From a virus, in IMG/VR virus record IMGVR_UViG_3300006749_000012, positions 15,957 to 79,956 of that record: a stretch of DNA of 64,000 nucleotides; one strand, 5' to 3'. The position numbers were made by a program, and so were the translations under genes. The notes under the pieces are model-generated. The model was not told the origin of the DNA. It saw only the letters and a program-made list of their open reading frames with translations, and searched no databases. Numbering within the stretch: the first letter of the stretch is position 1; each line of letters starts with the position of its first letter. Positions 1 to 64,000 of this stretch are shown piece by piece.

Positions 1-1
1 C

Positions 2-826
2 CATGAACATGAGAATTATGGAATGCATTTGAGTCATGCTAAGAATGCAAGGGTTGACTCTAATATACCATTAGCAAGGGCTGCTAACGAAAGGTCAAAA
101 GAAGTAGTAGCGCACATGAGTCTTGCTGCTCATAAATTGATGGAGCAAGGTATGTCTGAAGAAGACGCAATTTCAGAAGTTGCTCGTCGTATGCGTGAGG
201 CTGATATTTCTAAAGGTAGATTTGTAGAAGAAGAAGGACTTAGAGAAAAGATTGAAAATGTTATTGATTTAATGCTAGGAGCAAGCGGTCATGAAAACTT
301 CAATCTTGGCAAAATACCCACTGACCCTAACGAACATCATCTGAAAACTCCAACAATCGATGAGTTTGGGCATCATGAAGCGCCTGAACACTGGCATGGT
401 CGTATTATTTCCGGTGAGCATGAATTAGCGCCGATAGGTAACAGTAAGAGAGAAGAAGAAATCCCTCCTTCACTTGCACCTAAACCCGCACCCGCACCGC
501 CACCTGCTCCCGTATCTGCACCGACTGTGGGAGTTGACCCTGCTCAAAGATTAATCACAGACCCTCGTAATTATGTCAGACCGGCAGCGCCAGCACCAGC
601 ACCAGTAGCATCACCTGCACCTAGAGTAATACCACCTCCTCAAATGAGGGCTGCTACGCCTTTAGAGCAAGCATTCCAACAAATGATGGGACAGCCTGAG
701 CAGCAAACCTTTTTTGACATAGGTAGCGGTGCGCTTGTCAGACGCTCACACGACATCAACGTCGGGATGGATGCGATTAGGAAAAAAATTGGATACTTTG
801 ATGGGTTTTTGAGAGGTGAGCGGTAA
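2..826 (+). CDS. Hypothetical protein, 5'-truncated; Pro/Ala-rich C-terminal half; possible internal virion protein
   Basis: The frame of ORF 23..826 is open back to the window edge. PAPAPPPAP-type linker at ~470-640. The stop overlaps the next start (TAATG) after an RBS-like GAGGTGA. Confidence 0.6.
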   Translation, partial: HEHENYGMHLSHAKNARVDSNIPLARAANERSKEVVAHMSLAAHKLMEQGMSEEDAISEVARRMREADISKGRFVEEEGLREKIENVIDLMLGASGHENFNLGKIPTDPNEHHLKTPTIDEFGHHEAPEHWHGRIISGEHELAPIGNSKREEEIPPSLAPKPAPAPPPAPVSAPTVGVDPAQRLITDPRNYVRPAAPAPAPVASPAPRVIPPPQMRAATPLEQAFQQMMGQPEQQTFFDIGSGALVRRSHDINVGMDAIRKKIGYFDGFLRGER

Positions 827-2424
827 TGGGTAAAATATTGGTGAAAAAGTCTGTCGACGTGCAATATCCAGTATCAGGTCAGCCAATACTTGTCACCGGC
901 GGTGGCGGAGGTGGCGGCGCTTCTCCAAGGGGGATGACCCTTCAAGAAAGATTAAGTCGAATAGGAGGGGGAACCCTTGGTGCACTCGCTGCTGCGACAG
1001 GTCAACATCGCAGTTTAGGTAGCCTCGCACAAGGTATGGTATCAGGAGCCGCTCAAGGAAAGGCTATCGGAGGAGGTCTTGGACGAATGGCTACCACTCG
1101 TGCGGGCCAAGAGCGTGCTAATTTACGAGAAAGGTTGAAGCAAGAAGCAGCGGAGGGTAAAGCAGCCAAGCAGATAGCGAGGCGGAACCGAGGAGAGGGC
1201 TTTTTAACAAATTTACTCAATCCAATAGGTGCATACAACAGGCGAGTAGCAGATAGAGCAGCGGGTAGACTTGACTTTGCTCGACAGATGAATCGAGAGG
1301 CCGAAGATTATAGTCGAAATATGGCGGAACTATACCGTGATGTTGGTAGAGAACAATTCAATCAAATACGCAGACCTCAGTTGCAGCAAGAAAGAGCCAA
1401 ATTACTTGCTGCTGCTAAAGCAAGAGGTGGAGAATTAGGTGCTGAACAAAAAAGAAAACTGGAAATGTTAGACAGTTTGGTGCAACGAACTGGCGCTCCT
1501 AATTTGGAACAGGCACTCGGCATATTGTCTAGCGTTAATCAAACAGCATCTCCTCCACCGGAACAAGTAGGTAGTAACGTAAACATGGTAGGGGGTAAAC
1601 TTACGGTAAACGGTCAAGAAGTCCAACCTGACGCTCAGGGTAATTACAGTGCGCCGGGAGTTAGCATAACTGGTTCTTCCATAGGTGGTGGTGGTCCTGA
1701 AGAAACTGCTGCTGCTAAAAGAGTAATGGGTAAGGTTTTGGCTGCTGGCGGTAGTAACGCTGACGTTAAAGCCGCTATGACGCAACACATAGGGGAAAGA
1801 ATAGCACAACAAAATAACGTAGGAGCAGTAAACCCTTCTGAGATGACAGAGTATAATGCAAAAGCAATACGTGACACTATGGCAAGGCGTAATGAAAAAC
1901 CACTTGCTACGGAAGAAAGCCATCCTACTCAACAAAAAATAGGAACGGCTATTTCAAACGTATTGGCTACTCAAGAGCCTGAAACAGGTAACCCATTGGG
2001 TAATTTTACCAGTCCCGAAATGACTAATTCTCCTTTAGCGACACAGGGATTAAGTGCAGCAAATATGGTTGCACCGCCCAGTGATGGCGTTGTCGCTGAA
2101 ACTACGGCAGATAAGCAAGCGGAAAATTCACAAATGAACCTTGACACTACCCCTGAGCAAAACTTACACAGTCTTTTTGAAGCATTAGGGCCACCGCAAG
2201 AAGCCCGTAGTGCTGAACCTATTGGCACTGGTTACAGTGGTCCTAATCCAAACGTGCAAGCCTCAGAGAAAGCCGCAAAAGATATGGATTTAGCAGGATT
2301 TTATGCAGCGGCGGAAGAACAAAGTAGACCTATCGAGTATGATGAGTTTGGATTTCCAATACGAACAGGTGAGCCGATGGAATTAGCATTTAGATTACTC
2401 AAGATGATGATATTCAACAGGTGA
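826..2424 (+). CDS. Low-complexity Gly/Ala/Gln-rich protein with N-terminal glycine zipper; candidate internal/ejection protein
   Basis: 532 aa; GGGTLGALAAATG...GMVSGAAQGKAIGGGLG GxxxG repeats, helical middle, disordered tail ending GEPMELAFRLLK. Function is inferred. Confidence 0.5.
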   Translation: MGKILVKKSVDVQYPVSGQPILVTGGGGGGGASPRGMTLQERLSRIGGGTLGALAAATGQHRSLGSLAQGMVSGAAQGKAIGGGLGRMATTRAGQERANLRERLKQEAAEGKAAKQIARRNRGEGFLTNLLNPIGAYNRRVADRAAGRLDFARQMNREAEDYSRNMAELYRDVGREQFNQIRRPQLQQERAKLLAAAKARGGELGAEQKRKLEMLDSLVQRTGAPNLEQALGILSSVNQTASPPPEQVGSNVNMVGGKLTVNGQEVQPDAQGNYSAPGVSITGSSIGGGGPEETAAAKRVMGKVLAAGGSNADVKAAMTQHIGERIAQQNNVGAVNPSEMTEYNAKAIRDTMARRNEKPLATEESHPTQQKIGTAISNVLATQEPETGNPLGNFTSPEMTNSPLATQGLSAANMVAPPSDGVVAETTADKQAENSQMNLDTTPEQNLHSLFEALGPPQEARSAEPIGTGYSGPNPNVQASEKAAKDMDLAGFYAAAEEQSRPIEYDEFGFPIRTGEPMELAFRLLKMMIFNR

Positions 2425-3911
2425 TGAGGTTGTCCGATGTTAACAAACTCATACTTGAAATGGATATGGAAATGTCCAAGAAGTCATTTGAGTATTTCTT
2501 CACTGACATTTTAGGTTTTGATTTCTCAGACCACCACAAACAGTGGCTTGATGGATTGAATGGAAATAGATACTATTGTGTCAAAGCAAGCCGTGACCAC
2601 GGTAAATCTGTTTTCTTTATGTCGTATGCGTTGTGGTTAGGTGCTTTCAATCCTAATACTCACATCATGGTGTTTAGTCACTCTCTTGAACAAACGCTTG
2701 AACACATGAGGTTTATTCGCAACAATATAGAAACGACTGACATCCTCAAAGGATTGAAACCGCAGGGTAAACCTTGGGCTAAGTCTTACTTTGAATTTAC
2801 TAACGGCTCTCGTATAATGGCAAAGTCTGTTGGTGGTGCTACTCGTGGTTTCCACCCTGACGTTGTAGTATGTGACGATATTCTTTGGGGAACCACCACT
2901 TCAGAATTAGCAAGAGCGGCTGATTGGTTCTATACTGTCTTGCTTCCTGTTCTGCATCACACGGGTCGATTAATGATGGTAGGCACTCCTTTCAGTTATA
3001 ACGACCTGTATGCTGAATTAGAAGATAAAGATACCTTCACGGTAGAGACTTATCCTGCTATTTTACCTAATGGCGAACCGCTTTGGCCCGGCAGATGGCC
3101 GCTAGATGCATTGAAAGTTCGTGAAGAATCTATGCCTGCAATCAAATTCGCTCGTGAATATCTTTGTGAGCCTATTCACGATATGTCAAGTATGTTTCCA
3201 ATGTCACTTCTTGAAAAGGCAAGGGACAAAGAGTTGATTTTACTTGATAAGGCCGAGCAAGAATTTGATGAAAATGGCGACCCTAACGGAATATTCGGCC
3301 AACACTTTGTAGGTTGGGACCCTGCTATTGCTTCGGATGCGAACGCTGACTACACTGCTATGGCGGTAATCAGAATGTTACCTGACACAGATGAAAAACA
3401 GTTGATACACGTTGTCAATCAAAAAGGTCTGAACAGTATGGCTCAGAAAAGACAAATCATTATGCTCAATAGTAGATTCCAACCTGACCTTATTGAACTT
3501 GAAGGTAATAATTTCCAACGTATGTTTGAAGCAGAATTGAAAGAAATGAAAGAAGATATACCAATTAAGACATTTATGACTACTCGACAAAAGAAGGAGT
3601 CTATGTTTATGAGTTTACTTTTAGCGTTTGAACAAGGTCAAATGAAAACACCTTGGGGAGATGAAAGAAGCAAAGAGTTTACAAGAGCGCTTGAAACCCA
3701 ACTTAGCAGATTTGGAATGCAAAAGAATGGTAGGTTAGAGTCAGTAGGCTCCCATGATGACTTGGCTATGGCTTTGGCTTTGGCTAACTGGGCGACTAAA
3801 GAGTTCAAAGGTAGCATAGTATTACTAGATGATTACCTTAACGGATTCGATGATTGGTTTGGAGATGTATCTCAAAGGCACGTTGCTGGTGCAAGGTGGT
3901 TTACGATATAA
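2421..3911 (+). CDS. terL: Terminase large subunit
   Basis: Walker A ASRDHGKS, Walker B VVVCDD, coupling motif VGTP, RNase H-like nuclease GWDPA...HDDLAMA; lies upstream of the portal. Confidence 0.95.
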   Translation: MMRLSDVNKLILEMDMEMSKKSFEYFFTDILGFDFSDHHKQWLDGLNGNRYYCVKASRDHGKSVFFMSYALWLGAFNPNTHIMVFSHSLEQTLEHMRFIRNNIETTDILKGLKPQGKPWAKSYFEFTNGSRIMAKSVGGATRGFHPDVVVCDDILWGTTTSELARAADWFYTVLLPVLHHTGRLMMVGTPFSYNDLYAELEDKDTFTVETYPAILPNGEPLWPGRWPLDALKVREESMPAIKFAREYLCEPIHDMSSMFPMSLLEKARDKELILLDKAEQEFDENGDPNGIFGQHFVGWDPAIASDANADYTAMAVIRMLPDTDEKQLIHVVNQKGLNSMAQKRQIIMLNSRFQPDLIELEGNNFQRMFEAELKEMKEDIPIKTFMTTRQKKESMFMSLLLAFEQGQMKTPWGDERSKEFTRALETQLSRFGMQKNGRLESVGSHDDLAMALALANWATKEFKGSIVLLDDYLNGFDDWFGDVSQRHVAGARWFTI

Positions 3912-3918
3912 TTATATG
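3912..3918 (+). promoter_or_regulatory. Putative archaeal TATA box
   Basis: TTATATG starting 29 nt upstream of ATG 3941; spacing similar to the boxes at 7021 and 14201. Confidence 0.35.
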
Positions 3919-3940
3919 ACACCAAAAATTGGAGATTATT

Positions 3941-5248
3941 ATGTGGTCAAGTTTGAGTGTTGGGGATTCAGGGACTCATATCGAAATGGGTCACGATATA
4001 TTGAATATAATAGCATCAAGTCTAGTAAGTCATCCTTTAGTAGACGAAAACATTGCTAAATCAATTGCCTCTCAAAGCGTGATTGTTACTAAAGAAAACA
4101 CTCCTAAGATTCAATACATGCCGTTTGCTCCCACTGGCGAGGGCTGGTTTGAGGATAAAATAGGCAAAAGTGCTAACAGTATTATCAGAGATTTGAGGAA
4201 AGCACGTAGGATATTCAAAGAAGATAAGGAAGAAATAGACAATATCATATCAAATGTAAGAGCGTTAAAGAGTTCTGAAGTAGATGCTACTTTAGCACTG
4301 CTTTCTTGGGGAGACAGTTACAAAGACTCTATGCGTAAGATGGGATTATCTGACAAAGATTTGAGGTCGTTAAGATTATTCGGTGATGCTAGGAAGTCTA
4401 GTTTGATTAGAGCATGTAATCTTTGGAACAGTGCAGAGGATGCGTTAGTTAAGTTAGACGAATTTGAAGACGTTTGGGGTGAAGAAGAAAAGAACGCATG
4501 GGTCAATGCTATGCAGTTGAAAAAAGACGCTAGGTCTATGTGGAGAAGCGCCCTTCACCAATTTGATAATATATCAAAAGAACAACAGAAGTGGTTAAAT
4601 TTGTCAAAAGAAGAACTCAAACAAAAAGGTGCCATGTCTGCGAGGGCTATCGCTAGTAACTTGATTGAAAAAGGAGTTAAAAGACTGAACTCTAATAGGT
4701 TGTCAGGCTTGTTGAATATGTATGGTGAAGAAATCAATATCATAAAAGGGCACAGAAAAGGCGAGTATGTGTATATGGGCCGTGATGGTCTTATAATCAA
4801 AGACAATTGGGCTTATGCGGCAGGGTTTCTTGATGCCGATGGTTACATTACTATAACTGAAAGAGGTGAGCCAAGAGCGGGATTTTTAGCAACAGGTGAC
4901 AGAGGTCGTATGCATTGCGAAGAATTGCATAAAAATATAGGTGCAGGGGTTTTGCAATTAGACCAAAAGATATTTTCAAATAGTCAGAAAAGCCAGCATA
5001 GGGTTACTTTTTATGCCAAAGATGATTTGAATAAACTATTGAATAACCTAACCCCTCATTTAAGGATGAAAAACATGCAAGCGAAGGCAGTTTTGGCATA
5101 TATCGAAGAAAGCGACCCAGTAAGAAAAACTCAATTAAAGCGCTTTGTGCAATTTTCTAATAGAGACGGAACTACCAAAGGTGAGGACTCTTTGCGTCAG
5201 TGGGGAGTAGACAAAGATACTGTGATAAGTTGGGCGGAGGGATTGTGA
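3941..5248 (+). CDS. Protein with helical N-terminal region and C-terminal single-motif LAGLIDADG endonuclease domain
   Basis: WAYAAGFLDADGYITI at ~4808-4855, followed by a typical LAGLIDADG tail (LTPHLRMKNMQA). ATG 3941 follows GGAG; the ORF track starts at TTG 3929. Confidence 0.8.
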   Translation: MWSSLSVGDSGTHIEMGHDILNIIASSLVSHPLVDENIAKSIASQSVIVTKENTPKIQYMPFAPTGEGWFEDKIGKSANSIIRDLRKARRIFKEDKEEIDNIISNVRALKSSEVDATLALLSWGDSYKDSMRKMGLSDKDLRSLRLFGDARKSSLIRACNLWNSAEDALVKLDEFEDVWGEEEKNAWVNAMQLKKDARSMWRSALHQFDNISKEQQKWLNLSKEELKQKGAMSARAIASNLIEKGVKRLNSNRLSGLLNMYGEEINIIKGHRKGEYVYMGRDGLIIKDNWAYAAGFLDADGYITITERGEPRAGFLATGDRGRMHCEELHKNIGAGVLQLDQKIFSNSQKSQHRVTFYAKDDLNKLLNNLTPHLRMKNMQAKAVLAYIEESDPVRKTQLKRFVQFSNRDGTTKGEDSLRQWGVDKDTVISWAEGL

Positions 5249-7014
5249 TGGCAGAGAAAAAAGGAAGGGTAGGTAGACTGTTAGAGACTATCGCTAGTCC
5301 ATTCCGTAGACGAGCCACTCCTGAACCTCAAATGCCACTTTGGACTACTGGTATACAAGAGCCAGTATTAGTTCAAGGAATTACCATACCAGCGCTATAT
5401 GCAGTGGCTAATGAAAATTTAATTTTAAGAACAGTGCTCACTACTCTACAACAAGAAATATTCAGAAGGGGATATTATTGGGAAAAGAAGTTTCATAAGA
5501 AATGCACAGATTGTGATAAAGAATACCAACACGATGTTGAAACTTGCGTTGAGTGTAGTGGTGACGTTCGTGACCCTGACCCGGACCAACTTGTTTACGG
5601 CAGGTGGCTGTTGGAACAGCGCAACTCCATGGAGCAAACATTCATGGATGTCTTGCGTGAAATTGAGTATGACTTGAATATAACTGATGATGCTTTCTTA
5701 ATTCTTATTAAAGAATATTACATAGACCCTGAGACAAACGAAGTATCATTTTATCGTGTAAAAGAGATAGTGAGAGGCGACCCCATTTTTATGAGGATAA
5801 TAGCAGACAAGCGTGGGGTTAGAGGGGGCCGTTTCAGAGTTTGCCCTATCCATCGTAGTCAAGTAAAGTCTTACTCCGAGCAAGAAAAATATTGCGAAAT
5901 ATGCGGTGGTGAGATGGAAGATGTTCATCACGTAAACACAGCCGGTAGTGGAAAGACTCAATATTATTTGAAAGGAGAAGTAATACACGTCAGTAAATAC
6001 CAACCATCTAAATTATATGGGCGCAGTCCCGTATCTACACTTTGGCGACAGGCTATGACGTTGACCGCTATGGACAACTACATGTATACTGCTTACTCAA
6101 AGCGTAGAATACCTAGAGGTATATTGAGTGTGAGCACTGACAATCTTGAGTCAATGAAATCTTTCTTCAAGGCTACTGATGAAAAATTAGAGCGTGACCC
6201 ACACTACATTCCTAAGATTGGTGTTGAATCCAGCACTGGTCGTGGTGGCATTAACTGGGTCAAACTAATGGACAGCCTAGAGGAAATGCAGTATATACCT
6301 GCGAGAGATGAAATGAGGCAACGTATAGCAGCCTTCTATGGTGTATCTAATGTATTTATGATGGACACTGGTAAATCCGGTGGACTCAACAATGAAGGTA
6401 TGCAGATACTCGTTACTAACAGAGCAGTTGAGTTCGGACATAAAGTATACAAAGACCACTTGTTCCCAAGATTATCAGAGCAAATGGATATTACAGATTG
6501 GCAAATCACTCTATATCCAAACGAAGAAGAAGACGAGGTTACTCGTTTACGCCGTGATGAAATGGAAGTAAATATAGCACAACGTATGATGATGATGGGC
6601 TACCAACCTAACTTAACAGAGGATGCGAATCGAGACATACGTTTCATTTACAAGCAACCTGAGCCGGGCCAACAACCTCCTGCTGGTCCACAGCAAGGTA
6701 GAATGCCTCCGGGCGGAATGCCTATGGGAGGTATGCAAATGGGAGGAGGCATGGGAACTCCCGGCGCTCTCCCTAGTCGAAATATTTCACCTCAAGGGGC
6801 CGCTCAGTTAGCAAGGCAATCGCAAATGGGTATGGGTCAACCCGGAGGAGAGGGGATGGGACTAAGGAATAGAGGCCCTGCTAGCCCTCAAAATAGAACC
6901 AGTATGGGGGCGGGTGCGCCTTTTTCTAGCGTCCAACAAAGAGGCCCTCAGCCTAGTGGTGTCCAGCAAGCAGCACAAAGTGTAGTTAATGCGAGAAATC
7001 CAAGGGGTGCTTGA
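5248..7014 (+). CDS. Portal protein with two Zn-ribbon insertions and a Gly/Met/Pro/Gln-rich tail
   Basis: HK97-portal-like motifs (EVIHV...LYGRSPV, IPRGIL, IAAFYGV). CTDC/CVEC and CPIH/CEIC pairs. Start ATG 5248 overlaps the previous stop (TGATG). Confidence 0.88.
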   Translation: MAEKKGRVGRLLETIASPFRRRATPEPQMPLWTTGIQEPVLVQGITIPALYAVANENLILRTVLTTLQQEIFRRGYYWEKKFHKKCTDCDKEYQHDVETCVECSGDVRDPDPDQLVYGRWLLEQRNSMEQTFMDVLREIEYDLNITDDAFLILIKEYYIDPETNEVSFYRVKEIVRGDPIFMRIIADKRGVRGGRFRVCPIHRSQVKSYSEQEKYCEICGGEMEDVHHVNTAGSGKTQYYLKGEVIHVSKYQPSKLYGRSPVSTLWRQAMTLTAMDNYMYTAYSKRRIPRGILSVSTDNLESMKSFFKATDEKLERDPHYIPKIGVESSTGRGGINWVKLMDSLEEMQYIPARDEMRQRIAAFYGVSNVFMMDTGKSGGLNNEGMQILVTNRAVEFGHKVYKDHLFPRLSEQMDITDWQITLYPNEEEDEVTRLRRDEMEVNIAQRMMMMGYQPNLTEDANRDIRFIYKQPEPGQQPPAGPQQGRMPPGGMPMGGMQMGGGMGTPGALPSRNISPQGAAQLARQSQMGMGQPGGEGMGLRNRGPASPQNRTSMGAGAPFSSVQQRGPQPSGVQQAAQSVVNARNPRGA

Positions 7015-7020
7015 GGAACA

Positions 7021-7027
7021 TTAAAGT
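7021..7027 (+). promoter_or_regulatory. Putative archaeal TATA box
   Basis: TTAAAGT starting 29 nt upstream of ATG 7050. Confidence 0.3.
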
Positions 7028-7049
7028 TATGAGGTGTGTTGGGATGACT

Positions 7050-7385
7050 ATGGACCTGAAAAAATTAGACCCTATGGCTCGTAAATTGAGGACGCATGTA
7101 GACGGGTTTTACAAGGCACTAGAATCAAACGACGGTATGTCTGCTCGCAATCACATTGCTGAAGTAATGAAGTATGCTGATTACCTAAGTAACGACATAG
7201 AAAGCGCTGTCGTCAAAGAAGACCATGTTTTGGGAGTCAACGACCGATTCGCCGGTGGAGTTCCTGTTATGAAAATGACAGAAGTTCAAAGCGTTCACGA
7301 AACCACAACAAATGTTCTACCGGGAACCATTCGCACTTCTAGGTTTGGTAATATCAACAGGCGACTATCTAATAGAACATTGTGA
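7050..7385 (+). CDS. Hypothetical protein (head module)
   Basis: ORF 7011..7385; more likely start is ATG 7044 or 7050; helical N-terminal part. Confidence 0.6.
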   Translation: MDLKKLDPMARKLRTHVDGFYKALESNDGMSARNHIAEVMKYADYLSNDIESAVVKEDHVLGVNDRFAGGVPVMKMTEVQSVHETTTNVLPGTIRTSRFGNINRRLSNRTL

Positions 7386-7394
7386 GGTGATTAC

Positions 7395-7766
7395 GTGAGC
7401 GATGAGGGGGAGAATGTCGCAGAGCGCCTTATGGGTGCTTTGATTACTAAAATGGAAGTTATGGATGCGGGTATCCAAACACTGAAGGCTGAGAATCAAC
7501 AACTTAAAAAAATGATTCAGAATCCTGCGGCACTTTTGAAAAAAGCAGGTTTCGTATCTATAACCACTCAGATGCCATCGGACGTAACAGTAGATGGCTT
7601 TAGGGGAGATGTAGACGATTTTATACTAAAAGGTGAAGGTGGAGAGATAATAGACGTGCCTACTAGCAACGCAGATTTCCACAAAATGGAGTGGGCTGAT
7701 ATTCACGCTTTGGCCGAAGAAGCCAAGCAAAATGGTGCGATAGGGAATCAAATAGGAATGGAGTGA
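7395..7766 (+). CDS. Hypothetical coiled-coil protein (head module)
   Basis: GAGGTGA RBS and GTG start. C-terminal VPTSNADFHKMEWADIHALA resembles the scaffold C-terminus IPSTQELGNMSWDDVHSLA. Confidence 0.7.
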   Translation: MSDEGENVAERLMGALITKMEVMDAGIQTLKAENQQLKKMIQNPAALLKKAGFVSITTQMPSDVTVDGFRGDVDDFILKGEGGEIIDVPTSNADFHKMEWADIHALAEEAKQNGAIGNQIGME

Positions 7767-7770
7767 TATT

Positions 7771-8163
7771 ATGAGGCCAAGATTTGAATTAGCAAACGAC
7801 CAAGCGTATGAATTGTTGAAAGCGGCTAAAGATTTAGAAGCAAGGATAGCAAAGAAAGAAGGTAGTATGCCTGACTATACTAGTCAAAAAGAAGGCTCTG
7901 ACGTAGGTCACTATCGATTTGAAACAGCAGTTGGTCAAGTTCCTAACACATTTTACTATACAAACAATACAGTTCCAAATGTAGAGGACATTGCCAACAA
8001 AGGAGCAATATCTGAAAACAGCGACGTTTTGACTAGAGAATCTCCTTACTATCCTACTGCGTTTAGCACGACAGGTGCTCTTGAAAACTTCAAGGGTGGC
8101 GACGGTCCGACCATGACCGATGTAAAGAAGTCACTAGACCGATTGTCCAGCCGTCTGAATTAA
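7771..8163 (+). CDS. Hypothetical protein (head module)
   Basis: 130-aa ORF with GGAGTGA RBS; contains ELLKA motif. Confidence 0.7.
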   Translation: MRPRFELANDQAYELLKAAKDLEARIAKKEGSMPDYTSQKEGSDVGHYRFETAVGQVPNTFYYTNNTVPNVEDIANKGAISENSDVLTRESPYYPTAFSTTGALENFKGGDGPTMTDVKKSLDRLSSRLN

Positions 8164-8170
8164 ACGGCTG

Positions 8171-11100
8171 GTGGTGTTAATGCGAGAAGGTCCACTTGAT
8201 ACCTTAGATAGGCATCGCTTAACCTTCGTAGATTCACTATTCGACGGTATAGGGAAAGCAGATGCCGGTGCTGATTTTTATTTGTCTGCAATAAGTGCAG
8301 AAAGAAAGGGGTATAAATTAAGCGTAGATGATGAAACTCTTATCAAAATGTTTGGCAGTATAATTGCTAAACAGGACGAGCAAGAAGTTACTGGTTCGCA
8401 AGTATACGACTTAGGTAACGAGGTAGAAGATTCAACTCTTAGAGAAACTGGAGTTTCACAGTTTGATGTGGCTACTGATTTAGGTAGTAGAGGAGATGCT
8501 TTGTCAGATAATCCTTCTTACAAAACAGACCGAGTTATGCATGCTGAGCCGGGAAGTGCTGGTAATTTAGCAGGTCATAAGTGGAATATGGAAGACGGAG
8601 ATTTGGTTGAAGACCCGCATGCTACAAGTAATTACATTGGAGATGTGCAAGAAAGGTTTGTTGACCATTTAGGTGACTTTTTTCTTGCTGATAATCCGAT
8701 AGATGAATCGCAGTCTCAAATAGACCATCACAAAGAATCCTCTTGGGAGGACTGGACTAACAGTAATGAGCATGACTTTTTACTAAATGAACATCATTTC
8801 GGTAGGTTAGGGACAGTGGGTAACGATTACCTTACCAATCACAGTCTTTATCAACATCATTACAATCAATGGGAAAGAGATAACGCAGACAGGATTGATG
8901 AGAGAAAACAAATACTATCTCAGCAAGGTATGGACGATAATGAAATCGAACACGAGATGCAAAAAATTCACATGGACCAAGTAAAAAGAGATTGGCAAGA
9001 AAATTTAGGATTCTTAGATTTCATGCTTGGATTAGAATGGCTTACTCCTGAAGAAAGAAAGTCCTTTTATGACCATGTTGAGGAATACGGTGCATCTGAT
9101 ATTACTCAACCTTTCAAATTAAACAGGCACAATATGGCGGGAAATCCTGATTTCATACCGAGAGCGAAAAGAAACTTTGCTCAAAGGTTTTCAGGACTCT
9201 ACGACTCTTGGACTAGGGGCGCAGCCTACCCCGGACAGGGTTTGAGAAAAGAACCAATTGGATTGCCCGATGATGTTCGGGTAGTAGAAAGAGCGCACAA
9301 TACTCTTGCGTTAGATGAACATAGAAGTCCCGGTAAGACTGGCTCTGCTATGGAAAGGGCCATTGCCTACATGAATGAAATGATGAGAGATTATTACTTT
9401 GACCAAATGCCTAACCAAACGCCTCCTCAATATAGTGCTAGCGATATACCTACATTTACAGAATTAGAAGATGGAAGTTTCGATGTCGATACAGTTCCTA
9501 GATTTAAAGCAGATAAAAAAAGCAAATTCGGTGGTAGATACAGTCATGTTTCTTATGATGCGTTAAAACTCATGCTTGGTATAGATGAAAATAATCAAAT
9601 CTTTGAAGATAACTCTCATCCGGTATGGGGCTCATACTGGAAAAAGGATAACGCCCCTTTCTCTCAAGAAGAAGTGGACAAGATAATGGATAGTAGGGGC
9701 AAGGCTGCTAAGCAACTAGCGGCCTCCGGTAGAATGAGTAAAAACCATGGCTACATGCATTATGGTCATCACATAAATGGTGACAAATACGATTACTCAG
9801 ATGATGATAATACGCTTGCTACTTATTGGCACAGTATGTATACTGGAGGAGGATTAGGTAAAATGCCTAATGATTTGTTTGATTTGATACATCATCATAG
9901 CGTATTGTTTGAGCCGGACTACGCTTCTGACGAAGGGGCACAGACTGAAGAAAAAACTGCTAGGCAACTGCAAGCAGAATTAGATGATGAGAAGGACTTT
10001 TTATCCGCTGCACAAATAGATGAGAGAGAGGAGCAGATACGAAGTAAAATTCGTGAAGAAATGTTGAGGGAGGAATACGGGGAAGAAGAAACTTCGACTG
10101 ATGACATTCCTCTGAAAAGAAGAATGGATGGGGCACAAGAGCATAGTCTATTTTTCTCAAGAACTGGTAATAGCATAATGCCTAGGGTTAGATTAGATAG
10201 TCAGTTAGAAAGAGTGGACTCAGGGTTATCTTCTCTATTAGGTCCTTTTGGTCAACCTGAACTAGGTTTGTTCAATATGATTGCTGGGCAAGGTAAAATG
10301 GACCAAGTTAGTTTTAGAGGTGACATTCAAGATTCTTTGAAAAATATGGGACCTTCTAATGTTAATTTTAGCAGAAGTCAGAAGGGTTCATCAGGTGAAA
10401 ATCTCGATATGGCTAGACACAGCGGAACGGTTGACAGCGCTCATAAAAACAAAGTATTTGGTGAATACAACAGTGCTACCCAGTCAGGTAATTACGATGA
10501 GGAGGCTAGACAAGCAGCCCATGCTGAGATGATTGGTCGAGATTCAATAGGGTTGAGTATCCATAATCCCTTCGTTAGCGGTGCGGGTAGATTCGATGAA
10601 ATGGGTCAGCGGAACAGAAATGCTCACCATCACAAACTTACATCTTATCTTTTGGGATTTGCTAGACCGCCTATGTCTCCTTTGAAACAACCGCTAACTA
10701 GAGAAATGAGTAGGCGACCTGAGCACCTTGAACATCACCCCTTAGCGAACCCTGAAGATATGGAAAGTATCAAGAGAAGGCAACTAACTTCTTCTAAATT
10801 TGATATTGAGCAGGAATTATCTAATTTAAAAGAAGAATACGAAACTAATTTGAGTCGCACAGATGACGAAGATAAACGTCAAGAACTCAAAGAAGAATAT
10901 GAGAGAAGAAAAAATAGACTAGAATCCGATGGTCAATTCGTATCAGAAGACGCTGTGAGAGAAGGAATTGTGCAACAACCACCCGGATTACTTTACAGTA
11001 GATTGAGTGCGAGTGAACCTATTACAGAAGAAGAAGAACGATTTATCACTTTGTCAGATTTATCTGCTACTTTACAAAGTAGGTTATTTGAATTACAAGA

Positions 11101-14100
11101 CCCTGAAGGCTTTGCTAGAGACAGCCAAAGTAGGGGTATCAAGCAAGTCGCTGACGAGTTAGGTCAAACTAGTTCTTTGCAACGACAAACTAGTGAGGAA
11201 CGTGAAAAAGACTTCACAGAATTAGGCAGCATGCTCGGCTTAGATATGAGTGACCCTGACGCAGTTCAAAATAAATTGAAAGAACTAACTGGACAACTAA
11301 GTGAATTGGAGCCAGCGCTGAATAGACTTGGTGGAGGTTTAGGTATGGTGGGTATGAGAAGACTACCAAAACACCAAGATGCCTATGTGAGTCGCTTTAG
11401 AGACAAATTACATGCTGACACTTTAGCGATAAGAGATGCAGCGATTCATTTGGTTGAAAATGAAATAGACCCCAATATATTATCTGAGATTCTTAACCCT
11501 AACTTACCAATTGAAACAGTAGCAGCCAACGTCAGAATGTTGGCTAGAATGGCTAACGAATATTTACACAAAGCACCTCATCAAGACCATGGTATACACA
11601 CTTTAGGGCACGGTGAGCACAATGAAGAAGGAGATTCTGCACAACAAGCACTGGGTCAAATCAGAACAGATTTGAATAACCACGATAACAGTTTGACTCC
11701 CAGTGATAATTTAAGTTTAATACAGGCTAGTCAAAGTGACTCTCCACAAGAAAAACAAGCCTTGCTAAGTCAACTTGCTGATAAATTAGGTATAGACAAA
11801 GATGACCCAAGGCAAATTGATACTTTGGCTAGGTTAGCAGATGAACACATGCTCGATGCCATAAAGCAAAATGGCACTGGTTATTCTCCACCTATAATGA
11901 CCATAAGGCAATACTATCAACAACAGTATCCTGATTTCAATATAGAAGAAGCCCTGACTTCTCTTGGTAGATTTCGCAGTCGTGAAAAGGGGTTAGAATT
12001 GTTTAACAATTTGAAAAGACTAGAATCGAGTCTTAGCCAATCTCCTGAAAAATACGGAGTTAAATTGCACACTGCAAACAACTCGGACGATAGAGAAATT
12101 GGACCTGAAAAGACTTTGAGGAGGAAGGGTAAGATTGGAGACAACGAATACACTGTAAAACCAACCAAAGCAGGCGGAAAGTCATCTGTAAAAAATGAAA
12201 GTCAGGTATTCAGAGCCAAACAGATGTTAGATTCTATTTTGGTAGGTATGCCTGAAGTAGAAGAAATCGATACTAGTGTAACTAGAAGGGGTATGGGCAG
12301 AGTCCCTGTTGATAGATTCGGGCCTAATTCTCATTCCGTCCATAGTCTATATGATTCGGCAGGGTTTAGGCACGAGCAAGGTGATTTATTCCGTCCTAAT
12401 TTCAATTTCAAAATAAACCCTAGGGGTAAAGTCAAGTTAGAATTAGTTGACCCTATGAACAATCCTCAAAAACTGTTGCAACCCTTAGAGTCTTTTTGGG
12501 AGGCAGCATTATCAGATAAATCAAAACTCTTTCCTCCCGAATGGTTAGAAATGTTAAGAAACCCTGAACACGCTATCGCAAGGGAAAGCCTCAACAATCC
12601 TTTCAGATTTGCTGCTCAAAGAAAACCAAATAGTATAGATGCTACTAGGAACCAAGATGCTCACTCCACTACTAAGTCTGAAATAGGGTTAGCAGACTTA
12701 ACTAATCCTGACATAATCCGTAAAGAACTTGGTAGTAAGGTTCCCTTGTTACAACCAATGCATCGCATTTTTAACATAAGTGATTTAGAGCATCTTCGTG
12801 GATTTACAGGCGACTGGATAGTTTCTCACATGCCTGAAGGCGAAAGAGGATTTGTAGAAAAGAAAGACGACGAAGTTTCATCCAAGAGTTTTGATTTATC
12901 TGATGATGATAAAGATAATTTCAAAGAGGTAACCGACGAAGATTTCAACGCTGATGTAATTAAATTAGAAGACGGATACTACATATTTGATGTCATTGAG
13001 TTTGCTGGTAAAGAAGTGCACGATGTTCCATTAGATGACCGTATCAAAATACTTAGAGGTGGTATGGAAGGAGTAGAGAACGTCCATCTCCCAAGCGCTA
13101 GTGACACGAGATTGTCAGACGATATAGGTTTGAAATCTGTGGTTAAAGATTTGCAAAAAGAGCATGAGAATATATTGCTTAGAGATGCAAAGTCAGTTTA
13201 TATGGCTGGCGAAATGCGTCACCCAAAGTGGGTCATGTTGAAGCCGGGTAGAGATGTGGTTCTCAGGGTATTGGAAAAAAGGGGAAGCGGACCCTACACT
13301 TACAGATTAGGAACAGGACCTATTACACAAGATGACAAGATAGGGGATAGAGCAGTTCAATCCGATGGTGAAACTTACATGGACTTAGGCGCAGCCTTCA
13401 ATAGTCCTGACAAGTATAACGTCGGTGACCACGTTAGAGTGAACGTCGCTAATGTGAGTAAAGTAGAATCTGCTGAAGATGATACGATATATACATTGAC
13501 AGGTTCAGAAATAGAAGGAGAAGCAGAAGGCGAGGGCTTAGTTAGTCAAGAGACACTTGGTATGCTAGCCAAGTCAGATAACATTCAATGGTTGTGCGAA
13601 GTTCATAGAGCCAAAAGTGGAATCAGAGTGGTAATGCCACAAGGCGATGTAGTTTACAAAGCCACTGAATCTTTGGGAGCATGGACTGTCCATAGTCCAT
13701 TAGCATCGAATAACTATCTCATTCGACTGTCTGAAAGTCAGAGAGTATACTGGAGTCCTATTGCTGGTGCTTTACTGAAAGCAGATTTAGAAGTAAAAGA
13801 AGAAGTTCATGAAAGCAAAGGAGATGGCAAGCCCCTCATACCTCCTAAGAAAATACAAGATGCACAGTGGTGGAGAAAGAAAAAAAAGCAAAAGATTCTA
13901 GTCAAAGGATTAACCTTGATTGATAAATTTATGAAAAGTGGAGTAGGTGCAGTTGGTCAATCGAGCACTGGCGCTATGGGGTTAGGTATAGGATACGCTA
14001 CTCCGATAGAATCTCCTATGGGTCCAACTAATTTGCATGATGAAAAAACTATGCCTGATTATGATAATCGCAAACGACCGGGTGAGGATTCTCCCATAGA

Positions 14101-14200
14101 GCCTGATACAGAGGAAAAAGACGAAGATAAACGCATGACTGTGCCCACAGAGGGTGGAGAGTTAGAAATAACAGAAGACAAGGCTATACTCCATACTTGA
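8171..14200 (+). CDS. Large (2009 aa) protein with C-terminal degenerate ATP-dependent DNA ligase fold; probable virion-associated protein
   Basis: Ligase-like motifs at ~12740-13560: LLQPM, SHMPEGER (motif I with K->M), YYIFDVI (IIIa), ENILLRD (IV), KWVMLKP (V), then an OB-like segment. The N-terminal ~1500 aa are acidic/His-rich and unrecognised. Likely start is ATG 8180. Confidence 0.75.
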   Translation: MVLMREGPLDTLDRHRLTFVDSLFDGIGKADAGADFYLSAISAERKGYKLSVDDETLIKMFGSIIAKQDEQEVTGSQVYDLGNEVEDSTLRETGVSQFDVATDLGSRGDALSDNPSYKTDRVMHAEPGSAGNLAGHKWNMEDGDLVEDPHATSNYIGDVQERFVDHLGDFFLADNPIDESQSQIDHHKESSWEDWTNSNEHDFLLNEHHFGRLGTVGNDYLTNHSLYQHHYNQWERDNADRIDERKQILSQQGMDDNEIEHEMQKIHMDQVKRDWQENLGFLDFMLGLEWLTPEERKSFYDHVEEYGASDITQPFKLNRHNMAGNPDFIPRAKRNFAQRFSGLYDSWTRGAAYPGQGLRKEPIGLPDDVRVVERAHNTLALDEHRSPGKTGSAMERAIAYMNEMMRDYYFDQMPNQTPPQYSASDIPTFTELEDGSFDVDTVPRFKADKKSKFGGRYSHVSYDALKLMLGIDENNQIFEDNSHPVWGSYWKKDNAPFSQEEVDKIMDSRGKAAKQLAASGRMSKNHGYMHYGHHINGDKYDYSDDDNTLATYWHSMYTGGGLGKMPNDLFDLIHHHSVLFEPDYASDEGAQTEEKTARQLQAELDDEKDFLSAAQIDEREEQIRSKIREEMLREEYGEEETSTDDIPLKRRMDGAQEHSLFFSRTGNSIMPRVRLDSQLERVDSGLSSLLGPFGQPELGLFNMIAGQGKMDQVSFRGDIQDSLKNMGPSNVNFSRSQKGSSGENLDMARHSGTVDSAHKNKVFGEYNSATQSGNYDEEARQAAHAEMIGRDSIGLSIHNPFVSGAGRFDEMGQRNRNAHHHKLTSYLLGFARPPMSPLKQPLTREMSRRPEHLEHHPLANPEDMESIKRRQLTSSKFDIEQELSNLKEEYETNLSRTDDEDKRQELKEEYERRKNRLESDGQFVSEDAVREGIVQQPPGLLYSRLSASEPITEEEERFITLSDLSATLQSRLFELQDPEGFARDSQSRGIKQVADELGQTSSLQRQTSEEREKDFTELGSMLGLDMSDPDAVQNKLKELTGQLSELEPALNRLGGGLGMVGMRRLPKHQDAYVSRFRDKLHADTLAIRDAAIHLVENEIDPNILSEILNPNLPIETVAANVRMLARMANEYLHKAPHQDHGIHTLGHGEHNEEGDSAQQALGQIRTDLNNHDNSLTPSDNLSLIQASQSDSPQEKQALLSQLADKLGIDKDDPRQIDTLARLADEHMLDAIKQNGTGYSPPIMTIRQYYQQQYPDFNIEEALTSLGRFRSREKGLELFNNLKRLESSLSQSPEKYGVKLHTANNSDDREIGPEKTLRRKGKIGDNEYTVKPTKAGGKSSVKNESQVFRAKQMLDSILVGMPEVEEIDTSVTRRGMGRVPVDRFGPNSHSVHSLYDSAGFRHEQGDLFRPNFNFKINPRGKVKLELVDPMNNPQKLLQPLESFWEAALSDKSKLFPPEWLEMLRNPEHAIARESLNNPFRFAAQRKPNSIDATRNQDAHSTTKSEIGLADLTNPDIIRKELGSKVPLLQPMHRIFNISDLEHLRGFTGDWIVSHMPEGERGFVEKKDDEVSSKSFDLSDDDKDNFKEVTDEDFNADVIKLEDGYYIFDVIEFAGKEVHDVPLDDRIKILRGGMEGVENVHLPSASDTRLSDDIGLKSVVKDLQKEHENILLRDAKSVYMAGEMRHPKWVMLKPGRDVVLRVLEKRGSGPYTYRLGTGPITQDDKIGDRAVQSDGETYMDLGAAFNSPDKYNVGDHVRVNVANVSKVESAEDDTIYTLTGSEIEGEAEGEGLVSQETLGMLAKSDNIQWLCEVHRAKSGIRVVMPQGDVVYKATESLGAWTVHSPLASNNYLIRLSESQRVYWSPIAGALLKADLEVKEEVHESKGDGKPLIPPKKIQDAQWWRKKKKQKILVKGLTLIDKFMKSGVGAVGQSSTGAMGLGIGYATPIESPMGPTNLHDEKTMPDYDNRKRPGEDSPIEPDTEEKDEDKRMTVPTEGGELEITEDKAILHT

Positions 14201-14207
14201 TTAAATA
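14201..14207 (+). promoter_or_regulatory. Putative TATA box for a (near-)leaderless protease/capsid transcript
   Basis: TTAAATA starting 31 nt upstream of ATG 14232, which has no RBS-like motif. Confidence 0.5.
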
Positions 14208-14231
14208 GTATGAATAGCCTGTATTGAAACA

Positions 14232-15650
14232 ATGGCGACAGTCGCAGCACTGAGAACTTCCCCCGTCAACCACGGTGGGACCATCAGTATTGTTAAGGCT
14301 GATAATGACTTAGTAATCGCTGGTTACGCATCTGTTGAGATGGTGGACAAGCAAGGTGACTTGATTACCCGTGGAGCACTCAAGAATGCTTTTGGTGACT
14401 TTATGAAAGCAGAGGGTTACCGGAATGTCCAACTTGCTCATTCTAACATACAAGTCGGTAGCGTAATACCACATTACACTGACTCTGATGGTCGTGTATG
14501 GAAATCAGGTGTAGATGACGCAGGGATGTTTGTAGTAATCAAACTACGAGACGACATCGAAAAAGCGAGAGAAGTCGCTAATCAAATTCGCAAAGGAGCC
14601 TTGAGAGGTTTCAGTATTGGAGGACAAGCATTCAAGCGAATGCGTAAAAGTGACCAAGAGCATGGTGACTATACAGAAATCTCCAAACTGGAATTGCACG
14701 AGGTTACTATTTGTGAAAAAGGTATTAACCCGGAGGCGACATTCCGTATATTGAAGGAGGACACATCTATGAACGACGATAATGTATTAGGCGAATTGTC
14801 TAGTGTATTGGACAGATTGAACGGTAGACTTGACGCTATGGAAAAAGAGGATAAGGATATGCCTGAAGGTCTTAAAGAGCACTTTAAGGACAAGAAAAAC
14901 GACAAAAAAGACGAAGGTGAAAAAATGGCTGACCAAGATGAAAAAGAAGCAATGTATGGTGGCGAACACAAAGGTATGCATGAGCAAAAGGGTATGCACG
15001 GCGATATGGCAAAAGGAGAATATTCCGATGTTATCACTAGCGAATACCTTAACTGGATGGAAAACACTCTGAAATCTCAGGGCGTAGACATCGGTGGCGC
15101 TCGTGCTCACTTTGACGACATTAGTAAGGCTAACCTTGGTAGCACACCTGAACAGATTGGAGATGGAGCAGATTACTTCAGCGGCCAAGTAAAGGGTCGT
15201 GCACAAGAAGGTGGCTCACCATCTACTAACGCTATTGGTAAACTCAACAGCGGTGGAAGCGGCGAAGTTGCAAAAGGATACTTACATCCTAACTCAGTTA
15301 GCGCTTCTGACCTAGAGGCTGCTTACGAAGTTTACAAGGCTGCTGCACTAGAAGAACAATTCAAAGGTAACCTTGGAAGTGTATTCGCAGACAGACTATC
15401 AAAGGAATTGAGCGCAGAAGCAAATGCACGAGAGGCTGCTTCATTTGACGCACGCACACCACTTGCTAACATTGAGAAAGCACTTGGCGACCTAAGTAGT
15501 CGAATTGACAATATCAGCGCTTCTGCACCAGCAGAAGGAACTGACCTTAGAAAATCCGTTTCCACAGTAGAAATACCATCTACACAAGAACTAGGTAACA
15601 TGTCTTGGGACGATGTTCACAGCCTAGCAGGGAGTGTTTGGAACAACTGA
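14232..15650 (+). CDS. HK97-family prohead protease fused to a scaffold-like C-terminal region
   Basis: IAGYAS...VDKQGD, QLAHS (His), LRGFSIGG (Ser), LHEVTICEKGINPEA; then ~295 aa charged/helical; immediately upstream of the capsid gene. Confidence 0.92.
   Translation: MATVAALRTSPVNHGGTISIVKADNDLVIAGYASVEMVDKQGDLITRGALKNAFGDFMKAEGYRNVQLAHSNIQVGSVIPHYTDSDGRVWKSGVDDAGMFVVIKLRDDIEKAREVANQIRKGALRGFSIGGQAFKRMRKSDQEHGDYTEISKLELHEVTICEKGINPEATFRILKEDTSMNDDNVLGELSSVLDRLNGRLDAMEKEDKDMPEGLKEHFKDKKNDKKDEGEKMADQDEKEAMYGGEHKGMHEQKGMHGDMAKGEYSDVITSEYLNWMENTLKSQGVDIGGARAHFDDISKANLGSTPEQIGDGADYFSGQVKGRAQEGGSPSTNAIGKLNSGGSGEVAKGYLHPNSVSASDLEAAYEVYKAAALEEQFKGNLGSVFADRLSKELSAEANAREAASFDARTPLANIEKALGDLSSRIDNISASAPAEGTDLRKSVSTVEIPSTQELGNMSWDDVHSLAGSVWNN
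14970..15005 (+). repeat. Imperfect 18-bp tandem duplication encoding KGMHEQ-KGMHGD
   Basis: aaaggtatgcatgagcaa / aagggtatgcacggcgat inside the scaffold region. Confidence 0.5.
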
Positions 15651-15664
15651 ATGGAGGAATTATT

Positions 15665-16792
15665 ATGGCAAGAAATTATATGAGAACAGTTAACGACATG
15701 GAGCGCTACTACTACGGTGCAGGTAACTCAATGGGTTACTCTTACACTGGTAGTGAACTATTGAAAGCAGACGCTCCATTGTTGAGCACAACCGCTGGAA
15801 CATACCAAGCAATCTACGGACGCAAAGTATGGTCACAGTTGAACCAAGAATTTAACGCATTTTCTATCCTTCCTAAGAAGCCTTGGGACCGAAGTGGATG
15901 GAGAGTTGTAACTGCAAAGCCTACGACAGCAGTCGGTGGCGGTATTGCAGAGAACGGCACACTGCCTGATACTACCAAGCCTACATTCCAAAATGTTGCT
16001 GCAAAGCCTAAGACAATCGCACACACATTCGATATGTCTGAGGTTGCAATCTTTTTGAATGACAAGGACGACGGACTTGGCGACATTCGCTCTGTCTTGA
16101 AAGAAGAAATGGGTAAGCACCACGCTGAGCACATTAACCAAATGTTAACTGAGGATGTAACCACAGTTGCAGGTAACGACTTTGAGTCATTAGACCGTGT
16201 AACTACTGGTAACAACAGCATGACATCCGGCACTCACTACGATGCTGGTGATGAGGACATTTACAGTATTGACCGAAGTGCTAACACTTGGTCATTTGCT
16301 GAAGATGATGCTAACTCTAGTTCTACTAACAGAACATTATCACTAGACCAACTGGATAACATATTCAGACTTGTTTGGGAACGTGGTGGCAATCCAAAGG
16401 TTATGCTAACAGGATATGACACTCTAATGAGAATCCAGCAACTATTGCAGGCTCAACAGAGATTCATGGAAGAAAAGAGAGTAGTTCCTTCTTACAATGG
16501 AGTTAAGGGAGTGCCCGGAGTTGAAGCAGGTTTCATTGTTGCAACTTACAACGGTGTTCCAATCATTCCATCTAAAGATATAGCAAAGGACGGCATCAGC
16601 AGAATTTACATGCTAGATACTGACTACCTATACTTTAGCACTGCAAAACCAACTCAATACTTTGAGTCGGGAATCGAAACAGGCGACCCATTCGCAATTA
16701 ACAGGTTAGGACAAGAAGGTCTATACCGCACAATGGGAGAAATTTGGACAACATTCTTTGGAGGTCAAGGTTCTATCCGTGACTTACAGTGA
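15665..16792 (+). CDS. Major capsid protein (HK97 fold)
   Basis: Follows the protease; GGAGG RBS before ATG 15665; 375 aa; HK97-like motifs (IAENGTLP, YNGVPIIPS, IYMLDTDYL). Confidence 0.9.
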   Translation: MARNYMRTVNDMERYYYGAGNSMGYSYTGSELLKADAPLLSTTAGTYQAIYGRKVWSQLNQEFNAFSILPKKPWDRSGWRVVTAKPTTAVGGGIAENGTLPDTTKPTFQNVAAKPKTIAHTFDMSEVAIFLNDKDDGLGDIRSVLKEEMGKHHAEHINQMLTEDVTTVAGNDFESLDRVTTGNNSMTSGTHYDAGDEDIYSIDRSANTWSFAEDDANSSSTNRTLSLDQLDNIFRLVWERGGNPKVMLTGYDTLMRIQQLLQAQQRFMEEKRVVPSYNGVKGVPGVEAGFIVATYNGVPIIPSKDIAKDGISRIYMLDTDYLYFSTAKPTQYFESGIETGDPFAINRLGQEGLYRTMGEIWTTFFGGQGSIRDLQ

Positions 16793-16828
16793 GGTTCTAT
16801 TGGAGAAAATTATAGGAGATGAAAAAAT

Positions 16829-17455
16829 ATGGCAACTAAGACACACAGAGGAATTACATACACTACCAGTAGTAGTGCAGCAATCGACGTATTACTCGAT
16901 ATGCCACTACAAGGTGGAGTAGACCAAGACAAGACAGAGTGGTTGAACGGAAACACTGGTGGCTCTTATCCGGGCTCTTTGACTGGGTTCACAGCAAGTA
17001 ACACTGATGGCTCTAAAATACACAACCCTAGACTATTGATTGTTCACGTTAGCACAATGGCTAATGACGAAACACTGACTCTTTCAGGAGAGTGCACAGA
17101 AGTTATGCACACCTCTTGTCAGTGGGCTGAAACTACTGCTGCACCGGGTCTATCCCAACACGCAGCAAGTGGAGTTCTAATCAATGACGGTTCAAACTTT
17201 TTGACAAGTGAATCAACAGTCGCCGTTGACACAGTTGATGCAACAACACAATTTAGTGTTGGTGACTTCATTCTTGATGCAAACGGTGCAATTGTTGGAA
17301 CACTAACCGCTGTTGGTGCAACAAGTCTAACTATTGCGGCTAATGCAACTGTTCAAATGAATGACGACGCACCAGTTCACAAGAGAACACCACTTGTTTT
17401 AAAGAACACATCAGGAAGCACTGAGTCAGTTACTCTAATGATGCTAGTCCGTTGA
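16829..17455 (+). CDS. Putative capsid decoration/minor structural protein
   Basis: Directly after the capsid gene; Thr/Ser/Gly-rich beta character; carries a ~70-aa module shared with tail proteins. Confidence 0.55.
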   Translation: MATKTHRGITYTTSSSAAIDVLLDMPLQGGVDQDKTEWLNGNTGGSYPGSLTGFTASNTDGSKIHNPRLLIVHVSTMANDETLTLSGECTEVMHTSCQWAETTAAPGLSQHAASGVLINDGSNFLTSESTVAVDTVDATTQFSVGDFILDANGAIVGTLTAVGATSLTIAANATVQMNDDAPVHKRTPLVLKNTSGSTESVTLMMLVR

Positions 17456-17466
17456 GGTGATTCAAC

Positions 17467-17871
17467 TTGCCTACTGTAACTTATATCGGTAAAGCGGTTT
17501 GGCGACGGCGACCTGATATTAAGGATTATTGGGAGCGCAGGAAACCTGTGGAAGTCAGCCAATCTTGGCTAGATGCACACAGGGTTGCAATCTGCTCTAA
17601 CCCTACGGCCTTCATAGTAGAAGGTGACGCAGCGGTTACAACAGATGAAGGCAACGACGGCATTCCCGATGCAGGCTGGACAAAGAAAGACATAAGCGCA
17701 TGGCTCAAGGCCAAAGGTGCAAAGTTCGGTGGCTACGCTACAAAAGCCAAACTACTCGGACTTGTAGAGGAAACACTAAATCCTCCAGCACCTAAGCCTG
17801 AGCCAGCAGCAGTCGAAGAACCAGCAGTAGAAAAGGCAGTTGAAGAATCAATTATAGGAGATGAAGAATAA
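17467..17871 (+). CDS. HeH/LEM(SAP-like) domain protein
   Basis: WTKKDISAWLKAKG...ATKAKLLGLVEE helix-extension-helix pattern; TTG start after GAGGTGA. Confidence 0.65.
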   Translation: MPTVTYIGKAVWRRRPDIKDYWERRKPVEVSQSWLDAHRVAICSNPTAFIVEGDAAVTTDEGNDGIPDAGWTKKDISAWLKAKGAKFGGYATKAKLLGLVEETLNPPAPKPEPAAVEEPAVEKAVEESIIGDEE

Positions 17872-18179
17872 TGGCAGTAACAATAGACCCAAGACCGAGT
17901 TATTTCGGTGACAGAATGATAGTAACAGGTAGTTATGAAGCAACTGATGTTTTTATAGACTTAACTAGTTTACTTGTAAGCATAGACATGGCTGTAGTCA
18001 ATGCAGAGATAGGAGCGCAGCAAACAGTTAGAAACGCCGCAGATGACGGCATAACAAGGATTACTTTCTTCGATTATGCAATTGTTGACCCGACTCAACC
18101 ACGAATAGTCGTTTCTAACGGTCAAGAGTCAGGTGAGACAACAGGTGGCACTTTCTTCGCAATTGGTCGCCGCTCTTGA
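17871..18179 (+). CDS. Small putative structural protein
   Basis: 102 aa, beta-rich, translationally coupled (TAATG). Confidence 0.55.
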   Translation: MAVTIDPRPSYFGDRMIVTGSYEATDVFIDLTSLLVSIDMAVVNAEIGAQQTVRNAADDGITRITFFDYAIVDPTQPRIVVSNGQESGETTGGTFFAIGRRS

Positions 18180-18190
18180 GGTGACTAAGC

Positions 18191-18397
18191 ATGGGAAGTG
18201 CAAGTCTAGGTGGCTTGAAATCCAAGGTGGTAGGTCCACTATCGCCTGCTGATTTTTCAGGTGCAACTGCAATACAAACTGCACTAGATGCAGGCTTTGA
18301 TGCAGTGACTGACGCTAATACGGCAGATACTATTGTTGGTATTGAAATGCTTAATATCTTAGGAAACGCTTATTTGGTAATCATATACAAAGCGTAG
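18191..18397 (+). CDS. Small hypothetical protein
   Basis: 68 aa, GAGGTGA RBS. Confidence 0.6.
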   Translation: MGSASLGGLKSKVVGPLSPADFSGATAIQTALDAGFDAVTDANTADTIVGIEMLNILGNAYLVIIYKA

Positions 18398-18402
18398 ACG
18401 GG

Positions 18403-18690
18403 ATGAGTATGGATACCTTCGGCAGTCTCGGATTGGACGATATAGAACGGTTGCAGAAAAGAGGCATACGCTTACATGAGTCGTATAATGCACCTGTTGC
18501 AGAAGATGAAGAAAACCCTTTGAAAGGCGTTACGCTAAAGCAGCGTAATCGTAATAAGAATGCTGGTGATGTTCTCAACATAGGCTCAGGCACGAGGTGC
18601 AAGCATTGCGGAATGCTTTACTTTTGTTGGGTCGATAAATGTAGGACTTGTAACCAAAAGATGGATTTTAATCTAGGAAGCAAGGAATGA
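18403..18690 (+). CDS. Zinc-ribbon protein
   Basis: CKHC...CRTC near the C-terminus. Confidence 0.7.
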   Translation: MSMDTFGSLGLDDIERLQKRGIRLHESYNAPVAEDEENPLKGVTLKQRNRNKNAGDVLNIGSGTRCKHCGMLYFCWVDKCRTCNQKMDFNLGSKE

Positions 18691-18702
18691 GGAGGATGAG
18701 TC

Positions 18703-20415
18703 ATGCCAGCAGTATTTTCACCCGGCGAGGCTGAAACTAGACCTCTTGACCCGGAAGAAATAGTATACACGACAGGAGATAAAGTTGCAGAACTGTTGGG
18801 GATTGCTGCTGGTGAGCCTGTGTTGGCCGCTGCTAATTCTTCAACTAGTGGCTTTTTCATCACTGGAACAGATTTGAGAGAGCACGGTTTTGAAAGCGGG
18901 GATTCTATATTCGTATTCAGTGACCTATATCCTCTTGGTGAAACCTTTACGATAGGCACTCCGGTAGTAGAAGATGTAAGTGGAACTAAGTATGTCAAAT
19001 TACCAGTTACTCTTGACTCAGGAGCAGCAGGCACTAATGATGCGTTCGCTAGTTACACTACTGCTGCTAACACCGAAATCCAAAACAAAACTATCTTCAC
19101 TAATGGCAAAAAGCGAGGAGTAACCAAAGATATTGTCAACAAACATATTCGTAGAATACAAGACAGAATCGACAACTACACTCATAACGCTTGGCGACCT
19201 TATCTCGTTAGTGCGGAATACATCAACTTCGATACATACAAGCCATACAGGAGAAGATACTATACTGATTACGTGGGCACTACTCCTTTGTTATTTAGAA
19301 ACATCCAGCAAATACTGAGGTTAGAGATATGGCAAGGAGACAGTTATCGTGAATTAGCCGGAGCGGAGGCTAGAGTAGAAATTTTAGATGCCAAAGGATT
19401 AGCAGGCGGTGCTCTTTTTCTTTCTCCGGGCGCTAAAGGATGGGCTAAAGCGGCAGAAGGAAGCGGCTCCCAACAATGGGAGTCAGACTTTAACGAAGTT
19501 GCTACTGCTCAAAACATTGCAGATTTGATTAACAAAGAAGATAGGGTAGGGAGAGGCACGATTACATTTACTCAGAATACAGATAGTCCTAGTGGGACTA
19601 CTTACACTCAGCCCGGAGCATCAGGTGATGTCAGTGTATTTGTGCACAATGAGTTTTTAGCCACCGCTAATTCAGATTACGGTAATGGTAAAATCAAAAT
19701 TACTAGCATGCAACAGACACAAGGTGGGCAGAGTGCTACTATTGCTAGTAACAACATTAAGATAATGCCCATAACTAATACAGAATCAGTGACCAAAAGT
19801 GGAACATTAGATTTGACTGGCGGAGATGGAAATTACTCTATCACGTTTGCAGATTCCTCTGATTTTGCAGACTATGGTATAGTTATGGTGCCTAATAATT
19901 CAGGAGACGAATTAGGGATTATAGGCTATACTGCTAATACCGGAACTGTTTTGCAAAATGGTCGCAGGCTGCATGGTAGTTTACCCGGTTCAGTTACTAA
20001 GGACATAACTCAGCACAAATTTAAATTAGATTTGAGAGGGACAGATACAACCACAGTAGTGGATGCAGTTAGTGGAGAAACCACAGAAGAAGGTGTATCC
20101 ACTGGTGACCAAGCAAGGCTTAGAGACTGGTGGCTTGACCATGAAATGGGAATAATTTATTTCAATAACTCTTATCCTTTCTTTGAGTATAACGCTGTCA
20201 AGGTCTCTTATATCTATGGAGAGCGCTATCTTGAAAAGGCCATAGAGGAAGCAGCCACTAAACTAGTAGCAAGTGAATTGTTAATGTCGGATGACCGTAG
20301 TGTATTGATACCCGAAGGGACGCAGAACATTGACCTCGGCTCTAAGGCACAACTGTTCCGTAGAGAAGCCATGGACATCCTTGCTCGTTACAAAGAAGTG
20401 GTGGTGTTTTCTTAA
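18703..20415 (+). CDS. Head-tail adaptor (gp6/gp15-like) with large inserted domains
   Basis: Adaptor-like segments IRRIQDRIDNYT and LDHEMGIIYF...VKVSYIYG...IEEAATKLVASELL...DILARYK, separated by beta-rich inserts; 570 aa. Confidence 0.7.
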   Translation: MPAVFSPGEAETRPLDPEEIVYTTGDKVAELLGIAAGEPVLAAANSSTSGFFITGTDLREHGFESGDSIFVFSDLYPLGETFTIGTPVVEDVSGTKYVKLPVTLDSGAAGTNDAFASYTTAANTEIQNKTIFTNGKKRGVTKDIVNKHIRRIQDRIDNYTHNAWRPYLVSAEYINFDTYKPYRRRYYTDYVGTTPLLFRNIQQILRLEIWQGDSYRELAGAEARVEILDAKGLAGGALFLSPGAKGWAKAAEGSGSQQWESDFNEVATAQNIADLINKEDRVGRGTITFTQNTDSPSGTTYTQPGASGDVSVFVHNEFLATANSDYGNGKIKITSMQQTQGGQSATIASNNIKIMPITNTESVTKSGTLDLTGGDGNYSITFADSSDFADYGIVMVPNNSGDELGIIGYTANTGTVLQNGRRLHGSLPGSVTKDITQHKFKLDLRGTDTTTVVDAVSGETTEEGVSTGDQARLRDWWLDHEMGIIYFNNSYPFFEYNAVKVSYIYGERYLEKAIEEAATKLVASELLMSDDRSVLIPEGTQNIDLGSKAQLFRREAMDILARYKEVVVFS

Positions 20416-20888
20416 TGGTGGCAACCTACAAAGAACCGCTCAATACTGTCATCGATTTGCTTACTGCTAACTTTGACAACTCTACTAATACGGGTTGGAA
20501 CAGAGCCAACACAGAGAACATTAAGCCAATAATCCTTGATATTGCCAGTGATGGGCCGGAAAGGGGTAAGCGTTTAGATTTACAACGTCACGATTACATA
20601 CTGTGTTATGAGACAGCATTAAATGAAGAAGTGCCGGACTTACTATACAATTTTGTAACTACTAGAGTAAACATCACAGTGGACATGAGGACTATGAGAG
20701 GGCGCACTCGTTTGCGTAAAATGGAAGATGAGATGCGTCGTATAATCCATGTGTCGAGAAAGGGAGATGGTGTGAACTTTGACCGTATGATTGTGAAGAC
20801 TAGAACTGACTTGAGTGATAGGACAAAGAAACTTTTCCGTCATACTTTCCAAGTTGAAGTGGTAATACTAGCGGAGGCGATACCATGA
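20415..20888 (+). CDS. Putative tail terminator/completion protein
   Basis: 157 aa between adaptor and tube; pattern VNITVDMRT...helix...FRHTFQVEVV. Confidence 0.6.
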   Translation: MVATYKEPLNTVIDLLTANFDNSTNTGWNRANTENIKPIILDIASDGPERGKRLDLQRHDYILCYETALNEEVPDLLYNFVTTRVNITVDMRTMRGRTRLRKMEDEMRRIIHVSRKGDGVNFDRMIVKTRTDLSDRTKKLFRHTFQVEVVILAEAIP

Positions 20889-22969
20889 GTTTTGGCGCTC
20901 ATTACAAGGGTGACGTATCCGAAGTCACCATGGGTCATGAGACTGGCTTGTTAATTGAGCATGACCAACCAAGGACTTTTACTGCGGTATCTGCTACTGA
21001 CCACACTAAAATAGAGTTCAGAGGCGTTACCAACGTAGGCAATACGAGTATATTTGAAGCCGCTAAGCCGATACTAAAAGTTCCACTAGGTATGCTGATA
21101 GGTCAAAAGATGACCTTTCATTCTACTGCGACAGGAACTAATGCATTTTCTAGTTATTATAACGACTCATTCAAAAGTAGAGTCTACACCATTGTAGACC
21201 ACACATTAGAAAACAACACAGATGGCTCACCTACGGCTGCTACAATAATAAAGATAGTTCCTGCGTTGAGGTTTCCAGCAGGCACTACTTCGATAAGTAG
21301 TGGCACAGGTGATGCTATATTCTTACATTCGCTAGGTCTACCCACTGTTCAAGGAGATAATAATTTTGCAATGAATACTGCGGCATCTTCATCCAAAGAA
21401 ACTAGCATGATTGACCAATTCATAGGACTTGCCAGTTTCATGACATTACCTGACACTACCGTAGATTTGCACAGTTATCATGTTGTAGGATTAGGTAGGC
21501 AAGTGGCTGTTCAGCAAACTGGTAAAGTCCATCACATGGGAGGCTCTTTGGAATTACCATTACACAGTCCTAAGTGGTTATTTTACAGTCTAGGCAGAGA
21601 GGTGGTAAGTAAAGATAAGTGTGGTGCGTTAGCGCATTCTTCTAGCCCAGTGCCTACTATATTCGCTAATGTTGCACCCGGCCAAGGGTTTATCGACGTA
21701 ACTAGCAGTCAAAGCGCTAGCGTTAGATTTGGTTCAGGAACTGATGCGGCAGTAGGTGATTACTTACTTATCAAAGATACTACACTTGTTCCTACAACTA
21801 CATACAAAACTCCACAAAAAAGCACCGATAAATATTGGCCTCCTGAATCTTCAGGTTCTAATTTAGGCAGTGACAGCCATCACTTTGAGTGGTCAGAAAG
21901 CAGTGAGTGCAGGCGAATAAGTGCAATCGAAGGATTAGGAAGTAGTCGATTTCGATTGTATGTAGATGGCCCTTGGCAGTTCCAACATACAACCGGTGAC
22001 ACTCTTGAATTGAGACAATACCACGACTCTAATACCAACGGTAGCCCTAACGTCAATACTACACGCACAATCACTAACCCGATACATAGGTTGCTTTTCT
22101 CTGCTGAAACTATACCTAGTTTCTCCATAGAGCACAGTATAAGAAATCGAGACTTGGGCTCATTCAATGCAACTAGTGAATCTACGGTAGCACCCGGCAA
22201 TTCAGGCGACAGTAAACAACTTACTCGTATCTTCAAAGGTTGTAAAGTAGTTGAGTGGGAATTGTCATCGACAGTAGATGCTGAATTGAAATACAGATGT
22301 GTGTTTGATGCACTTGCTTGTTATACAGACACTGGCAGATTGGAGTCTAGTAGCAAAGGAGACAGATACACTGCACATCGTATGTTCCAAAACACTGCTG
22401 ATACTTTGAAGGGTAGAAAGGCTAGTGGGATAGCGGATAAATCAGAAAAGCCTTTTATGTTTTACAACGGAACTATACAGGCGTTTGACCAAAATCTAGC
22501 ATTCGTCACGGCGTTTGAATTAAGAGGTAAGACTGGTGTAGAGTTATTCCATACCATACAAAGCAATCCTGTCGCAGAGTCAGTTGATTCATCGACTAAT
22601 CTCAGCCTAAAACAAATACCTTACGGGGGAACTCGCAATGCTAGTATAGTCAGAGAAGGTAGGGAAGATTTTGAAATGGAAATAACATTGGCCTTAGAGG
22701 ACCAAACTCTATTCCACGAATTAAGAACTCACATACAAAGAAGCGGCACTGTCAATGCACAAGGTGGTGTCATCATGTTACACTTTACCAAGCCAGTAAC
22801 TACTGGAGATTCCGGCACCACTCCTAGTCTGAGGGTAATGGTTGATGATTATTTCATAACCGAGTTACCCATACCTATGCCTGATGACAAAGGTCTGCTG
22901 TTTACTACCATGAAGATAAAGCCTCAAAACATTAAAGTGATAAGTGAGGATACGGAGTATCATTGTTAG
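20885..22969 (+). CDS. Putative tail tube (major tail) protein with accessory insertions
   Basis: Position before the chaperones; tube-like strands (GGSLELP, PSFSIEH, FKGCKVVEWELS, EGREDFEMEIT); 694 aa implies inserted domains. Confidence 0.65.
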   Translation: MSFGAHYKGDVSEVTMGHETGLLIEHDQPRTFTAVSATDHTKIEFRGVTNVGNTSIFEAAKPILKVPLGMLIGQKMTFHSTATGTNAFSSYYNDSFKSRVYTIVDHTLENNTDGSPTAATIIKIVPALRFPAGTTSISSGTGDAIFLHSLGLPTVQGDNNFAMNTAASSSKETSMIDQFIGLASFMTLPDTTVDLHSYHVVGLGRQVAVQQTGKVHHMGGSLELPLHSPKWLFYSLGREVVSKDKCGALAHSSSPVPTIFANVAPGQGFIDVTSSQSASVRFGSGTDAAVGDYLLIKDTTLVPTTTYKTPQKSTDKYWPPESSGSNLGSDSHHFEWSESSECRRISAIEGLGSSRFRLYVDGPWQFQHTTGDTLELRQYHDSNTNGSPNVNTTRTITNPIHRLLFSAETIPSFSIEHSIRNRDLGSFNATSESTVAPGNSGDSKQLTRIFKGCKVVEWELSSTVDAELKYRCVFDALACYTDTGRLESSSKGDRYTAHRMFQNTADTLKGRKASGIADKSEKPFMFYNGTIQAFDQNLAFVTAFELRGKTGVELFHTIQSNPVAESVDSSTNLSLKQIPYGGTRNASIVREGREDFEMEITLALEDQTLFHELRTHIQRSGTVNAQGGVIMLHFTKPVTTGDSGTTPSLRVMVDDYFITELPIPMPDDKGLLFTTMKIKPQNIKVISEDTEYHC

Positions 22970-22979
22970 GGGGAGTTTT

Positions 22980-23198
22980 ATGCCAATGAGAACATGGATT
23001 TCTTTAACCCCTGATTGCTATTATGCTATTCCTATCAATGACGAAGAAGAAGAAGGAGGAGAATACCTCTTTGACCCGGAAGCAGGGAGAGCCAGCGATG
23101 ACCCGTTCGCTCACCTGAAAGCGGAGGAGTCCCCCGATAATTCGGCGGATTCCGGTAAGGAAGTGAGTAAGTATGTCGGAGGAACAGAAGAAGAATAA
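22980..23198 (+). CDS. Small acidic hypothetical protein
   Basis: ATG 22980 after GGGGAG; Glu/Asp-rich; the ORF track begins at 22944. Confidence 0.5.
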   Translation: MPMRTWISLTPDCYYAIPINDEEEEGGEYLFDPEAGRASDDPFAHLKAEESPDNSADSGKEVSKYVGGTEEE

Positions 23199-23538
23199 AA
23201 TAGAAATAAATGGCCTACCTTTTGAAATTACAGCGAAACGCTTGACATTCTTTGATATTCAAGCAGTAGCGCCGTTACTTATGGATGGGACTATGGACTT
23301 TTCTCGATACTGGCGACATGCTTTCAATAACTGGCTAATCTATGACGATTACTTCGACATGGAAAGTTTGACTCCCGAAGAAGGTAACGCATTGGCTGCT
23401 TTACTCCCTGACCCTAGCACAGTGATGGAGTGGTTGGTTTTTCGGGAAGCGAAGTCGGTAACATCAAACAGTTCATTCACGGACGATTCGTCAATGACAG
23501 GCTTCGCTACCAAAGGGAAGGAACAGAATATCTCTTGA
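23173..23538 (+). CDS. Tail assembly chaperone (gpG-like)
   Basis: Position after the tube gene; contains slippery G GTT TTT at 23436-23442 leading into an overlapping -1 frame ORF. Confidence 0.7.
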   Translation: MSEEQKKNKIEINGLPFEITAKRLTFFDIQAVAPLLMDGTMDFSRYWRHAFNNWLIYDDYFDMESLTPEEGNALAALLPDPSTVMEWLVFREAKSVTSNSSFTDDSSMTGFATKGKEQNIS

Positions 23539-23702
23539 TGACACACTATAATATGGGGCTGAAAGAAGTGAGGGGACTAAGTGTGGACGATGCTAAGCAA
23601 TTGATGCACTGGGCACAGGCGATGCATGGTGAAGAAAAATTACCTGATAACGCAGTTTATTTGGGCTATGACGTAGTGCCACCAGTGGAGGAAATAGCAT
23701 GA
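23430..23702 (+). CDS. Tail assembly chaperone extension (gpT-like, probably expressed by frameshift)
   Basis: Overlaps the previous ORF by ~110 nt in the -1 frame; THYNMGLKEVRGLSVDDAKQLMHW resembles GT C-termini. Confidence 0.7.
   Translation: MVGFSGSEVGNIKQFIHGRFVNDRLRYQREGTEYLLMTHYNMGLKEVRGLSVDDAKQLMHWAQAMHGEEKLPDNAVYLGYDVVPPVEEIA
23436..23442 (+). promoter_or_regulatory. Putative -1 ribosomal frameshift slippery site (G GTT TTT)
   Basis: Frame 0 reads V-F-R; the -1 frame continues F-S-G-S-E-V... to the stop at 23702. Confidence 0.7.
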
Positions 23703-23893
23703 CTGTCGTAAGGTGTCTACTTTGTAATAGTGAAGAATTAGAAAACGATACTGTAATTATGCAAGGTAAATGGAGCAGGTTGGTTAATTATGCAAACAAA
23801 AGATATAGTGCTATCAGTTGTAAAAATTGCGGATACACTATGTTATTCAAAGAAGGTGCTAAATTTAGTATACTTGAGGCTATGGTAGGGTGA
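23699..23893 (+). CDS. Zinc-ribbon protein (resembles COG3478/DUF2082 type)
   Basis: CLLC...SCKNCGYTMLF; ATGA overlap with the upstream stop. Confidence 0.7.
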   Translation: MTVVRCLLCNSEELENDTVIMQGKWSRLVNYANKRYSAISCKNCGYTMLFKEGAKFSILEAMVG

Positions 23894-23897
23894 ACAT

Positions 23898-24377
23898 ATG
23901 GTAGAAGGAGATATTGACCCACGTTCCGTCGAGGCTATGGATAAGTTCAAAGATTACAGTAAGGCTGCTAAAGAGAATATGGAAGCACTACAACAGCAAA
24001 TGGACAAATTCACCAACTCAATGGCAATGACTAAAACTCACACTAAAGACTTGACTGCTTCTTTGAGAGACTTGAGTAATTCGGAGCCCTTTCATCATAT
24101 AGAAGAATCCATCAAAGAAGTGCAGAGTGGTTTAGAGCAGACTATGAATCGCACTCAGTCACCAGCCGGTGGCCCTGCTCGTGAAACTATGACGGCTGGC
24201 GCACAAGCGCCTAGTGTTCCTGATGTTACAGTCAATTTGCGTATAGATGTTAGTGGAGTAACTGACAAGACAGATAAAAGAAATCTAGCAAAAGAGATAG
24301 GAAATATGGTCACTAAAGAATTGAGGACTAAGATGGGCGGCTCGCTTACTCAGAGTGGGTTCAATAGGAGTGGTTAG
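23898..24377 (+). CDS. Miniature tape-measure-like protein
   Basis: Occupies the tape-measure slot; helical N-terminal half; C-terminal VTVNLRIDVSG...RNLAKEIGNMVTKEL resembles TMP C-termini; only 159 aa. Confidence 0.6.
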   Translation: MVEGDIDPRSVEAMDKFKDYSKAAKENMEALQQQMDKFTNSMAMTKTHTKDLTASLRDLSNSEPFHHIEESIKEVQSGLEQTMNRTQSPAGGPARETMTAGAQAPSVPDVTVNLRIDVSGVTDKTDKRNLAKEIGNMVTKELRTKMGGSLTQSGFNRSG

Positions 24378-26897
24378 ATGGCAGACGAAGGAGAAAGAAT
24401 GCCGGTTAGACTTGTTCAAGAGAACGGTGATACCATCTCACTTGATGCAACTAGTATCGATATAGTTGTAGAAAGACAACAGTCCAACTTCGGCATACCT
24501 TTCTTTGATGCTAGAAAAATGGCAATAGACCTTAATCAAACCCAAGTGGCAGTAGAGATAAATGGTATACTAGCAGACGAGGTAGGTCAAGAAGTAACCG
24601 CTCAAGCGACCGCTACGGTAGACCTCTATCAACCTCAACAACTTGTGAATTGGGGGCAACCAATTAACAGCGGTGGCGGAGTCAATACCGTTGCTGTATC
24701 TTCGTCTTTCAACAGCGGGTCTACTTCTACTGGTATAGGTAACACTGGCTCTTTTGGTTCTTCTTCTTCAGGATTTGGCGGCTCATTGGGCACGCCTCCG
24801 ACTGATTTCAAAGATTTAGGAAATAACATTTTACAATATTGGAATAAGCGCTACATAGATTTCCCTGTTGCTTTTTGGGTAGAAGAATCGGGCGCTTTAG
24901 GTGTCCCCGTTACAAATGGTTTACAATTGAACTTGAAGTCGGATTCGCTTGCTAGCACTTTATCTCATAATGATTTAATAAACAACTGGACAGACAGTAG
25001 TGGAAACGGTAGAAACGCTACTCAATCTAGCACAATTGCACAGCCTAGATACAAAAAGGCCTCAGAGTTTGATTCTTATATCCAGTTCGATGGAGTCAAT
25101 GACTTCTTGACTATATCTAATGAGCCTTTTCTTAACTCAGAAGAATTTACTTTGATAGTCGCTTGTAAAAATAGTCATTTCAATGGAGTTCGACCAATAA
25201 TAACATCTAGTGATGCTTCTAACAGCGGCTATGCTTTGGTGATAGATAGAGGTAATACTAAGGGTCAGTTCAAGTGGGAAGGGACTTCTTCAAATACATT
25301 AGACACCAGCGGAATATCTGTTAGACACGAGCCGCACATATTTTCTGTTGTTATGAAAGACAGTGATTCTGATGCACAGTCTGATACAGTTACTTTGTTT
25401 ATAGATGGAATTTCTACTCAAACTACTTCTACTGATTTTACACCTGAAGATAGTTCTGCATTTAACATAGGCAAAGACGCTAGTAACTTTTTCCGAGGTG
25501 CTTTGTATGAAATATTATTTTACAATAGGGCTTTGACGGACAATGAACTTCAAAGTGTAGAGGGCTATCTTTCTCGTAAACATGACATCAAAATTAGAGA
25601 AGAAGGGCATGATTATTATGAAAATAGTTCTTACAACTTTGATACCAAGCACATCAGAGTGGCTTTTGATAGTAAAATGGTGAGCAGTCAGCAAGAGCCT
25701 TACGGGTTCTTGAATCAAAAAAGAGTCATTAATGGTATGACTATTTCTTCACTGAGCACTGATAAAAAGACTATAACTGTAACAGGTGGCAATCCTCAAC
25801 AGTTTTTTGAGGTTGATGAAACCGAAAGACCTTACTTAATATCATTTCAAAGCAGCACAGGTGTTTGGCGCAAGAGCGGCGGTAGAATATACAAAGGGCA
25901 GGTTACAGCGGTAACCTCAAATACAATTTCTGTGGAATTTGTTGACCTTTATGGTAATTCTGCTGTCCATAGCGCTGGTGATAAGATATACATAATGCCC
26001 ATAGATTATGGTATAAGTCGCTTACATAGCACAGAACTGACACCCGTTATAATTCTACCAATAAAAAACGCTGATACTTTTGATGAGCAAGCCCTTCCTG
26101 AGAAAGCGGTGGGTCCTGAATTTCCCAATCACCAAGATACCAGCGGTAGAGATAGTGGTAATAATCTAACTAGAACTGATGAATATATTACCTATTTATT
26201 ATCAAAGGCGTTGACTGCCAGTTACATAGATTTGAATCGCCCGGTTGATTCAAGTGGTAACACGACGCTAAACAAAGTATTCTCGACTTCTATATCCAAT
26301 TCTTTTAGTGAGCACGCTAGTAGACTAACTATAACTCAGTTACATGCTACTTCTCTTGGTAGTTTATCTGATACTATAAACAGTGATTTAGGGTCAGGTC
26401 AATTACCTGTCATACAAGGTTTCTCAGGCGGAAGAAGCGGAAAGCGAGTCAAGAGTGGAGGAGATAAAGCACAAGACCTCATAGGTATACTTTCTAACAG
26501 TAACAACTATGCTACCAATCCTGATATGAATTTCGTAACAGACGCTTTACAAATAGGGCTCGATTTCTTATCTAATCAAATAGGTGCCGCTGACATGGGT
26601 GGTGATTTCATAAGAGGTATACAGATACCTTACAATTCATTCAATACTAAAGGTAAAAATGTATTAGACGCTGAAGTAGCCCAGCGCAATTTTTTCTTAA
26701 CAACAGAAGGTAGCACTTCAGACAAACTATCTAGTGCTAATACAGTTCATGCTTCAAGGTCTTTTGTGCATTCAGCCGAAGGTCATTTTAAAAATGGAAT
26801 AAGCGGACTGGTCACTGATTTGAGTTTGCAGCGAGACGCTGAAATGAAAGCCTACGATTTCAGTTTGAAATTCATAGCAGCGGATATAATTTTGTAA
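24378..26897 (+). CDS. Distal-tail/tube-initiator-like protein with inserted LamG (concanavalin-like) domain; paralog 1
   Basis: LamG-like stretch at ~24918-25590 (WTDSSGNG, FDGVNDFL, FRGALYEILFYNRAL); N- and C-terminal core shared with the next gene. Confidence 0.6.
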   Translation: MADEGERMPVRLVQENGDTISLDATSIDIVVERQQSNFGIPFFDARKMAIDLNQTQVAVEINGILADEVGQEVTAQATATVDLYQPQQLVNWGQPINSGGGVNTVAVSSSFNSGSTSTGIGNTGSFGSSSSGFGGSLGTPPTDFKDLGNNILQYWNKRYIDFPVAFWVEESGALGVPVTNGLQLNLKSDSLASTLSHNDLINNWTDSSGNGRNATQSSTIAQPRYKKASEFDSYIQFDGVNDFLTISNEPFLNSEEFTLIVACKNSHFNGVRPIITSSDASNSGYALVIDRGNTKGQFKWEGTSSNTLDTSGISVRHEPHIFSVVMKDSDSDAQSDTVTLFIDGISTQTTSTDFTPEDSSAFNIGKDASNFFRGALYEILFYNRALTDNELQSVEGYLSRKHDIKIREEGHDYYENSSYNFDTKHIRVAFDSKMVSSQQEPYGFLNQKRVINGMTISSLSTDKKTITVTGGNPQQFFEVDETERPYLISFQSSTGVWRKSGGRIYKGQVTAVTSNTISVEFVDLYGNSAVHSAGDKIYIMPIDYGISRLHSTELTPVIILPIKNADTFDEQALPEKAVGPEFPNHQDTSGRDSGNNLTRTDEYITYLLSKALTASYIDLNRPVDSSGNTTLNKVFSTSISNSFSEHASRLTITQLHATSLGSLSDTINSDLGSGQLPVIQGFSGGRSGKRVKSGGDKAQDLIGILSNSNNYATNPDMNFVTDALQIGLDFLSNQIGAADMGGDFIRGIQIPYNSFNTKGKNVLDAEVAQRNFFLTTEGSTSDKLSSANTVHASRSFVHSAEGHFKNGISGLVTDLSLQRDAEMKAYDFSLKFIAADIIL

Positions 26898-26906
26898 GGT
26901 GATGAA

Positions 26907-28916
26907 ATGGCTATTCCAATAAAAATCTTGGCAGGGCACGATGGTGAAATAGCAGTAGATTTAGAGGCACAAAGTATTGATATGGTGATAGACAGAAACG
27001 TATCTGCTTTCCCAACCCCTAATAATTTATTAAAACGCATAGCGATAGATACTAACATACCTAGAGTTACAATGGAAATCAATGGTATACTAACAGATGA
27101 CGAAGGTATAGATGTGACACGGGCTTCGGGCGTGGAAGATTTGGTTTCTGTAACTCCTATGAGAACTTTGATTAATTTCGGGAGCCTCATGCCCACTGAA
27201 CCTAATTCAAACTTTACACCTGTTAAAAGAGCGCTTGGGATGAAACGACCAGTTTCCGATACGCTTGAGTTGTCTGTCCGCAATTCTCTTAGTAGAAACT
27301 CTACTAACACCGTTGAAGATTTACATATTGACCCAACTCTCGTAACGGCAGCCGGTGTTTTACAACTAGTTACTAAAATACAGACTAACTTAAAATTTAC
27401 TGGGGCTCATAGCGTAGGTGCAACCGGCGCTCTTGCAGTTAGTGCTAAAATCGTAGGAGTGTCTACTCCTGCAAATATTCTCATTAGCAAGGACGATAGG
27501 ATAGTGAAAAGTTCAGGAGAATTGATTGGCATAGTGCAATCGGTAACTAATACAACTGTTACGTTTACTGCGGGCATCGCTCACTCCATAAGTGCGAATG
27601 ACAAACTTTTCGCTAGCGCTAAGTGTTTTAATCACAGAAATGAATTTTTAGGTTATACTACTAATTTGACATTTAACACTACGGGTGCTAAGAATATAAC
27701 GTCAGTTGATTTAACACTGGATAGAAAAATAGAAAGTGACATATTGGCGGGAACTAAGTTAACTTTTAACAAAAGCAATGACTCCTTAGAAAATTTACTG
27801 CATTATAATTGTATAAAGATAATTCCTTCTTATTGGTTGGAGGACCCAAGTCGTGGCCCAACTGGTAGTGACCCACGAAGCGATGTAGCGTTTAGTAACA
27901 ATGTGTATCCTAAATACGGTATCAAGTTCATATTTGACGCTACTAAGACACCTACCATTGCCGGAGGTAGTGATACGCCCGCACTAAATACTGGCAACCA
28001 AATATTTGAAAGAACTTCTTATCATCAAGGTTATTGCACTCCACCGACTCTTGATGCTGCGTTTAGAGATTTAGAGATATTGATACCAATCAAAGGTATA
28101 ACTTCTTTGCCCGACAATCAAAGTCCGGCTGAAGGGTTGGCCTTACTATTATCACAAGCGCTCGCTCTAACGACTACTTTTACAAAAACCGCAACGAATG
28201 ATTCGTTTACACTAAATCCAACTGACACATCTACTTTGGCGGCTACATTCAACGTGACCCGCAATAATTCTATTGTATTGATTGAGCAAACATACAAACC
28301 CCAAACACCAGTAGAGCATCCTGAAGTCTTCAATGATAGGCTAAAAGAAACTGTAAACATCCAAGCATTCAATTCTATAAGTGCATTTTCTTCTCTTGGA
28401 ACTAAGTCTGCTGGAGATAAAGCGCAGGATTTGATTGGTTTGATTTCCAACTCTAGCACTAACACAGGTGATTTATTCAAAGGTATTCAAATACCATACG
28501 ATAGTCTAATCACAAGTTCGGGAGTTACAGGGGTTGCTCGCAATTTCTTTTTGACCTTTGGAGAAATACCCGCATCAGAAAAAACTTCTTTGAGCAATAC
28601 TCGTGCAGCATCGGACACTATGTTAGGGCTGCAATTGACTGGAGATGCTGGCGGAAATAAAACTGACAGAAGCAATAATGAAAAGTCACTTTTAGAAGAA
28701 TGGTTTGGCAGTGCAGGTGAGGCAATTGAATCGTTAGTAGGCTTTGTAACAACGGCTATATCTGATATTTTTATAACACTAAAGAGTGACGCACATGGTA
28801 ATGATGGCGGAATACGCATCATACCTGAAAAACTTCATGTGCGCTATGATGCTGGGAACAACTACTACGCATACAGTTTACTTCTAGTAGCGACAGACTT
28901 TGTGATAGGTGTATGA
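26907..28916 (+). CDS. Distal-tail/tube-initiator-like protein; paralog 2
   Basis: Shares EINGIL.D, KS.GDKAQDLIG..SNS, GIQIPY.S and RNFFLT with 24378..26897. Confidence 0.6.
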   Translation: MAIPIKILAGHDGEIAVDLEAQSIDMVIDRNVSAFPTPNNLLKRIAIDTNIPRVTMEINGILTDDEGIDVTRASGVEDLVSVTPMRTLINFGSLMPTEPNSNFTPVKRALGMKRPVSDTLELSVRNSLSRNSTNTVEDLHIDPTLVTAAGVLQLVTKIQTNLKFTGAHSVGATGALAVSAKIVGVSTPANILISKDDRIVKSSGELIGIVQSVTNTTVTFTAGIAHSISANDKLFASAKCFNHRNEFLGYTTNLTFNTTGAKNITSVDLTLDRKIESDILAGTKLTFNKSNDSLENLLHYNCIKIIPSYWLEDPSRGPTGSDPRSDVAFSNNVYPKYGIKFIFDATKTPTIAGGSDTPALNTGNQIFERTSYHQGYCTPPTLDAAFRDLEILIPIKGITSLPDNQSPAEGLALLLSQALALTTTFTKTATNDSFTLNPTDTSTLAATFNVTRNNSIVLIEQTYKPQTPVEHPEVFNDRLKETVNIQAFNSISAFSSLGTKSAGDKAQDLIGLISNSSTNTGDLFKGIQIPYDSLITSSGVTGVARNFFLTFGEIPASEKTSLSNTRAASDTMLGLQLTGDAGGNKTDRSNNEKSLLEEWFGSAGEAIESLVGFVTTAISDIFITLKSDAHGNDGGIRIIPEKLHVRYDAGNNYYAYSLLLVATDFVIGV

Positions 28917-31900
28917 TATGACGCTAACGATTGACCCCGGATTTGGAATAAGATTCAACGGTATAAGCGATAGCATATTAGTTCCTGTAAACACTAAACT
29001 TATTCACGGAGTTCAAACCGAAGAACGTAGAGGATTACCTAAAGCAATAAATTCGTTTACGATAGAAAGTTGGTTTATACCGGATTGTGGAGGAGTAATA
29101 TTTGAGCAAGAAAATGTCATGCGATTGACAGTAGGTAGCCCTAGCAGCCCTGCACCCGCCACGTTTGAAGTTCGGTTAAGAAATCCCGCAAGTGGTAGAG
29201 ACGCAGTTTATACTTTATCAACTGCTAAACCAATTACCAAAGTAAATGGTAGGATTGCATATTATGAAGGTATACAGTTCCCGGTAACAGATTCTCTACA
29301 TGGTTCTTATTTAGCAACTGATGTTGATAGAAACGATGTCACTGCCTTTAATGATGGGGCTAGAGAATTGTTAAATGTGACTGTGATGTTTGATAGAAGA
29401 ACAATAAGTATGTTCGTGAATGGTGATTTAGCCGTATCTCAGGAACTAGAGGAAGAACATGAGTTAGTGACTCAACAGAATAGCATTTATCTTGGAGGTA
29501 GAGGCGGTGATTTCAGAGGAACATTAGAAGCCATACATTGGTCAAAAGGTGCGTTAACTTCAGGCTATCAACAGTATGCTCCTATGAAAAGTGACAACAC
29601 TATTGGGCTTTGGAGGTTTGAAGAACCAGTGAATCCTATAACTCTGATTACTACAACTCCTTCTATCTCTGCATCTACTTCGGCTACTTCTTCGATTAAT
29701 ATAGGGTCATCTGCGGCACAGTCTCTGATAGACGAACTCAGTGGTCAAAGTGGACTTACGTCAATTAATTTTACAGCCAGTCCTTATAGTGGAGGCAGTT
29801 ACAGCGTCAAGGTTCAATCCGCTTCTTCATCTGCTACTGTAAGTATACCAAAGGTGCCCTACAATATTTTAGTCAACCCGTTAGGGTATAGTCAAACCAC
29901 TGGTAAGCCTACTAATAAATCTCCTGAAAGACTAAGGTTGATGTCGGCAGATTCCAGTGCTGGAACTATAACGGTTGAGTCTATACACCTTGATTTTGCA
30001 TCTAACGCTAGCAACGGCAGGAGAGGTGTTTTGTCTAACCACGATGCTGGTAGATTTGTAATTATCACAGGCGATTGTATAATTGATACTGGTAACGGTA
30101 ACGAATTTCAACCTTATGGCACAGGCACACAGTTTTCTCAAAGGCAAGGTCAAGTGATTATAGATGAAAGTGACTTTGCTAATAATGGAATAATGTTTTC
30201 TCAAAGCATGGCAATAGACAGTCATGAATACAACAAATTCTCTGCAAGTTCTGCAAATATGGGCTCTCAGTTCTTAGCAGGTCATTCGGGTAGACACACT
30301 CTGAATCATGTAACTAGCCATCCGTTCATGGGCGTGTTACCGCCCACTGAGAGTCACGTAGTAGAGAAAAAGTTAGACATAGGCAGTGACGTAATATCGG
30401 CTTCATTTCCTTCACAATTTTCTGACATTAGGTCAACTGTCCCTATGAATAGTATAGTTTCCAGTTATGACACTAGCGGTAACATCAAAATCAAATCTGT
30501 AACGAACCGTGCTGAAATAACTTCGGTGGTAGAAAATGGAATGTCAGACATCGACGATACGCAAAGAGGCATTTTGGCAGTAGGTGGACTCAATTTTAAT
30601 GTAGAACCTTTCCTAATAAGGTCTTTATCTTCTAATAATGAACTTGATTCTTCTAAACATGCTATTCCTTCTACTAGAAATAGAATAGCAATACTATCTG
30701 TTCCTGATTTAGCGACTTACAATTACGCTCCGTTCGTGCAATTGCATTACAATGCAGTTGATTTAGACGGAAGTCAGTTTGGGACAGGGGCTACCTCTCG
30801 TTTAACGGCTAACATAACTGGTGGTAATACTGTTTTAACTTTACAGAGCGTTAAATCGTTTGGATTCGACGGTGAACTTATACCAGCCTCGCTGATAGAT
30901 ATAAACGGCACACCTGCTTCTAGTTTAAGCGATAACACCGCAGAAATAAATTACTCTGCAAAGACACTGACATTTTCAGCAGCGGCTGACTCTGCTTTCA
31001 ATACACTGGCTGTAAGTGGTAACATAGTCAAAAAGTCCGATACCGGGGCTAAGATTTTAGTAACTGATACGCTACCTAAAGTGAGCACGATAGTGACAGG
31101 TAGCACGTCCATACTGGACTTGATTAGAACAGCGCTAGACGCTAGCCCGTTAGAAATATTCTCTCCCGGTGCAGTTATAGAATTTGACAAACCTGAAATG
31201 TTCGGGCTTTCTGACGGTGATTTAGAAGGAGAAAGTAGCGAAGGGCAGGTAGCCGAAAGTGTCCTTAACAGAGATTTGTCACCTGAAAATTATTTACCGT
31301 TGACATCGGCTGATTCTCCACAAACTACTCCTCAAGCAATTTCGTTGGCTACTTCGGAATTAGTCGAAAGAGGCTCGGTCCTCAATAGAATTTTAATTAG
31401 GAGCCATAAGACTAGCATAGGTAACTTTGAAGAAAACGCAGGTATTACACTCCAAAAGTCTACTAATGGTATAAGACCTAGAAGTGGTGTAAAGTTGAAT
31501 AATGGCTCAGGATATGCGGCTTCTACCACTGGCGCTATGACAGTCGACGGAATAGACGCTACTGCGGTAATCAATGTAGGAAGTTCTATCTTCAAAGCAA
31601 ATGGTAAAAACTTAGGAACTGTAACTGCGGTTACAAGCACTTCTGTTACTGTGGGAGCAGGAACCTCTGACGCTTTAGTAGATGATGAAGAAATATTCAC
31701 ACAGCCTCAAATGGTAGGTAAAGGAACTATAAATCAAAGCAGTTGTGTCCATGAATATTTTGACATAATCGAACACAATAGCAATGAGAAAAAGGTCAAG
31801 TTAATTATACAACCTAGCGATAATAATCGCTTTAATTTAGGTAGAAGGTTATCAGCATCTGCTAGTTTTGCTAATCGTATAAGTATAGAGAACTTAGTCT

Positions 31901-34900
31901 CTCGTGGCAGAATTGTTTCTTTCGCTAATGGCGACGAGGGTAGCACCATTATGAGAGCACACGGAGTTATAGGCGACTTGGCATCATCCAGTGTTTATGT
32001 AAAGGGCTCTGCTTCGCCCGACTCCCATATCGTGAAAGAAATAATGCCGGGAGCGCCCGTAGTCACTATGACACTAGGTGGCCCCGGACAAGGTGCCGTC
32101 AATACCAAAGACACTTGGACTCCAAGTCCGTTATCTAGGATGGCTTGGAATACTCGTAGAGATTGTCAGACTCGTGTAGAATTTACAACCAGCACTACAA
32201 TAACAGTTGCACCGCTGAACAATCAATCTACTGATTTGCAATCTTGGGGCACATATTGTTTTCCTAAAGAAGGTAGGGTGTATTTAGAAATAGAGGGCAA
32301 TCAAGGTGAACAAAGGCGGTTTGCAAGTGCCGCTTATGCCAGTAAAACAGGTGATGTTTTTACTTTCACATCTAGCCCCCCGTTAGGAAGTGGCACTCTT
32401 ATAGCGGCTGATGGTAGTGAAGTAGATACATTTGCCAACTGGATAACATCTACCGGTATAACCGCAGGTAGCGTATTGCACGTTGATGACAAATTCGGAG
32501 AAGAATCGATGTGCAATGACGGCACTACTATCAATGACAGGTTGTTTCAAACACTTGATACTGTTCAACACGACTACCAATTAGGAACGCAGTATGCAAG
32601 CACTCGTGCTTTAGTAGAGATACCACTGTTCAACGATTTCTTTTTCGATAACCCTGATAAAGGTATTTTCCCCGGCCCTAATAACAGTATGAAATTACAC
32701 GTAGACGCTACGCAAACAGCACATTCTTGGAGCCCTAATCCTGTCGGGAGAAGGCCCGAATCTATATCACCACAGGACCCTGAAGTGTTTAGTGCGTTTT
32801 CATTCACTATACAAAACGAAACTCATCGCACAGGGACAAAAGTAACTCAACCTTACGATTCAAGTAACAACCGAATATATGTAGAAGATATAGGTATATT
32901 CCCGAAGGCTTCTGCTCCTCCCATAACAGTGGCTAGTTTAGGAGGCTCTGCTAGATACAGAAGGGCTTTCTTAGGTAACGGAGAGTGGGTAGTTTACGAC
33001 GGTCTACACACCGACGGTTACTTAGATTTGGCAGGTTCTTCATCTAGTGGATATATAGCCAGTGCTAATTTCTTCCGTGATTTAAAAGTAGGCGCTCATC
33101 TATTCCCAGCACCGGGGTATCAAGACATGAGTTATTCAGGTATTGCTGATAACCCCTCTCTAATTAGCGCTGGTTATGAAAATAGACGTTCGTTTTACTT
33201 TGACCGTTCTAATGTAATGACCCAAGGTGGTAATACTGATTACGGGTTAAAGCAATATGTTAGTGCAATAGAACTGAGAGCCGGGCCAACAATAAACCCA
33301 CATCTACCTAAGATTATCAGTAAGCGACCAAGAGCGAAGGTGATTTCTGTAACCGGAAGCCCTGCAACTTCTTTGACATTAGACGATGCTAGTTTGTTTC
33401 CAATAAGTTCACCTGACTCGGATTACAAATTCAGAGTAGCATTTAGGAATGCAAGTGGCATTGTCAATCGTGGATTTTACGATAACAGGGTAAATAGCGT
33501 GCTCACCATAGTTAGCCCTGATAGTGGTTTCACTCCATCTGTTGGAGATGAGATATATGTCGAAGATTTACATGCCACTGCTTCAGCCACCTATCCTAAA
33601 GTGAAAGAGACTTTCTTGAATAGAGCATGGTCACATCCTTATTGCAACGGTGGTCTGAGACAAGGTGATACAATTTGGATGAACATGCATTACACTAACC
33701 CTCATGCTATAGAAGGCTTGTTTTGCAAAAGTAGAGGCACACTAAACGAGGCTGAAGTAGTCGATGTGTTCAATGGCGGAGAGGGCTCTTTTGACGTTAG
33801 TCCAAGAAATAGTATACCTATGGAAAATTTCTTGATAGGTAATACTTGTATAGAAACGGCTCAGAACCTGATGCAACATATAAACAAAACAGTATCGTTA
33901 AATTATGATGCGATTGGTTTGACAGAAACTCCTCCAACAATCGCTTACTTAGACCCTTACCAGTGCACTGAAAATTTTGCTAGAGTTTTATTATACGATG
34001 TAGAGCATGACCGTGAGTTCATTGCATTCCAAGATATACACATGCAAGTTCAATCTAGTCCAGCAGCGGCTAGTATTGGTAAAGAAGATACTGGCAAAAC
34101 TGGCTTTGTTAACAATTCAGTTACAGGTTCAGGCTCTTTGTTAGATGTAGCGGCAGGTTTCCCTACTGAAAACAAAAGGCTCAACATTACTGAGAAATCA
34201 GATTTCATAGAGGCATCTTACGCTCACAAGTCTACTTGGAACTCAAACGTGCCGAATGTAAACTTAGAGCATGTTGTAGGAGGAGTTGACAATACTGCTA
34301 CTAATGGTTACACAGACCGCACTAACAACGCTGTCACTCTAAGTGGCAGTGCCTTGACTAAGCATCAAGAGATAGATTCATCAAGTCGAGAACAGTCTAC
34401 GTTCTTTGATACACCTGACGGAACTAGAGTTATACCTGCATTCTTAGCAATGAAAGGTATAAGGAACAGTAAATTGACTTTAGATGATACTAGACTGAAC
34501 AACCTTGACCAATGGACAGATATGGATTTCGTTAGAAGGTTGACGATTGATATGGGGGAAGTCCGCCTCAAAGATGGAGTTACCAACATAGAGTCAGCCG
34601 CTAGAGAAGTAGTAAGAATGATTAATCAAGCGGGTGCTAAAAACGGTAAGACTCATGCCAAAAAACCTGCTGACCAATATTTAGGTAGAAGTGATAACTT
34701 TGACCCCTCCTCTCCTCATAAAAATTCAGACTTTGCTGCCACAGCATCTACACACGACCCCTCCCCATTTTGGGATGTGAAGAAAGCATTCTCTAGCCAT
34801 GACAGAGGCACTCACATGGGCTACGTCCGTGCTCACCTTGGTAGAGTGGTAAAGGATGAAGAAGGCGTAGAAGAAGGATTCTCTATTGTAATACACTCTA

Positions 34901-37900
34901 CCGTTCCGGGTGCCGCAGGTCGTAACTTTTGCACATGGCTAGACAATAGTAAATCACAGACTACTTACAAGCCCGAATACTTAATTGGGCACGGTGGTAG
35001 ATTTAGGAATTATTGGTGCCAACCTGATGAAATTACTGGAGAAAATATGCACCCGGCTCCTATGCCAATCAATAGATTCGGTAGACCGTTTGCTCCTATA
35101 ACTACTCTGAAAGAATACTTACCACCTGAAAGCCCTGACGATGCCTTGTTGAATAATGTCAATTTAGGTGCGGACATAGTAAATAGTTTTGGAGTCATCT
35201 CTACTTCTAACACAGAAATGGTAAGTGGTAGAGATTCTAATACGGTATTGAACGAATCGTTTGAGACAAAAAGTCCCGCATCTGTCTTAGTAGATGGTCT
35301 TAGAGTAGGAACTAAAGCGAAGGCTAGAATCAATTTCGGAGGAATGACTCAGGCCGGAATACCCGGATGGGCCCCTGATGTTTCTAAATGGGGATTCGAT
35401 AATGACGGAACTACTAACGTAGCAAGATACGGTAATGCTAGTAACGCAGCAACTGCAATGACTAACACAACTGAGCAGGTTAGTGGTAACGGTTACATAC
35501 CAGCAGATGATATGAAAGCAGAAAACATTGGTCAAAGTCCAATTTATGGATTGAGATTTACGGACCATAGAGGTGATAATCACACTATAAGATTACTTTA
35601 CAGACGGTTTGGAGAAAACTTTGCTAGTGACAACACTTACTTACCATCTACGCTTGATGAGGAGATAATCATACACTTTGACGATAGAGACGTAGGTCAA
35701 GGTGGGTTTACGATTGGTCGTCACATGGTGGGAGTGGGAGAGGTATGTGGTGAAAAAACAGGTGGTAACCCCATAGAGTTTAAGGGTAATCTTTGGAACA
35801 ATTACCCTTCTCCGATAGTAGGTGCTAAAGTAACCACTAGTTATTCAAGTGGGACTATGACTGTCACGTTTCACGAGCCTTATGGTAGTGGCGGTAGTGG
35901 GACAGTTCCTTCTACATTACAAACGCATCCTGACATTTTGGGATACTTAGGTTTCCCTGAAACGGGCATGTTTCAGTTATCTAAGCATGGAACTGGAGGC
36001 TCAAATCACCAAGGGTTACCTTTCTACTACACTAGCAGAACGCACGAAAATCACAGCGGAACTCACAAATTCTTTGGAGTGATAGGAGGAGCGGGAAGTC
36101 ATGCAAATGGTGATTGGCTTTTGAGTCCAAGAATAAACTTCACATGCTTACTAACTGATGAGGTCATCGCTGCCGCAGTAGAGCACGCAATCAATTTACC
36201 TAGTAACGATAGTGATGTCACGTTCGACTGCACTGATATGTTTGCACCCGATGGGAGAACTCTAAAAGAATGGAACGTCAGTTCTGAGGCTATCCGTATA
36301 GTTACAAGGGCCGATAAGAAAACTCCTATGAGCAAATTCTTTGAGGCTAAAGTTACTAAAGACTGGGGGTTGCAAAATGGAGCAGCAACAGATGCAGCGG
36401 TAAGCGGACATCACACTGGAGGATTGAGTGACAGTGAAAAAGATGCGGGCACTAGATTAGATGTAGGATACATACCTAAAACGGTGCTACATGTAGATAC
36501 TAAATTCCGTGGAACTAACGCTAACACAGCCACTCCTGTATTAGTCGATAGTCAAAATAACATAGTGGACATTACTACTTGGCAAAGAAATCTAAGAGGA
36601 GAAAATTTCACTGACGTAGCGGGTGACCATATCATACCAAGAGTGGATTCACCTTGCGTCGAAGTAGATTCTTTTTCTGACCCTGACATTAGTGTGGCAT
36701 CAAACGAATCTTGGGCTTTATTAGGCAAGCCCGCTAGTGTTGCTAATGGTTGGGGAGAGCCGTTTGTAGTATGGTATAGTGATACTTCTTGGGCAAGGGT
36801 TAGAAGCAAAGTCGGAACTACTTCTGAAATAACGGTTAGTATAGAACATAAGAGTGCAAATCCTGTCGCATTTGCTAACCCTGTGCAACATGATATATTG
36901 TGGAAAAGAAATGCTAGTGCTTACAAGTTTTTAGATGTAGACGGAGTTCGTAGGGCGGGGAGTAAGAACTCTAGTCCTTTCCTTTACTTTAGAGGTGGGC
37001 GAGATAGCCCTGACCACTGGGTGCCTCTTTATTTCGGAGGTGGTTTTAGTGGTGCAGTTGTAGATATAAACGACGGGACTCAAAACGACTACTCTGAGTT
37101 TTACACTCATCCTTATTCTTCCGGCCCCACGGGTAGCGCAGGCTTCCAAAACATAGGAGAGGTGGCGGGCTCATATGCATTATTAGACGCAAATGCTATG
37201 CTAGCCATGTTCCCCGGCACACCTTATCTTGACCAGCATAGAGGGCAAAATAATCCACCTTATTTCAACCAAGACGCTATATTGCCATTTGATATGGCTA
37301 AGGGTTCCAATTCAAAGGTCACAGGGTTAGATTATACCGACGGTCAGAACACAGTATCTGTCAACATACCTAGTCCAATCGTCATAAGATTTGCCCATCC
37401 TAATGCAAGATACAGCCATACGGGTGATAGCGATGACCAAACTACATACATGATATTCGGTCCCGGTCAAGCGTTCCCTCACAACACTGCTTCGTTTGAG
37501 CCACAAGGAAAAGACATAATCACAGCAGGTAATGGTTATAGTGCAGTTCCTATCTATATAGACGGCGACCCCGGCTTAGATACTTTTCTTCCTAATCAAC
37601 TGGCTAACGGTGACACAGCAGAGCACAGTGGTCTCAACAGGATTTCTGAGGTTTCTGCTCATTTACCTATGACTACCTTTTTCCAACAAAATAAACGCTC
37701 AGGCTACAACTATGTTATGAACTGGGAGCCTGCTAAAGGATTGCCGTCTACTACGACATCTGTTGCCGGTAAAGTCTACTCCCAAGCCTATAATCATGCA
37801 TTCTATTACGAAGGCACACCGGGAACCACTGCTAATTTACCTAAGCACTATCATCCTTTCAGTGAAATATTCAGCGATATTAGCAATCAAATAATAGGGA

Positions 37901-40900
37901 CTGGAGCATTCCCTAAAACAAGAAAATCAGCAGTAATATGGCACATGGATGGAGGCTATCACCCCGGCGGTCATTTCTTAGATGACCACGTAAATAAGAA
38001 TCCTAAACAAACTGTTGCTAACGCTAGAGTGATAAATGGTAGTGGTGCTAAGAAAAACACTACTGTATTCAGACCATGTGGTCTATTATCAAAAGCCTAC
38101 AAAACAAAGTATGGGGGAGATGGCTCTACTCAAGATGTAGATGAAAACATAGTAATTGTAGACGCCACTAGATGCCAAAATGCAGAAGAATTAGGCGCTG
38201 TAATCAGCGGTGCTATCAATACCTTCCCCGGTAAAAACCCATTGAAGGCGATAGGTGGGACGTTTATGCCTAGTATGCAAAACGCTCACAAACAAGATAG
38301 ATATGGCTGGGTGCAATTAGACATTGATTCTTATCAAGCAGAAAACAGTGGGAATCCGGCCACTCTAACTGCAATTAACTCTGCCACCACGTTGCCTGAA
38401 TATGGGTGGTTGAGAGTGAGTAACGGTATTGAGTCAGGCTACGCACCGTATATAGCCACGAGTATATCTCATCCTAACACGGCATTTGTGCTTGGTAAAA
38501 ATGCCACAACTTCAAACACTAACATTGTCAATCCTGAAACTAGGTTAGCCATAGCACCCGATGCTTCTTTCAAGGCTTTTATTTGGACTAAGGCTGGAAC
38601 TCATAGATTCAACAACACAACAACTAGTCACAGGGACCACATTTGTCAAGTGCATTACAGTGGATTTGTAGACGCAGTAGATAGAACAAAGCCGGTAGGA
38701 GCAGTGGGTTGGGCCGGAGAAGCCTACTCATACTTCAATTCTTACGAAACCGATGCCATAGGTGCACGCATTCATCCAGCAGGATTAGGTGCTTGGCATC
38801 CTTTCTTAGGTTTCAATCCTTATGGTGCCGCTGAAACTTGTTTATCAGCCTCCTCTCCAGTGGGTTCAGTTGAAACTCCACTCGCCGCTTTCTATGCAGA
38901 TTACTGTGTGAACGGATTGTCCAGTAGACATTTGATTGCTATAACTCACGAAAGTGAGTTACCCTTAATCGCTAAGGCTGATAGGGACGGAATAACTTGT
39001 GCGGGTGATTGGCTAAAAGTAGCAGAGACTGGAACTATAACTCATGCTGGAACTATTGCTTGGGATACTAGTAAAGTGCACAATAAGAGTAGGTATGTGG
39101 GACCTGCCACTGCTGGCCCTCATGTCGAAGCGCAAATGCATAGCGGATATTCAAGACCTTCCGCTGCTAGCGATTATCCTAATTCAGGCTCTGCACCAAC
39201 AGATGGGCAATTGCATAGAGCAATACAAAGTGGTGACATGGTTAGGTCGAACGCATGTAGATTTGCCACAGGAGATTTGTTTTGGGATGAAAGCGTAGTC
39301 AAACAATCTGCATTCCACGAAGATGCTGGCACTTACGGTGTAGAGTGTGTGGGTGTGAGTAACCATGACCATTACTTAGACGTAACCGCTACTCCACATA
39401 CTGGTTTATTTGGCTATTACGGAGGTAGACACCCTTCTCGTAATTTTTTACCTGAACATGTAGTTTGGAAAAGAATGGATGGCGGCGGCCTGACTATGCC
39501 AGCAGTCAATGCTAGAGGGCTAGGTATGGTGCCTTGGGTAAAGCGTAAAGATGGTGGTAGTTACAAGTTAGTAGGCGAAAAGGTGTTAGGTAATGTTAGA
39601 TTTAGTTTTGAGACAACTAATGCTGCTATGTTCCCTGTAATACAAGCACAAGAACTGAGTCATCCTCAGTTAGCCGAACAGCATCCGATGAGAGTCACTA
39701 ACGCTTTACTTATACCAAACGAACACATGCAATTTGAAAGCGTGCAAGTAATAGATGACACAGGTCAAGAACATAGACTAGAAGGAGGTAGCCCTCTAGG
39801 AACTGTGATATTAGATTTCAGACACATTAGTGATAGAGAAATAGAAGGTTTAGCGCCAGCGTTAGCGGGCGCTGGTGTATCTCCTAACTTGAAAATAAGG
39901 TTACCCAACCCTGACGAAATACCCGGTAACATAGTAGTTAGGTCAGGATTTGATAGAATACAGTCGTATCAAAATGAAACAGTTGGTTCAGGAGGATTGC
40001 AGCACCCTGCTCAACAGGTGTCTAATATTAGAGAAATGTTCAACAACGATTACAGCGGCCCTCGTCTTTGGCCTACTTGGGAGAACAACGGGTGGGAACA
40101 TTTGAGTCAAGATGGCTCTGATATTTCTACGACTAAAAGTAATAGTCGTTTGAAATTCCCAGCATCTACTAACGAAGGATGGTCAGATTACACTGACAAT
40201 GCGCCGTTAAATTCGGCTTATGAGCCTCATGATAGAAGTCTATACTTCCATGTTACACGGATGGGTGTAAGTATGACTCACCGTTATGATGTAGATGAAT
40301 TGTCATTCAGCGGATATGACGAAACTAACAGTGAGATTGACGTTACCTCTACTCCTGAGTCAGGCACTTGGACTGATACTAGCGAGCAGAGTGGAGGTAG
40401 GTATTTCCTAAGAGTGTATGACCCTACAACTGACAAAGGAGTATTGGCCTCATACACAGGGGTAGGCACGAACAAATTCACGAGCGTCGTTGTTTCTCCC
40501 GACTTTGTGTCATTTGTGACGGGGAAGACTGGATTGAAAGTAGTTCCTAGTTACTACATGCCTGCTGGTAGCACTCGCATGTTCGCAGCAAGAAGATTAC
40601 GTGACCATAGTGAATATAGTGGCGCAAGTCCTGATATGAAAAAAATAGATTGGTTTTCGATGTTTGATAATTTACCAACGTCTACCGGGGCTATGGTAAA
40701 TCCGTCACAAGCCCACATAGCACTGTCTAAGCCCAAGATGACACCTATGCCTATACCTCGTATGGGCCACCATTACATTACACCTACAATGGCACTCATG
40801 CCCGGACATTATGCACATCCTGCATACCAAAGAATATACGATTTGAATACTGCTTGTAAGAGTTCAAATCATGAACCGATGTCTAATAGTTTGGTAGGAA

Positions 40901-43900
40901 CTTTAGAAACAGCAAGGACTAGTGGCACTAACACTTTAGATAATCAAGGGTTTGGACGTGACCCACTTGTATGGTTCTCTACACCAACAGCAGCGTTCTC
41001 TCCTAGCGACATACATGGTGGTGCGTTTACTTTATTGACTGAAACTAAAGTCAAGTATGAAGGATATGGTATAGCGGCTAGTTCAGGTAGTAATGCAGGG
41101 ACAATAAACGCTTCAGGCGGACACACCTTGGTATTAGAAGCGGCTGCATCTTACACACTTAACAACCATTTCCCTGACCCACTAGAAGTAGGCGCTTATC
41201 AAATCATCATTCAACCTAATTTGTTTAAACAGCAGTTGAAAGGATTTCACGCAAACGGACCTGCCACTGATGTCCCTGACGGTAGTGTAGTAGAACTAAC
41301 TGGGCAACAAGTCAATACTGTGATTGCAATAGAGAAAAACGTCAATACAAGAGGGGCTTATGCTCTTATTTTAGCAGAGGCTACAATGGCAGATGTTAGG
41401 GGTTGTGAAGTAATATTGAACGAAGTTATACTGGACATAGAACCTGACGCAGGTAGTCAATTCACTAACCTTCCACCACTTGCTTTATACAATCCGCTAG
41501 GAGTTCAAGAAAGCACAAGTCCTTCGTTCACAAGGAGAAGTCTACCGTATAGACCGGGAATGTTCGTTAGTTCAACGCCGGGCAGAACTCTAACTATACC
41601 TTGGTGGGGTATACTTCACAAAGCCGGTGCTAGTGGCGCAGGTGCTAGTAAGTTCAGACACCTTGAATGGCATAAGCCCGACAATTACTACGAACTTTGT
41701 AGAGCAAACTTCGGATGTGTGGGGGCGCAGATTACTCTAGCAGGTTACCCTACATCTTTCCTCGACATTTACGAAACTCATAAGCGACTAAGAAGTATGA
41801 ATCCCAATTGTGTAGTTTTGTCTGACAACCAAAGTGGTAGCACTATAACAGTTGACAATAACGACTTATTCCCTGTCACTCCGTATTATGGAGAGGTGTT
41901 AGAATACACCAAAAATGGTGTAAGATATACCGCTACTTATTCAAATAGAACTGGAACTTTAGCACACGCTACCCTAGGGGCTTCTACTACTTTTTCAGGC
42001 GTATCAGGTAGTGCAGCGTTTTGGCTTGGTCTGAATGGTGACGCTGACGCAGGGGACAATACAATTCTTAGATTAAGCAGACCTTATGACAATGGTGTAT
42101 CTGATGACTTGTTCACTGACCTCAAGACTAGTATAATGACGAGAAACTTAGAAGACCTCGCTAACGGAACTAGAGACACTAACTCGCTTAATACAGCAGA
42201 TTCTTTCTTGTGTATGTGGCATCCTAACTTAGGTAGACCGTTTACTTGGTATAGCGATACGGCAGATGGGGGAAGCAGGGCCTTCTACACTAACGCTGGC
42301 ACAGCCGATACACCTGTTGACCAAAAGGGATACAACCACATACCTGAACACTTTGAAACTATACACTATCAAGATTACAACTATGTTGCGAGCAAAGGTC
42401 CATTTGGCTTAGCGATGAAATGGGTTGCACCACCACATGATGCTGATAACAACCCACTTACTGATTTATTTCACAATGGTAATATATACACTGCTGCACA
42501 GATGGATGCCCTTGTTGATGGATTTGGAACCCTCGACCATCAGGGAGGAACTATTAGTTCAAATAAATATAACTTCAACGGGTTTTGGCCGGGCGGCTCA
42601 CATGGTGGAGGCGCAGTCAGTAGATTAGAGTCATACGGACACTCTTTGATTGGTTGGGGTAGTGACACATTTGGAATGGATTGTGAGACTTACCAAGACT
42701 CAACTGGTGTTGCTACTCTAAGTCTACCTAACGACAGGAACAGGTGCTTTGGTTATCGCATGGCTGTTAGGCAATTGTATAATCGACCTCGATGGTCACC
42801 TTACATTCGTGGTTGGTTAGAAGTCGCTAACAGTAATGCTATGTTAGGTTATTACCATGGGCCACTTATACAACATGATTCTAAAACAAATGGATGGGAC
42901 TATGTAGGCTCAGATGGCACACAAAGTGACAAAACATTTGACGCTATGTATGTAGGTATTCTTGAGAGAATAACACAAGTGTCTAGTTTACTAGGCCAAG
43001 ACCAAATAGGCAGACAAGTAAGATACAGTGACGGAAGAAGAATGACTGGCTCATTTGGTTGCCCTGTAAGAACTTTAAGAAACGCTTCAACTACTACACG
43101 CCTTTATCCTAATGACGAGGTAGGTCAAGGTATAGAGGAATTAGCAAGAGCACACCGTCACTACATGGTAGATTGGTGGGGCAATACTCGTGGTGAAGAT
43201 GTCAGGCGTTTCCCCGTTAGAGGATTCGGTTTGCGCCCATGCTGGGACCCCGAAGATGCATACAAAGACACCAATGTGACTCACAGACCAGCAGCGCATG
43301 ATTTGTTTGGTGGAGACGGGACAGACAGATATAGTGGATATGACAATTCTGCGAACAATGCTGCAAGTAATATGGGAACCTCTGACTGGTTTAATCCAGC
43401 CAGTGCTCTGAGAGTAGGTGACCGAGGCGATGGTCGCGGAGTTAGATGGCCTACTGTATTCAATGAAAGTTTACTTATGGCAGTCAGTGAAAATCATGAT
43501 GCCACAGGACTAGTCCTATCTCATAGCACAGCAGAACCTATACTAGGACAGGGATTGGTTAGACCAAGTAACGATGTTCTACAAGGTGGGGAAATAGAAC
43601 GGGGTATAAGTGACAGAGTAGATTTGAACTCAGATGACGGTTTACTAAAACCTAGTGCACATGTAGGAGAAGCGACTGAAACAGTAAACGCTGACACAAG
43701 AGGAGCAGAGCCTGTATCGAGAAATGATGTTAGATTAGGGTTAGATGTAGATACAATGGCAGAATTGAACGATGGTGTCAGTCGTGAATATGTAGTTATG
43801 TCAACAGAAGCAGCAAGTCTGCATACAGACAGAGAAGTCGGTCAAAGAACTAACATCAGAGGAGCATACAATGTAGGTAGTCGCACTCTCAAAGATTTAG

Positions 43901-44619
43901 ACATGACTGCTCTGAATTGGAGCGCTCAACCAGTCACAGGTGTGGTCAAGCACTCTAACGCTCATGCAATGTGGTCATTAGGTGGAACTTATGTCATGGA
44001 GTGGAGTAAGCACGCTGGTAACTTGGATGTGAAAGGTTGGGGTAAGACCAGCGTTTCTTCTTCATCTAATCCCTACCAAGACGCTAATCATGACCCTATA
44101 TTTGAAAACATAAACTACACGGATAGCACTATACAATTCCTATACAGACCAACACACATTCTTGATTACAAACATAGTCAAATGTTTAGGGCATATACTA
44201 CTTTGAAAGGAAGCAGCCCCCAAGAAAACGCCAACTTTTACAGAGCAACAGCAGGCGGTAAATATGGACTATTTACAAGTGATGCGCCATCTGCACGCAC
44301 AGGAACTCCGAGTGCACCACCTTATGCTCCAGTATACACAATAGTGCCCGGTTCAAGTGTAACAGCCCCTGATAGCCAAGGGCCTAAAATACAAGGTGTA
44401 GATGTGACTGGCTATGACAAAACTGACATACGCTCTCCAGTAGCAAGAGTAGTTATGTCAGAGAACACACTTGAGCACTTTAGAGCAGATGCTAGTAGAA
44501 AATCAGTAGATGACGGAGAAGGTGATTATAGTGTCCAACCAAGGTATAGTCAGGCACTTCATCCGAAAGGTAGTAAGGGCGATGCATCTTATAATACAGG
44601 GGACCATAGCGGGGAGTGA
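28909..44619 (+). CDS. Giant (5236 aa) putative baseplate/adhesin protein with N-terminal LamG-like domain
   Basis: Uninterrupted 15.7-kb ORF in the tail block; LamG motifs (FTIESWF, MFVNG, IYLGG..FRGTLEAI, GLWRFEE); Gly/Ser/Thr-rich beta modules. Confidence 0.75.
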   Translation: MYDMTLTIDPGFGIRFNGISDSILVPVNTKLIHGVQTEERRGLPKAINSFTIESWFIPDCGGVIFEQENVMRLTVGSPSSPAPATFEVRLRNPASGRDAVYTLSTAKPITKVNGRIAYYEGIQFPVTDSLHGSYLATDVDRNDVTAFNDGARELLNVTVMFDRRTISMFVNGDLAVSQELEEEHELVTQQNSIYLGGRGGDFRGTLEAIHWSKGALTSGYQQYAPMKSDNTIGLWRFEEPVNPITLITTTPSISASTSATSSINIGSSAAQSLIDELSGQSGLTSINFTASPYSGGSYSVKVQSASSSATVSIPKVPYNILVNPLGYSQTTGKPTNKSPERLRLMSADSSAGTITVESIHLDFASNASNGRRGVLSNHDAGRFVIITGDCIIDTGNGNEFQPYGTGTQFSQRQGQVIIDESDFANNGIMFSQSMAIDSHEYNKFSASSANMGSQFLAGHSGRHTLNHVTSHPFMGVLPPTESHVVEKKLDIGSDVISASFPSQFSDIRSTVPMNSIVSSYDTSGNIKIKSVTNRAEITSVVENGMSDIDDTQRGILAVGGLNFNVEPFLIRSLSSNNELDSSKHAIPSTRNRIAILSVPDLATYNYAPFVQLHYNAVDLDGSQFGTGATSRLTANITGGNTVLTLQSVKSFGFDGELIPASLIDINGTPASSLSDNTAEINYSAKTLTFSAAADSAFNTLAVSGNIVKKSDTGAKILVTDTLPKVSTIVTGSTSILDLIRTALDASPLEIFSPGAVIEFDKPEMFGLSDGDLEGESSEGQVAESVLNRDLSPENYLPLTSADSPQTTPQAISLATSELVERGSVLNRILIRSHKTSIGNFEENAGITLQKSTNGIRPRSGVKLNNGSGYAASTTGAMTVDGIDATAVINVGSSIFKANGKNLGTVTAVTSTSVTVGAGTSDALVDDEEIFTQPQMVGKGTINQSSCVHEYFDIIEHNSNEKKVKLIIQPSDNNRFNLGRRLSASASFANRISIENLVSRGRIVSFANGDEGSTIMRAHGVIGDLASSSVYVKGSASPDSHIVKEIMPGAPVVTMTLGGPGQGAVNTKDTWTPSPLSRMAWNTRRDCQTRVEFTTSTTITVAPLNNQSTDLQSWGTYCFPKEGRVYLEIEGNQGEQRRFASAAYASKTGDVFTFTSSPPLGSGTLIAADGSEVDTFANWITSTGITAGSVLHVDDKFGEESMCNDGTTINDRLFQTLDTVQHDYQLGTQYASTRALVEIPLFNDFFFDNPDKGIFPGPNNSMKLHVDATQTAHSWSPNPVGRRPESISPQDPEVFSAFSFTIQNETHRTGTKVTQPYDSSNNRIYVEDIGIFPKASAPPITVASLGGSARYRRAFLGNGEWVVYDGLHTDGYLDLAGSSSSGYIASANFFRDLKVGAHLFPAPGYQDMSYSGIADNPSLISAGYENRRSFYFDRSNVMTQGGNTDYGLKQYVSAIELRAGPTINPHLPKIISKRPRAKVISVTGSPATSLTLDDASLFPISSPDSDYKFRVAFRNASGIVNRGFYDNRVNSVLTIVSPDSGFTPSVGDEIYVEDLHATASATYPKVKETFLNRAWSHPYCNGGLRQGDTIWMNMHYTNPHAIEGLFCKSRGTLNEAEVVDVFNGGEGSFDVSPRNSIPMENFLIGNTCIETAQNLMQHINKTVSLNYDAIGLTETPPTIAYLDPYQCTENFARVLLYDVEHDREFIAFQDIHMQVQSSPAAASIGKEDTGKTGFVNNSVTGSGSLLDVAAGFPTENKRLNITEKSDFIEASYAHKSTWNSNVPNVNLEHVVGGVDNTATNGYTDRTNNAVTLSGSALTKHQEIDSSSREQSTFFDTPDGTRVIPAFLAMKGIRNSKLTLDDTRLNNLDQWTDMDFVRRLTIDMGEVRLKDGVTNIESAAREVVRMINQAGAKNGKTHAKKPADQYLGRSDNFDPSSPHKNSDFAATASTHDPSPFWDVKKAFSSHDRGTHMGYVRAHLGRVVKDEEGVEEGFSIVIHSTVPGAAGRNFCTWLDNSKSQTTYKPEYLIGHGGRFRNYWCQPDEITGENMHPAPMPINRFGRPFAPITTLKEYLPPESPDDALLNNVNLGADIVNSFGVISTSNTEMVSGRDSNTVLNESFETKSPASVLVDGLRVGTKAKARINFGGMTQAGIPGWAPDVSKWGFDNDGTTNVARYGNASNAATAMTNTTEQVSGNGYIPADDMKAENIGQSPIYGLRFTDHRGDNHTIRLLYRRFGENFASDNTYLPSTLDEEIIIHFDDRDVGQGGFTIGRHMVGVGEVCGEKTGGNPIEFKGNLWNNYPSPIVGAKVTTSYSSGTMTVTFHEPYGSGGSGTVPSTLQTHPDILGYLGFPETGMFQLSKHGTGGSNHQGLPFYYTSRTHENHSGTHKFFGVIGGAGSHANGDWLLSPRINFTCLLTDEVIAAAVEHAINLPSNDSDVTFDCTDMFAPDGRTLKEWNVSSEAIRIVTRADKKTPMSKFFEAKVTKDWGLQNGAATDAAVSGHHTGGLSDSEKDAGTRLDVGYIPKTVLHVDTKFRGTNANTATPVLVDSQNNIVDITTWQRNLRGENFTDVAGDHIIPRVDSPCVEVDSFSDPDISVASNESWALLGKPASVANGWGEPFVVWYSDTSWARVRSKVGTTSEITVSIEHKSANPVAFANPVQHDILWKRNASAYKFLDVDGVRRAGSKNSSPFLYFRGGRDSPDHWVPLYFGGGFSGAVVDINDGTQNDYSEFYTHPYSSGPTGSAGFQNIGEVAGSYALLDANAMLAMFPGTPYLDQHRGQNNPPYFNQDAILPFDMAKGSNSKVTGLDYTDGQNTVSVNIPSPIVIRFAHPNARYSHTGDSDDQTTYMIFGPGQAFPHNTASFEPQGKDIITAGNGYSAVPIYIDGDPGLDTFLPNQLANGDTAEHSGLNRISEVSAHLPMTTFFQQNKRSGYNYVMNWEPAKGLPSTTTSVAGKVYSQAYNHAFYYEGTPGTTANLPKHYHPFSEIFSDISNQIIGTGAFPKTRKSAVIWHMDGGYHPGGHFLDDHVNKNPKQTVANARVINGSGAKKNTTVFRPCGLLSKAYKTKYGGDGSTQDVDENIVIVDATRCQNAEELGAVISGAINTFPGKNPLKAIGGTFMPSMQNAHKQDRYGWVQLDIDSYQAENSGNPATLTAINSATTLPEYGWLRVSNGIESGYAPYIATSISHPNTAFVLGKNATTSNTNIVNPETRLAIAPDASFKAFIWTKAGTHRFNNTTTSHRDHICQVHYSGFVDAVDRTKPVGAVGWAGEAYSYFNSYETDAIGARIHPAGLGAWHPFLGFNPYGAAETCLSASSPVGSVETPLAAFYADYCVNGLSSRHLIAITHESELPLIAKADRDGITCAGDWLKVAETGTITHAGTIAWDTSKVHNKSRYVGPATAGPHVEAQMHSGYSRPSAASDYPNSGSAPTDGQLHRAIQSGDMVRSNACRFATGDLFWDESVVKQSAFHEDAGTYGVECVGVSNHDHYLDVTATPHTGLFGYYGGRHPSRNFLPEHVVWKRMDGGGLTMPAVNARGLGMVPWVKRKDGGSYKLVGEKVLGNVRFSFETTNAAMFPVIQAQELSHPQLAEQHPMRVTNALLIPNEHMQFESVQVIDDTGQEHRLEGGSPLGTVILDFRHISDREIEGLAPALAGAGVSPNLKIRLPNPDEIPGNIVVRSGFDRIQSYQNETVGSGGLQHPAQQVSNIREMFNNDYSGPRLWPTWENNGWEHLSQDGSDISTTKSNSRLKFPASTNEGWSDYTDNAPLNSAYEPHDRSLYFHVTRMGVSMTHRYDVDELSFSGYDETNSEIDVTSTPESGTWTDTSEQSGGRYFLRVYDPTTDKGVLASYTGVGTNKFTSVVVSPDFVSFVTGKTGLKVVPSYYMPAGSTRMFAARRLRDHSEYSGASPDMKKIDWFSMFDNLPTSTGAMVNPSQAHIALSKPKMTPMPIPRMGHHYITPTMALMPGHYAHPAYQRIYDLNTACKSSNHEPMSNSLVGTLETARTSGTNTLDNQGFGRDPLVWFSTPTAAFSPSDIHGGAFTLLTETKVKYEGYGIAASSGSNAGTINASGGHTLVLEAAASYTLNNHFPDPLEVGAYQIIIQPNLFKQQLKGFHANGPATDVPDGSVVELTGQQVNTVIAIEKNVNTRGAYALILAEATMADVRGCEVILNEVILDIEPDAGSQFTNLPPLALYNPLGVQESTSPSFTRRSLPYRPGMFVSSTPGRTLTIPWWGILHKAGASGAGASKFRHLEWHKPDNYYELCRANFGCVGAQITLAGYPTSFLDIYETHKRLRSMNPNCVVLSDNQSGSTITVDNNDLFPVTPYYGEVLEYTKNGVRYTATYSNRTGTLAHATLGASTTFSGVSGSAAFWLGLNGDADAGDNTILRLSRPYDNGVSDDLFTDLKTSIMTRNLEDLANGTRDTNSLNTADSFLCMWHPNLGRPFTWYSDTADGGSRAFYTNAGTADTPVDQKGYNHIPEHFETIHYQDYNYVASKGPFGLAMKWVAPPHDADNNPLTDLFHNGNIYTAAQMDALVDGFGTLDHQGGTISSNKYNFNGFWPGGSHGGGAVSRLESYGHSLIGWGSDTFGMDCETYQDSTGVATLSLPNDRNRCFGYRMAVRQLYNRPRWSPYIRGWLEVANSNAMLGYYHGPLIQHDSKTNGWDYVGSDGTQSDKTFDAMYVGILERITQVSSLLGQDQIGRQVRYSDGRRMTGSFGCPVRTLRNASTTTRLYPNDEVGQGIEELARAHRHYMVDWWGNTRGEDVRRFPVRGFGLRPCWDPEDAYKDTNVTHRPAAHDLFGGDGTDRYSGYDNSANNAASNMGTSDWFNPASALRVGDRGDGRGVRWPTVFNESLLMAVSENHDATGLVLSHSTAEPILGQGLVRPSNDVLQGGEIERGISDRVDLNSDDGLLKPSAHVGEATETVNADTRGAEPVSRNDVRLGLDVDTMAELNDGVSREYVVMSTEAASLHTDREVGQRTNIRGAYNVGSRTLKDLDMTALNWSAQPVTGVVKHSNAHAMWSLGGTYVMEWSKHAGNLDVKGWGKTSVSSSSNPYQDANHDPIFENINYTDSTIQFLYRPTHILDYKHSQMFRAYTTLKGSSPQENANFYRATAGGKYGLFTSDAPSARTGTPSAPPYAPVYTIVPGSSVTAPDSQGPKIQGVDVTGYDKTDIRSPVARVVMSENTLEHFRADASRKSVDDGEGDYSVQPRYSQALHPKGSKGDASYNTGDHSGE

Positions 44620-46277
44620 ACATGGCAGTAGGTAAGAATCTCGCAACTGGTCGCTTTGATGCCGACCAAAACGCTGTAATGAAAGTAGTGCGTAAGCCAC
44701 GATTTGTAGACAACGCTGTGAGACATGGAGAATACACCAAAGTAAAAGCAGGTTTTGCAGTCAACAAACCAACTGGAAGCGACTTCATACCTACCACTGA
44801 AAAAAGATACAAACTGATTGAAGAGGAAGATACTATTCGTTTACTTCACAATCCTACAACTAGCGTAACTTATGAAGGAGCGTTATTTTTTGACAATGAT
44901 AAAGTAACAACTGCGAGCACTATACCGGCTTTGGTAGTAGGTGCGAACAATCATAATCAGTTGCTTGCTTTGTCAGAAATAAAAGACGCTACCAAAGGGA
45001 CTAGATACGGGTTAGAGAACATGAAAGGGCGAACTTTACAGGACATAGGGTTCACCGATAAAGTCATCCATTTCGCTCAGAAAGTAGGAGTAGGCTTGCG
45101 AACTTCTGATTTGGCTGCTAGAGTTGCTAAGGCTAATACTAGTTCTATCAACGGTGTTAGAGCAAATTTACCTAGTTCTACATTTATCGCTCAAGATTTC
45201 TATGGTGTAGAGGCGTTCACTGCTCTAAGGTATTTAGCCAAACATGATGGTTACAGTCCTAAAGGAGATAGGTTTGGCAATCTCTGCTACCTACCTCAGA
45301 ATCACATAGAACGAGAATATTTACTTACAGAAAGTAGAGTGCTAGGTGGCACTACTGATGACAGTAGTGAAACAACTCCAAATAGAGTCGTAGTAAGAGG
45401 GAAACCGAGGGCTAACAATCATAACAATGTTATACAAGTTGATGACTTTGGTCGTCAAGAAACAGGCATAGTAGAAGTGCCCGGAGGTATACACGCTCCA
45501 ACCGCAGTAACTAAAGCGAGTGCTAAATTGATAGGGCAAAGAATGTTGAAGATTGCCAAAAACGCATCAGGTTCACGTAAGTTATCTGACGTTTTAGCAG
45601 TCACTCACGTCCATCCGGGTGATATGGTATCTTACAAATCAAGAACCGATAACGAAAGATATGTTGTCTTAGGAACAGCATTAGACTTAAACTCAAGAAT
45701 GAGCGAGTTACATGTCAATTCAGTCGATGTAACTTTAGAAGATGTGTTACAGAGGTTTCAAGAAATAGATGTGAGTGGTAATCTTAACGATAATCAAGAG
45801 AGAAACAGACAGTTTGCTACTGAAGAATTTTCTACATCTTTTGGTTTTAAAGTCAAAGTGTCATATCAAATATCTGAGAGAGTTGATATGAACAGAGGTG
45901 TTGGTTACACTCTAGGCATGACAAGGCGTAATTCAATCAACGGTAGCCTCATGTTAGAAAGCACTGGTGTGTTTATCAATAATGGCGGCGGTCATGCCAT
46001 AGGCACTACCAGTTTCACCACTGATGGGAGTAATGCTAACTCTGTATTCACTGTTGATAATCAACCAGTATTCACCACTAACGGTAACAAATTAGGTCAT
46101 ATCAACGCAAGTTCTGTTGGACTTAATACGGTAGTTTTGAAATCTGCTAGCGTGCACCCTATCTTAGACAACGAAGAACTGTTTATTTTATCTACGCAAA
46201 CATTCCCCGAAACACGTAATCAGTCTCTGAAGATTGGTATGGTGCACAGTAGTTATTTGAAAACAAGGAGAGGATGA
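44616..46277 (+). CDS. Putative baseplate hub/Tal-like protein
   Basis: ALRYLAK..GY....DRFGNLCY, PNRVVVRG, HVHPGDMVSY pattern typical of hub proteins; position after the giant gene. Confidence 0.55.
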   Translation: MNMAVGKNLATGRFDADQNAVMKVVRKPRFVDNAVRHGEYTKVKAGFAVNKPTGSDFIPTTEKRYKLIEEEDTIRLLHNPTTSVTYEGALFFDNDKVTTASTIPALVVGANNHNQLLALSEIKDATKGTRYGLENMKGRTLQDIGFTDKVIHFAQKVGVGLRTSDLAARVAKANTSSINGVRANLPSSTFIAQDFYGVEAFTALRYLAKHDGYSPKGDRFGNLCYLPQNHIEREYLLTESRVLGGTTDDSSETTPNRVVVRGKPRANNHNNVIQVDDFGRQETGIVEVPGGIHAPTAVTKASAKLIGQRMLKIAKNASGSRKLSDVLAVTHVHPGDMVSYKSRTDNERYVVLGTALDLNSRMSELHVNSVDVTLEDVLQRFQEIDVSGNLNDNQERNRQFATEEFSTSFGFKVKVSYQISERVDMNRGVGYTLGMTRRNSINGSLMLESTGVFINNGGGHAIGTTSFTTDGSNANSVFTVDNQPVFTTNGNKLGHINASSVGLNTVVLKSASVHPILDNEELFILSTQTFPETRNQSLKIGMVHSSYLKTRRG

Positions 46278-46278
46278 T

Positions 46279-46635
46279 TTGCCGTTATTAAATGAAGGAA
46301 CTAGGTATTTGATTGATACATTAAAAAGTAGAATAAACGAAGTGGTTTTTGGGTTCGATGGGACCATTGCTACTCAAGAAGATGGAGGTATAGGTAATCC
46401 TGCTACGGTAGTTACTCCCAACATAAGGGTGGTAGATGATAACACATTGATAGTAGAAGCGAAACTAGCATTAGATACTTCCTTTACCCGACCTTTGAGG
46501 GAAGTGGTTATACGTTACAAAAATCCGTCAGATTCGACAGATACGACTGATTTTATGCGCTATACTTACAATTCGATTCAGAAAAACAACAACAATGAAA
46601 TAGTATTTTCAGCAGTTATAGAGGTGACAGCATGA
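46279..46635 (+). CDS. Putative baseplate/fibre-attachment protein
   Basis: 118 aa; LLNEG...VVFGFDG...LREVVI...RYTYNSIQK resembles tail-fibre N-terminal attachment domains. Confidence 0.5.
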   Translation: MPLLNEGTRYLIDTLKSRINEVVFGFDGTIATQEDGGIGNPATVVTPNIRVVDDNTLIVEAKLALDTSFTRPLREVVIRYKNPSDSTDTTDFMRYTYNSIQKNNNNEIVFSAVIEVTA

Positions 46636-47825
46636 CTAATCCGAAAGCAGGCCATACAAGTGCAAGTGGTATGACAGTCGATTCTCAAGGTCTAAGAGAT
46701 GGAGACGGTTTGACTAGCCCTAGTTTGACTAATTTATACGAGGCAATACATGGTAATGGTATACTGAGGTTAGGTGACGGAGCAAAAGGTGATGGTAATA
46801 GAAATAGCATAATTGCTAATACTCCGGGTTTCATAGAAATGACTGCTACTCAAGGTGAAGTAAGGGTCTATGGTGGATACTGTGTATTAGATGGGGTGAT
46901 GTATAAATTCGCTGACGGGCCGGGCAACCACGAGACATTTATCATAGGCACGACTGGTTCAGGGGCTAACCATAGTGGTGACTTACCCAGTGTTCCTTCT
47001 AGTAACAGTGATGTATTTGTTACTATATTTTTAGTGGGTAGGGAAACACCCGAAGCGCACCTTATGTATGAAATGGGAACTCCTGCCGCACCATCAACTG
47101 GCACTCCGTTGATACCTAATCGTTTCTTATCAAATCCCAGCATAACCGGCAATACTGATGCTAATCACCAAACTACGGTATTAGCAGTTCTTAGGTATCA
47201 GATGACAGGTGGTGCAGGTAGTGTAACTTCTTCTTTGAATACCAGCCCTGTTATACACGACAGGAGAGCGTTCATTCGCACATCACCTCTTTACCTTACA
47301 CCTATGACAAAAGGGGCGATAGGTAACGTAGACGCTAGTAACATAGTAGACGACCCTGACGGCTTTTTTACTTCACCTGAAGATGGAGACTTTAGCGGTA
47401 GCACTTTTGGCTCTATATGGCAAACTCATGCCTTAGACCAAAGCGGTAACAAGCATGGTGTAATAATGGCAGGCATACCTAGAAATTTAAACTCCAGCCC
47501 GGCGGCTAGCACTCATGTTCTTGGTCCTGACAGACTAGCAGTGGTTACTACCACTGGCAATGTGACGTTCAAATTCCACGACTCTAATGTTTGGATTGTT
47601 ACTACCGATAATAATAGAACTATAAATCCAACAGGGACGTTTGCAGCCGGTCATATAGTAGAGATTTATCACAAGGCTGGTAGTCACACTTTGCATTTCG
47701 ACTCTACCAGTGGCGGTCACAGCACTAGTAGTAAAATCAACGTGGATATAGCCGTTAGTCAATATGGTAAATTTATTTACGACGGTGCCAACTGGCACAA
47801 ACTCGACTTACATACGGTGGATTGA
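46632..47825 (+). CDS. Putative tail fibre/receptor-binding protein
   Basis: Last large structural ORF; VYGGYCVLDG...IHDRR baseplate-binding-like N-terminus; FIYDGANW C-terminus. Confidence 0.55.
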   Translation: MTNPKAGHTSASGMTVDSQGLRDGDGLTSPSLTNLYEAIHGNGILRLGDGAKGDGNRNSIIANTPGFIEMTATQGEVRVYGGYCVLDGVMYKFADGPGNHETFIIGTTGSGANHSGDLPSVPSSNSDVFVTIFLVGRETPEAHLMYEMGTPAAPSTGTPLIPNRFLSNPSITGNTDANHQTTVLAVLRYQMTGGAGSVTSSLNTSPVIHDRRAFIRTSPLYLTPMTKGAIGNVDASNIVDDPDGFFTSPEDGDFSGSTFGSIWQTHALDQSGNKHGVIMAGIPRNLNSSPAASTHVLGPDRLAVVTTTGNVTFKFHDSNVWIVTTDNNRTINPTGTFAAGHIVEIYHKAGSHTLHFDSTSGGHSTSSKINVDIAVSQYGKFIYDGANWHKLDLHTVD

Positions 47826-48076
47826 TGGGTAGATTAATTGATATGCTCAAACAAAAATGCGAAAACTGCAATCGTATTTCTCTACCTCTTTCTATATCAG
47901 GTAAATACATCAGCGGTGAAGTAGCCGTATTGCACGAATGTTCATTTTGCGGATACATTAGATTTCACGGACAACTGGGTTTCAAAGGTAAGCGAAAACG
48001 CAAAGCCGAACCTATCTCAAAGAAGGCTGGTGGTAGACTTTCACGTTATCTGAGAAAGCGGGCTGAAAGGTATTAA
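47822..48076 (+). CDS. Basic zinc-ribbon protein
   Basis: CENC...CSFC plus Lys/Arg-rich tail. Confidence 0.65.
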   Translation: MMGRLIDMLKQKCENCNRISLPLSISGKYISGEVAVLHECSFCGYIRFHGQLGFKGKRKRKAEPISKKAGGRLSRYLRKRAERY

Positions 48077-49569
48077 TCGCCACGCTTACCGATGATGTCA
48101 TCTATGCGTAGGATACTGATAGTAACCTCGCTAGCAGACTGAATCGCCTGCCTGACCAAATCAAGAGGCTCCCAAACATCTGCATCTTCCATTGAGCAAG
48201 CACCGCCGTTCTCTATATCAGGACCAGCGCTAGTTGCACCAGCGATATGTTCATTCCTTAGAGTTAAAATGGTGTCAAGAGGGTCATGCCCTGCGTTCTC
48301 TGCAATAGAAGCCGGTATAGACTCTAATGCATCAGCAAAAGCATCGATAGCCATTTGTTCACGACCACCCGCTTCTGCTGCACGAGAGCGCAAATAGAGC
48401 GCAGCGTTCAGATAAGAAGAACCTCCTCCTGAAACTACTTTACCACTTTCGTATGCTAAGCAGACTACGCCTAGTGCATCTTCAAACCCACGCTCAGTTT
48501 CGTCTAATGTTTGTTTAGTTGCCCCTCTCAAAATTAGAGTAGTAACTTCACCGTTACCTTTGACCACGACATACTTCATATCACCGATAGTCTTACACTC
48601 AACATCACAGTCGACTGCCTCTACTAAATCTTCAGTGCCATGTGCTACGTTAGTATTCAACAATTTTGAAAGCGCTGTCATATCGCTTTCAGGTATGCGC
48701 TGGGCGACTGATATACTTTGTCTAGCAAGTGTGGCTGCGACGACTTCATTCACAGTATCTCTGACAAATACCACTCCGCCTTCAGGTAATAGTTCCTTGA
48801 TAGAGTGTGCTTTTTCAACCCAATTGTCTCTACTAGACTGGCGCTTGTATTGTTGATACTCAGCGGCAGAACCTAGATTCAATTGCACATTGTCATTAGA
48901 TTGGTTGTCGCTTAGTCCAGTATTGATAAGTAATGCTTTTGGAGTAGGTGTAAGCGGCATGGCTGGTAACATGAACTCTTTGTGTAGAATTACACCACTA
49001 AAGCAAGAGGAATCATCTAACGAGCCGCCCGGTTGACAAAGGACTCTTATTCTGTCATAGTCTCCTTTAGCGTTATTGACTGCTTCTACGCACAAATCAC
49101 TAACGTGGTCCATGCTAGACTCTAGTGTCTTTCCTGTAATCGAAGTCTTGGCTACATCTGCTAATTTAGTATCAACTGGCTGACTGAGTTTTTCGATATG
49201 CTCAGTTGCCCATTTGGACGCTTTTCTGTAACCTTTACAGATTATATTAGCATGTAACCCTTTATTGAATAATAGTTCACTATTACCAAGTAATTCACCC
49301 GCTAACACTACTGTGCTAGTGGTTCCGTCATAACACATGTTTTCTTGTGTATTTGCTGCTTCTACTACCATTTTAGCCGCTGGATGAGTAATGTCAAGTT
49401 GTTGCAGTATAGTTGCACCATCGTTTGTTACAATGACATTGCCACCACCGTCAACCATCATCTTGTCCATACCCATAGGACCAAGTGTCGTCTTTACCGT
49501 AGAAACGGCTCTCTTTGCTGCTCTTATATTGTGCACTACTGCACTTGTGTTGCTTTCGTTTTCGTTCAT
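48073..49569 (-). CDS. ths: Group II chaperonin (thermosome subunit)
   Basis: TTLGPMGMDKM, TNDGATIL, DGTTS, ILRGAT, ENAGHD, ILRIDDII motifs. Confidence 0.97.
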   Translation of the reverse strand: MNENESNTSAVVHNIRAAKRAVSTVKTTLGPMGMDKMMVDGGGNVIVTNDGATILQQLDITHPAAKMVVEAANTQENMCYDGTTSTVVLAGELLGNSELLFNKGLHANIICKGYRKASKWATEHIEKLSQPVDTKLADVAKTSITGKTLESSMDHVSDLCVEAVNNAKGDYDRIRVLCQPGGSLDDSSCFSGVILHKEFMLPAMPLTPTPKALLINTGLSDNQSNDNVQLNLGSAAEYQQYKRQSSRDNWVEKAHSIKELLPEGGVVFVRDTVNEVVAATLARQSISVAQRIPESDMTALSKLLNTNVAHGTEDLVEAVDCDVECKTIGDMKYVVVKGNGEVTTLILRGATKQTLDETERGFEDALGVVCLAYESGKVVSGGGSSYLNAALYLRSRAAEAGGREQMAIDAFADALESIPASIAENAGHDPLDTILTLRNEHIAGATSAGPDIENGGACSMEDADVWEPLDLVRQAIQSASEVTISILRIDDIIGKRGD

Positions 49570-49593
49570 TTTTCCCTCTCCTTATTTTTAATG

Positions 49594-50193
49594 TTACCAG
49601 TCCACTTCGTATTCTTTTACATCACCAGTATGTCTACATCTCGCTTTGACAAATCCCTCATTCACACCGTGTTCCCACAGTTCGTAAACTAGTTCAGCGT
49701 CTTTTAAACAATATTCTGCGACTTTACTATAATTACCCTTACGCCACTCTATGGGCGCATCGTGGCTGTTCATCAATTTACCTTTTTCCAAAGTGTGATA
49801 ACAGGCATCCGATAAAGGAACTGCGTGACCTACTATACTCTTTAATAGAGCAGATGTGTCAAATACTTGCTCCTCTGATTTAGCCATAATGTCACCGGCT
49901 GTCCAACAGTCTAGTGCATCTCTGATGATAGGTAAATCGAATTGCTTGAGGTTGTGACCTAATACCATACCTCCTTCGGACACATGCTTGGCTAAATCTT
50001 CACCTAGAACTTTAGGATGTAATTTCTTTACATTAGTGCCTTCAGGAAGGTATTTAGAAACTGATTCGTTAGCATACACAGTTCCATTCTGACCATCCCA
50101 AGTTGCTACTACTGATGGCTCAAATAAATGACTTTTACCCCACCCGCCTATTTCATGAGAGAAATTGGCAGTTTCGATGTCTAGTGCTAGCAT
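49594..50193 (-). CDS. DEDD-family (RNase H-like) 3'-5' exonuclease
   Basis: LDIET, GHNLKQFDL, YCLKDA motifs. Start placed at ATG 50193; the ORF track extends to 50238. Confidence 0.85.
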   Translation of the reverse strand: MLALDIETANFSHEIGGWGKSHLFEPSVVATWDGQNGTVYANESVSKYLPEGTNVKKLHPKVLGEDLAKHVSEGGMVLGHNLKQFDLPIIRDALDCWTAGDIMAKSEEQVFDTSALLKSIVGHAVPLSDACYHTLEKGKLMNSHDAPIEWRKGNYSKVAEYCLKDAELVYELWEHGVNEGFVKARCRHTGDVKEYEVDW

Positions 50194-50330
50194 TTTGGCG
50201 ATATTAAGTCCTCCATACACATCTTGCACCAGTCGCAAATTATAACAGGATTTCTATGGTGCATGCCCATATAGTGCCCCCCTATGTTATCTCCAATTTT
50301 GGTGTCACATATTATACATTCGGCGGTCAT
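50187..50330 (-). CDS. Small zinc-finger protein (47 aa, not in the ORF track)
   Basis: Hand-translated MTAECIICDTKIGDNIGGHYMGMHHRNPVIICDWCKMCMEDLISPKC; ATGA overlap with the upstream stop; GGAGG RBS. Confidence 0.7.
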   Translation of the reverse strand: MTAECIICDTKIGDNIGGHYMGMHHRNPVIICDWCKMCMEDLISPKC

Positions 50331-51754
50331 ACTTGACCTCCTTTTGACATAAACTCTTTACGAAGTTTGACATATACTCTAACTCCTTCCCTAGTATCTT
50401 TGAACATTTCAGAAGCATACATGTTGAATTTACTATTTATCGACGCATGGCTGTTGAAATTAGCCAGTTTACCAAATATGTCCATGACTTCTTTCTTCTT
50501 AGCCCAGCCTGTGCCACGATGGTCGTCAAAGTCAAACAATTCACTCTTTGAAAATGACTTCTTCCAAAGACCTTGCATTTTATTCTTCTCACTAGCACCA
50601 GCACCTATGTTAACCTCTGATTCAAGCCACTGTATGAGATTCTGATATAAATCAAACAAAATCTCCTTAGCCATATCAACATGGTCCCCTCTTACCACCC
50701 ATGTGCCCTCAATCATAGCCATGTGATGTGCTAGAATATTGGTATAATTTTGTAAACCCATGATAAATGAGGCACAGATACCTTGTTTATCAGGACTCAT
50801 CTTTTCTACAATACTGTAATATTCATCTATCGCTGAAATCAGAGCAGGTCTATATGCTTCATCGGGTCTAAACATTACCCTCATAAGGCCCATCACTACT
50901 TCTTCTCTTTCATCCTCTGTCATCTCATTCCATTCCAATGGAGGAATATCGGTTAAGTTCAAAACTCTCCTTTTCAACGCTTTTTTACTTTCTTTGAAAA
51001 AGTCTACTACTTCTCCAAGTGAAACTTCCATGACATCATTAGAATATACTCCATCAGCCAGTTCGTGATTGACGGCTTTCTTCATTTCAAGTGTCCATTG
51101 CCGCCAATAGGTTAAGACACGTTGGAAAATACCCTTGTCAAGAACGTGTTCCTTGATACCCTTTGGAGGATAAGTAGTAATCCACAAAGAGACTTCAGAC
51201 TTGACTCTAAAACTATCTCTAGCCATGTGTTTTGTCAAGTAGTTTCTACCAGTCCCAGCGGAGTTCAATGCTGATTGTAGAAACAAAGTAGTATTCTCAT
51301 TATGCTGACCAGTTTTGAGAATGACACTCCCCTCATCGAAATTCAAACCTTTTCTTCCAGCCAGTATACCCTCTCTTACTATCATTGTAGGATTTCTAGC
51401 GTCTTCTGATTCAGGGTCAGGCACTAATGTCCCGACCAATGCAGCGTCATTACCTGAATTGTAATCTTGAGAGTTGAGGCCCGATTCTTTGAGTATCTTT
51501 TCAATTATCTGATAGGCCGCTGACTTACCTGTCCTAGTATCTTGAATCCAAAACATGTTCACTCTTGGGTCGAGATTACTACCTTTGATTGGTATTCTCA
51601 CGAATGGCACAGCCACTTGTCCTAGAATGAAGAAAAATGAAATCAAGCCCGGTATTTCATTGTTGATACTCACTTGCTTGAAGTGTTCTAAGTAACCTCT
51701 TAGAATAGGGTATTTTTTCACGCATTCATAATCACTAGCCTTGTGCTCCATCAT
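50327..51754 (-). CDS. MCM-like AAA+ ATPase/helicase lacking the usual N-terminal tier
   Basis: QDTRTGKS (Walker A), LNFDEG (Walker B), GILA, LQSALNS, IFQRVL Arg-finger-like motif; replication block context. Confidence 0.65.
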   Translation of the reverse strand: MMEHKASDYECVKKYPILRGYLEHFKQVSINNEIPGLISFFFILGQVAVPFVRIPIKGSNLDPRVNMFWIQDTRTGKSAAYQIIEKILKESGLNSQDYNSGNDAALVGTLVPDPESEDARNPTMIVREGILAGRKGLNFDEGSVILKTGQHNENTTLFLQSALNSAGTGRNYLTKHMARDSFRVKSEVSLWITTYPPKGIKEHVLDKGIFQRVLTYWRQWTLEMKKAVNHELADGVYSNDVMEVSLGEVVDFFKESKKALKRRVLNLTDIPPLEWNEMTEDEREEVVMGLMRVMFRPDEAYRPALISAIDEYYSIVEKMSPDKQGICASFIMGLQNYTNILAHHMAMIEGTWVVRGDHVDMAKEILFDLYQNLIQWLESEVNIGAGASEKNKMQGLWKKSFSKSELFDFDDHRGTGWAKKKEVMDIFGKLANFNSHASINSKFNMYASEMFKDTREGVRVYVKLRKEFMSKGGQV

Positions 51755-52463
51755 AATTTATCCCTCTCTTACTGTATGTCTTTTTGACTGTTATAGGTTC
51801 CTCTGATGTCAATACATCGAGTAATCTTTTCCTCAACGTGCTGCCCATTCCCTTTACTTGTTTCAACGACTCAGGAAAAAGCATTTCTTCTATTGAGCCA
51901 CACCTGTCAAGTAATTTGTCTACTAACTCAGGGCCGAATCCCGGCACTGCTATCAACATATCGGCTCTCACATCATTGGTGCTGACTCTTGTGACTGCTC
52001 TAGCACCATGGCGACTAGCAGGTTTGTGTAACTTTGAATGTAATTTAGCGATGAACATAGCGGCTTCATTGTAATCCTTAGCCCTATAAATATGGCAATC
52101 GAAGTCTGCTGTAATTCTAGCAAATGTTCCGAGTAGTTGATTCATAACTTTAGAGTATGAGACGTTCCTGCCTTGTTTTTTAGAAATAGACACATATTTA
52201 GCAATGTCACCGTGAACCACTAGAAACACCCTTTCGCAGTTAGCATCTAAGTTATCCATTTGCCTCATCAAGTGCCCGCTATGACTCGATTGGAATAAAT
52301 CAGATAGACTTTTACATTCAATATGTGCATTACCAGCCTTGTAGTCCCCCATGCCTTGTAAGTGCTCTATTTTAGTAGTAAAGCCTTCTCTTTCAGCCGC
52401 TCTCACAACAGCGTCCTTTAGAGAGCCTCTTTCGTTACTATCTATTATCAACGCTTCTTTCAT
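51735..52463 (-). CDS. ERCC4/XPF-family structure-specific nuclease with (HhH)2
   Basis: IIDSNE...GDY...IECKSLSDL...Q motif; VPGFG and VKGMG HhH motifs. Likely start is ATG 52463; the ORF track starts at 52481. Confidence 0.92.
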   Translation of the reverse strand: MKEALIIDSNERGSLKDAVVRAAEREGFTTKIEHLQGMGDYKAGNAHIECKSLSDLFQSSHSGHLMRQMDNLDANCERVFLVVHGDIAKYVSISKKQGRNVSYSKVMNQLLGTFARITADFDCHIYRAKDYNEAAMFIAKLHSKLHKPASRHGARAVTRVSTNDVRADMLIAVPGFGPELVDKLLDRCGSIEEMLFPESLKQVKGMGSTLRKRLLDVLTSEEPITVKKTYSKRGINYDGAQG

Positions 52464-52755
52464 CTCTAAATCCCTCCACATTTATCCGCCATGCACTAAT
52501 CCTCATCCTTGAACCCTTCACGGTTCTTTCATCAACGCACCCTACCTTTTTAAAATAAGGATATTTGTTCAATATTTGAGCAAGGGTGCCCTTTGATGGA
52601 TTCTTTGAATAGGGTCGCCCACCCCTTAACTGAATCTGATTCATCATAATTACATATATTTCGTTTGTTGATAATGATTCGCCGTGCTCGTCAAATGCTC
52701 TAAATATACGCTTGACTGTGTTGGTTATTGGATAGTAGTTTCTGTTTTCTTTCAT
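52438..52755 (-). CDS. Winged-helix DNA-binding protein
   Basis: LSTNEIY...PSKGTLAQIL...YFKKVG...WRI; ATG 52755 overlaps the primase stop. Confidence 0.6.
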   Translation of the reverse strand: MKENRNYYPITNTVKRIFRAFDEHGESLSTNEIYVIMMNQIQLRGGRPYSKNPSKGTLAQILNKYPYFKKVGCVDERTVKGSRMRISAWRINVEGFRDERSVDNR

Positions 52756-53846
52756 TCTATCGCCCCTGTTTTGTCCCAATAACGACATTTGCCTAAGCAC
52801 ATACCCTTCTTGTGAAGCATAGAGCATGTTTGTGGATACTCTGTGCCTACAATCGTGCTTATCTGATAGCGGGTAGTGTTCTCGTCAAAGTCAGCCCATT
52901 GAAGCGAGCGAATGTAATTTACAATCATTTCGGTATGCTCTGTTAAGTTTTCTTTAGGTATTCTTTCGACAGGTATGAAATTTCTTAAACGCTTTGATAG
53001 GTATTTCACCAGTTGAACCCTAGCATCATGACTTGGATTGCTGCCTAATCTACAAGCAGCCGAATTTAAGCAAGGTAATATTATCACACCTTGCATCGAA
53101 ACTGTGGGTAAATCTATTGGTTGAGTGTTGGGATTGAATACACCTTTTTTCCTGTCTGTCTTTATGACATTCAGTATAAGTCCTTCCTTACCATAAGGTA
53201 TCATTCCTGACTTAGGGTCTAGTGCCTTTTCCATAATGAAATCAAGCCCTCTCTCCATGTCATTAGTGCTTAGAGGTATGGACCATAGACCACGCTTTGA
53301 ATTATAGGAATTAGGTATGCGAATCATACCACTGGTATCGAAGGGGACAGCCGGGTCAGAGCAAAATAAATCTAATTCATTTATCCAATCACTGACAACT
53401 ATCATACCCGCCTCCCTGATGTCCGAAAGGTTACTTTCGTTACTAGGCATGTAGGGTTTGTCGAGTGCTACCCAAATGTGAAATCCACCACCACTATACC
53501 AAACTGAATGAGTTATATCCTTATCTAACAAATAATGATGTAACTTCAAAGCCTGATAGAGTGCCACTTCGGGTTCTACATCAGGTCTATCACGCTGGGT
53601 AAAGTTCTTCGGGTCGAAGTCCATTACAAAATGTCTTATTATAGGCGTTTTGAGATTGACTCTTTTGTTGTAAGGGGGTATGGTGGCTCTGTAACCATAG
53701 ACAGTCATGTATGCGTTTGATACGCCGTTTTTACCAGCCCAGTATCTCTCTAGGTCACCACTGTTTCTGACTATTTTTCTGTATCCTCTACCCTTCTCTG
53801 TTCCAAGTTCCATTACTTCCCTTGGAAAGTCAAAGGTCAACTTCAA
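52752..53846 (-). CDS. Archaeo-eukaryotic primase, catalytic domain fused to a PriL-like Cys-rich C-terminal domain
   Basis: MDFD, SGGGFH and D...IRIP motifs; C-terminal LPCL...C...PQTC...MC...KC. Confidence 0.88.
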   Translation of the reverse strand: MKLTFDFPREVMELGTEKGRGYRKIVRNSGDLERYWAGKNGVSNAYMTVYGYRATIPPYNKRVNLKTPIIRHFVMDFDPKNFTQRDRPDVEPEVALYQALKLHHYLLDKDITHSVWYSGGGFHIWVALDKPYMPSNESNLSDIREAGMIVVSDWINELDLFCSDPAVPFDTSGMIRIPNSYNSKRGLWSIPLSTNDMERGLDFIMEKALDPKSGMIPYGKEGLILNVIKTDRKKGVFNPNTQPIDLPTVSMQGVIILPCLNSAACRLGSNPSHDARVQLVKYLSKRLRNFIPVERIPKENLTEHTEMIVNYIRSLQWADFDENTTRYQISTIVGTEYPQTCSMLHKKGMCLGKCRYWDKTGAIE

Positions 53847-53850
53847 ATCA

Positions 53851-54108
53851 TCACTTCCTATATTCGTCTACTATCTTCTTCAAAACTCTTAGAACTTCAC
53901 CAGTGTCCTGTAACAGATAGTTATTCAGAGAAATATACATCGGTCCTTTTGGACCGCTTACATTCTCATCAAACTCATACAGTGTTGTCTGTATAGATAC
54001 TGAATAATCTTTACCTTGACCTAACCTTGTAAACATCACTTCAACATCTCTACCCACTATTTCTGACAGAAGCACTTCTAACGCTCTACCCAACATTGCT
54101 TTATTCAT
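53851..54108 (-). CDS. Hypothetical protein
   Basis: 85 aa, coupled to the upstream gene (ATGA), GGAGG RBS. Confidence 0.65.
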   Translation of the reverse strand: MNKAMLGRALEVLLSEIVGRDVEVMFTRLGQGKDYSVSIQTTLYEFDENVSGPKGPMYISLNNYLLQDTGEVLRVLKKIVDEYRK

Positions 54109-55106
54109 TCCTTTACCTCCTCGTAATTATCTAAGTATTCTTGGGGGTCATCACTGCCTTCCCAAGAAGGACATATTGATTTGAAATTACACCAAGCACA
54201 CTTACCAGCACTAGGTGCAGGAGTAAAGTGTTCAGAAAGGTAAGCAGTGAGCAATGCCACTTTTAATTTATCAATCCTCTTTTCATAATCGGTGTTTCTA
54301 CGACCTGTGCATGGTTCGTAGAATATTTTATTGATGCCTCTTTGCTCTTGTCCGTATTTGTTGAGGGGCTGTAATTTAGATTCGTTACCTGAAGGATAAA
54401 CCCATCCCCAATGAGTTACATCTTGTAACGGGTGGTTTGCCATTTTGAGGAGTTTCTTGTAAAATGCCATTTCTGTCCTCATAGATTTAACTTTGAAATT
54501 GGAATCTTGCCATTCACCTTGACGGTTTTTAGTTTGAACCCATTTGCCTGTTTTCAATTCCATAAGTGAAACTGTTCCATCTTCAGTCTCATACCCTCTA
54601 TCTATGCTTCCAGCAAAATGAATAGGAATCTTGTATATTTCACCATTGAACTCTATTTCTTCTTCAACAAAAGCATGGACTTCTAGTTCATTTATGACTG
54701 GTAAGTATTTATCTTTACCAACGTCACGCAATCGTAGCAAATCCCATGTAATTCTTCTGTCTATTGACCGTTCTTCGCCCAACACATAATCTTCTTCAGG
54801 CATGATGCTCAGTGCGAGTTGTTTAGCCTCCTCCATTTTATCTCTTAGAACTAGAGTGTGTAATTCCTCTAAGACAGGTAATACGTTGTTGTAGTATGCC
54901 TCAATTGCGTTGTGAATATTAGTCCCTTTTGTCATAGCGTCAGTAGACGGCTCAGGAAGCCTGTGTATACGCTTGTATTCGTATTGCTTTGGGCAGAAGT
55001 CGAAGTCTGATGTTAGGCTTGTCTTTGTCATCCTTAGCATTTTCTCATGACCGGGCTTCCAAGCGTATGTGGATTTGGCGTATGCACTCCAGTCCCTGTC
55101 ACTCAT
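54105..55106 (-). CDS. Cas4-like PD-(D/E)xK nuclease (solo, not CRISPR-associated)
   Basis: FCPKQY, GSIDR, ELKTGK and C-terminal CAWCNFKSIC (four-Cys Fe-S pattern). Confidence 0.88.
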   Translation of the reverse strand: MSDRDWSAYAKSTYAWKPGHEKMLRMTKTSLTSDFDFCPKQYEYKRIHRLPEPSTDAMTKGTNIHNAIEAYYNNVLPVLEELHTLVLRDKMEEAKQLALSIMPEEDYVLGEERSIDRRITWDLLRLRDVGKDKYLPVINELEVHAFVEEEIEFNGEIYKIPIHFAGSIDRGYETEDGTVSLMELKTGKWVQTKNRQGEWQDSNFKVKSMRTEMAFYKKLLKMANHPLQDVTHWGWVYPSGNESKLQPLNKYGQEQRGINKIFYEPCTGRRNTDYEKRIDKLKVALLTAYLSEHFTPAPSAGKCAWCNFKSICPSWEGSDDPQEYLDNYEEVKE

Positions 55107-55285
55107 TCTACCATCCCCAACAACTTTTCAATATACACAGTAGCATCCATCAATTCTTCTTGTAAGTGCACGAGCCATTGGCGTATAGACAGAACTTCTT
55201 CTTCCATAGTCACGCCATATTTCTCTTTACCCACATCTGAGCGTGCTTGTATCTTTTTACATACTTCATCTTCTATTGCACTCAT
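55103..55285 (-). CDS. Small all-alpha protein, possibly MazG/NTP-pyrophosphatase-like
   Basis: GKEKYG...WLVHLQEELMDATVY (EExxD). Confidence 0.5.
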   Translation of the reverse strand: MSAIEDEVCKKIQARSDVGKEKYGVTMEEEVLSIRQWLVHLQEELMDATVYIEKLLGMVE

Positions 55286-55289
55286 TTTA

Positions 55290-57638
55290 TCACCAATATC
55301 TCTTGGGGACTGCTGCCCCGCTAGCCATTTCCAAATCCCAATCTAGTGCGCTGAATATAGGTTTTATCTTCGCCCTGACAAGTCTATCTACCATTTTATG
55401 ATAATCTAAAACGAAATCATTCAAATCACTTTCATCTTCAAAGGCAACAACATCAACAGATGGTAAATGGTCAGGTGTTTTGCTCACATAGACCCAATTC
55501 ACACTGTCTCCCTCACCTAATTGGGAGCCGTTAGACAAATGCTCATTATAATATCTAGCCGCTTTCACAGCACCGCCTGTGGTCATGGCGTAATTACGCA
55601 GAGGCTTTTGTAATCTAGTAGTGGTGGCTATCTCTTTGCAATTCACTTCTCCACGTTGTATTTGCTTTGACAGAGGTCTGACCATCGAGATAACTTCACT
55701 TTCATCTGCTCCTGTGCAAATGGCTGTGAGCACATCGTTCTCAAGATTCTTAGAGATGGGTGCAAGAGTGCTGATTTTACCCCATCTTGCACTCTTGACC
55801 TTACCTTCATCTTCAGGTGGATAAGAACATATACCATAGTAGAGATTCTTGCCGCCTACAATCCAGTATGGCATGTATGCTTCAAACTCTACAATCAGGT
55901 GGCTAGATTCATGCTCTCTTTGAACAGTCTCAGTCAAGTGTTTTGCAAGAGCAGTCGCCTCGTCAAATGGAACTTGAACAAAGGCTGAATCGGTGTGACC
56001 ATACAGAGAACTGTATCCCTGTTTGTCCGATTCTTCCATTAGGAATCTGATAGCCCGCCTACCGCAGGCTGTAATCGCAGAGGCTATGTCAAAGTCTGAC
56101 CAACCCCAATGTGAACTAGCAGTCATACCGTAAAATGAAGCCATGACACGCTTGACCGCTAATTGTAATGTGTTCCATCCGTTTCTCTCATTTTCAGAAA
56201 GGGCTTCCCGCATTTTCTTTTTGTATGCATCACGCAGTTCAAACATCTCAGTGACCATTGTAGGTAGTAATGCGTCTACTCCCTGTCGCCAACAAGTGCC
56301 GTCAGGTAACTGCCTGATACCATCTTCGCCTGCCATGTCTTTAGGCACCTGTGTCTCCCAACTGAGATTATGCGACAAAATGATTGACGGGTATAGGCCC
56401 TTGTAATCTACACAGGCTACTCCTTCATATCTACCCGGTTTAGGTGGTGGAATGAACGCTCCTTCAAATTCTTGTTTTTCTTGAGTAGACTTACTAGGGG
56501 CCTTCCAATGTGTTCTCCTTTGTATCAATCCTCTAGCAAACCTAGTCACGTTGTGACATGAGCGGAAAGACACACCACACAATTGTTGGAGTGACAAGAA
56601 GAAATTGAATACGTGGTTTTCTTCGTCTATCTTCTTCAGCAAGAGAGTATCTTGCATACAATAATCCACATAAGCATCGAATCGTTCAGTCCAGCCAGTA
56701 AATACATCCATGTCAAACTTACCACCTAACTTACAAGCCTTTGCAATGGTGTCTAATTTCAAATTCTTCAACTGAGGTTTACCGCTATCCTTCCAAACAC
56801 GCTCAAACCCACTACCGCTTCTGACTGGGGCGGCTGTATCGAAACACAATCGACCCAGTATGGGTTGGTCCACATAGTCATATGAATCGTTTCTTGGTCT
56901 AAGGACTCTACCCAAAGGGCTTAGTCTACGGAATTGCTTGAGTCTATCAACTAAGTGAGGTAAATCTGCCCACATAATGGCGTGAGCGATGAAAACATCA
57001 GGGTTGCACTCGTCTAAATAATGTAAGAAAGCCTCGTGCATATCCTTTTCTGAGCCGTATAGATGCCTTTCATAGGTAAGTGTGGCAGGAGTTCCGTCAA
57101 CTTCGTATTCTACCTCCCGGTTCTCTATGTAATGGTCCATGTCGTATAATCCGTTGGGGTTGTCATGTTTCCAACAAAATGAAACGTATCTGTTGTTGTA
57201 ACTGTCAATGACAGCCATTACAGTAGTCTCCTTTGTTTTAGGGTCCCACTCTAAATCGAAATGCCATACACGAGGTTTCCATTTAGGCATTTCTTTTACT
57301 TCATCGATGAGATATTTATCAGGCAGGCTCAAATCCGCCTCCCAAGTTTTCTTGAATCGTCTAGCCATTTCTCTAATGTCAGATTGTCTAAAAGTGTAGA
57401 CCTTGACTAGTTTCTCGTTATCTCTCAGCCCTTCCGCTGTATCATCCCAGTCTATTTCGGAGCCGGGGAATTGGTCCAGTATACGCTCAACGTATCTAGG
57501 AGAAGTGTCTGCTGAAATCCAAAAGTAAGGTCTGAAGTCTGTCACAGTTTCTTCAACCAAGTTACCTTCCGCATCACGCCATCTCTTGTAGATATGGTCA
57601 GGCCCTTCAGGGTCAGGTCGGAAGGTGTCGATTATCAC
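55290..57638 (-). CDS. polB: Family B DNA polymerase
   Basis: ExoI FDLE, ExoIII YCMQD, motif A DYKGLYPSI, motif B KRVMASFYG, motif C YGHTDS. Confidence 0.96.
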   Translation of the reverse strand: MIIDTFRPDPEGPDHIYKRWRDAEGNLVEETVTDFRPYFWISADTSPRYVERILDQFPGSEIDWDDTAEGLRDNEKLVKVYTFRQSDIREMARRFKKTWEADLSLPDKYLIDEVKEMPKWKPRVWHFDLEWDPKTKETTVMAVIDSYNNRYVSFCWKHDNPNGLYDMDHYIENREVEYEVDGTPATLTYERHLYGSEKDMHEAFLHYLDECNPDVFIAHAIMWADLPHLVDRLKQFRRLSPLGRVLRPRNDSYDYVDQPILGRLCFDTAAPVRSGSGFERVWKDSGKPQLKNLKLDTIAKACKLGGKFDMDVFTGWTERFDAYVDYCMQDTLLLKKIDEENHVFNFFLSLQQLCGVSFRSCHNVTRFARGLIQRRTHWKAPSKSTQEKQEFEGAFIPPPKPGRYEGVACVDYKGLYPSIILSHNLSWETQVPKDMAGEDGIRQLPDGTCWRQGVDALLPTMVTEMFELRDAYKKKMREALSENERNGWNTLQLAVKRVMASFYGMTASSHWGWSDFDIASAITACGRRAIRFLMEESDKQGYSSLYGHTDSAFVQVPFDEATALAKHLTETVQREHESSHLIVEFEAYMPYWIVGGKNLYYGICSYPPEDEGKVKSARWGKISTLAPISKNLENDVLTAICTGADESEVISMVRPLSKQIQRGEVNCKEIATTTRLQKPLRNYAMTTGGAVKAARYYNEHLSNGSQLGEGDSVNWVYVSKTPDHLPSVDVVAFEDESDLNDFVLDYHKMVDRLVRAKIKPIFSALDWDLEMASGAAVPKRYW

Positions 57639-57799
57639 TATTCTTCACCCTCTAGCAATACATATTCTACCTGAGCATTACAGTTTGAGCAATGTAAATG
57701 TGTAATTATGCCCGGTAAATCGTAGCCTAAATCCTCTGCATCGTGGTCACTTCCCCAAATAAGTTTACCACCACAATACCAACAAATGTCTCTAGCCAT
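57638..57799 (-). CDS. Small zinc-ribbon protein (53 aa, not in the ORF track)
   Basis: Hand-translated MARDICWYCGGKLIWGSDHDAEDLGYDLPGIITHLHCSNCNAQVEYVLLEGEE; GGAGG RBS; stop overlaps the polB GTG. Confidence 0.75.
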   Translation of the reverse strand: MARDICWYCGGKLIWGSDHDAEDLGYDLPGIITHLHCSNCNAQVEYVLLEGEE

Positions 57800-57801
57800 G
57801 T

Positions 57802-58563
57802 TTAGTCCTCCTGATATTCTTGGTCAATCACTATCATCAGAAAGTTAGTGCTAGGTTGTTCGATAACTAATACAGTTTCGTCGCCAGTATGCAATTGCAA
57901 TTCTCCGTTGGGTAAGTTACTAACTAACTCAGGTAGCCATTTATCAAAAGCAGAACGAGATGCCGTAGACGGTGCATCTACTTGAGACAACGGTGCACGA
58001 ACAAACATTTTACCAGTCTCGCTCTTACCCCCACGTATCACGAACTCCTCGCCATCTGCATCAAATTCAGTCTTACAGGCAAACTTGTCACCCAATACTT
58101 TCTTGAATCCAGTCGCAGGTTTCAGAGCCTCACTAGATACTCTAGCATGATGAGTCAAAGGTATAGAGAACCAAGTAGTCCACATGTTTTTCTTTGAGTC
58201 GGCTATCGCTTTTTCTACTATCGCAATTCTCTTTTGCGATTCTATGTATGAAGAAGTAGGCAATTGCAGACTTGAATTACCTGCTCTTATATGTAGAGTG
58301 CCAACTTTACCTTGCTGAGATATTTTCAGGTCAGGTGTCTTGACCGTAGACAAGAATGATTTCATTTTAGGTATATCAGTGATGTAAATGTTACCACTGC
58401 TTTCTGAGCCACAATCTATTTTCCTATGGATGTAATGAGTGGATTTAGCCACAGCCGCAGATATACTACCAATGCGAACATCAATCACTATATCACCTAA
58501 GTCTTTGCCAAAACTTGACAAAAAATTGATGAAGTTATCTTTACTTATTGTTATTTCAGTCAT
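57802..58563 (-). CDS. Probable sliding clamp (PCNA-like)
   Basis: 253 aa with two-fold alpha/beta pattern; upstream of polB in a block with RFC; motif-level similarity is weak. Confidence 0.5.
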   Translation of the reverse strand: MTEITISKDNFINFLSSFGKDLGDIVIDVRIGSISAAVAKSTHYIHRKIDCGSESSGNIYITDIPKMKSFLSTVKTPDLKISQQGKVGTLHIRAGNSSLQLPTSSYIESQKRIAIVEKAIADSKKNMWTTWFSIPLTHHARVSSEALKPATGFKKVLGDKFACKTEFDADGEEFVIRGGKSETGKMFVRAPLSQVDAPSTASRSAFDKWLPELVSNLPNGELQLHTGDETVLVIEQPSTNFLMIVIDQEYQED

Positions 58564-58575
58564 ATTACCACCTCA

Positions 58576-58671
58576 TGGGTTACAGAGGGAAAGGCTTCAT
58601 AGGATATACAAGACTACTATCTCCGGCGTGAAACTTTTACCTTTATTACTGGATAAACCTCAGTGCCCCCA
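58576..58671 (-). ncRNA. Putative structured cis-regulatory RNA element (long bulged hairpin)
   Basis: Five nested complementary segments in the only large intergenic gap; ends at the clamp gene RBS. Confidence 0.45.
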
Positions 58672-58684
58672 CACTTGGGAGTTA

Positions 58685-59740
58685 TCAAATAACTCCGTCT
58701 CTCAATTCAGGCAGACCATACCATTGGGCATCTTCGCCTTTCTTTGTGACGAAGTAAAGCCTTTCCTGATTTAATAGATTAGGATTGGTTTTCTGTTTGA
58801 AAAACTCAGCAGAGTATCTGACTTCGCCTGTCAAGGACCCGTCATTGTCTCTGATGTGCTTAGTCTTACACCAAATTATTTGGAAAAGGTCTTTGTTAGC
58901 ACTAGCGTGCCATGCGAACTTCCAACCATCGAATCCGACCTTGCCATCTTTGTCCTCTTTTAGATGAGTCTCCCAATAAACATCTACACCTAGACGGTTC
59001 AGTTTCTGACATTGTGCTGTCAATTGCTTAAATCTAGTCGCACGAATGTTCCAGTTCCAACCAATCTCAGCGTTCAACTTTGAGTGTGCTGCTTCGACTG
59101 CATCAGTTGCCTTCATGTCCAAGTCGTATATTTTCATACAAGTAATGCACATTTCATCAAACTGGTCTACCCCAGTCACGATGAACGACTTTAGCATAGG
59201 TCCTTCAAATCCGGGCTTGTATTGATTCTCTGCATACTCAACAGCGAACTTACAAATGTCCATGACACGATTATACGACAATAGATAATTGTAAGCAGTT
59301 CTATCTTGTTGTTGCATCACCCAAGGAGAGAAGATGCGAAAAGAAGGGTCATTGTGATAATGCGCCTGCTTACAAGACAAGCCACCGTTATCATGGTCTA
59401 GTATGATGGCTAAGCCTTCGGGGTGCTTGTGTTTGTGAGCATCCATGGCAAGACCAGTCTTACCACTACCCTCGTGACCTACGAATGCTGCCATAGTGCT
59501 ACTTGGCTCAATCAGTGGTGCTTCAGTCTGTGATTCTAATTCGGCTTGTAGACCGGGAAATCGACTAAGGAACTCAGTAGAAGAAACAGTTTCTGTTTCC
59601 TCCGCTTTTGTTTCCTCTATACTTTCAACCAGTTCTTTCAACTGTTCTTGAGGGTCAGCAATGATTGCTTTCTCCTCACCTTCGATTTTGTTCGCTATCG
59701 CTACTTCTTCCGCTTCCGCTAATGCTTCCCAGCCACTCAT
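58685..59740 (-). CDS. RecA-superfamily ATPase (RadA/Sak4-like recombinase)
   Basis: GHEGSGKT Walker A, IILDHDNG, FIVTGVD, YWETH; acidic N-terminal extension; adjacent to SSB. Confidence 0.7.
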   Translation of the reverse strand: MSGWEALAEAEEVAIANKIEGEEKAIIADPQEQLKELVESIEETKAEETETVSSTEFLSRFPGLQAELESQTEAPLIEPSSTMAAFVGHEGSGKTGLAMDAHKHKHPEGLAIILDHDNGGLSCKQAHYHNDPSFRIFSPWVMQQQDRTAYNYLLSYNRVMDICKFAVEYAENQYKPGFEGPMLKSFIVTGVDQFDEMCITCMKIYDLDMKATDAVEAAHSKLNAEIGWNWNIRATRFKQLTAQCQKLNRLGVDVYWETHLKEDKDGKVGFDGWKFAWHASANKDLFQIIWCKTKHIRDNDGSLTGEVRYSAEFFKQKTNPNLLNQERLYFVTKKGEDAQWYGLPELRDGVI

Positions 59741-60981
59741 TCTTTGTTCCCTCCAAATTGTTCTAATGTTGTATCTCCACTACCACCCGCAGGGCGAGCA
59801 GTCTTGTGAGGAATGTGAATACCGAGAGCACTCAGACTCGCTTGCATCTCGTTATTGTAAGGTCTTAATCGCAATCTACCGACCACAATTACCTGTGTCT
59901 TTTCGTTGTAACCTCTCCAGTTACCTTTCGCATCCTTGTATTCAAACACACGGTCTTCGTCGTGCATCCTACCTGAAACCCATACAGTTACAGGGTCTAC
60001 ATTTGGCCCGTATATGTTTAGTCTGTAAGAGCGACCAGTAGGGTCATACTCGCTGTCCATAGGTTCTTTGTTTAGATAAGTAATGTATCCTTTAGTAATG
60101 ACGATAGGGTTCATTGTCATACCGTTATTGGTAACAATCTTTCTATCTTCATGTGCTTCTACTAAGTCTGCCAAATCTACAAACTCGTTGTGCATCTTAG
60201 GGTTGATTAGTAACCTGTCAGGAGACAGTGCTGTTCTAAGGTGTTCAGGCAACCACTCGTTAGTATATTCAACAGTCTCTTGGAAATTGTTGTTAGTGTA
60301 TAGTGTATCCGAATCCTTGTTAGTAGGCTCAATCACTTGTATCTTACAAGCCTCCCACTTTTCATAACCAGCATTCATAGACTTACCTTGTAAGTTGATA
60401 CGCCACATTTGAATGTCTCCACCTGATTCAGGTGAGCCCATGAAATAAGCAGTCCTACTAATGCTCTTTGGAGCCATAGGTTTACGCTCTCCATTCCTTG
60501 TGTTCAATAAGCACAGAATCATGTCGCCATGCTCAAAACCATACCAAGGTAAGTTACTACCATCTACACGCTCACTAGTCGCTTTGCCATTGATGTGCCA
60601 AACTCCTTCCTTAGCAGTAAGTATACCGATGTGACCTTCATCTATTGCTCGGTCACGATTAGAATTGAACATGTTGACAGCACGGTCGAACGCTCCTTTT
60701 CTATTGTCTCTTTCACTGTCTTCGATGCCCACGAACATACCGACATAACTAGCAGTTTCTCTCAAGCGACCAGCACTGACGTTCCTGCTTTCAATTACGA
60801 ATTGCTCACTCCATTGTGTTAAGTAAAAAGGGTCCTCCTCTAACGGGTCCTCAACACTAAATTCAACAGCGAGCCACTCTTTGAATTTATTCGCTGCCTC
60901 TCCAGTCTGAATACCCAATCGCTCGGCGTATCCCTTCATTCTCTCTATCACATCTTCCGGCCATGTTTTTCCTTCACTCAT
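59737..60981 (-). CDS. Probable OB-fold single-stranded DNA-binding protein (RPA-like)
   Basis: C-terminal OB-like pattern (IVITKGYIT...YRLNI...VTVWV...VIVVGRLR); tail DTTLEQF resembles a PIP box. Confidence 0.6.
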   Translation of the reverse strand: MSEGKTWPEDVIERMKGYAERLGIQTGEAANKFKEWLAVEFSVEDPLEEDPFYLTQWSEQFVIESRNVSAGRLRETASYVGMFVGIEDSERDNRKGAFDRAVNMFNSNRDRAIDEGHIGILTAKEGVWHINGKATSERVDGSNLPWYGFEHGDMILCLLNTRNGERKPMAPKSISRTAYFMGSPESGGDIQMWRINLQGKSMNAGYEKWEACKIQVIEPTNKDSDTLYTNNNFQETVEYTNEWLPEHLRTALSPDRLLINPKMHNEFVDLADLVEAHEDRKIVTNNGMTMNPIVITKGYITYLNKEPMDSEYDPTGRSYRLNIYGPNVDPVTVWVSGRMHDEDRVFEYKDAKGNWRGYNEKTQVIVVGRLRLRPYNNEMQASLSALGIHIPHKTARPAGGSGDTTLEQFGGNKE

Positions 60982-61910
60982 ATTCTCTCCTCCATGTTCC
61001 TCTTTAGTTTTGCTACAAAGTATTCCACAAACGACACATCATCATCCGGCCACTGTGTAGCCAGCATAACAAATTCGCCATAAGTGAGCATGAAATTGTG
61101 CCAGTCGCTTTCGCTTTCCATCAACGGTTTGGCACGATAACGGAGTCCTTTAAGCACTCCGAATCTACTTTGACCCGATTCTAAGGCTTGGGTCAAGAAA
61201 GCCGTAAGCATTGGGAAGTCATTCCCCATCAGGTTGAGAGCCGCTTTGTTGAGATATGCAGTGTCTCTCCTGAGATGCTCCATGAGCGCATTGTCATCCT
61301 TGGGAAGGCCCTCAAGTATGTCAATGGCTTGTCTATAACTTCCATTAGTGAATTTGATAAGGTTAGGTAATTGGTCTTTCCATGCCGAGGGCATGCTCTC
61401 AACATCTATGATGGATTGCAATCGACTCGTTTCTTGAGCATCGATTGGTTTGAAATGAAAAGTCAGGCACCTGTCTCTGATGGCATTGTGAATAGGCCCT
61501 ATGTCATTAGCAGTCAATATGAATATGGTGCTCTTGTGGCTTTCTTCCATCACTTGGCGAAGTGCCTTTTGAGCGGGGGTAGTAAAACTATCTGCTTCGT
61601 CTAAGCATATAATCCTACGACTAACTCCTAACCCCTTCTGCTTACTGATTGATTTCAATTCACGAATATAATCTATACCTCTATCGTCCGAGGCATTAGT
61701 AATAGTAAAGTTGCTTGGGTCGAAGAACTCACCTTGTAGGTCACTTGCCAAAGCATAAGCAGCGCTGGTCTTACCTACTCCCGGTGGGCCAACCAACAAG
61801 ATGTTAGATGGACAAGTGTCGATGTTCCAAGACGATGCTGATTTGATAAAGTCGGAGTGTCCTACTATGTCAGTTACAGTAGTAGGTCTATACTTTTCTC
61901 TCAAGTTCAT
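60978..61910 (-). CDS. rfcS: Replication factor C small subunit (clamp loader)
   Basis: EKYRP, GPPGVGKT, NASDDRGID, LDEAD, IRDRC. ATG 61910 follows GGTGA; the ORF track starts at 61964. Confidence 0.93.
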   Translation of the reverse strand: MNLREKYRPTTVTDIVGHSDFIKSASSWNIDTCPSNILLVGPPGVGKTSAAYALASDLQGEFFDPSNFTITNASDDRGIDYIRELKSISKQKGLGVSRRIICLDEADSFTTPAQKALRQVMEESHKSTIFILTANDIGPIHNAIRDRCLTFHFKPIDAQETSRLQSIIDVESMPSAWKDQLPNLIKFTNGSYRQAIDILEGLPKDDNALMEHLRRDTAYLNKAALNLMGNDFPMLTAFLTQALESGQSRFGVLKGLRYRAKPLMESESDWHNFMLTYGEFVMLATQWPDDDVSFVEYFVAKLKRNMEERI

Positions 61911-61939
61911 CGGAATCACCATGTTATCTTTGTTATCGG

Positions 61940-61946
61940 TATTTAA
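61940..61946 (-). promoter_or_regulatory. Putative TATA box upstream of RFC
   Basis: TTAAATA on the minus strand, identical to the box at 14201, in a short gap before RFC. Confidence 0.4.
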
Positions 61947-61956
61947 GGGGAAGGCT

Positions 61957-63411
61957 TCAGTCACTCATTTCTATCATATCAGTCAGTTGAGATACATTCC
62001 CATATCCTAATGTATCGTCGAGATACTTGACTTCTCCATCCGTCAGTGACAAGTTATTGAGGGAGAACTCTTTCATCTCTACCACTATAACTAATGCATA
62101 TTCGTCTACTGGTATCCAGTCTTGTCCGACTAGCACTCCCTGTTGAGCAAGGCGCTGACGGCTGTGCTGTGCAATAGTCTGACTTAATGTTAACTGCCCG
62201 ACTTCGTAAGTTTCGTATCCATCCATTGCTGACACCCTAACTTGAGTTTGATATTCTTCGTTGCGTTTGATTGCTGTAACTAATAAGTGTAAATGAAATG
62301 CATCTTTGAGAATGGTCCAGCCACCTGTGCCTCCCAGTTCAATGGGACCTGCACTAGTCAGCCTCAGTCTTTGACCTTGCTCAAGGCTTTGTAAATAATG
62401 ATTGAAATCTGTGGACACTGGTATGAACATACCAGTTTTTGTTGGGACTGTAAAATGCAATTCCTGTAATTGAGAAACTCTGTCTTTGTAGGGTAGTTTG
62501 TATATGTCCCAATCTTCACCTATCGCTAAAACATCTGTGACGCTTTTGACAATAGAGCCTTCTACTTCTACCTCAAGTATCGCCTCTGTTTTACTATAAG
62601 GTAACTGTATCGGTTTACCCATGATTTGTTTGTGCTTGTTGTAAAGGACTCCTTTGAAGGTCCCTTTTGGAAATTCAGTTATGTGTAGATACTGTCTAGG
62701 ATATGTAATCACTTCAGCGTATACATCAGCAGGTGTGGTTAATTTATCCCACGCCTTGTATACAGGGCCAACAAAGGGCTGACCGGGCTGCATAGTTCTA
62801 ATTTCTAAATCCTTTTCAGTAGCCATTACCCTCTGTATGATTTCAGAAGGAGTCATGGTCTGTAACATGATATTGACTGACTTAAGGCTCTGAGCGAAGC
62901 CATCCTTGATGTAAGAAACTAGTTGTATGAATCTATTCATTGGCATGGGTGGCCTTTCACCAGTAGCCCTAGACCAAAACAATAGTGCTTCTTTCTCGTT
63001 CAGTTTGCCAGCAATCTCAAGAAACCCTTCGTCTTTTATTCTAGCCATCAAGTTCATCGCTTGTTTGATAGTTAGACCATTACCGCCATATTCAGGTGAC
63101 TCTAAAGCAAGTAGAGGAACCATCGGCTTACCTGCTAACGCTTCATCCCACACTAGAGGAGAGATAGATAACTTCTTACAAACATCATCTCTAAGTTCTC
63201 TGAATGATACGAACTGCCTTGGGTAACGAGAGTATTCAGGGTAGAATATCTCAATCAATTGGTTCAAATCTTCCTCTGCATTTCTAACCGCTTGTCTGAT
63301 AATATCTACTGATTCTCTAAAATGAATAGACCGATTCTCTGCGTCGGTCATATAGTTACGATAGAGATTCCTTAGATTCTCGGAGACTTGTGCTGCTTCA
63401 GCCAGTAGCAT
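61957..63411 (-). CDS. Degenerate ATP-dependent DNA ligase-like protein
   Basis: Ligase DNA-binding-domain-like N-terminus (LTIKQA...EALLFWS), PGQPFVGP, VTDVLAIG...LPYKDRV, WTILK and an OB-like tail. The motif I region reads YAEVITYPR, with no KxDG. Confidence 0.6.
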   Translation of the reverse strand: MLLAEAAQVSENLRNLYRNYMTDAENRSIHFRESVDIIRQAVRNAEEDLNQLIEIFYPEYSRYPRQFVSFRELRDDVCKKLSISPLVWDEALAGKPMVPLLALESPEYGGNGLTIKQAMNLMARIKDEGFLEIAGKLNEKEALLFWSRATGERPPMPMNRFIQLVSYIKDGFAQSLKSVNIMLQTMTPSEIIQRVMATEKDLEIRTMQPGQPFVGPVYKAWDKLTTPADVYAEVITYPRQYLHITEFPKGTFKGVLYNKHKQIMGKPIQLPYSKTEAILEVEVEGSIVKSVTDVLAIGEDWDIYKLPYKDRVSQLQELHFTVPTKTGMFIPVSTDFNHYLQSLEQGQRLRLTSAGPIELGGTGGWTILKDAFHLHLLVTAIKRNEEYQTQVRVSAMDGYETYEVGQLTLSQTIAQHSRQRLAQQGVLVGQDWIPVDEYALVIVVEMKEFSLNNLSLTDGEVKYLDDTLGYGNVSQLTDMIEMSD

Positions 63412-63667
63412 TCGTTTCCCTCAGTTCTGCGAGGGTGTGTTGGATTGCCTTTGACAATGTATGTGCCTCCTCAAGAGTAAGCCTCACTCCCTCTTTAGTG
63501 AAGCCCTCTCCTTTAGGGTGCTCGTGCGTTCTTCTAGTGCGAATATCTATCTTGGACTCTGCCCCACCATACGGAGTATTTAGGGTCATGACAATCTCAG
63601 CCTTTCCTCTCCATCTTACTGAAGTGGCTGGCGTTCTCCAGCGTATCTCTTGCTCAAAGCCCCTCAA
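63398..63667 (-). CDS. PC4-like ssDNA-binding/transcription coactivator protein
   Basis: KIDIR...GFTKEGVRLTLEE motif. TTG 63667 after GGAGAGTGA is the likely start; the ORF track starts at 63691. Confidence 0.7.
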   Translation of the reverse strand: MRGFEQEIRWRTPATSVRWRGKAEIVMTLNTPYGGAESKIDIRTRRTHEHPKGEGFTKEGVRLTLEEAHTLSKAIQHTLAELRETNATG

Positions 63668-63671
63668 GGTA

Positions 63672-63722
63672 TCACTCTCCGATGAACTCACCGTAGTATG
63701 GCATCTCTCTTACTTCGCTCAT
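63672..63722 (-). CDS. 16-aa micro-ORF (MSEVREMPYYGEFIGE)
   Basis: Strong GAGGTGA RBS and ATGA coupling; exactly fills the gap between its neighbours. Confidence 0.4.
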   Translation of the reverse strand: MSEVREMPYYGEFIGE

Positions 63723-63888
63723 GCCGTCACCTCATTCTTTAAACAATAATCATGCCCACAATTCCAACATACTCTGTAAGGAGTAGCATGAGTGAAGTGC
63801 CCATTCCAATAGTTTTCACTCGCCTTATTCTTAGTGCGAGTGTAGGTCTTTTGGTTTGTTTTACATTTGTAACTCATGCCGTCACCTC
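63718..63888 (-). repeat. 16-bp direct repeat GAGGTGACGGCATGAG at two consecutive gene junctions
   Basis: ctcatgccgtcacctc at 63718-63733 and 63873-63888; near-identical GAGGTGACAGCATGA on the + strand at 46621. Confidence 0.75.
63719..63877 (-). CDS. Small Cys-rich protein (52 aa, not in the ORF track)
   Basis: Hand-translated MSYKCKTNQK...RVCWNCGHDYCLKNEVTA; GAGGTGA RBS and ATGA coupling. Confidence 0.6.
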   Translation of the reverse strand: MSYKCKTNQKTYTRTKNKASENYWNGHFTHATPYRVCWNCGHDYCLKNEVTA

Positions 63889-63999
63889 CCTTGTAACGCT
63901 CAACGCTTCTTGTTCGACAGTATATCTAACTGCTTCGTCGTAAGCCGCCTTGAGAGGCCAACCCTTCTTGAGTAGGCCAATGTAATACGCCCTGTGCAT
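63874..63999 (-). CDS. Hypothetical protein, probably truncated by the window end
   Basis: Open frame ...MHRAYYIGLLKKGWPLKAAYDEAVRYTVEQEALSVTREVTA*. Confidence 0.5.
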   Translation of the reverse strand: MHRAYYIGLLKKGWPLKAAYDEAVRYTVEQEALSVTREVTA

Positions 64000-64000
64000 A

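Follow-up and report, generated by a model that had tools for sequence, protein, structure and literature searches.

The head proteins of this magrovirus, a marine archaeal virus from an uncultivated group, probably mature by the chemistry known from phage HK97: judging from sequence, a limited set of lysines in the capsid protein, in the protease-scaffold fusion and in a few neighboring proteins look like ordinary HK97-style maturation cuts. The window analyzed here (64,000 nucleotides, with all the features discussed on its plus strand) carries the magrovirus head module, made up of terminase, portal, protease-scaffold fusion and HK97-fold capsid protein, and profile and structure matches identify the S78 protease, the HK97-fold capsid protein, the portal and TerL. 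A preliminary description of the locus had read short hydrophobic-Lys motifs throughout this head block as a protease-processing code, and the 20 strings that it quoted are all present in the ORFs to which they were assigned. At the sites that we retain, conservation and context support a Lys-specific maturation rule, in which hydrophobic-x-K is followed by A, S or G; the remaining strings are chance or structural matches. Cuts after Lys are a form of processing to which metaproteomics with trypsin is blind.

Capsid junction and protease-scaffold fusion

The major capsid protein (15665-16792; 375 aa) matches PHROG 24667 (E = 3e-59) and Pfam SU10_MCP, and shares 33-37% identity with its counterparts in the HVTV-1/HCTV-1/HCTV-5 group (34-37% with HVTV-1). 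Its AF2 model (pLDDT 88, with residues 1-30 of low pLDDT and disordered) has phage capsids and encapsulins as best structural matches in Foldseek, and superimposes on HK97 1ohg_A with a Foldseek E-value of 1e-10 and a VIA-align Z of 17.6 (rmsd 3.8 over 255 residues). The proposed maturation cut, K34/A35 in S-E-L-L-K / A-D-A-P (15764-15769), would remove a 34-aa N-terminal propeptide; the numbering holds if translation starts at the ATG at 15665, where every homologue starts. This dipeptide is unchanged in 67 close relatives, and K102/A103 of HVTV-1 occupies the same column, with K-A-D kept behind a leader of 102 aa. A wider alignment of 124 representatives (32-58% identity) has a basic P1 in 109 (93 K, 16 R), a mostly small P1' (A 67, S 11, T 10) and L, I, V or F at P3 in 95. 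The leader upstream of the junction is variable in sequence and spans 16-108 aa, and the conserved core starts immediately downstream with ADAPxLTTTG, so that in this family the boundary is fixed where a variable leader gives way to a conserved N-arm. The HK97 capsid protein, gp5, is cleaved at K103/S104. In our structural alignment HK97 residue 119 pairs with model residue 49, which places HK97 S104 at about model residue 34-35; counting back in this manner, HK97 S104 and T5 residue 160 both fall on model residues 33-35. K34/A35 is a strong candidate maturation site, even if the conserved K-A-D-A-P could be a structural element of the N-arm that is never cleaved. N-terminal extensions of this type, in the capsid proteins of tailed archaeal viruses, have been viewed as scaffolding domains (Liu et al. 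2021, PMC8651126).

The adjacent gene (14232-15650) encodes a prohead protease (about aa 23-177) whose C-terminal extension (aa 180-472) comprises an acidic linker and a helical scaffold. The protease matches Pfam Peptidase_S78 (PF04586) over aa 23-177 (43.5 bits; cut-off, 21), and the PHROG head maturation protease family with E = 8e-14; H70 and S128, the putative catalytic pair by their position in the profile, are kept without exception in 30 relatives as well as in gp119 of HVTV-1. The domain is bracketed by two lysines. K22/A23 (I-V-K / A; 14295-14300) lies directly before its first strand and is a strong candidate cut site: the Lys is invariant in 30 sequences, with A, S or G at P1' and hydrophobic residues at P2 and P3, its HVTV-1 counterpart reads P-V-F-K171 / S, and a low-confidence model places it in predicted coil. 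At the end of the domain, K175/E176 (R-I-L-K / E; 14754-14759) is a plausible candidate. Its Lys is likewise invariant and in predicted coil, P1' is E, Q or H among magroviruses, and HVTV-1 carries V-V-S-K339 / A-D near this position, offset by one residue.

Nine further positions in the scaffold (K261/G, K281/S, K299/A, K321/G, K348/G, K369/A, K378/G, K416/A and K441/S; 15012-15557) are also strong candidates. Between residues 261 and 472, G, S or A follows 9 of the 11 lysines (p = 0.002), and the nine lysines concerned are conserved at 0.72-1.0 amid variable flanks, whereas the other scaffold lysines are not conserved. Both K441-S442 and K22 are retained in HVTV-1 as well, despite an identity of 21%. 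The structural model, itself poor (pLDDT 52), puts K261, K321, K348 and K441 in coil and K369, K378 and K416 within helices, with K281 and K299 at the ends of helices. Five of the six protease-scaffold sites originally listed lie in coil on this prediction. Complete cleavage at every site is computed to yield pieces of 9-38 aa. Downstream of K441, the scaffold has a C-terminal helix with the motif M-S-W-D-D-V-H-S-L-A (15600-15629), kept in all relatives and found across the 80-kb genome in only one other protein, the product of the 123-aa ORF.

Candidate sites in the other head-block proteins

The 123-aa protein (7395-7766) consists of a conserved helical N-terminal part, a candidate site at K79/G80 (F-I-L-K / G; 7629-7634) and, after a linker with (I/V)-D-V-P-T, the motif M-E-W-A-D-I-H-A-L-A (7686-7715). 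It has no family match in Pfam, PHROG or Atlas, but it shares with the scaffold a module of cut site followed by M-x-W-x-D-(I/V)-H-x-L-A helix in which the spacing is equal, the helix standing 20 aa past both K79 and K441. K79 is invariant in 30 sequences with variable surroundings, P1' being G, S or A and P2 and P3 hydrophobic. The neighboring 124-aa ORF (7011-7385; true start probably 7044 or 7050) presents a similar case in K69 (A-V-V-K / E; 7215-7220), which is invariant in 29 sequences although its flanks have the lowest conservation among all sites (0.44); its P3 is I, V or L throughout, and P1' is S or A in 23/28 relatives and E in this genome. An invariant Lys with a drifting P1' is what one expects of a protease site rather than of a packing contact, and both K69 and K79 are strong candidates. 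The Glu at P1' of K175, and that of K69 in this genome, are off the small-residue rule.

The 532-aa protein provides a third strong candidate outside the capsid and scaffold proteins, at its N-terminus (M-G-K-I-L-V-K-K / S; 826-849): about 30 relatives, fast-evolving and of 32-61% identity, retain (V/I)-L-V-x-K with A, G or S after it. The RLLK/M string of the same protein was discarded as a cleavage site, for it is the end of a different motif (G-E-P-M-E-L-A-F-R-L-L-K; 2368-2403). This motif, (G/S)EPM(D/E)xA(W/F)xxL(L/M)K, has 8-9 copies in the genome, all but the 532-aa one upstream of the window, including three within one 671-aa protein and two within one 455-aa protein; in 52 instances from related loci the K is always retained and P1' is unrestricted.

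The 2009-aa protein (8171-14200) is hypervariable over its first 1500 aa or so and conserved over its C-terminal 500 aa. It has no PHROG match, and its sole domain signal is a sub-threshold one to Pfam DNA_ligase_A_M in the conserved part (E = 1e-4, 22.4 bits, below the cut-off of 26.2); its size and head-module position would fit a polyvalent or DarB-like giant head protein, a type marked by recognizable effector or MuF-type domains. Four C-terminal positions (K1801/S, K1870/A, K1912/G and K1922/S; 13571-13939) are conserved as two hydrophobic residues, K, and then S, A or G; variable or indel stretches come directly after K1801 and K1870. We regard these four sites as plausible, conservation alone being weak evidence because they lie within the conserved last 500 aa. 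The N-terminal candidates K29, K67 and K446 were rejected, as they fail conservation in the homologue alignment: relatives carry Pro, Phe, Leu or His at P1' of IGK/A, and IIAK/Q is not conserved. Overall, K-[GSA] occurs in this protein at exactly the background frequency (25/119 vs 21%).

Other listed strings were set aside as well. The LAGLIDADG-like protein (3929-5248; 439 aa), present full-length in 80/80 TerL-anchored loci, falls outside the cleavage set: its IVTK/E is not conserved, and its LIIK/D is invariant, including the Asp at P1', but belongs to the strand leading into the LAGLIDADG helix. ELLK/A of the 130-aa protein (K17) is doubtful, being 72% conserved and within a helix-like stretch. 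Of the 20 sites put forward initially, five or more fail conservation.

Gene identities, the capsid fold, motif conservation and the placement of the sites relative to domains are observed; cleavage itself, its assignment to the S78 protease, attachment of the C-terminal helix to the shell and an interior location for any of the accessory proteins are inferred. The S78 serine protease would enter the procapsid fused to its own scaffold, whose M-x-W-x-D-(I/V)-H-x-L-A helix would anchor the fusion to the shell interior. After assembly, the protease would cleave past Lys in exposed stretches of hydrophobic-x-K followed by A, S or G: the capsid protein would lose its 34-aa leader at K34/A35, cuts at K22 and near K175 would release the protease domain, and as many as nine cuts would reduce the scaffold to peptides of 9-38 aa, short enough to pass out of the shell. 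The 123-aa protein, as a cut site plus C-terminal helix, would most simply be a small extra scaffolding or scaffold-associated protein. It would probably obey the same rule, as would the 124-aa ORF product at K69 and the 532-aa protein, trimmed of about 8 N-terminal residues; the last 200 residues of the 2009-aa protein may perhaps follow it too.

Known systems and possible packaged cargo

With HK97 gp4/gp5 the magrovirus shares the S78 protease family, the capsid fold (Z 17.6), a protease gene directly upstream of the capsid gene and, at the predicted cut, a Lys followed by a small residue that counts back to the N-arm position of K103/S104. It departs from HK97 in its archaeal host, in a scaffold fused to the protease instead of a delta domain in the capsid protein, and in a capsid leader of only 34 aa (16-108 aa in the family). 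The closest cultivated relatives are HVTV-1, HCTV-1 and HCTV-5 (Druskaviridae), haloarchaeal siphoviruses that share the gene order, the protease-scaffold fusion, the large genes between portal and protease, the K-A-D of the capsid junction, a K before the protease domain and a K-S before the scaffold C-terminus. HVTV-1 differs in its 102-aa capsid leader and in a 170-aa N-terminal extension on the protease, and it has neither the M-x-W-x-D-(I/V)-H-x-L-A helix nor the small ORFs. In the HK97-like capsid cluster of staphylococcal phage phi12 and SaPIbov5 Ccm, the measured cuts (R128/L129 and K87/Q88) also have a basic P1 residue; they show little sequence specificity according to the authors (PMC8569155), and P1', unlike here, is not small.

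Short C-terminal peptides target proteins to the inside of HK97-fold shells both in encapsulins, through cargo-loading peptides, and in P22, through the C-terminal helix-turn-helix of the scaffold. They provide a model for the shared magrovirus helix, whose shell binding is putative and which has no sequence similarity to either. In T4, the short targeting peptide of internal proteins terminates at the cut site. Candidate magrovirus tags, namely the C-terminal helix after K79 and K441, GEPMxxA(W/F)xxLLK and the 532-aa N-terminus, have a putative targeting role and, unlike T4-type tags, may be C-terminal or internal as well as N-terminal. In phiKZ, SPN3US and T4, a single prohead protease acts on many head proteins through a short linear recognition rule (PMC10052503, PMC7411985); these enzymes, such as T4 gp21, belong to another protease family with Glu at P1 (L/I-x-E or S/A/G-x-E). 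Their substrates are established components of the virion, whereas packaging of the magrovirus candidates is putative. Phage P1 encodes DarA, cleaved by Pro, and DarB, a packaged protein of ~2000 aa (PMC12810830), and also links very large and small accessory proteins to the head, one of them trimmed by the prohead protease, with no sequence relationship to the magrovirus proteins.

Such precedents (T4 internal proteins, P1 Dar proteins and SPN3US) lend some substance to the view, advanced in the preliminary description, that the head-block proteins (the 124-, 123-, 130-, 532- and 2009-aa products and the tagged upstream ones) are capsid-internal cargo, partly polyproteins, loaded by short tags, freed by protease cuts after Lys and carried with the DNA into a Poseidoniales host. 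As a whole, we consider this scenario unlikely. The genes do lie between portal and protease in the head module, where phages keep internal and ejection proteins, the matching position in HVTV-1 is occupied by large genes (one of 1048 aa, one for a 1313-aa 'zeta toxin' protein), and the hypervariable 1500-aa N-terminal part of the 2009-aa protein would be expected of a host-facing protein. Tags are also shared, both the helix common to scaffold and 123-aa protein and the 8-9 copies of GEPMxxA(W/F)xxLLK, always Lys-ended. Nonetheless, the argument draws on gene position and these short tags; Pfam, PHROG and Atlas searches place none of the proteins in a family of known internal or ejection proteins, K-[GSA] in the 2009-aa protein is at background and its N-terminal sites fail conservation, and the unrestricted P1' of the GEPM motif allows for another purpose. 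The 123-aa protein, in turn, looks like a small scaffolding protein exiting the capsid at least as much as it looks like cargo.

Motif frequency and the probable extent of processing

How far processing may extend beyond the classical substrates can be gauged from motif counts. Shuffled sequences predict 10.2 matches to the loose pattern [ILVMF][ILVMFA]K[ASGED] in the head block and 22.2 in the remainder of the window, where 24 (z = 4.3) and 28, respectively, are observed; per Lys, this amounts to 24/315 (7.6%) vs 28/731 (3.8%; Fisher p = 0.013). The reversed motif and versions centered on R, E, D, Q, N, S or T show no enrichment. This excess is weak evidence because the motif was defined after inspection of the data; eight of the 24 head-block matches lie within TerL, the LAGLIDADG-like protein and the portal, and two replication proteins equal the head block in pattern density. 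Counting instead conserved hydrophobic-x-K-[ASG] sites per conserved Lys in homologue alignments gives 17/48 for the capsid-interior candidates, 7/47 for TerL, LAGLIDADG-like protein and portal, 2/36 for tail and 5/75 for replication proteins. The interior candidates exceed tail plus replication (7/111) with p = 9e-6; without the protease-scaffold, which alone is enriched in the K-[GSA] dipeptide (18/36, p = 0.005), the contrast becomes marginal (6/30, p = 0.03; p = 0.07 against replication proteins alone). The raised rate in TerL, portal and LAGLIDADG-like protein indicates that the signal is partly a general property of lysines in helical proteins. The claim of a motif running throughout the head block hence survives for the scaffold, the capsid protein and a few single sites, and fails for the block as a whole.

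These figures could also be taken to mean that cutting is confined to the capsid leader and to the scaffold fused to the protease, and that the matches in the small ORFs and in the 532- and 2009-aa proteins are structural or due to chance. The marginal enrichment without the protease-scaffold (p = 0.03-0.07) fits this narrower interpretation, as do the looseness of the motif, which takes in about 1 in 13 head-block lysines, the over-representation of hydrophobic-x-K-[ASG] in three unlikely substrates (the LAGLIDADG-like protein, TerL and portal), and the five or more listed sites that are not conserved. We find it rather improbable, however, given that K69 and K79 are the sole invariant residues in variable linkers, with a P1' drifting among S, A and G, that the distance from K79 to the helix equals that from K441, and that the 532-aa N-terminal motif persists while its family diverges to 32% identity. 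A complete lack of proteolysis, with the Lys-small pairs acting as helix caps or as shell- or DNA-contact lysines and the capsid leader retained on the mature particle, would accommodate the frequency of K-G and K-S at helix ends, the sites within or at the ends of predicted helices and a leader that is short beside the HK97 delta domain, but it is very hard to reconcile with an intact S78 protease, His and Ser invariant, that adjoins the capsid gene in every relative, with a protease-scaffold fusion that has to go to free space for DNA, and with a junction that stays fixed while the leader spans 16-108 aa.

Head genes of the magrovirus

The window sits within the 80-kb contig of a magrovirus, one of the tailed viruses that infect marine group II archaea. 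Magroviruses rank among the most abundant archaeal viruses in the surface ocean; to our knowledge, none has been cultivated and the construction of their particles is almost wholly uncharacterised. The capsid protein of the window shares 83-94% identity with hundreds of IMG/VR contigs and 33-37% with its counterparts in HVTV-1, HCTV-1 and HCTV-5, three siphoviruses of haloarchaea, in keeping with the kinship between magroviruses and these viruses as already described (PMC5434244). The head block opens with a 532-aa protein without an assigned product (826-2424), followed by TerL (2421-3911), a LAGLIDADG-like protein of 439 aa (3929-5248), the portal (5200-7014), three small ORFs of 124, 123 and 130 aa with no named product (7011-7385, 7395-7766 and 7771-8163), a 2009-aa protein (8171-14200), an S78 prohead protease fused to the scaffold (14232-15650) and the capsid protein itself (15665-16792). 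Neither the three small proteins nor the 532-aa protein could be assigned to a named family in Pfam, PHROGs or ESM Atlas; an ESM Atlas neighbour with Mu-like_Pro, obtained in the family searches of the small ORFs, reached a score of just 0.79 and offers at most a lead. The contig's largest gene by far is found in the tail region, where a single ORF of 5236 aa spans 28909-44619.

Recurrence and conservation of lysine motifs

The preliminary description had noted that short motifs of hydrophobic residues, Lys and A/S/G/E/D recur across the head block, and had read them as a protease-processing code. Every string it quoted is present in the sequence, and the pattern of two hydrophobic residues, Lys and A/S/G/E/D is indeed in excess in the head block (24 seen, 10 expected from shuffles; 28 and 22 in the rest of the window), where neither the reversed pattern nor versions centred on any of seven other residues exceed expectation in the same test. 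Per lysine, the rate of this loose pattern, defined after inspection of the data, is twofold higher in the head block (p = 0.013), but a third of the head-block matches are located in TerL, the portal and the LAGLIDADG-like protein, and two replication proteins show an equal density. The stricter Lys-[GSA] dipeptide is enriched in the protease-scaffold only (18/36, p = 0.005), with nine of the eleven lysines in scaffold residues 261-472 preceding G, S or A (p = 0.002), whereas its frequency in the 2009-aa protein is exactly that of the background.

Conservation offers a more discriminating view. Alignments of all head, tail and replication proteins were built from 233 related IMG/VR loci. TerL served as an anchor for locating loci after a pattern search based on the 532-aa protein had recovered only one relative; the search for protease-scaffold homologues yielded close relatives only (74-87% identity) and added no power. 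Among the candidates for the capsid interior, 17 of 48 conserved lysines lie in conserved hydrophobic-x-K-[ASG] sites, as do 7 of 47 in TerL, the LAGLIDADG-like protein and the portal, 2 of 36 in tail proteins and 5 of 75 in replication proteins. The interior candidates differ clearly from tail and replication proteins combined (p = 9e-6), and the difference is marginal once the protease-scaffold is removed (6/30 versus 7/111, p = 0.03). Conserved versions of the site centred on R, E or D are rare in all protein groups. Since packaging proteins, too, have a raised rate of conserved sites, part of the signal reflects how Lys generally behaves in helical proteins. Statistically, the case leans mainly on the scaffold, and the remaining sites are supported singly, by their context.

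Candidate cleavage sites in the capsid and the protease-scaffold

At the N-terminus of the capsid family, no feature is sharper than the K34/A35 junction. Among 124 additional representatives at 32-58% identity, 93 have K and 16 have R immediately before the proposed cut (P1), 88 have A, S or T immediately after it (P1'), and 95 have L, I, V or F two positions before P1 (P3). Upstream of the junction, neither the sequence nor the length of the leader (16-108 aa) is constant, and the conserved core begins past it with A-D-A-P-x-L-T-T-T-G. HVTV-1 presents K102/A103-D in the same alignment column, after a basic leader of 102 aa. A PDB sequence search with the capsid protein returned no relative. 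Its AF2 model (pLDDT 88) shows disorder up to about residue 31 and is confident thereafter, and structural alignment equates model residue 49 with residue 119 of HK97 and residue 176 of T5. Counted back from this pairing, the mature N-termini of these capsids, S104 in HK97 and residue 160 in T5, fall at model residues 33-35, an approximate placement given that the N-arm itself is unaligned. With a basic P1 in 109 of 124 sequences, a conserved junction and a variable leader, the ELLK/A string put forward as a site in the capsid stands as a strong candidate. HVTV-1 (locus L081, KC117377; capsid gene at 13779-15152) carries a second L-R-K / A-D at capsid residues 68-72, exactly at the point where the magrovirus protein starts, and the leader of this halovirus may hence be cut twice.

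The protease-scaffold displays candidate sites at both borders of the protease domain. K22, immediately before the first strand of the domain, is invariant, is followed by A, S or G and is also present in HVTV-1; K175, at the domain end, is likewise invariant, with E, Q or H at P1', and its HVTV-1 counterpart is a K/A-D shifted by one residue. Conservation in the alignment is 72-100% for scaffold lysines that precede G, S or A, whereas the remaining ones, most of them in an acidic linker, are unconserved, and K441-S442 is invariant even when HVTV-1 is included, at 21% identity. The AF2 model of the protease-scaffold, a poor one (pLDDT 52), places K22, K175, K261, K321, K348 and K441 in coil, K281 and K299 at helix ends, and K369, K378 and K416 within helices. 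Complete cutting at all nine scaffold sites would yield fragments of 9-38 aa, sizes consistent with the need to empty the shell of scaffold.

Of the possible readings, these data best support one in which a lineage of archaeal viruses follows ordinary HK97-type maturation. The S78 protease, fused to its scaffold, would cut after Lys in exposed sites of the form hydrophobic-x-K / small residue, removing the capsid leader, severing the borders of its own domain, cutting all along its scaffold and probably processing a few accessory head proteins. HK97 cuts its capsid protein at K103/S104, and the basic P1 of the proposed magrovirus sites agrees with this precedent. It agrees as well with phi12, where cuts follow R128 and K87 (PMC8569155); work on phi12 and SPN3US was all that turned up in the literature on S78 specificity. 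Cleavage after Lys by an HK97-type protease is expected chemistry, rather than a surprise. A family-wide, precisely placed candidate site combined with a simple rule predicts the N-terminus of the mature capsid protein, and the same rule predicts the sizes of scaffold fragments and which small ORFs undergo processing.

Accessory head proteins and the GEPM motif

Beyond capsid and protease-scaffold, conservation points to probable processing of a few accessory proteins and argues against several other sites of the preliminary description. The 532-aa protein retains (V/I)-L-V-x-K with A, G or S directly after it at the N-terminus in about 30 relatives, at identities down to 32%, but its RLLK/M occurs in only three of some 35 relatives and is no general cut site. 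The 2009-aa protein is hypervariable and almost unalignable among close relatives over its first ~1500 aa, and highly conserved over its last 500. K29, which relatives follow with Pro, Phe, Leu or His, and the unconserved K67 and K446 were discarded; K1801/S, K1870/A, K1912/G and K1922/S are conserved and match the cut rule, with variable or indel stretches directly after two of them, but these can be put forward only weakly as cuts because the region is conserved in general. Its conserved part also bears, at residues 1597-1691, a sub-threshold match to the adenylation domain of ATP-dependent DNA ligases, in which the expected motif I reads M-P-E-G-E-R and the catalytic Lys is apparently missing.

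The LAGLIDADG-like protein is a doubtful substrate: IVTK/E is unconserved, and the invariant LIIK/D is the strand that runs into the LAGLIDADG helix, its Asp being invariant too. The protein is not a mobile homing endonuclease: its gene is found at full length between TerL and the portal in 80 of 80 TerL-anchored loci (41-98% identity), and hence looks like a domesticated core gene of the packaging and head module.

Two lysines, K69 in the 124-aa ORF and K79 in the 123-aa ORF, never vary within linkers that are variable elsewhere, and each has a hydrophobic P3 and a P1' that drifts among S, A and G in relatives; in the present genome, K69 is followed by E. K17 of the 130-aa ORF is ambiguous, being 72% conserved, variable in register and part of a stretch that resembles a helix. 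An end module, conserved within both families and absent from every other ORF of the genome, is common to the scaffold and the 123-aa protein; it consists of a putative cut site (K441/S and K79/G, respectively), a 15-20-aa linker including (I/V)-(D/E)-(I/V)-P-(S/T), and a helix, M-x-W-x-(D/E)-(I/V)-H-x-(L/M)-A, encoded at 7686-7715 and 15600-15629. The helix is a candidate shell-binding peptide that would hold both proteins to the shell interior, and the adjoining site seems positioned to free the remainder of the protein. Since the 123-aa protein has a conserved N-terminal part that looks helical, it is at least as likely to be a small extra scaffolding protein as cargo.

The C-terminal R-L-L-K of the 532-aa protein is the tail of a longer motif, G-E-P-M-E-L-A-F-R-L-L-K (2368-2403). 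The general form, (G/S)-E-P-M-(D/E)-x-A-(W/F)-x-x-L-(L/M)-K, occurs in 8-9 copies in six proteins encoded upstream of the terminase, a recurrence that cannot be chance. Those that precede the window share its strand and lie at positions 340, 883, 1273, 4174, 7718, 13880 and 14120 of the genome contig (C1); three are internal to a 671-aa protein and two to a 455-aa protein, and degenerate copies form the N-termini of 117-aa and 322-aa proteins. The 52 instances in related loci all keep the final Lys, with the next residue unrestricted. This motif, too, finishes in hydrophobic-hydrophobic-Lys, and it may be a targeting tag, a cleavage tag or both. The N-termini of the capsid and 130-aa proteins are not copies, both being missed by the motif profile.

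The packaged-protein delivery system suggested in the preliminary description is possible; it is favoured by where the genes lie, by the hypervariability of the giant protein, by the presence of tags and by large genes at the corresponding place in HVTV-1. In its full form, fast-evolving proteins would be loaded into the capsid by short linear tags, cut free after Lys by the S78 protease and delivered as payload into Poseidoniales cells, a scenario that we consider unlikely. Its candidate cargo would be the 2009-aa protein, with its hypervariable N-terminal part, and the multi-tag 'polyproteins' encoded upstream of the terminase; its candidate tags, the C-terminal helix M-x-W-x-D-(I/V)-H-x-L-A, which the scaffold also carries, and the repeated GEPMxxA(W/F)xxLLK. 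Both the observation and the reading of the preliminary description are thus upheld in part. Ordinary maturation would account for the part of the Lys-processing proposal that conservation upholds, namely the capsid, the protease-scaffold and a few accessory sites, the LAGLIDADG-like protein, the N-terminal sites of the 2009-aa protein and RLLK/M having dropped out. The module of cut site and helix and the GEPM motif provide candidate handles for identifying those among the many uncharacterised magrovirus proteins that travel in the capsid. The motif also extends beyond the genes upstream of the terminase, since in one related locus (L075, near 3465) G-E-P-M-E-L-A-Y-D-A-L-L-K-M-R-G-V forms the C-terminus of a 140-aa ORF located some 2 kb downstream from the capsid gene.

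What the first reader, a model, noticed from the sequence alone, without database searches (positions are those of the whole stretch)
23898..24377. 159-aa tape measure: a siphovirus-type tail module predicting a stub tail
Seen: the order terminator - tube - G/GT chaperones - TMP slot - distal tail is intact and no sheath gene is evident. The TMP-slot protein is only 159 aa with no hydrophobic membrane segment. Established: tail length scales at about 0.15 nm per TMP residue, and the Rhodobacter gene transfer agent combines a short TMP with a short tail and a large baseplate protein. Inference: a tail of at most ~20-25 nm (a few rings) under a very large baseplate, intermediate between sipho- and podovirus morphology.
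Basis: partly seen in the sequence, partly recalled or inferred. Interest (0 to 1): 0.72.

Follow-up and report, generated by a model that had tools for sequence, protein, structure and literature searches.

The report
Miniature tape measure in a magrovirus
An abundant lineage of marine archaeal viruses (group-A magroviruses) keeps the full gene kit for a long non-contractile tail, but its tail ruler protein has shrunk to 135-160 residues, which predicts a tail of only a few tube rings; no particle has yet been seen.

Summary
Observation confirmed. The ORF at 23898-24377 is a real 159-aa gene. It is present at 135-160 aa in 54 distinct orthologues from about 95 viral contigs. Contigs from four sequencing runs cover it without any indel.

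The window is a group-A magrovirus, a virus of Poseidoniales archaea. The gene order is adaptor, terminator-like, tube, a G/T chaperone pair with a conserved -1 slip site, then this gene, then two paralogous distal-tail-like proteins and a 5,236-aa protein. No sheath was found.

The last ~45 residues are homologous to the extreme C-terminus of genuine tape-measure proteins (hhalign 98.9%, E 1e-17). Those proteins are 200-600 aa, hydrophobic and aromatic-repeat rich, and match PHROG tape-measure families. Sister lineages with the same gene order carry 328-434-aa tape measures in the same slot. The nearest cultured relative, HVTV-1, has a 480-aa tape measure and a 73-nm tail.

No second tape measure was found in this record or in four relatives at least 90% complete.

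The predicted tail of roughly 15-25 nm (3-6 ring layers) is an inference. No micrograph exists. This scan reached the same conclusion earlier on other magrovirus genomes (e1-5324846). I found no paper that describes it.

The parts
18703..20415 (+). p570: head-to-tail adaptor with large inserted surface domains; not a sheath
   Evidence: - The AF2 model (pLDDT 66) has an N+C-terminal core that matches adaptor or neck proteins: P74-26 neck Z 10.1, Mu neck 5ydn Z 9.0, JBD30 8rka_B Z 8.4, HK97 gp6 3jvo Z 7.0.
- The insert at 220-360 matches only the outer domain of sheath proteins (8kee_A residues 93-192, Z 11).
- tblastn: residues 141-226 and 458-566 match HVTV-1 gene 125 (226 aa), E 4e-6 and 2e-9.
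- ESM Atlas lead: Phage_connect_1 / HCP.
20415..20888 (+). p157: tail-terminator-like protein, the most conserved tail gene (82% mean column identity)
   Evidence: The nearest named ESM Atlas clusters are tail-terminator families at 0.92-0.93, which is a lead only. It lies directly upstream of the tube gene. Alignment A4. No Pfam hit and no solved-structure sequence hit.
20885..22969 (+). p694: major tail tube protein with large insertions
   Evidence: - Pfam Phage_tube_2: E 6.9e-6, 26.3 bits against a cut-off of 27.
- 13 of 24 family members match it, best E 6.2e-9.
- Residues 168-244 match HVTV-1 gene 128, the gene just upstream of that virus's chaperones, E 8e-4.
22944..23198 (+). p84: small conserved protein of unknown role between the tube and chaperone genes
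   Evidence: Present in 90 loci. Sister lineages have 161-244 aa at this position. No family hit.
23173..23538 (+). G-like tail assembly chaperone (121 aa)
   Evidence: Conserved in 98 loci. There is weak colinear similarity to the annotated HVTV-1 tail assembly chaperone (hhalign E 3.4e-4, probability 38%).
23431..23445 (+). -1 programmed frameshift site, TGG TTG GTT TTT CGG
   Evidence: The motif is in frame with G in 29 of 29 loci. The most divergent loci carry a canonical A AAT TTT at the same place.
23418..23702 (+). T frame: the -1 extension that gives the GT fusion chaperone
   Evidence: - The T frame is -1 relative to G in all 30 loci checked.
- Over the 16 codons after the slip site, T is more conserved than G (0.66 against 0.53) and never contains a stop.
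- In several loci the first start codon of the T frame lies far downstream of the slip site.
23699..23893 (+). 64-aa Zn-ribbon (DUF2082) gene inserted between the chaperones and the tape measure; accessory
   Evidence: Pfam Zn_ribbon_13, E 2.9e-11. Present in only about 16 of about 105 loci.
23898..24377 (+). p159: miniature tape measure protein (the finding)
   Evidence: - Its C-terminal 43 columns align to the long tape-measure profile: hhalign 98.9%, E 1.3e-17, 56% identity.
- 130 hits among 1.8 billion representatives; the module sits at the extreme C-terminus of 200-600-aa proteins, which match PHROG tape-measure families.
- It occupies the same slot as the 328-434-aa tape measures of sister lineages.
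- AF2: helices 8-60, 64-85 and 124-145, disordered 86-120, no globular fold.
24378..26897 (+). p839: distal-tail-like protein with an inserted LamG lectin domain
   Evidence: Pfam Laminin_G_3 at 238-391, E 7.7e-11. Paralogue of p669: hhalign 99.9%, E 2e-37. The role is inferred from position only.
26907..28916 (+). p669: second distal-tail-like paralogue
   Evidence: Paralogy shown. Sister lineages have a single 385-450-aa homologue at this position.
28909..44619 (+). p5236: giant beta-rich protein, presumed tail tip, hub or central fibre
   Evidence: One uninterrupted ORF. No Pfam or PHROG hit. Sister lineages have a giant ORF in the same place, at least 933 to at least 2943 aa.

Best explanation
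The 159-aa protein is the tail tape measure protein (TMP) of this group-A magrovirus, reduced to a minimum.

What it keeps:
- an N-terminal helical rod (about residues 8-85);
- a variable, disordered linker (86-120);
- the conserved C-terminal strand-loop-helix module (about 108-150) that is shared with genuine long TMPs.

What it has lost is the hydrophobic, aromatic-repeat middle and the GGxV...GExGPE motif.

Proposed mechanism, inferred by analogy with lambda-type tails and RcGTA:
1. The G and GT chaperones, made through a conserved -1 frameshift, coat a TMP oligomer.
2. The C-terminal module docks in the distal-tail or hub complex (p839, p669, p5236).
3. The tube protein p694 polymerises around the TMP until it reaches the N-terminal end.
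4. The terminator-like p157 caps the tube, and the tail joins the head through the adaptor p570.

Because the ruler is so short, only a few rings can form.
- At 0.152 nm per residue (HVTV-1) the lengths are 24 nm for 159 aa and 21 nm for 136 aa.
- At the RcGTA ratio (216 aa for six layers of 3.83 nm) they are about 17 and 14.5 nm.
- That is 3-6 ring layers, including the distal-tail ring or rings.

Shown here: gene reality, conservation, synteny, the frameshift signal, C-terminal homology to TMPs, absence of another TMP and of a sheath. Inferred: oligomeric state, docking, ruler function and actual tail length.
For: - Slot and synteny. The order adaptor, terminator-like, tube, G/T, p159, distal-tail-like is kept in about 95 loci. 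The same order occurs in four sister loci whose slot holds 328-434-aa proteins with classical W/F repeats and the GExGPE motif.
- Homology. The p159 family profile finds 130 proteins. The C-terminal module lies at the very end of 200-600-aa proteins that match many PHROG 'tail length tape measure' families. hhalign A1 against A7 gives 98.9%, E 1.3e-17. The long-TMP profile aligns to the annotated HVTV-1 TMP at 96%, E 3e-9. The L110 TMP matches 121 phage records; the rows shown are nearly all annotated as tape measure.
- G/GT frameshift conserved.
- Extended helical model with no globular fold. This matches the RcGTA g11 layout of a long N-terminal helix, loops and a C-terminal helix (PMC7296036).
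- No other TMP and no sheath.
- Calibration. HVTV-1 has a tail of 73 +/- 5 nm (PMC4284463) and a 480-aa TMP.
- On a tube-protein tree rooted on the long-TMP loci, the short-TMP loci form one clade.
Against: - No particle of any magrovirus has been imaged, so the tail length is untested.
- Only the last ~45 residues are demonstrably homologous to TMPs. The N-terminal 100 residues have no significant match (E 0.88, E 0.002 in one relative).
- The direct comparison of p159 with the HVTV-1 TMP is not significant, so that link is transitive only.
- The AF2 model has low confidence (pLDDT 61).
- The roles of p839, p669 and p5236 are positional guesses.
- The record is 77% complete. This is offset by the searches in four relatives 90-100% complete.
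- The 35-residue disordered linker could span anything from 5 to 12 nm.
Confidence: 0.72

Rival explanations
1. p159 descends from a TMP but no longer acts as a ruler. It serves as a plug or needle that seals the channel and initiates assembly, like the P22 gp26 tail needle. The short tail then has a fixed architecture set by the ring proteins themselves.
For: - RcGTA g11 is described as having features of both TMPs and tail needles (PMC7296036).
- p159 has the same layout of helix, loop and C-terminal helix.
- It has lost the membrane-active hydrophobic part.
Against: - The G/GT chaperone pair, whose known job is to hold a TMP during tube polymerisation, is strictly conserved together with its frameshift signal.
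- Orthologue lengths fall into two classes that differ by about 20-24 residues, roughly one tube ring. The shorter class arose in at least four clades. That fits a ruler better than a fixed plug.
- The profile search against solved structures gave no hit to gp26.
Confidence: 0.17
2. The real ruler is another protein: an unrecognised TMP elsewhere in the genome, or a segment of p839, p669 or p5236 that runs up the tube lumen. p159 would then be a remnant.
For: - TMP middle regions diverge quickly and could escape profile searches.
- This record is only 77% complete.
- The giant 5,236-aa protein has no family hit.
Against: - The long-TMP profile and the PHROG and Pfam TMP families find nothing else in this record or in relatives 90-100% complete.
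- No other large protein checked in this block has a segment above the hydrophobicity threshold. No TMP-like repeats were seen in p5236 on reading it.
- p839 carries a lectin domain and is a paralogue of p669.
- A remnant would not stay under purifying selection in 54 distinct orthologues with 21 invariant columns.
Confidence: 0.06
3. p159 is not a virion component. It would be an assembly factor or scaffold that merely shares a short motif with TMPs.
For: Only 43-50 residues are homologous, and the protein is small and helical like many scaffolds.
Against: - The shared module lies at the extreme C-terminus in both p159 and the long TMPs.
- It is the best-conserved part of both families: 56% identity between the two profiles.
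- p159 occupies exactly the TMP slot in a module that otherwise has no TMP.
Confidence: 0.05

Closest known systems
RcGTA tape measure protein g11 (Rcc01694) of the Rhodobacter capsulatus gene transfer agent (Bardy et al. 2020, PMC7296036)
   Same: - It is a very short TMP (216 aa: a 113-residue helix, 83 residues of strands and loops, and a 20-residue C-terminal helix).
- It fills only five tube discs plus the distal tail ring.
- It sits behind a G/GT-type chaperone pair and above a large baseplate protein.
- p159 has the same predicted layout of long helix, loop and C-terminal helix.
   Different: - p159 is shorter still, at 135-160 aa.
- It belongs to an archaeal virus with a genome of about 100 kb rather than a bacterial GTA.
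- The downstream proteins are far larger (839, 669 and 5,236 aa).
Tape measure protein of Haloarcula vallismortis tailed virus 1 (HVTV1_131, 480 aa; Druskaviridae)
   Same: - HVTV-1 is the nearest cultured relative by major capsid protein (34% identity, E 5e-51).
- The order adaptor, tube, frameshifted chaperones, TMP is the same.
- Its TMP C-terminus aligns to the long-TMP profile that also contains the p159 module.
- Its non-contractile tail measures 73 +/- 5 nm.
   Different: It is three times longer and has the hydrophobic middle. Direct profile comparison with p159 is not significant.
328-434-aa tape measures of sister magrovirus-like lineages (loci L108, L109, L110, L137) and the 500-600-aa metagenomic family aligned as A7
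   Same: They share the C-terminal module I-x-V-S-G-V-T-D-R/K-x-D-K-x-x-L-A-x-E-I...E-L-R..G-G. The four sister loci also occupy the same slot between homologous chaperone and distal-tail-like genes.
   Different: They keep the W/F-periodic repeats or hydrophobic G/A-rich segments. All except L137 keep the GGxV...GExGPE motif. p159 has none of these.
Lambda gpG/gpGT-gpH tail-length system
   Same: A chaperone pair made by a -1 frameshift lies immediately upstream of the ruler gene, and the terminator and tube genes lie upstream of that.
   Different: Lambda gpH is 853 aa for a tube of about 135 nm (from my own knowledge). Here the slip site is G GTT TTT CGG, probably a P-site slip before a CGG codon, rather than a canonical X XXY YYZ heptamer. 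The most divergent relatives do carry a canonical A AAT TTT.

Membership tests
Tail tape measure protein (TMP) of long-tailed Caudoviricetes | Encoded immediately downstream of the frameshifted G/GT chaperone pair and upstream of the distal tail genes | tested here: met
   The position is conserved in about 95 loci. The -1 frame and the slip motif are conserved. A small Zn-ribbon gene intervenes in this window, but only in about 16 loci overall.
Tail tape measure protein (TMP) of long-tailed Caudoviricetes | Sequence homology to recognised TMPs | tested here: met
   Met for the C-terminal ~45 residues only. hhalign against 20 long TMPs gives 98.9%, E 1.3e-17. Those proteins match PHROG TMP families, annotated phage TMPs and the HVTV-1 TMP. 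The N-terminal 100 residues have no significant match.
Tail tape measure protein (TMP) of long-tailed Caudoviricetes | Extended, mostly alpha-helical, non-globular chain | tested here: met
   AF2 gives helices 8-60, 64-85 and 124-145, a disordered stretch at 86-120 and pTM 0.23. The model has low confidence.
Tail tape measure protein (TMP) of long-tailed Caudoviricetes | Length of several hundred to thousands of residues, with hydrophobic or aromatic-repeat segments | tested here: not met
   The protein is 159 aa (135-160 aa across the clade). Its highest hydrophobicity value is 0.50, and it has no W/F repeats. This is exactly how it departs from the family norm.
Tail tape measure protein (TMP) of long-tailed Caudoviricetes | Sits as an oligomer in the tube lumen, and its length sets the tail length | not testable with these tools
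   This needs virion structure or tail assembly experiments.
G/GT tail assembly chaperones | Two overlapping ORFs, the second in the -1 frame, joined at a conserved slippery site | tested here: met
   The -1 frame holds in 30 of 30 loci. The motif is in frame in 29 of 29. The T frame is better conserved than the G frame after the site.
G/GT tail assembly chaperones | Homology to known tail assembly chaperones | tested here: inconclusive
   hhalign to the annotated HVTV-1 chaperone gives E 3.4e-4 but only 38% probability. There is no Pfam hit.
Contractile (myovirus-type) tail | A sheath protein gene | tested here: not met
   PF04984 is absent from this record and from four relatives 90-100% complete. 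The core of p570 matches adaptors, and only a 90-residue insert resembles a sheath outer domain. The fold evidence alone would be inconclusive.
Siphovirus-type tail tube (Pfam Phage_tube_2) | A match to the tube family above its threshold | tested here: inconclusive
   The window protein scores 26.3 bits against a cut-off of 27. 13 of 24 family members match, best E 6.2e-9. There is a weak match to the gene at the tube position in HVTV-1.
Podovirus tail needle (P22 gp26-like) | Sequence or fold similarity to gp26 | tested here: inconclusive
   The profile search of solved structures did not list gp26. No trimer model could be made.

The most novel reading that the evidence does not exclude
Group-A magroviruses, among the most abundant viruses of the surface ocean, may build a morphotype not yet described. 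It would be a ruler-templated, non-contractile tail of only about 2-4 tube rings, using the shortest tape measure known. That tail would sit on a distal assembly of about 7,000 encoded residues: two paralogous distal-tail-like proteins and a 5,236-aa protein. Under the microscope such particles would be scored as short-tailed or even non-tailed. Repeated toggling of the ruler between about 159 and about 136-141 aa would add or remove roughly one ring.
Probability: 0.5. Interest if true: 0.72.

Novelty: new variant of a known kind. Interest (0 to 1): 0.6.

Why it matters
- **Unknown virions.** Magroviruses are reported to be among the most abundant marine planktonic viruses, possibly third after cyanophages and pelagiphages (PMC10160649). 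They have never been cultured or imaged. The papers I could search say only that they 'may have helical tails'. None mentions a tape measure in magroviruses.
- **A concrete prediction.** A genuine but miniature ruler gives a checkable virion shape for group A, and a longer tail of about 50-65 nm for sister lineages. This bears on how tailed and 'non-tailed' particles are counted in seawater.
- **A natural length series.** The homologous tape measures run 600, 434, 328, 195, 159 and 136 aa. The series shows which parts are dispensable (the hydrophobic middle and the GExGPE motif) and which are not (the C-terminal module). That is useful for understanding how sipho-type tails could evolve towards podo-like ones.

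Tried and rejected
**Direct searches with p159 that gave nothing useful**
- PHROGs and Pfam on p159 gave nothing significant, only weak coiled-coil noise.
- tblastn of p159 and of p694 against 50,697 phage records gave no useful match.
- Profile searches of solved structures with the p159, p839, p570, p694 and p157 families gave no informative hit, apart from the lectin domain of p839.

**Structure**
- Foldseek of the whole p570 model against PDB gave nothing at E <= 0.001. VIA-align was needed.

**Tools and look-ups that failed**
- Single-sequence locus searches with P0019 and P0027 found nothing. The alignment-based search succeeded.

**Ideas rejected**
- Translational fusion of p159 with p839. 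In this window TAG is followed directly by ATG in the same frame. In relatives, however, the relative frame is 1 in 43 loci, 2 in 41 and 0 in only 9.
- p570 as a sheath.
- p839 as the TMP. It has a lectin domain, no segment above the hydrophobicity threshold, and is a paralogue of p669.

**Other blanks**
- Pfam and PHROGs on the 5,236-aa protein and the other neighbours found nothing.
- No RNA holder was listed among the sequencing runs, so nothing can be said about expression.
- One paper search failed on a term that was too short.

Full report
**What the window is**

The minus-strand half encodes a thermosome subunit, family-B DNA polymerase, RFC-like clamp loader, primase large subunit, ERCC4 and PD-(D/E)XK nucleases. 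The plus-strand half encodes a large terminase, portal, a 2,009-aa protein with a ligase domain, an S78 prohead protease and a capsid protein. This is the published layout of magroviruses, the viruses of marine group II (Poseidoniales) archaea. The thermosome and the ligase in the structural block point to group A (PMC5434244; PMC12999244). The capsid protein's best cultured relatives are the haloarchaeal siphoviruses HVTV-1, HCTV-1 and HCTV-5, at 32-34% identity and E about 1e-50. The window is bases 15957-79956 of a 79,956-bp IMG/VR record rated 77% complete.

**The observation**

The ORF at 23898-24377 is real: ATG start, TAG stop, 159 aa, and a GGGTGA ribosome-binding motif just upstream.

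- It has no hydrophobic segment. The highest 19-residue Kyte-Doolittle mean is 0.50.
- Two scans of viral contigs returned 106 related loci. In about 95 of them the order p570-p157-p694-p84-p121-p90-p159-p839-p669 is kept.
- There are 54 distinct orthologue sequences in two length classes: 135-141 aa (33 sequences) and 154-160 aa (21 sequences).
- Contigs from four sequencing runs lie on 22900-25400 with no inserted or deleted letters and no joints. Two of the runs may be the source of this DNA. One of the other two carries a strain about 97% identical.

The short gene is therefore not an assembly collapse.

**The neighbours**

- **p694 (20885-22969)** matches Pfam Phage_tube_2 just under threshold. 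13 of 24 family members match it, with best E 6e-9. A segment also matches HVTV-1 gene 128, which lies directly upstream of that virus's chaperones.
- **p157** is nearest to tail-terminator families in the ESM Atlas. This is a lead only.
- **p570** was the only candidate for a sheath by size. Its AF2 model has an N+C-terminal core that matches head-tail adaptors: P74-26 neck Z 10.1, Mu neck Z 9.0, JBD30 connector Z 8.4, HK97 gp6 Z 7.0. Only a 90-residue insert resembles a sheath outer domain. The core also matches the 226-aa HVTV-1 gene 125.
- **Sheath.** The sheath family PF04984 is absent from this record and from four relatives 90-100% complete.
- **p121 and p90** behave as a G/T chaperone pair. 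T is in the -1 frame of G in all 30 loci examined. A motif TGG-YTN-NTT-TTT-CGG is in frame in 29 of 29 loci and becomes a canonical A-AAT-TTT in the most divergent ones. After this site the T frame is better conserved than the G frame (0.66 against 0.53) and never contains a stop.

**What the 159-aa protein is**

On its own it matches no Pfam, PHROG or solved-structure family. AF2 with 27 homologues gives an extended, low-confidence model with helices 8-60, 64-85 and 124-145 and a disordered stretch at 86-120.

A profile of the family searched against 1.8 billion representative proteins was decisive.

- Besides about 20 relatives that match more than the C-terminal module, mostly short proteins or fragments, the conserved C-terminal module matched the extreme C-terminus of roughly a hundred proteins of 200-600 aa.
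- The module in the window protein runs from NVTVNLRIDVSGVTDKTDKRNLAKEIG to KELRTKMGG.
- Those longer proteins have a coiled-coil N-terminus, many G/A-rich hydrophobic segments and a GGxV...GExGPE motif.
- They match many PHROG families named 'tail length tape measure protein'.
- Profile against profile, the match is 98.9% probable, E 1.3e-17, with 56% identity over 43 columns.
- The long-TMP profile in turn aligns with the annotated 480-aa TMP of HVTV-1 (96%, E 3e-9).

Four sister loci (L108, L109, L110, L137) have homologues of p570 (about 50% identity), p157 (60-66%), p694 (32-37%), G and T in the same order.

- In the p159 slot they carry proteins of 434, 347, 352 and 328 aa.
- These have classical Trp/Phe-periodic repeats and the same C-terminal module.
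- One of them matches tape-measure genes in 121 phage records.
- These loci have one distal-tail-like gene where the window has two paralogues (hhalign 99.9%), followed by a giant ORF, as in the window.

**Is there another ruler?**

- The long-TMP profile hits this record only at the C-terminus of p159 (E 7.5e-17).
- In five relatives 88-100% complete (four of them at 90% or more) it hits exactly once, always in a 141-169-aa frame.
- phrog_991 and PF10145 give nothing in this record. phrog_58 gives nothing in four complete relatives.
- phrog_1538 gives one weak hit inside the p159 orthologue of one relative.
- A fusion of p159 with p839 is not conserved.

**Evolution**

I built a tube-protein tree of 67 sequences and rooted it on the long-TMP loci.

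- The short-TMP loci form one clade on a long branch.
- The ~154-160-aa form is found in the earliest branches.
- The ~135-141-aa form appears in at least four separate clades (the rooting is an assumption and branch supports were not examined).
- The deletion boundaries differ slightly between clades.

The two classes differ by about 20-24 residues, or 3.0-3.6 nm at 0.15 nm per residue. That is close to one tube ring.

**How it probably works**

By analogy with lambda-type tails and with RcGTA, G and GT hold a p159 oligomer and its C-terminal module docks in the distal complex. The tube protein polymerises along it, and the terminator caps it.

| Calibration | Ratio | 159 aa | 136 aa |
|---|---|---|---|
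| HVTV-1: 73 +/- 5 nm tail, 480-aa TMP | 0.152 nm per residue | 24 nm | 21 nm |
| RcGTA: 216 aa filling five tube discs plus the distal ring at 3.83 nm pitch | about 0.106 nm per residue | 17 nm | 14.5 nm |

The prediction is 3-6 ring layers in all. None of this mechanism has been observed for this virus.

**Comparison and novelty**

The closest known case is RcGTA g11. p159 is shorter, comes from an archaeal virus, and lies upstream of much larger distal proteins. It passes the TMP tests for position, C-terminal homology and extended helical character. It fails the usual tests for length and hydrophobic repeats. I therefore file it as a new variant of a known kind.

No paper in the searchable library describes a magrovirus tape measure. 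This scan had already reached the same reading on other magrovirus genomes (e1-5324846). My tests were done before I read that note, and they agree with it.

Noticed in passing
window 23431-23445: The chaperone frameshift site is G GTT TTT CGG, not a canonical X XXY YYZ heptamer. It is probably a P-site slip on U UUU before a CGG codon. The most divergent relatives (L099, L105) carry a canonical A AAT TTT at the same position. Another magrovirus lineage was noted by this scan to use C CCT TTG.
   Followed up: partly
window 23699-23893: A 64-aa Zn-ribbon (DUF2082, Pfam Zn_ribbon_13) gene sits between the chaperones and the tape measure. It is present in only about 16 of about 105 related loci, so it looks like a sporadic insertion into an otherwise fixed module.
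   Followed up: partly
window 24378-28916: p839 and p669 are tandem paralogues (hhalign 99.9%, E 2e-37) that share N- and C-terminal blocks but have different inserts; p839 carries a LamG lectin domain. Sister lineages with longer tape measures have only one such gene (385-450 aa). The duplication therefore accompanies the shrunken ruler.
   Followed up: partly
window 18703-20415: The head-tail adaptor is 570 aa, against 226 aa for its HVTV-1 homologue. The extra length is inserted beta domains, one of which resembles the outer domain of phage sheath proteins (8kee_A residues 93-192, Z 11). This may be a collar or neck decoration.
   Followed up: partly
window 28909-44619: A single 5,236-aa ORF follows the distal-tail-like genes and has no Pfam or PHROG hit in any part. 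Sister lineages have giant ORFs at the same place (at least 2,943 aa in L110).
   Followed up: partly
window 24375-24380: The TAG stop of p159 is followed directly by the ATG of p839 in the same frame, so read-through would give a 999-aa fusion. The arrangement is not conserved: it is in frame in only 9 of 93 loci.
   Followed up: yes
window 23898-24377 and its orthologues (alignment A1): Orthologues fall into two length classes, 135-141 and 154-160 aa. They differ by loss of the second helix (about residues 64-85). The shorter class appears in at least four clades of the tube tree, with slightly different deletion boundaries.
   Followed up: partly
window 8171-14200: A 2,009-aa protein between the portal and protease genes carries a weak ATP-dependent DNA ligase domain (Pfam E 1e-4). 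This is the 'ligase in the structural module' noted by Philosof et al. 2017.
   Followed up: no
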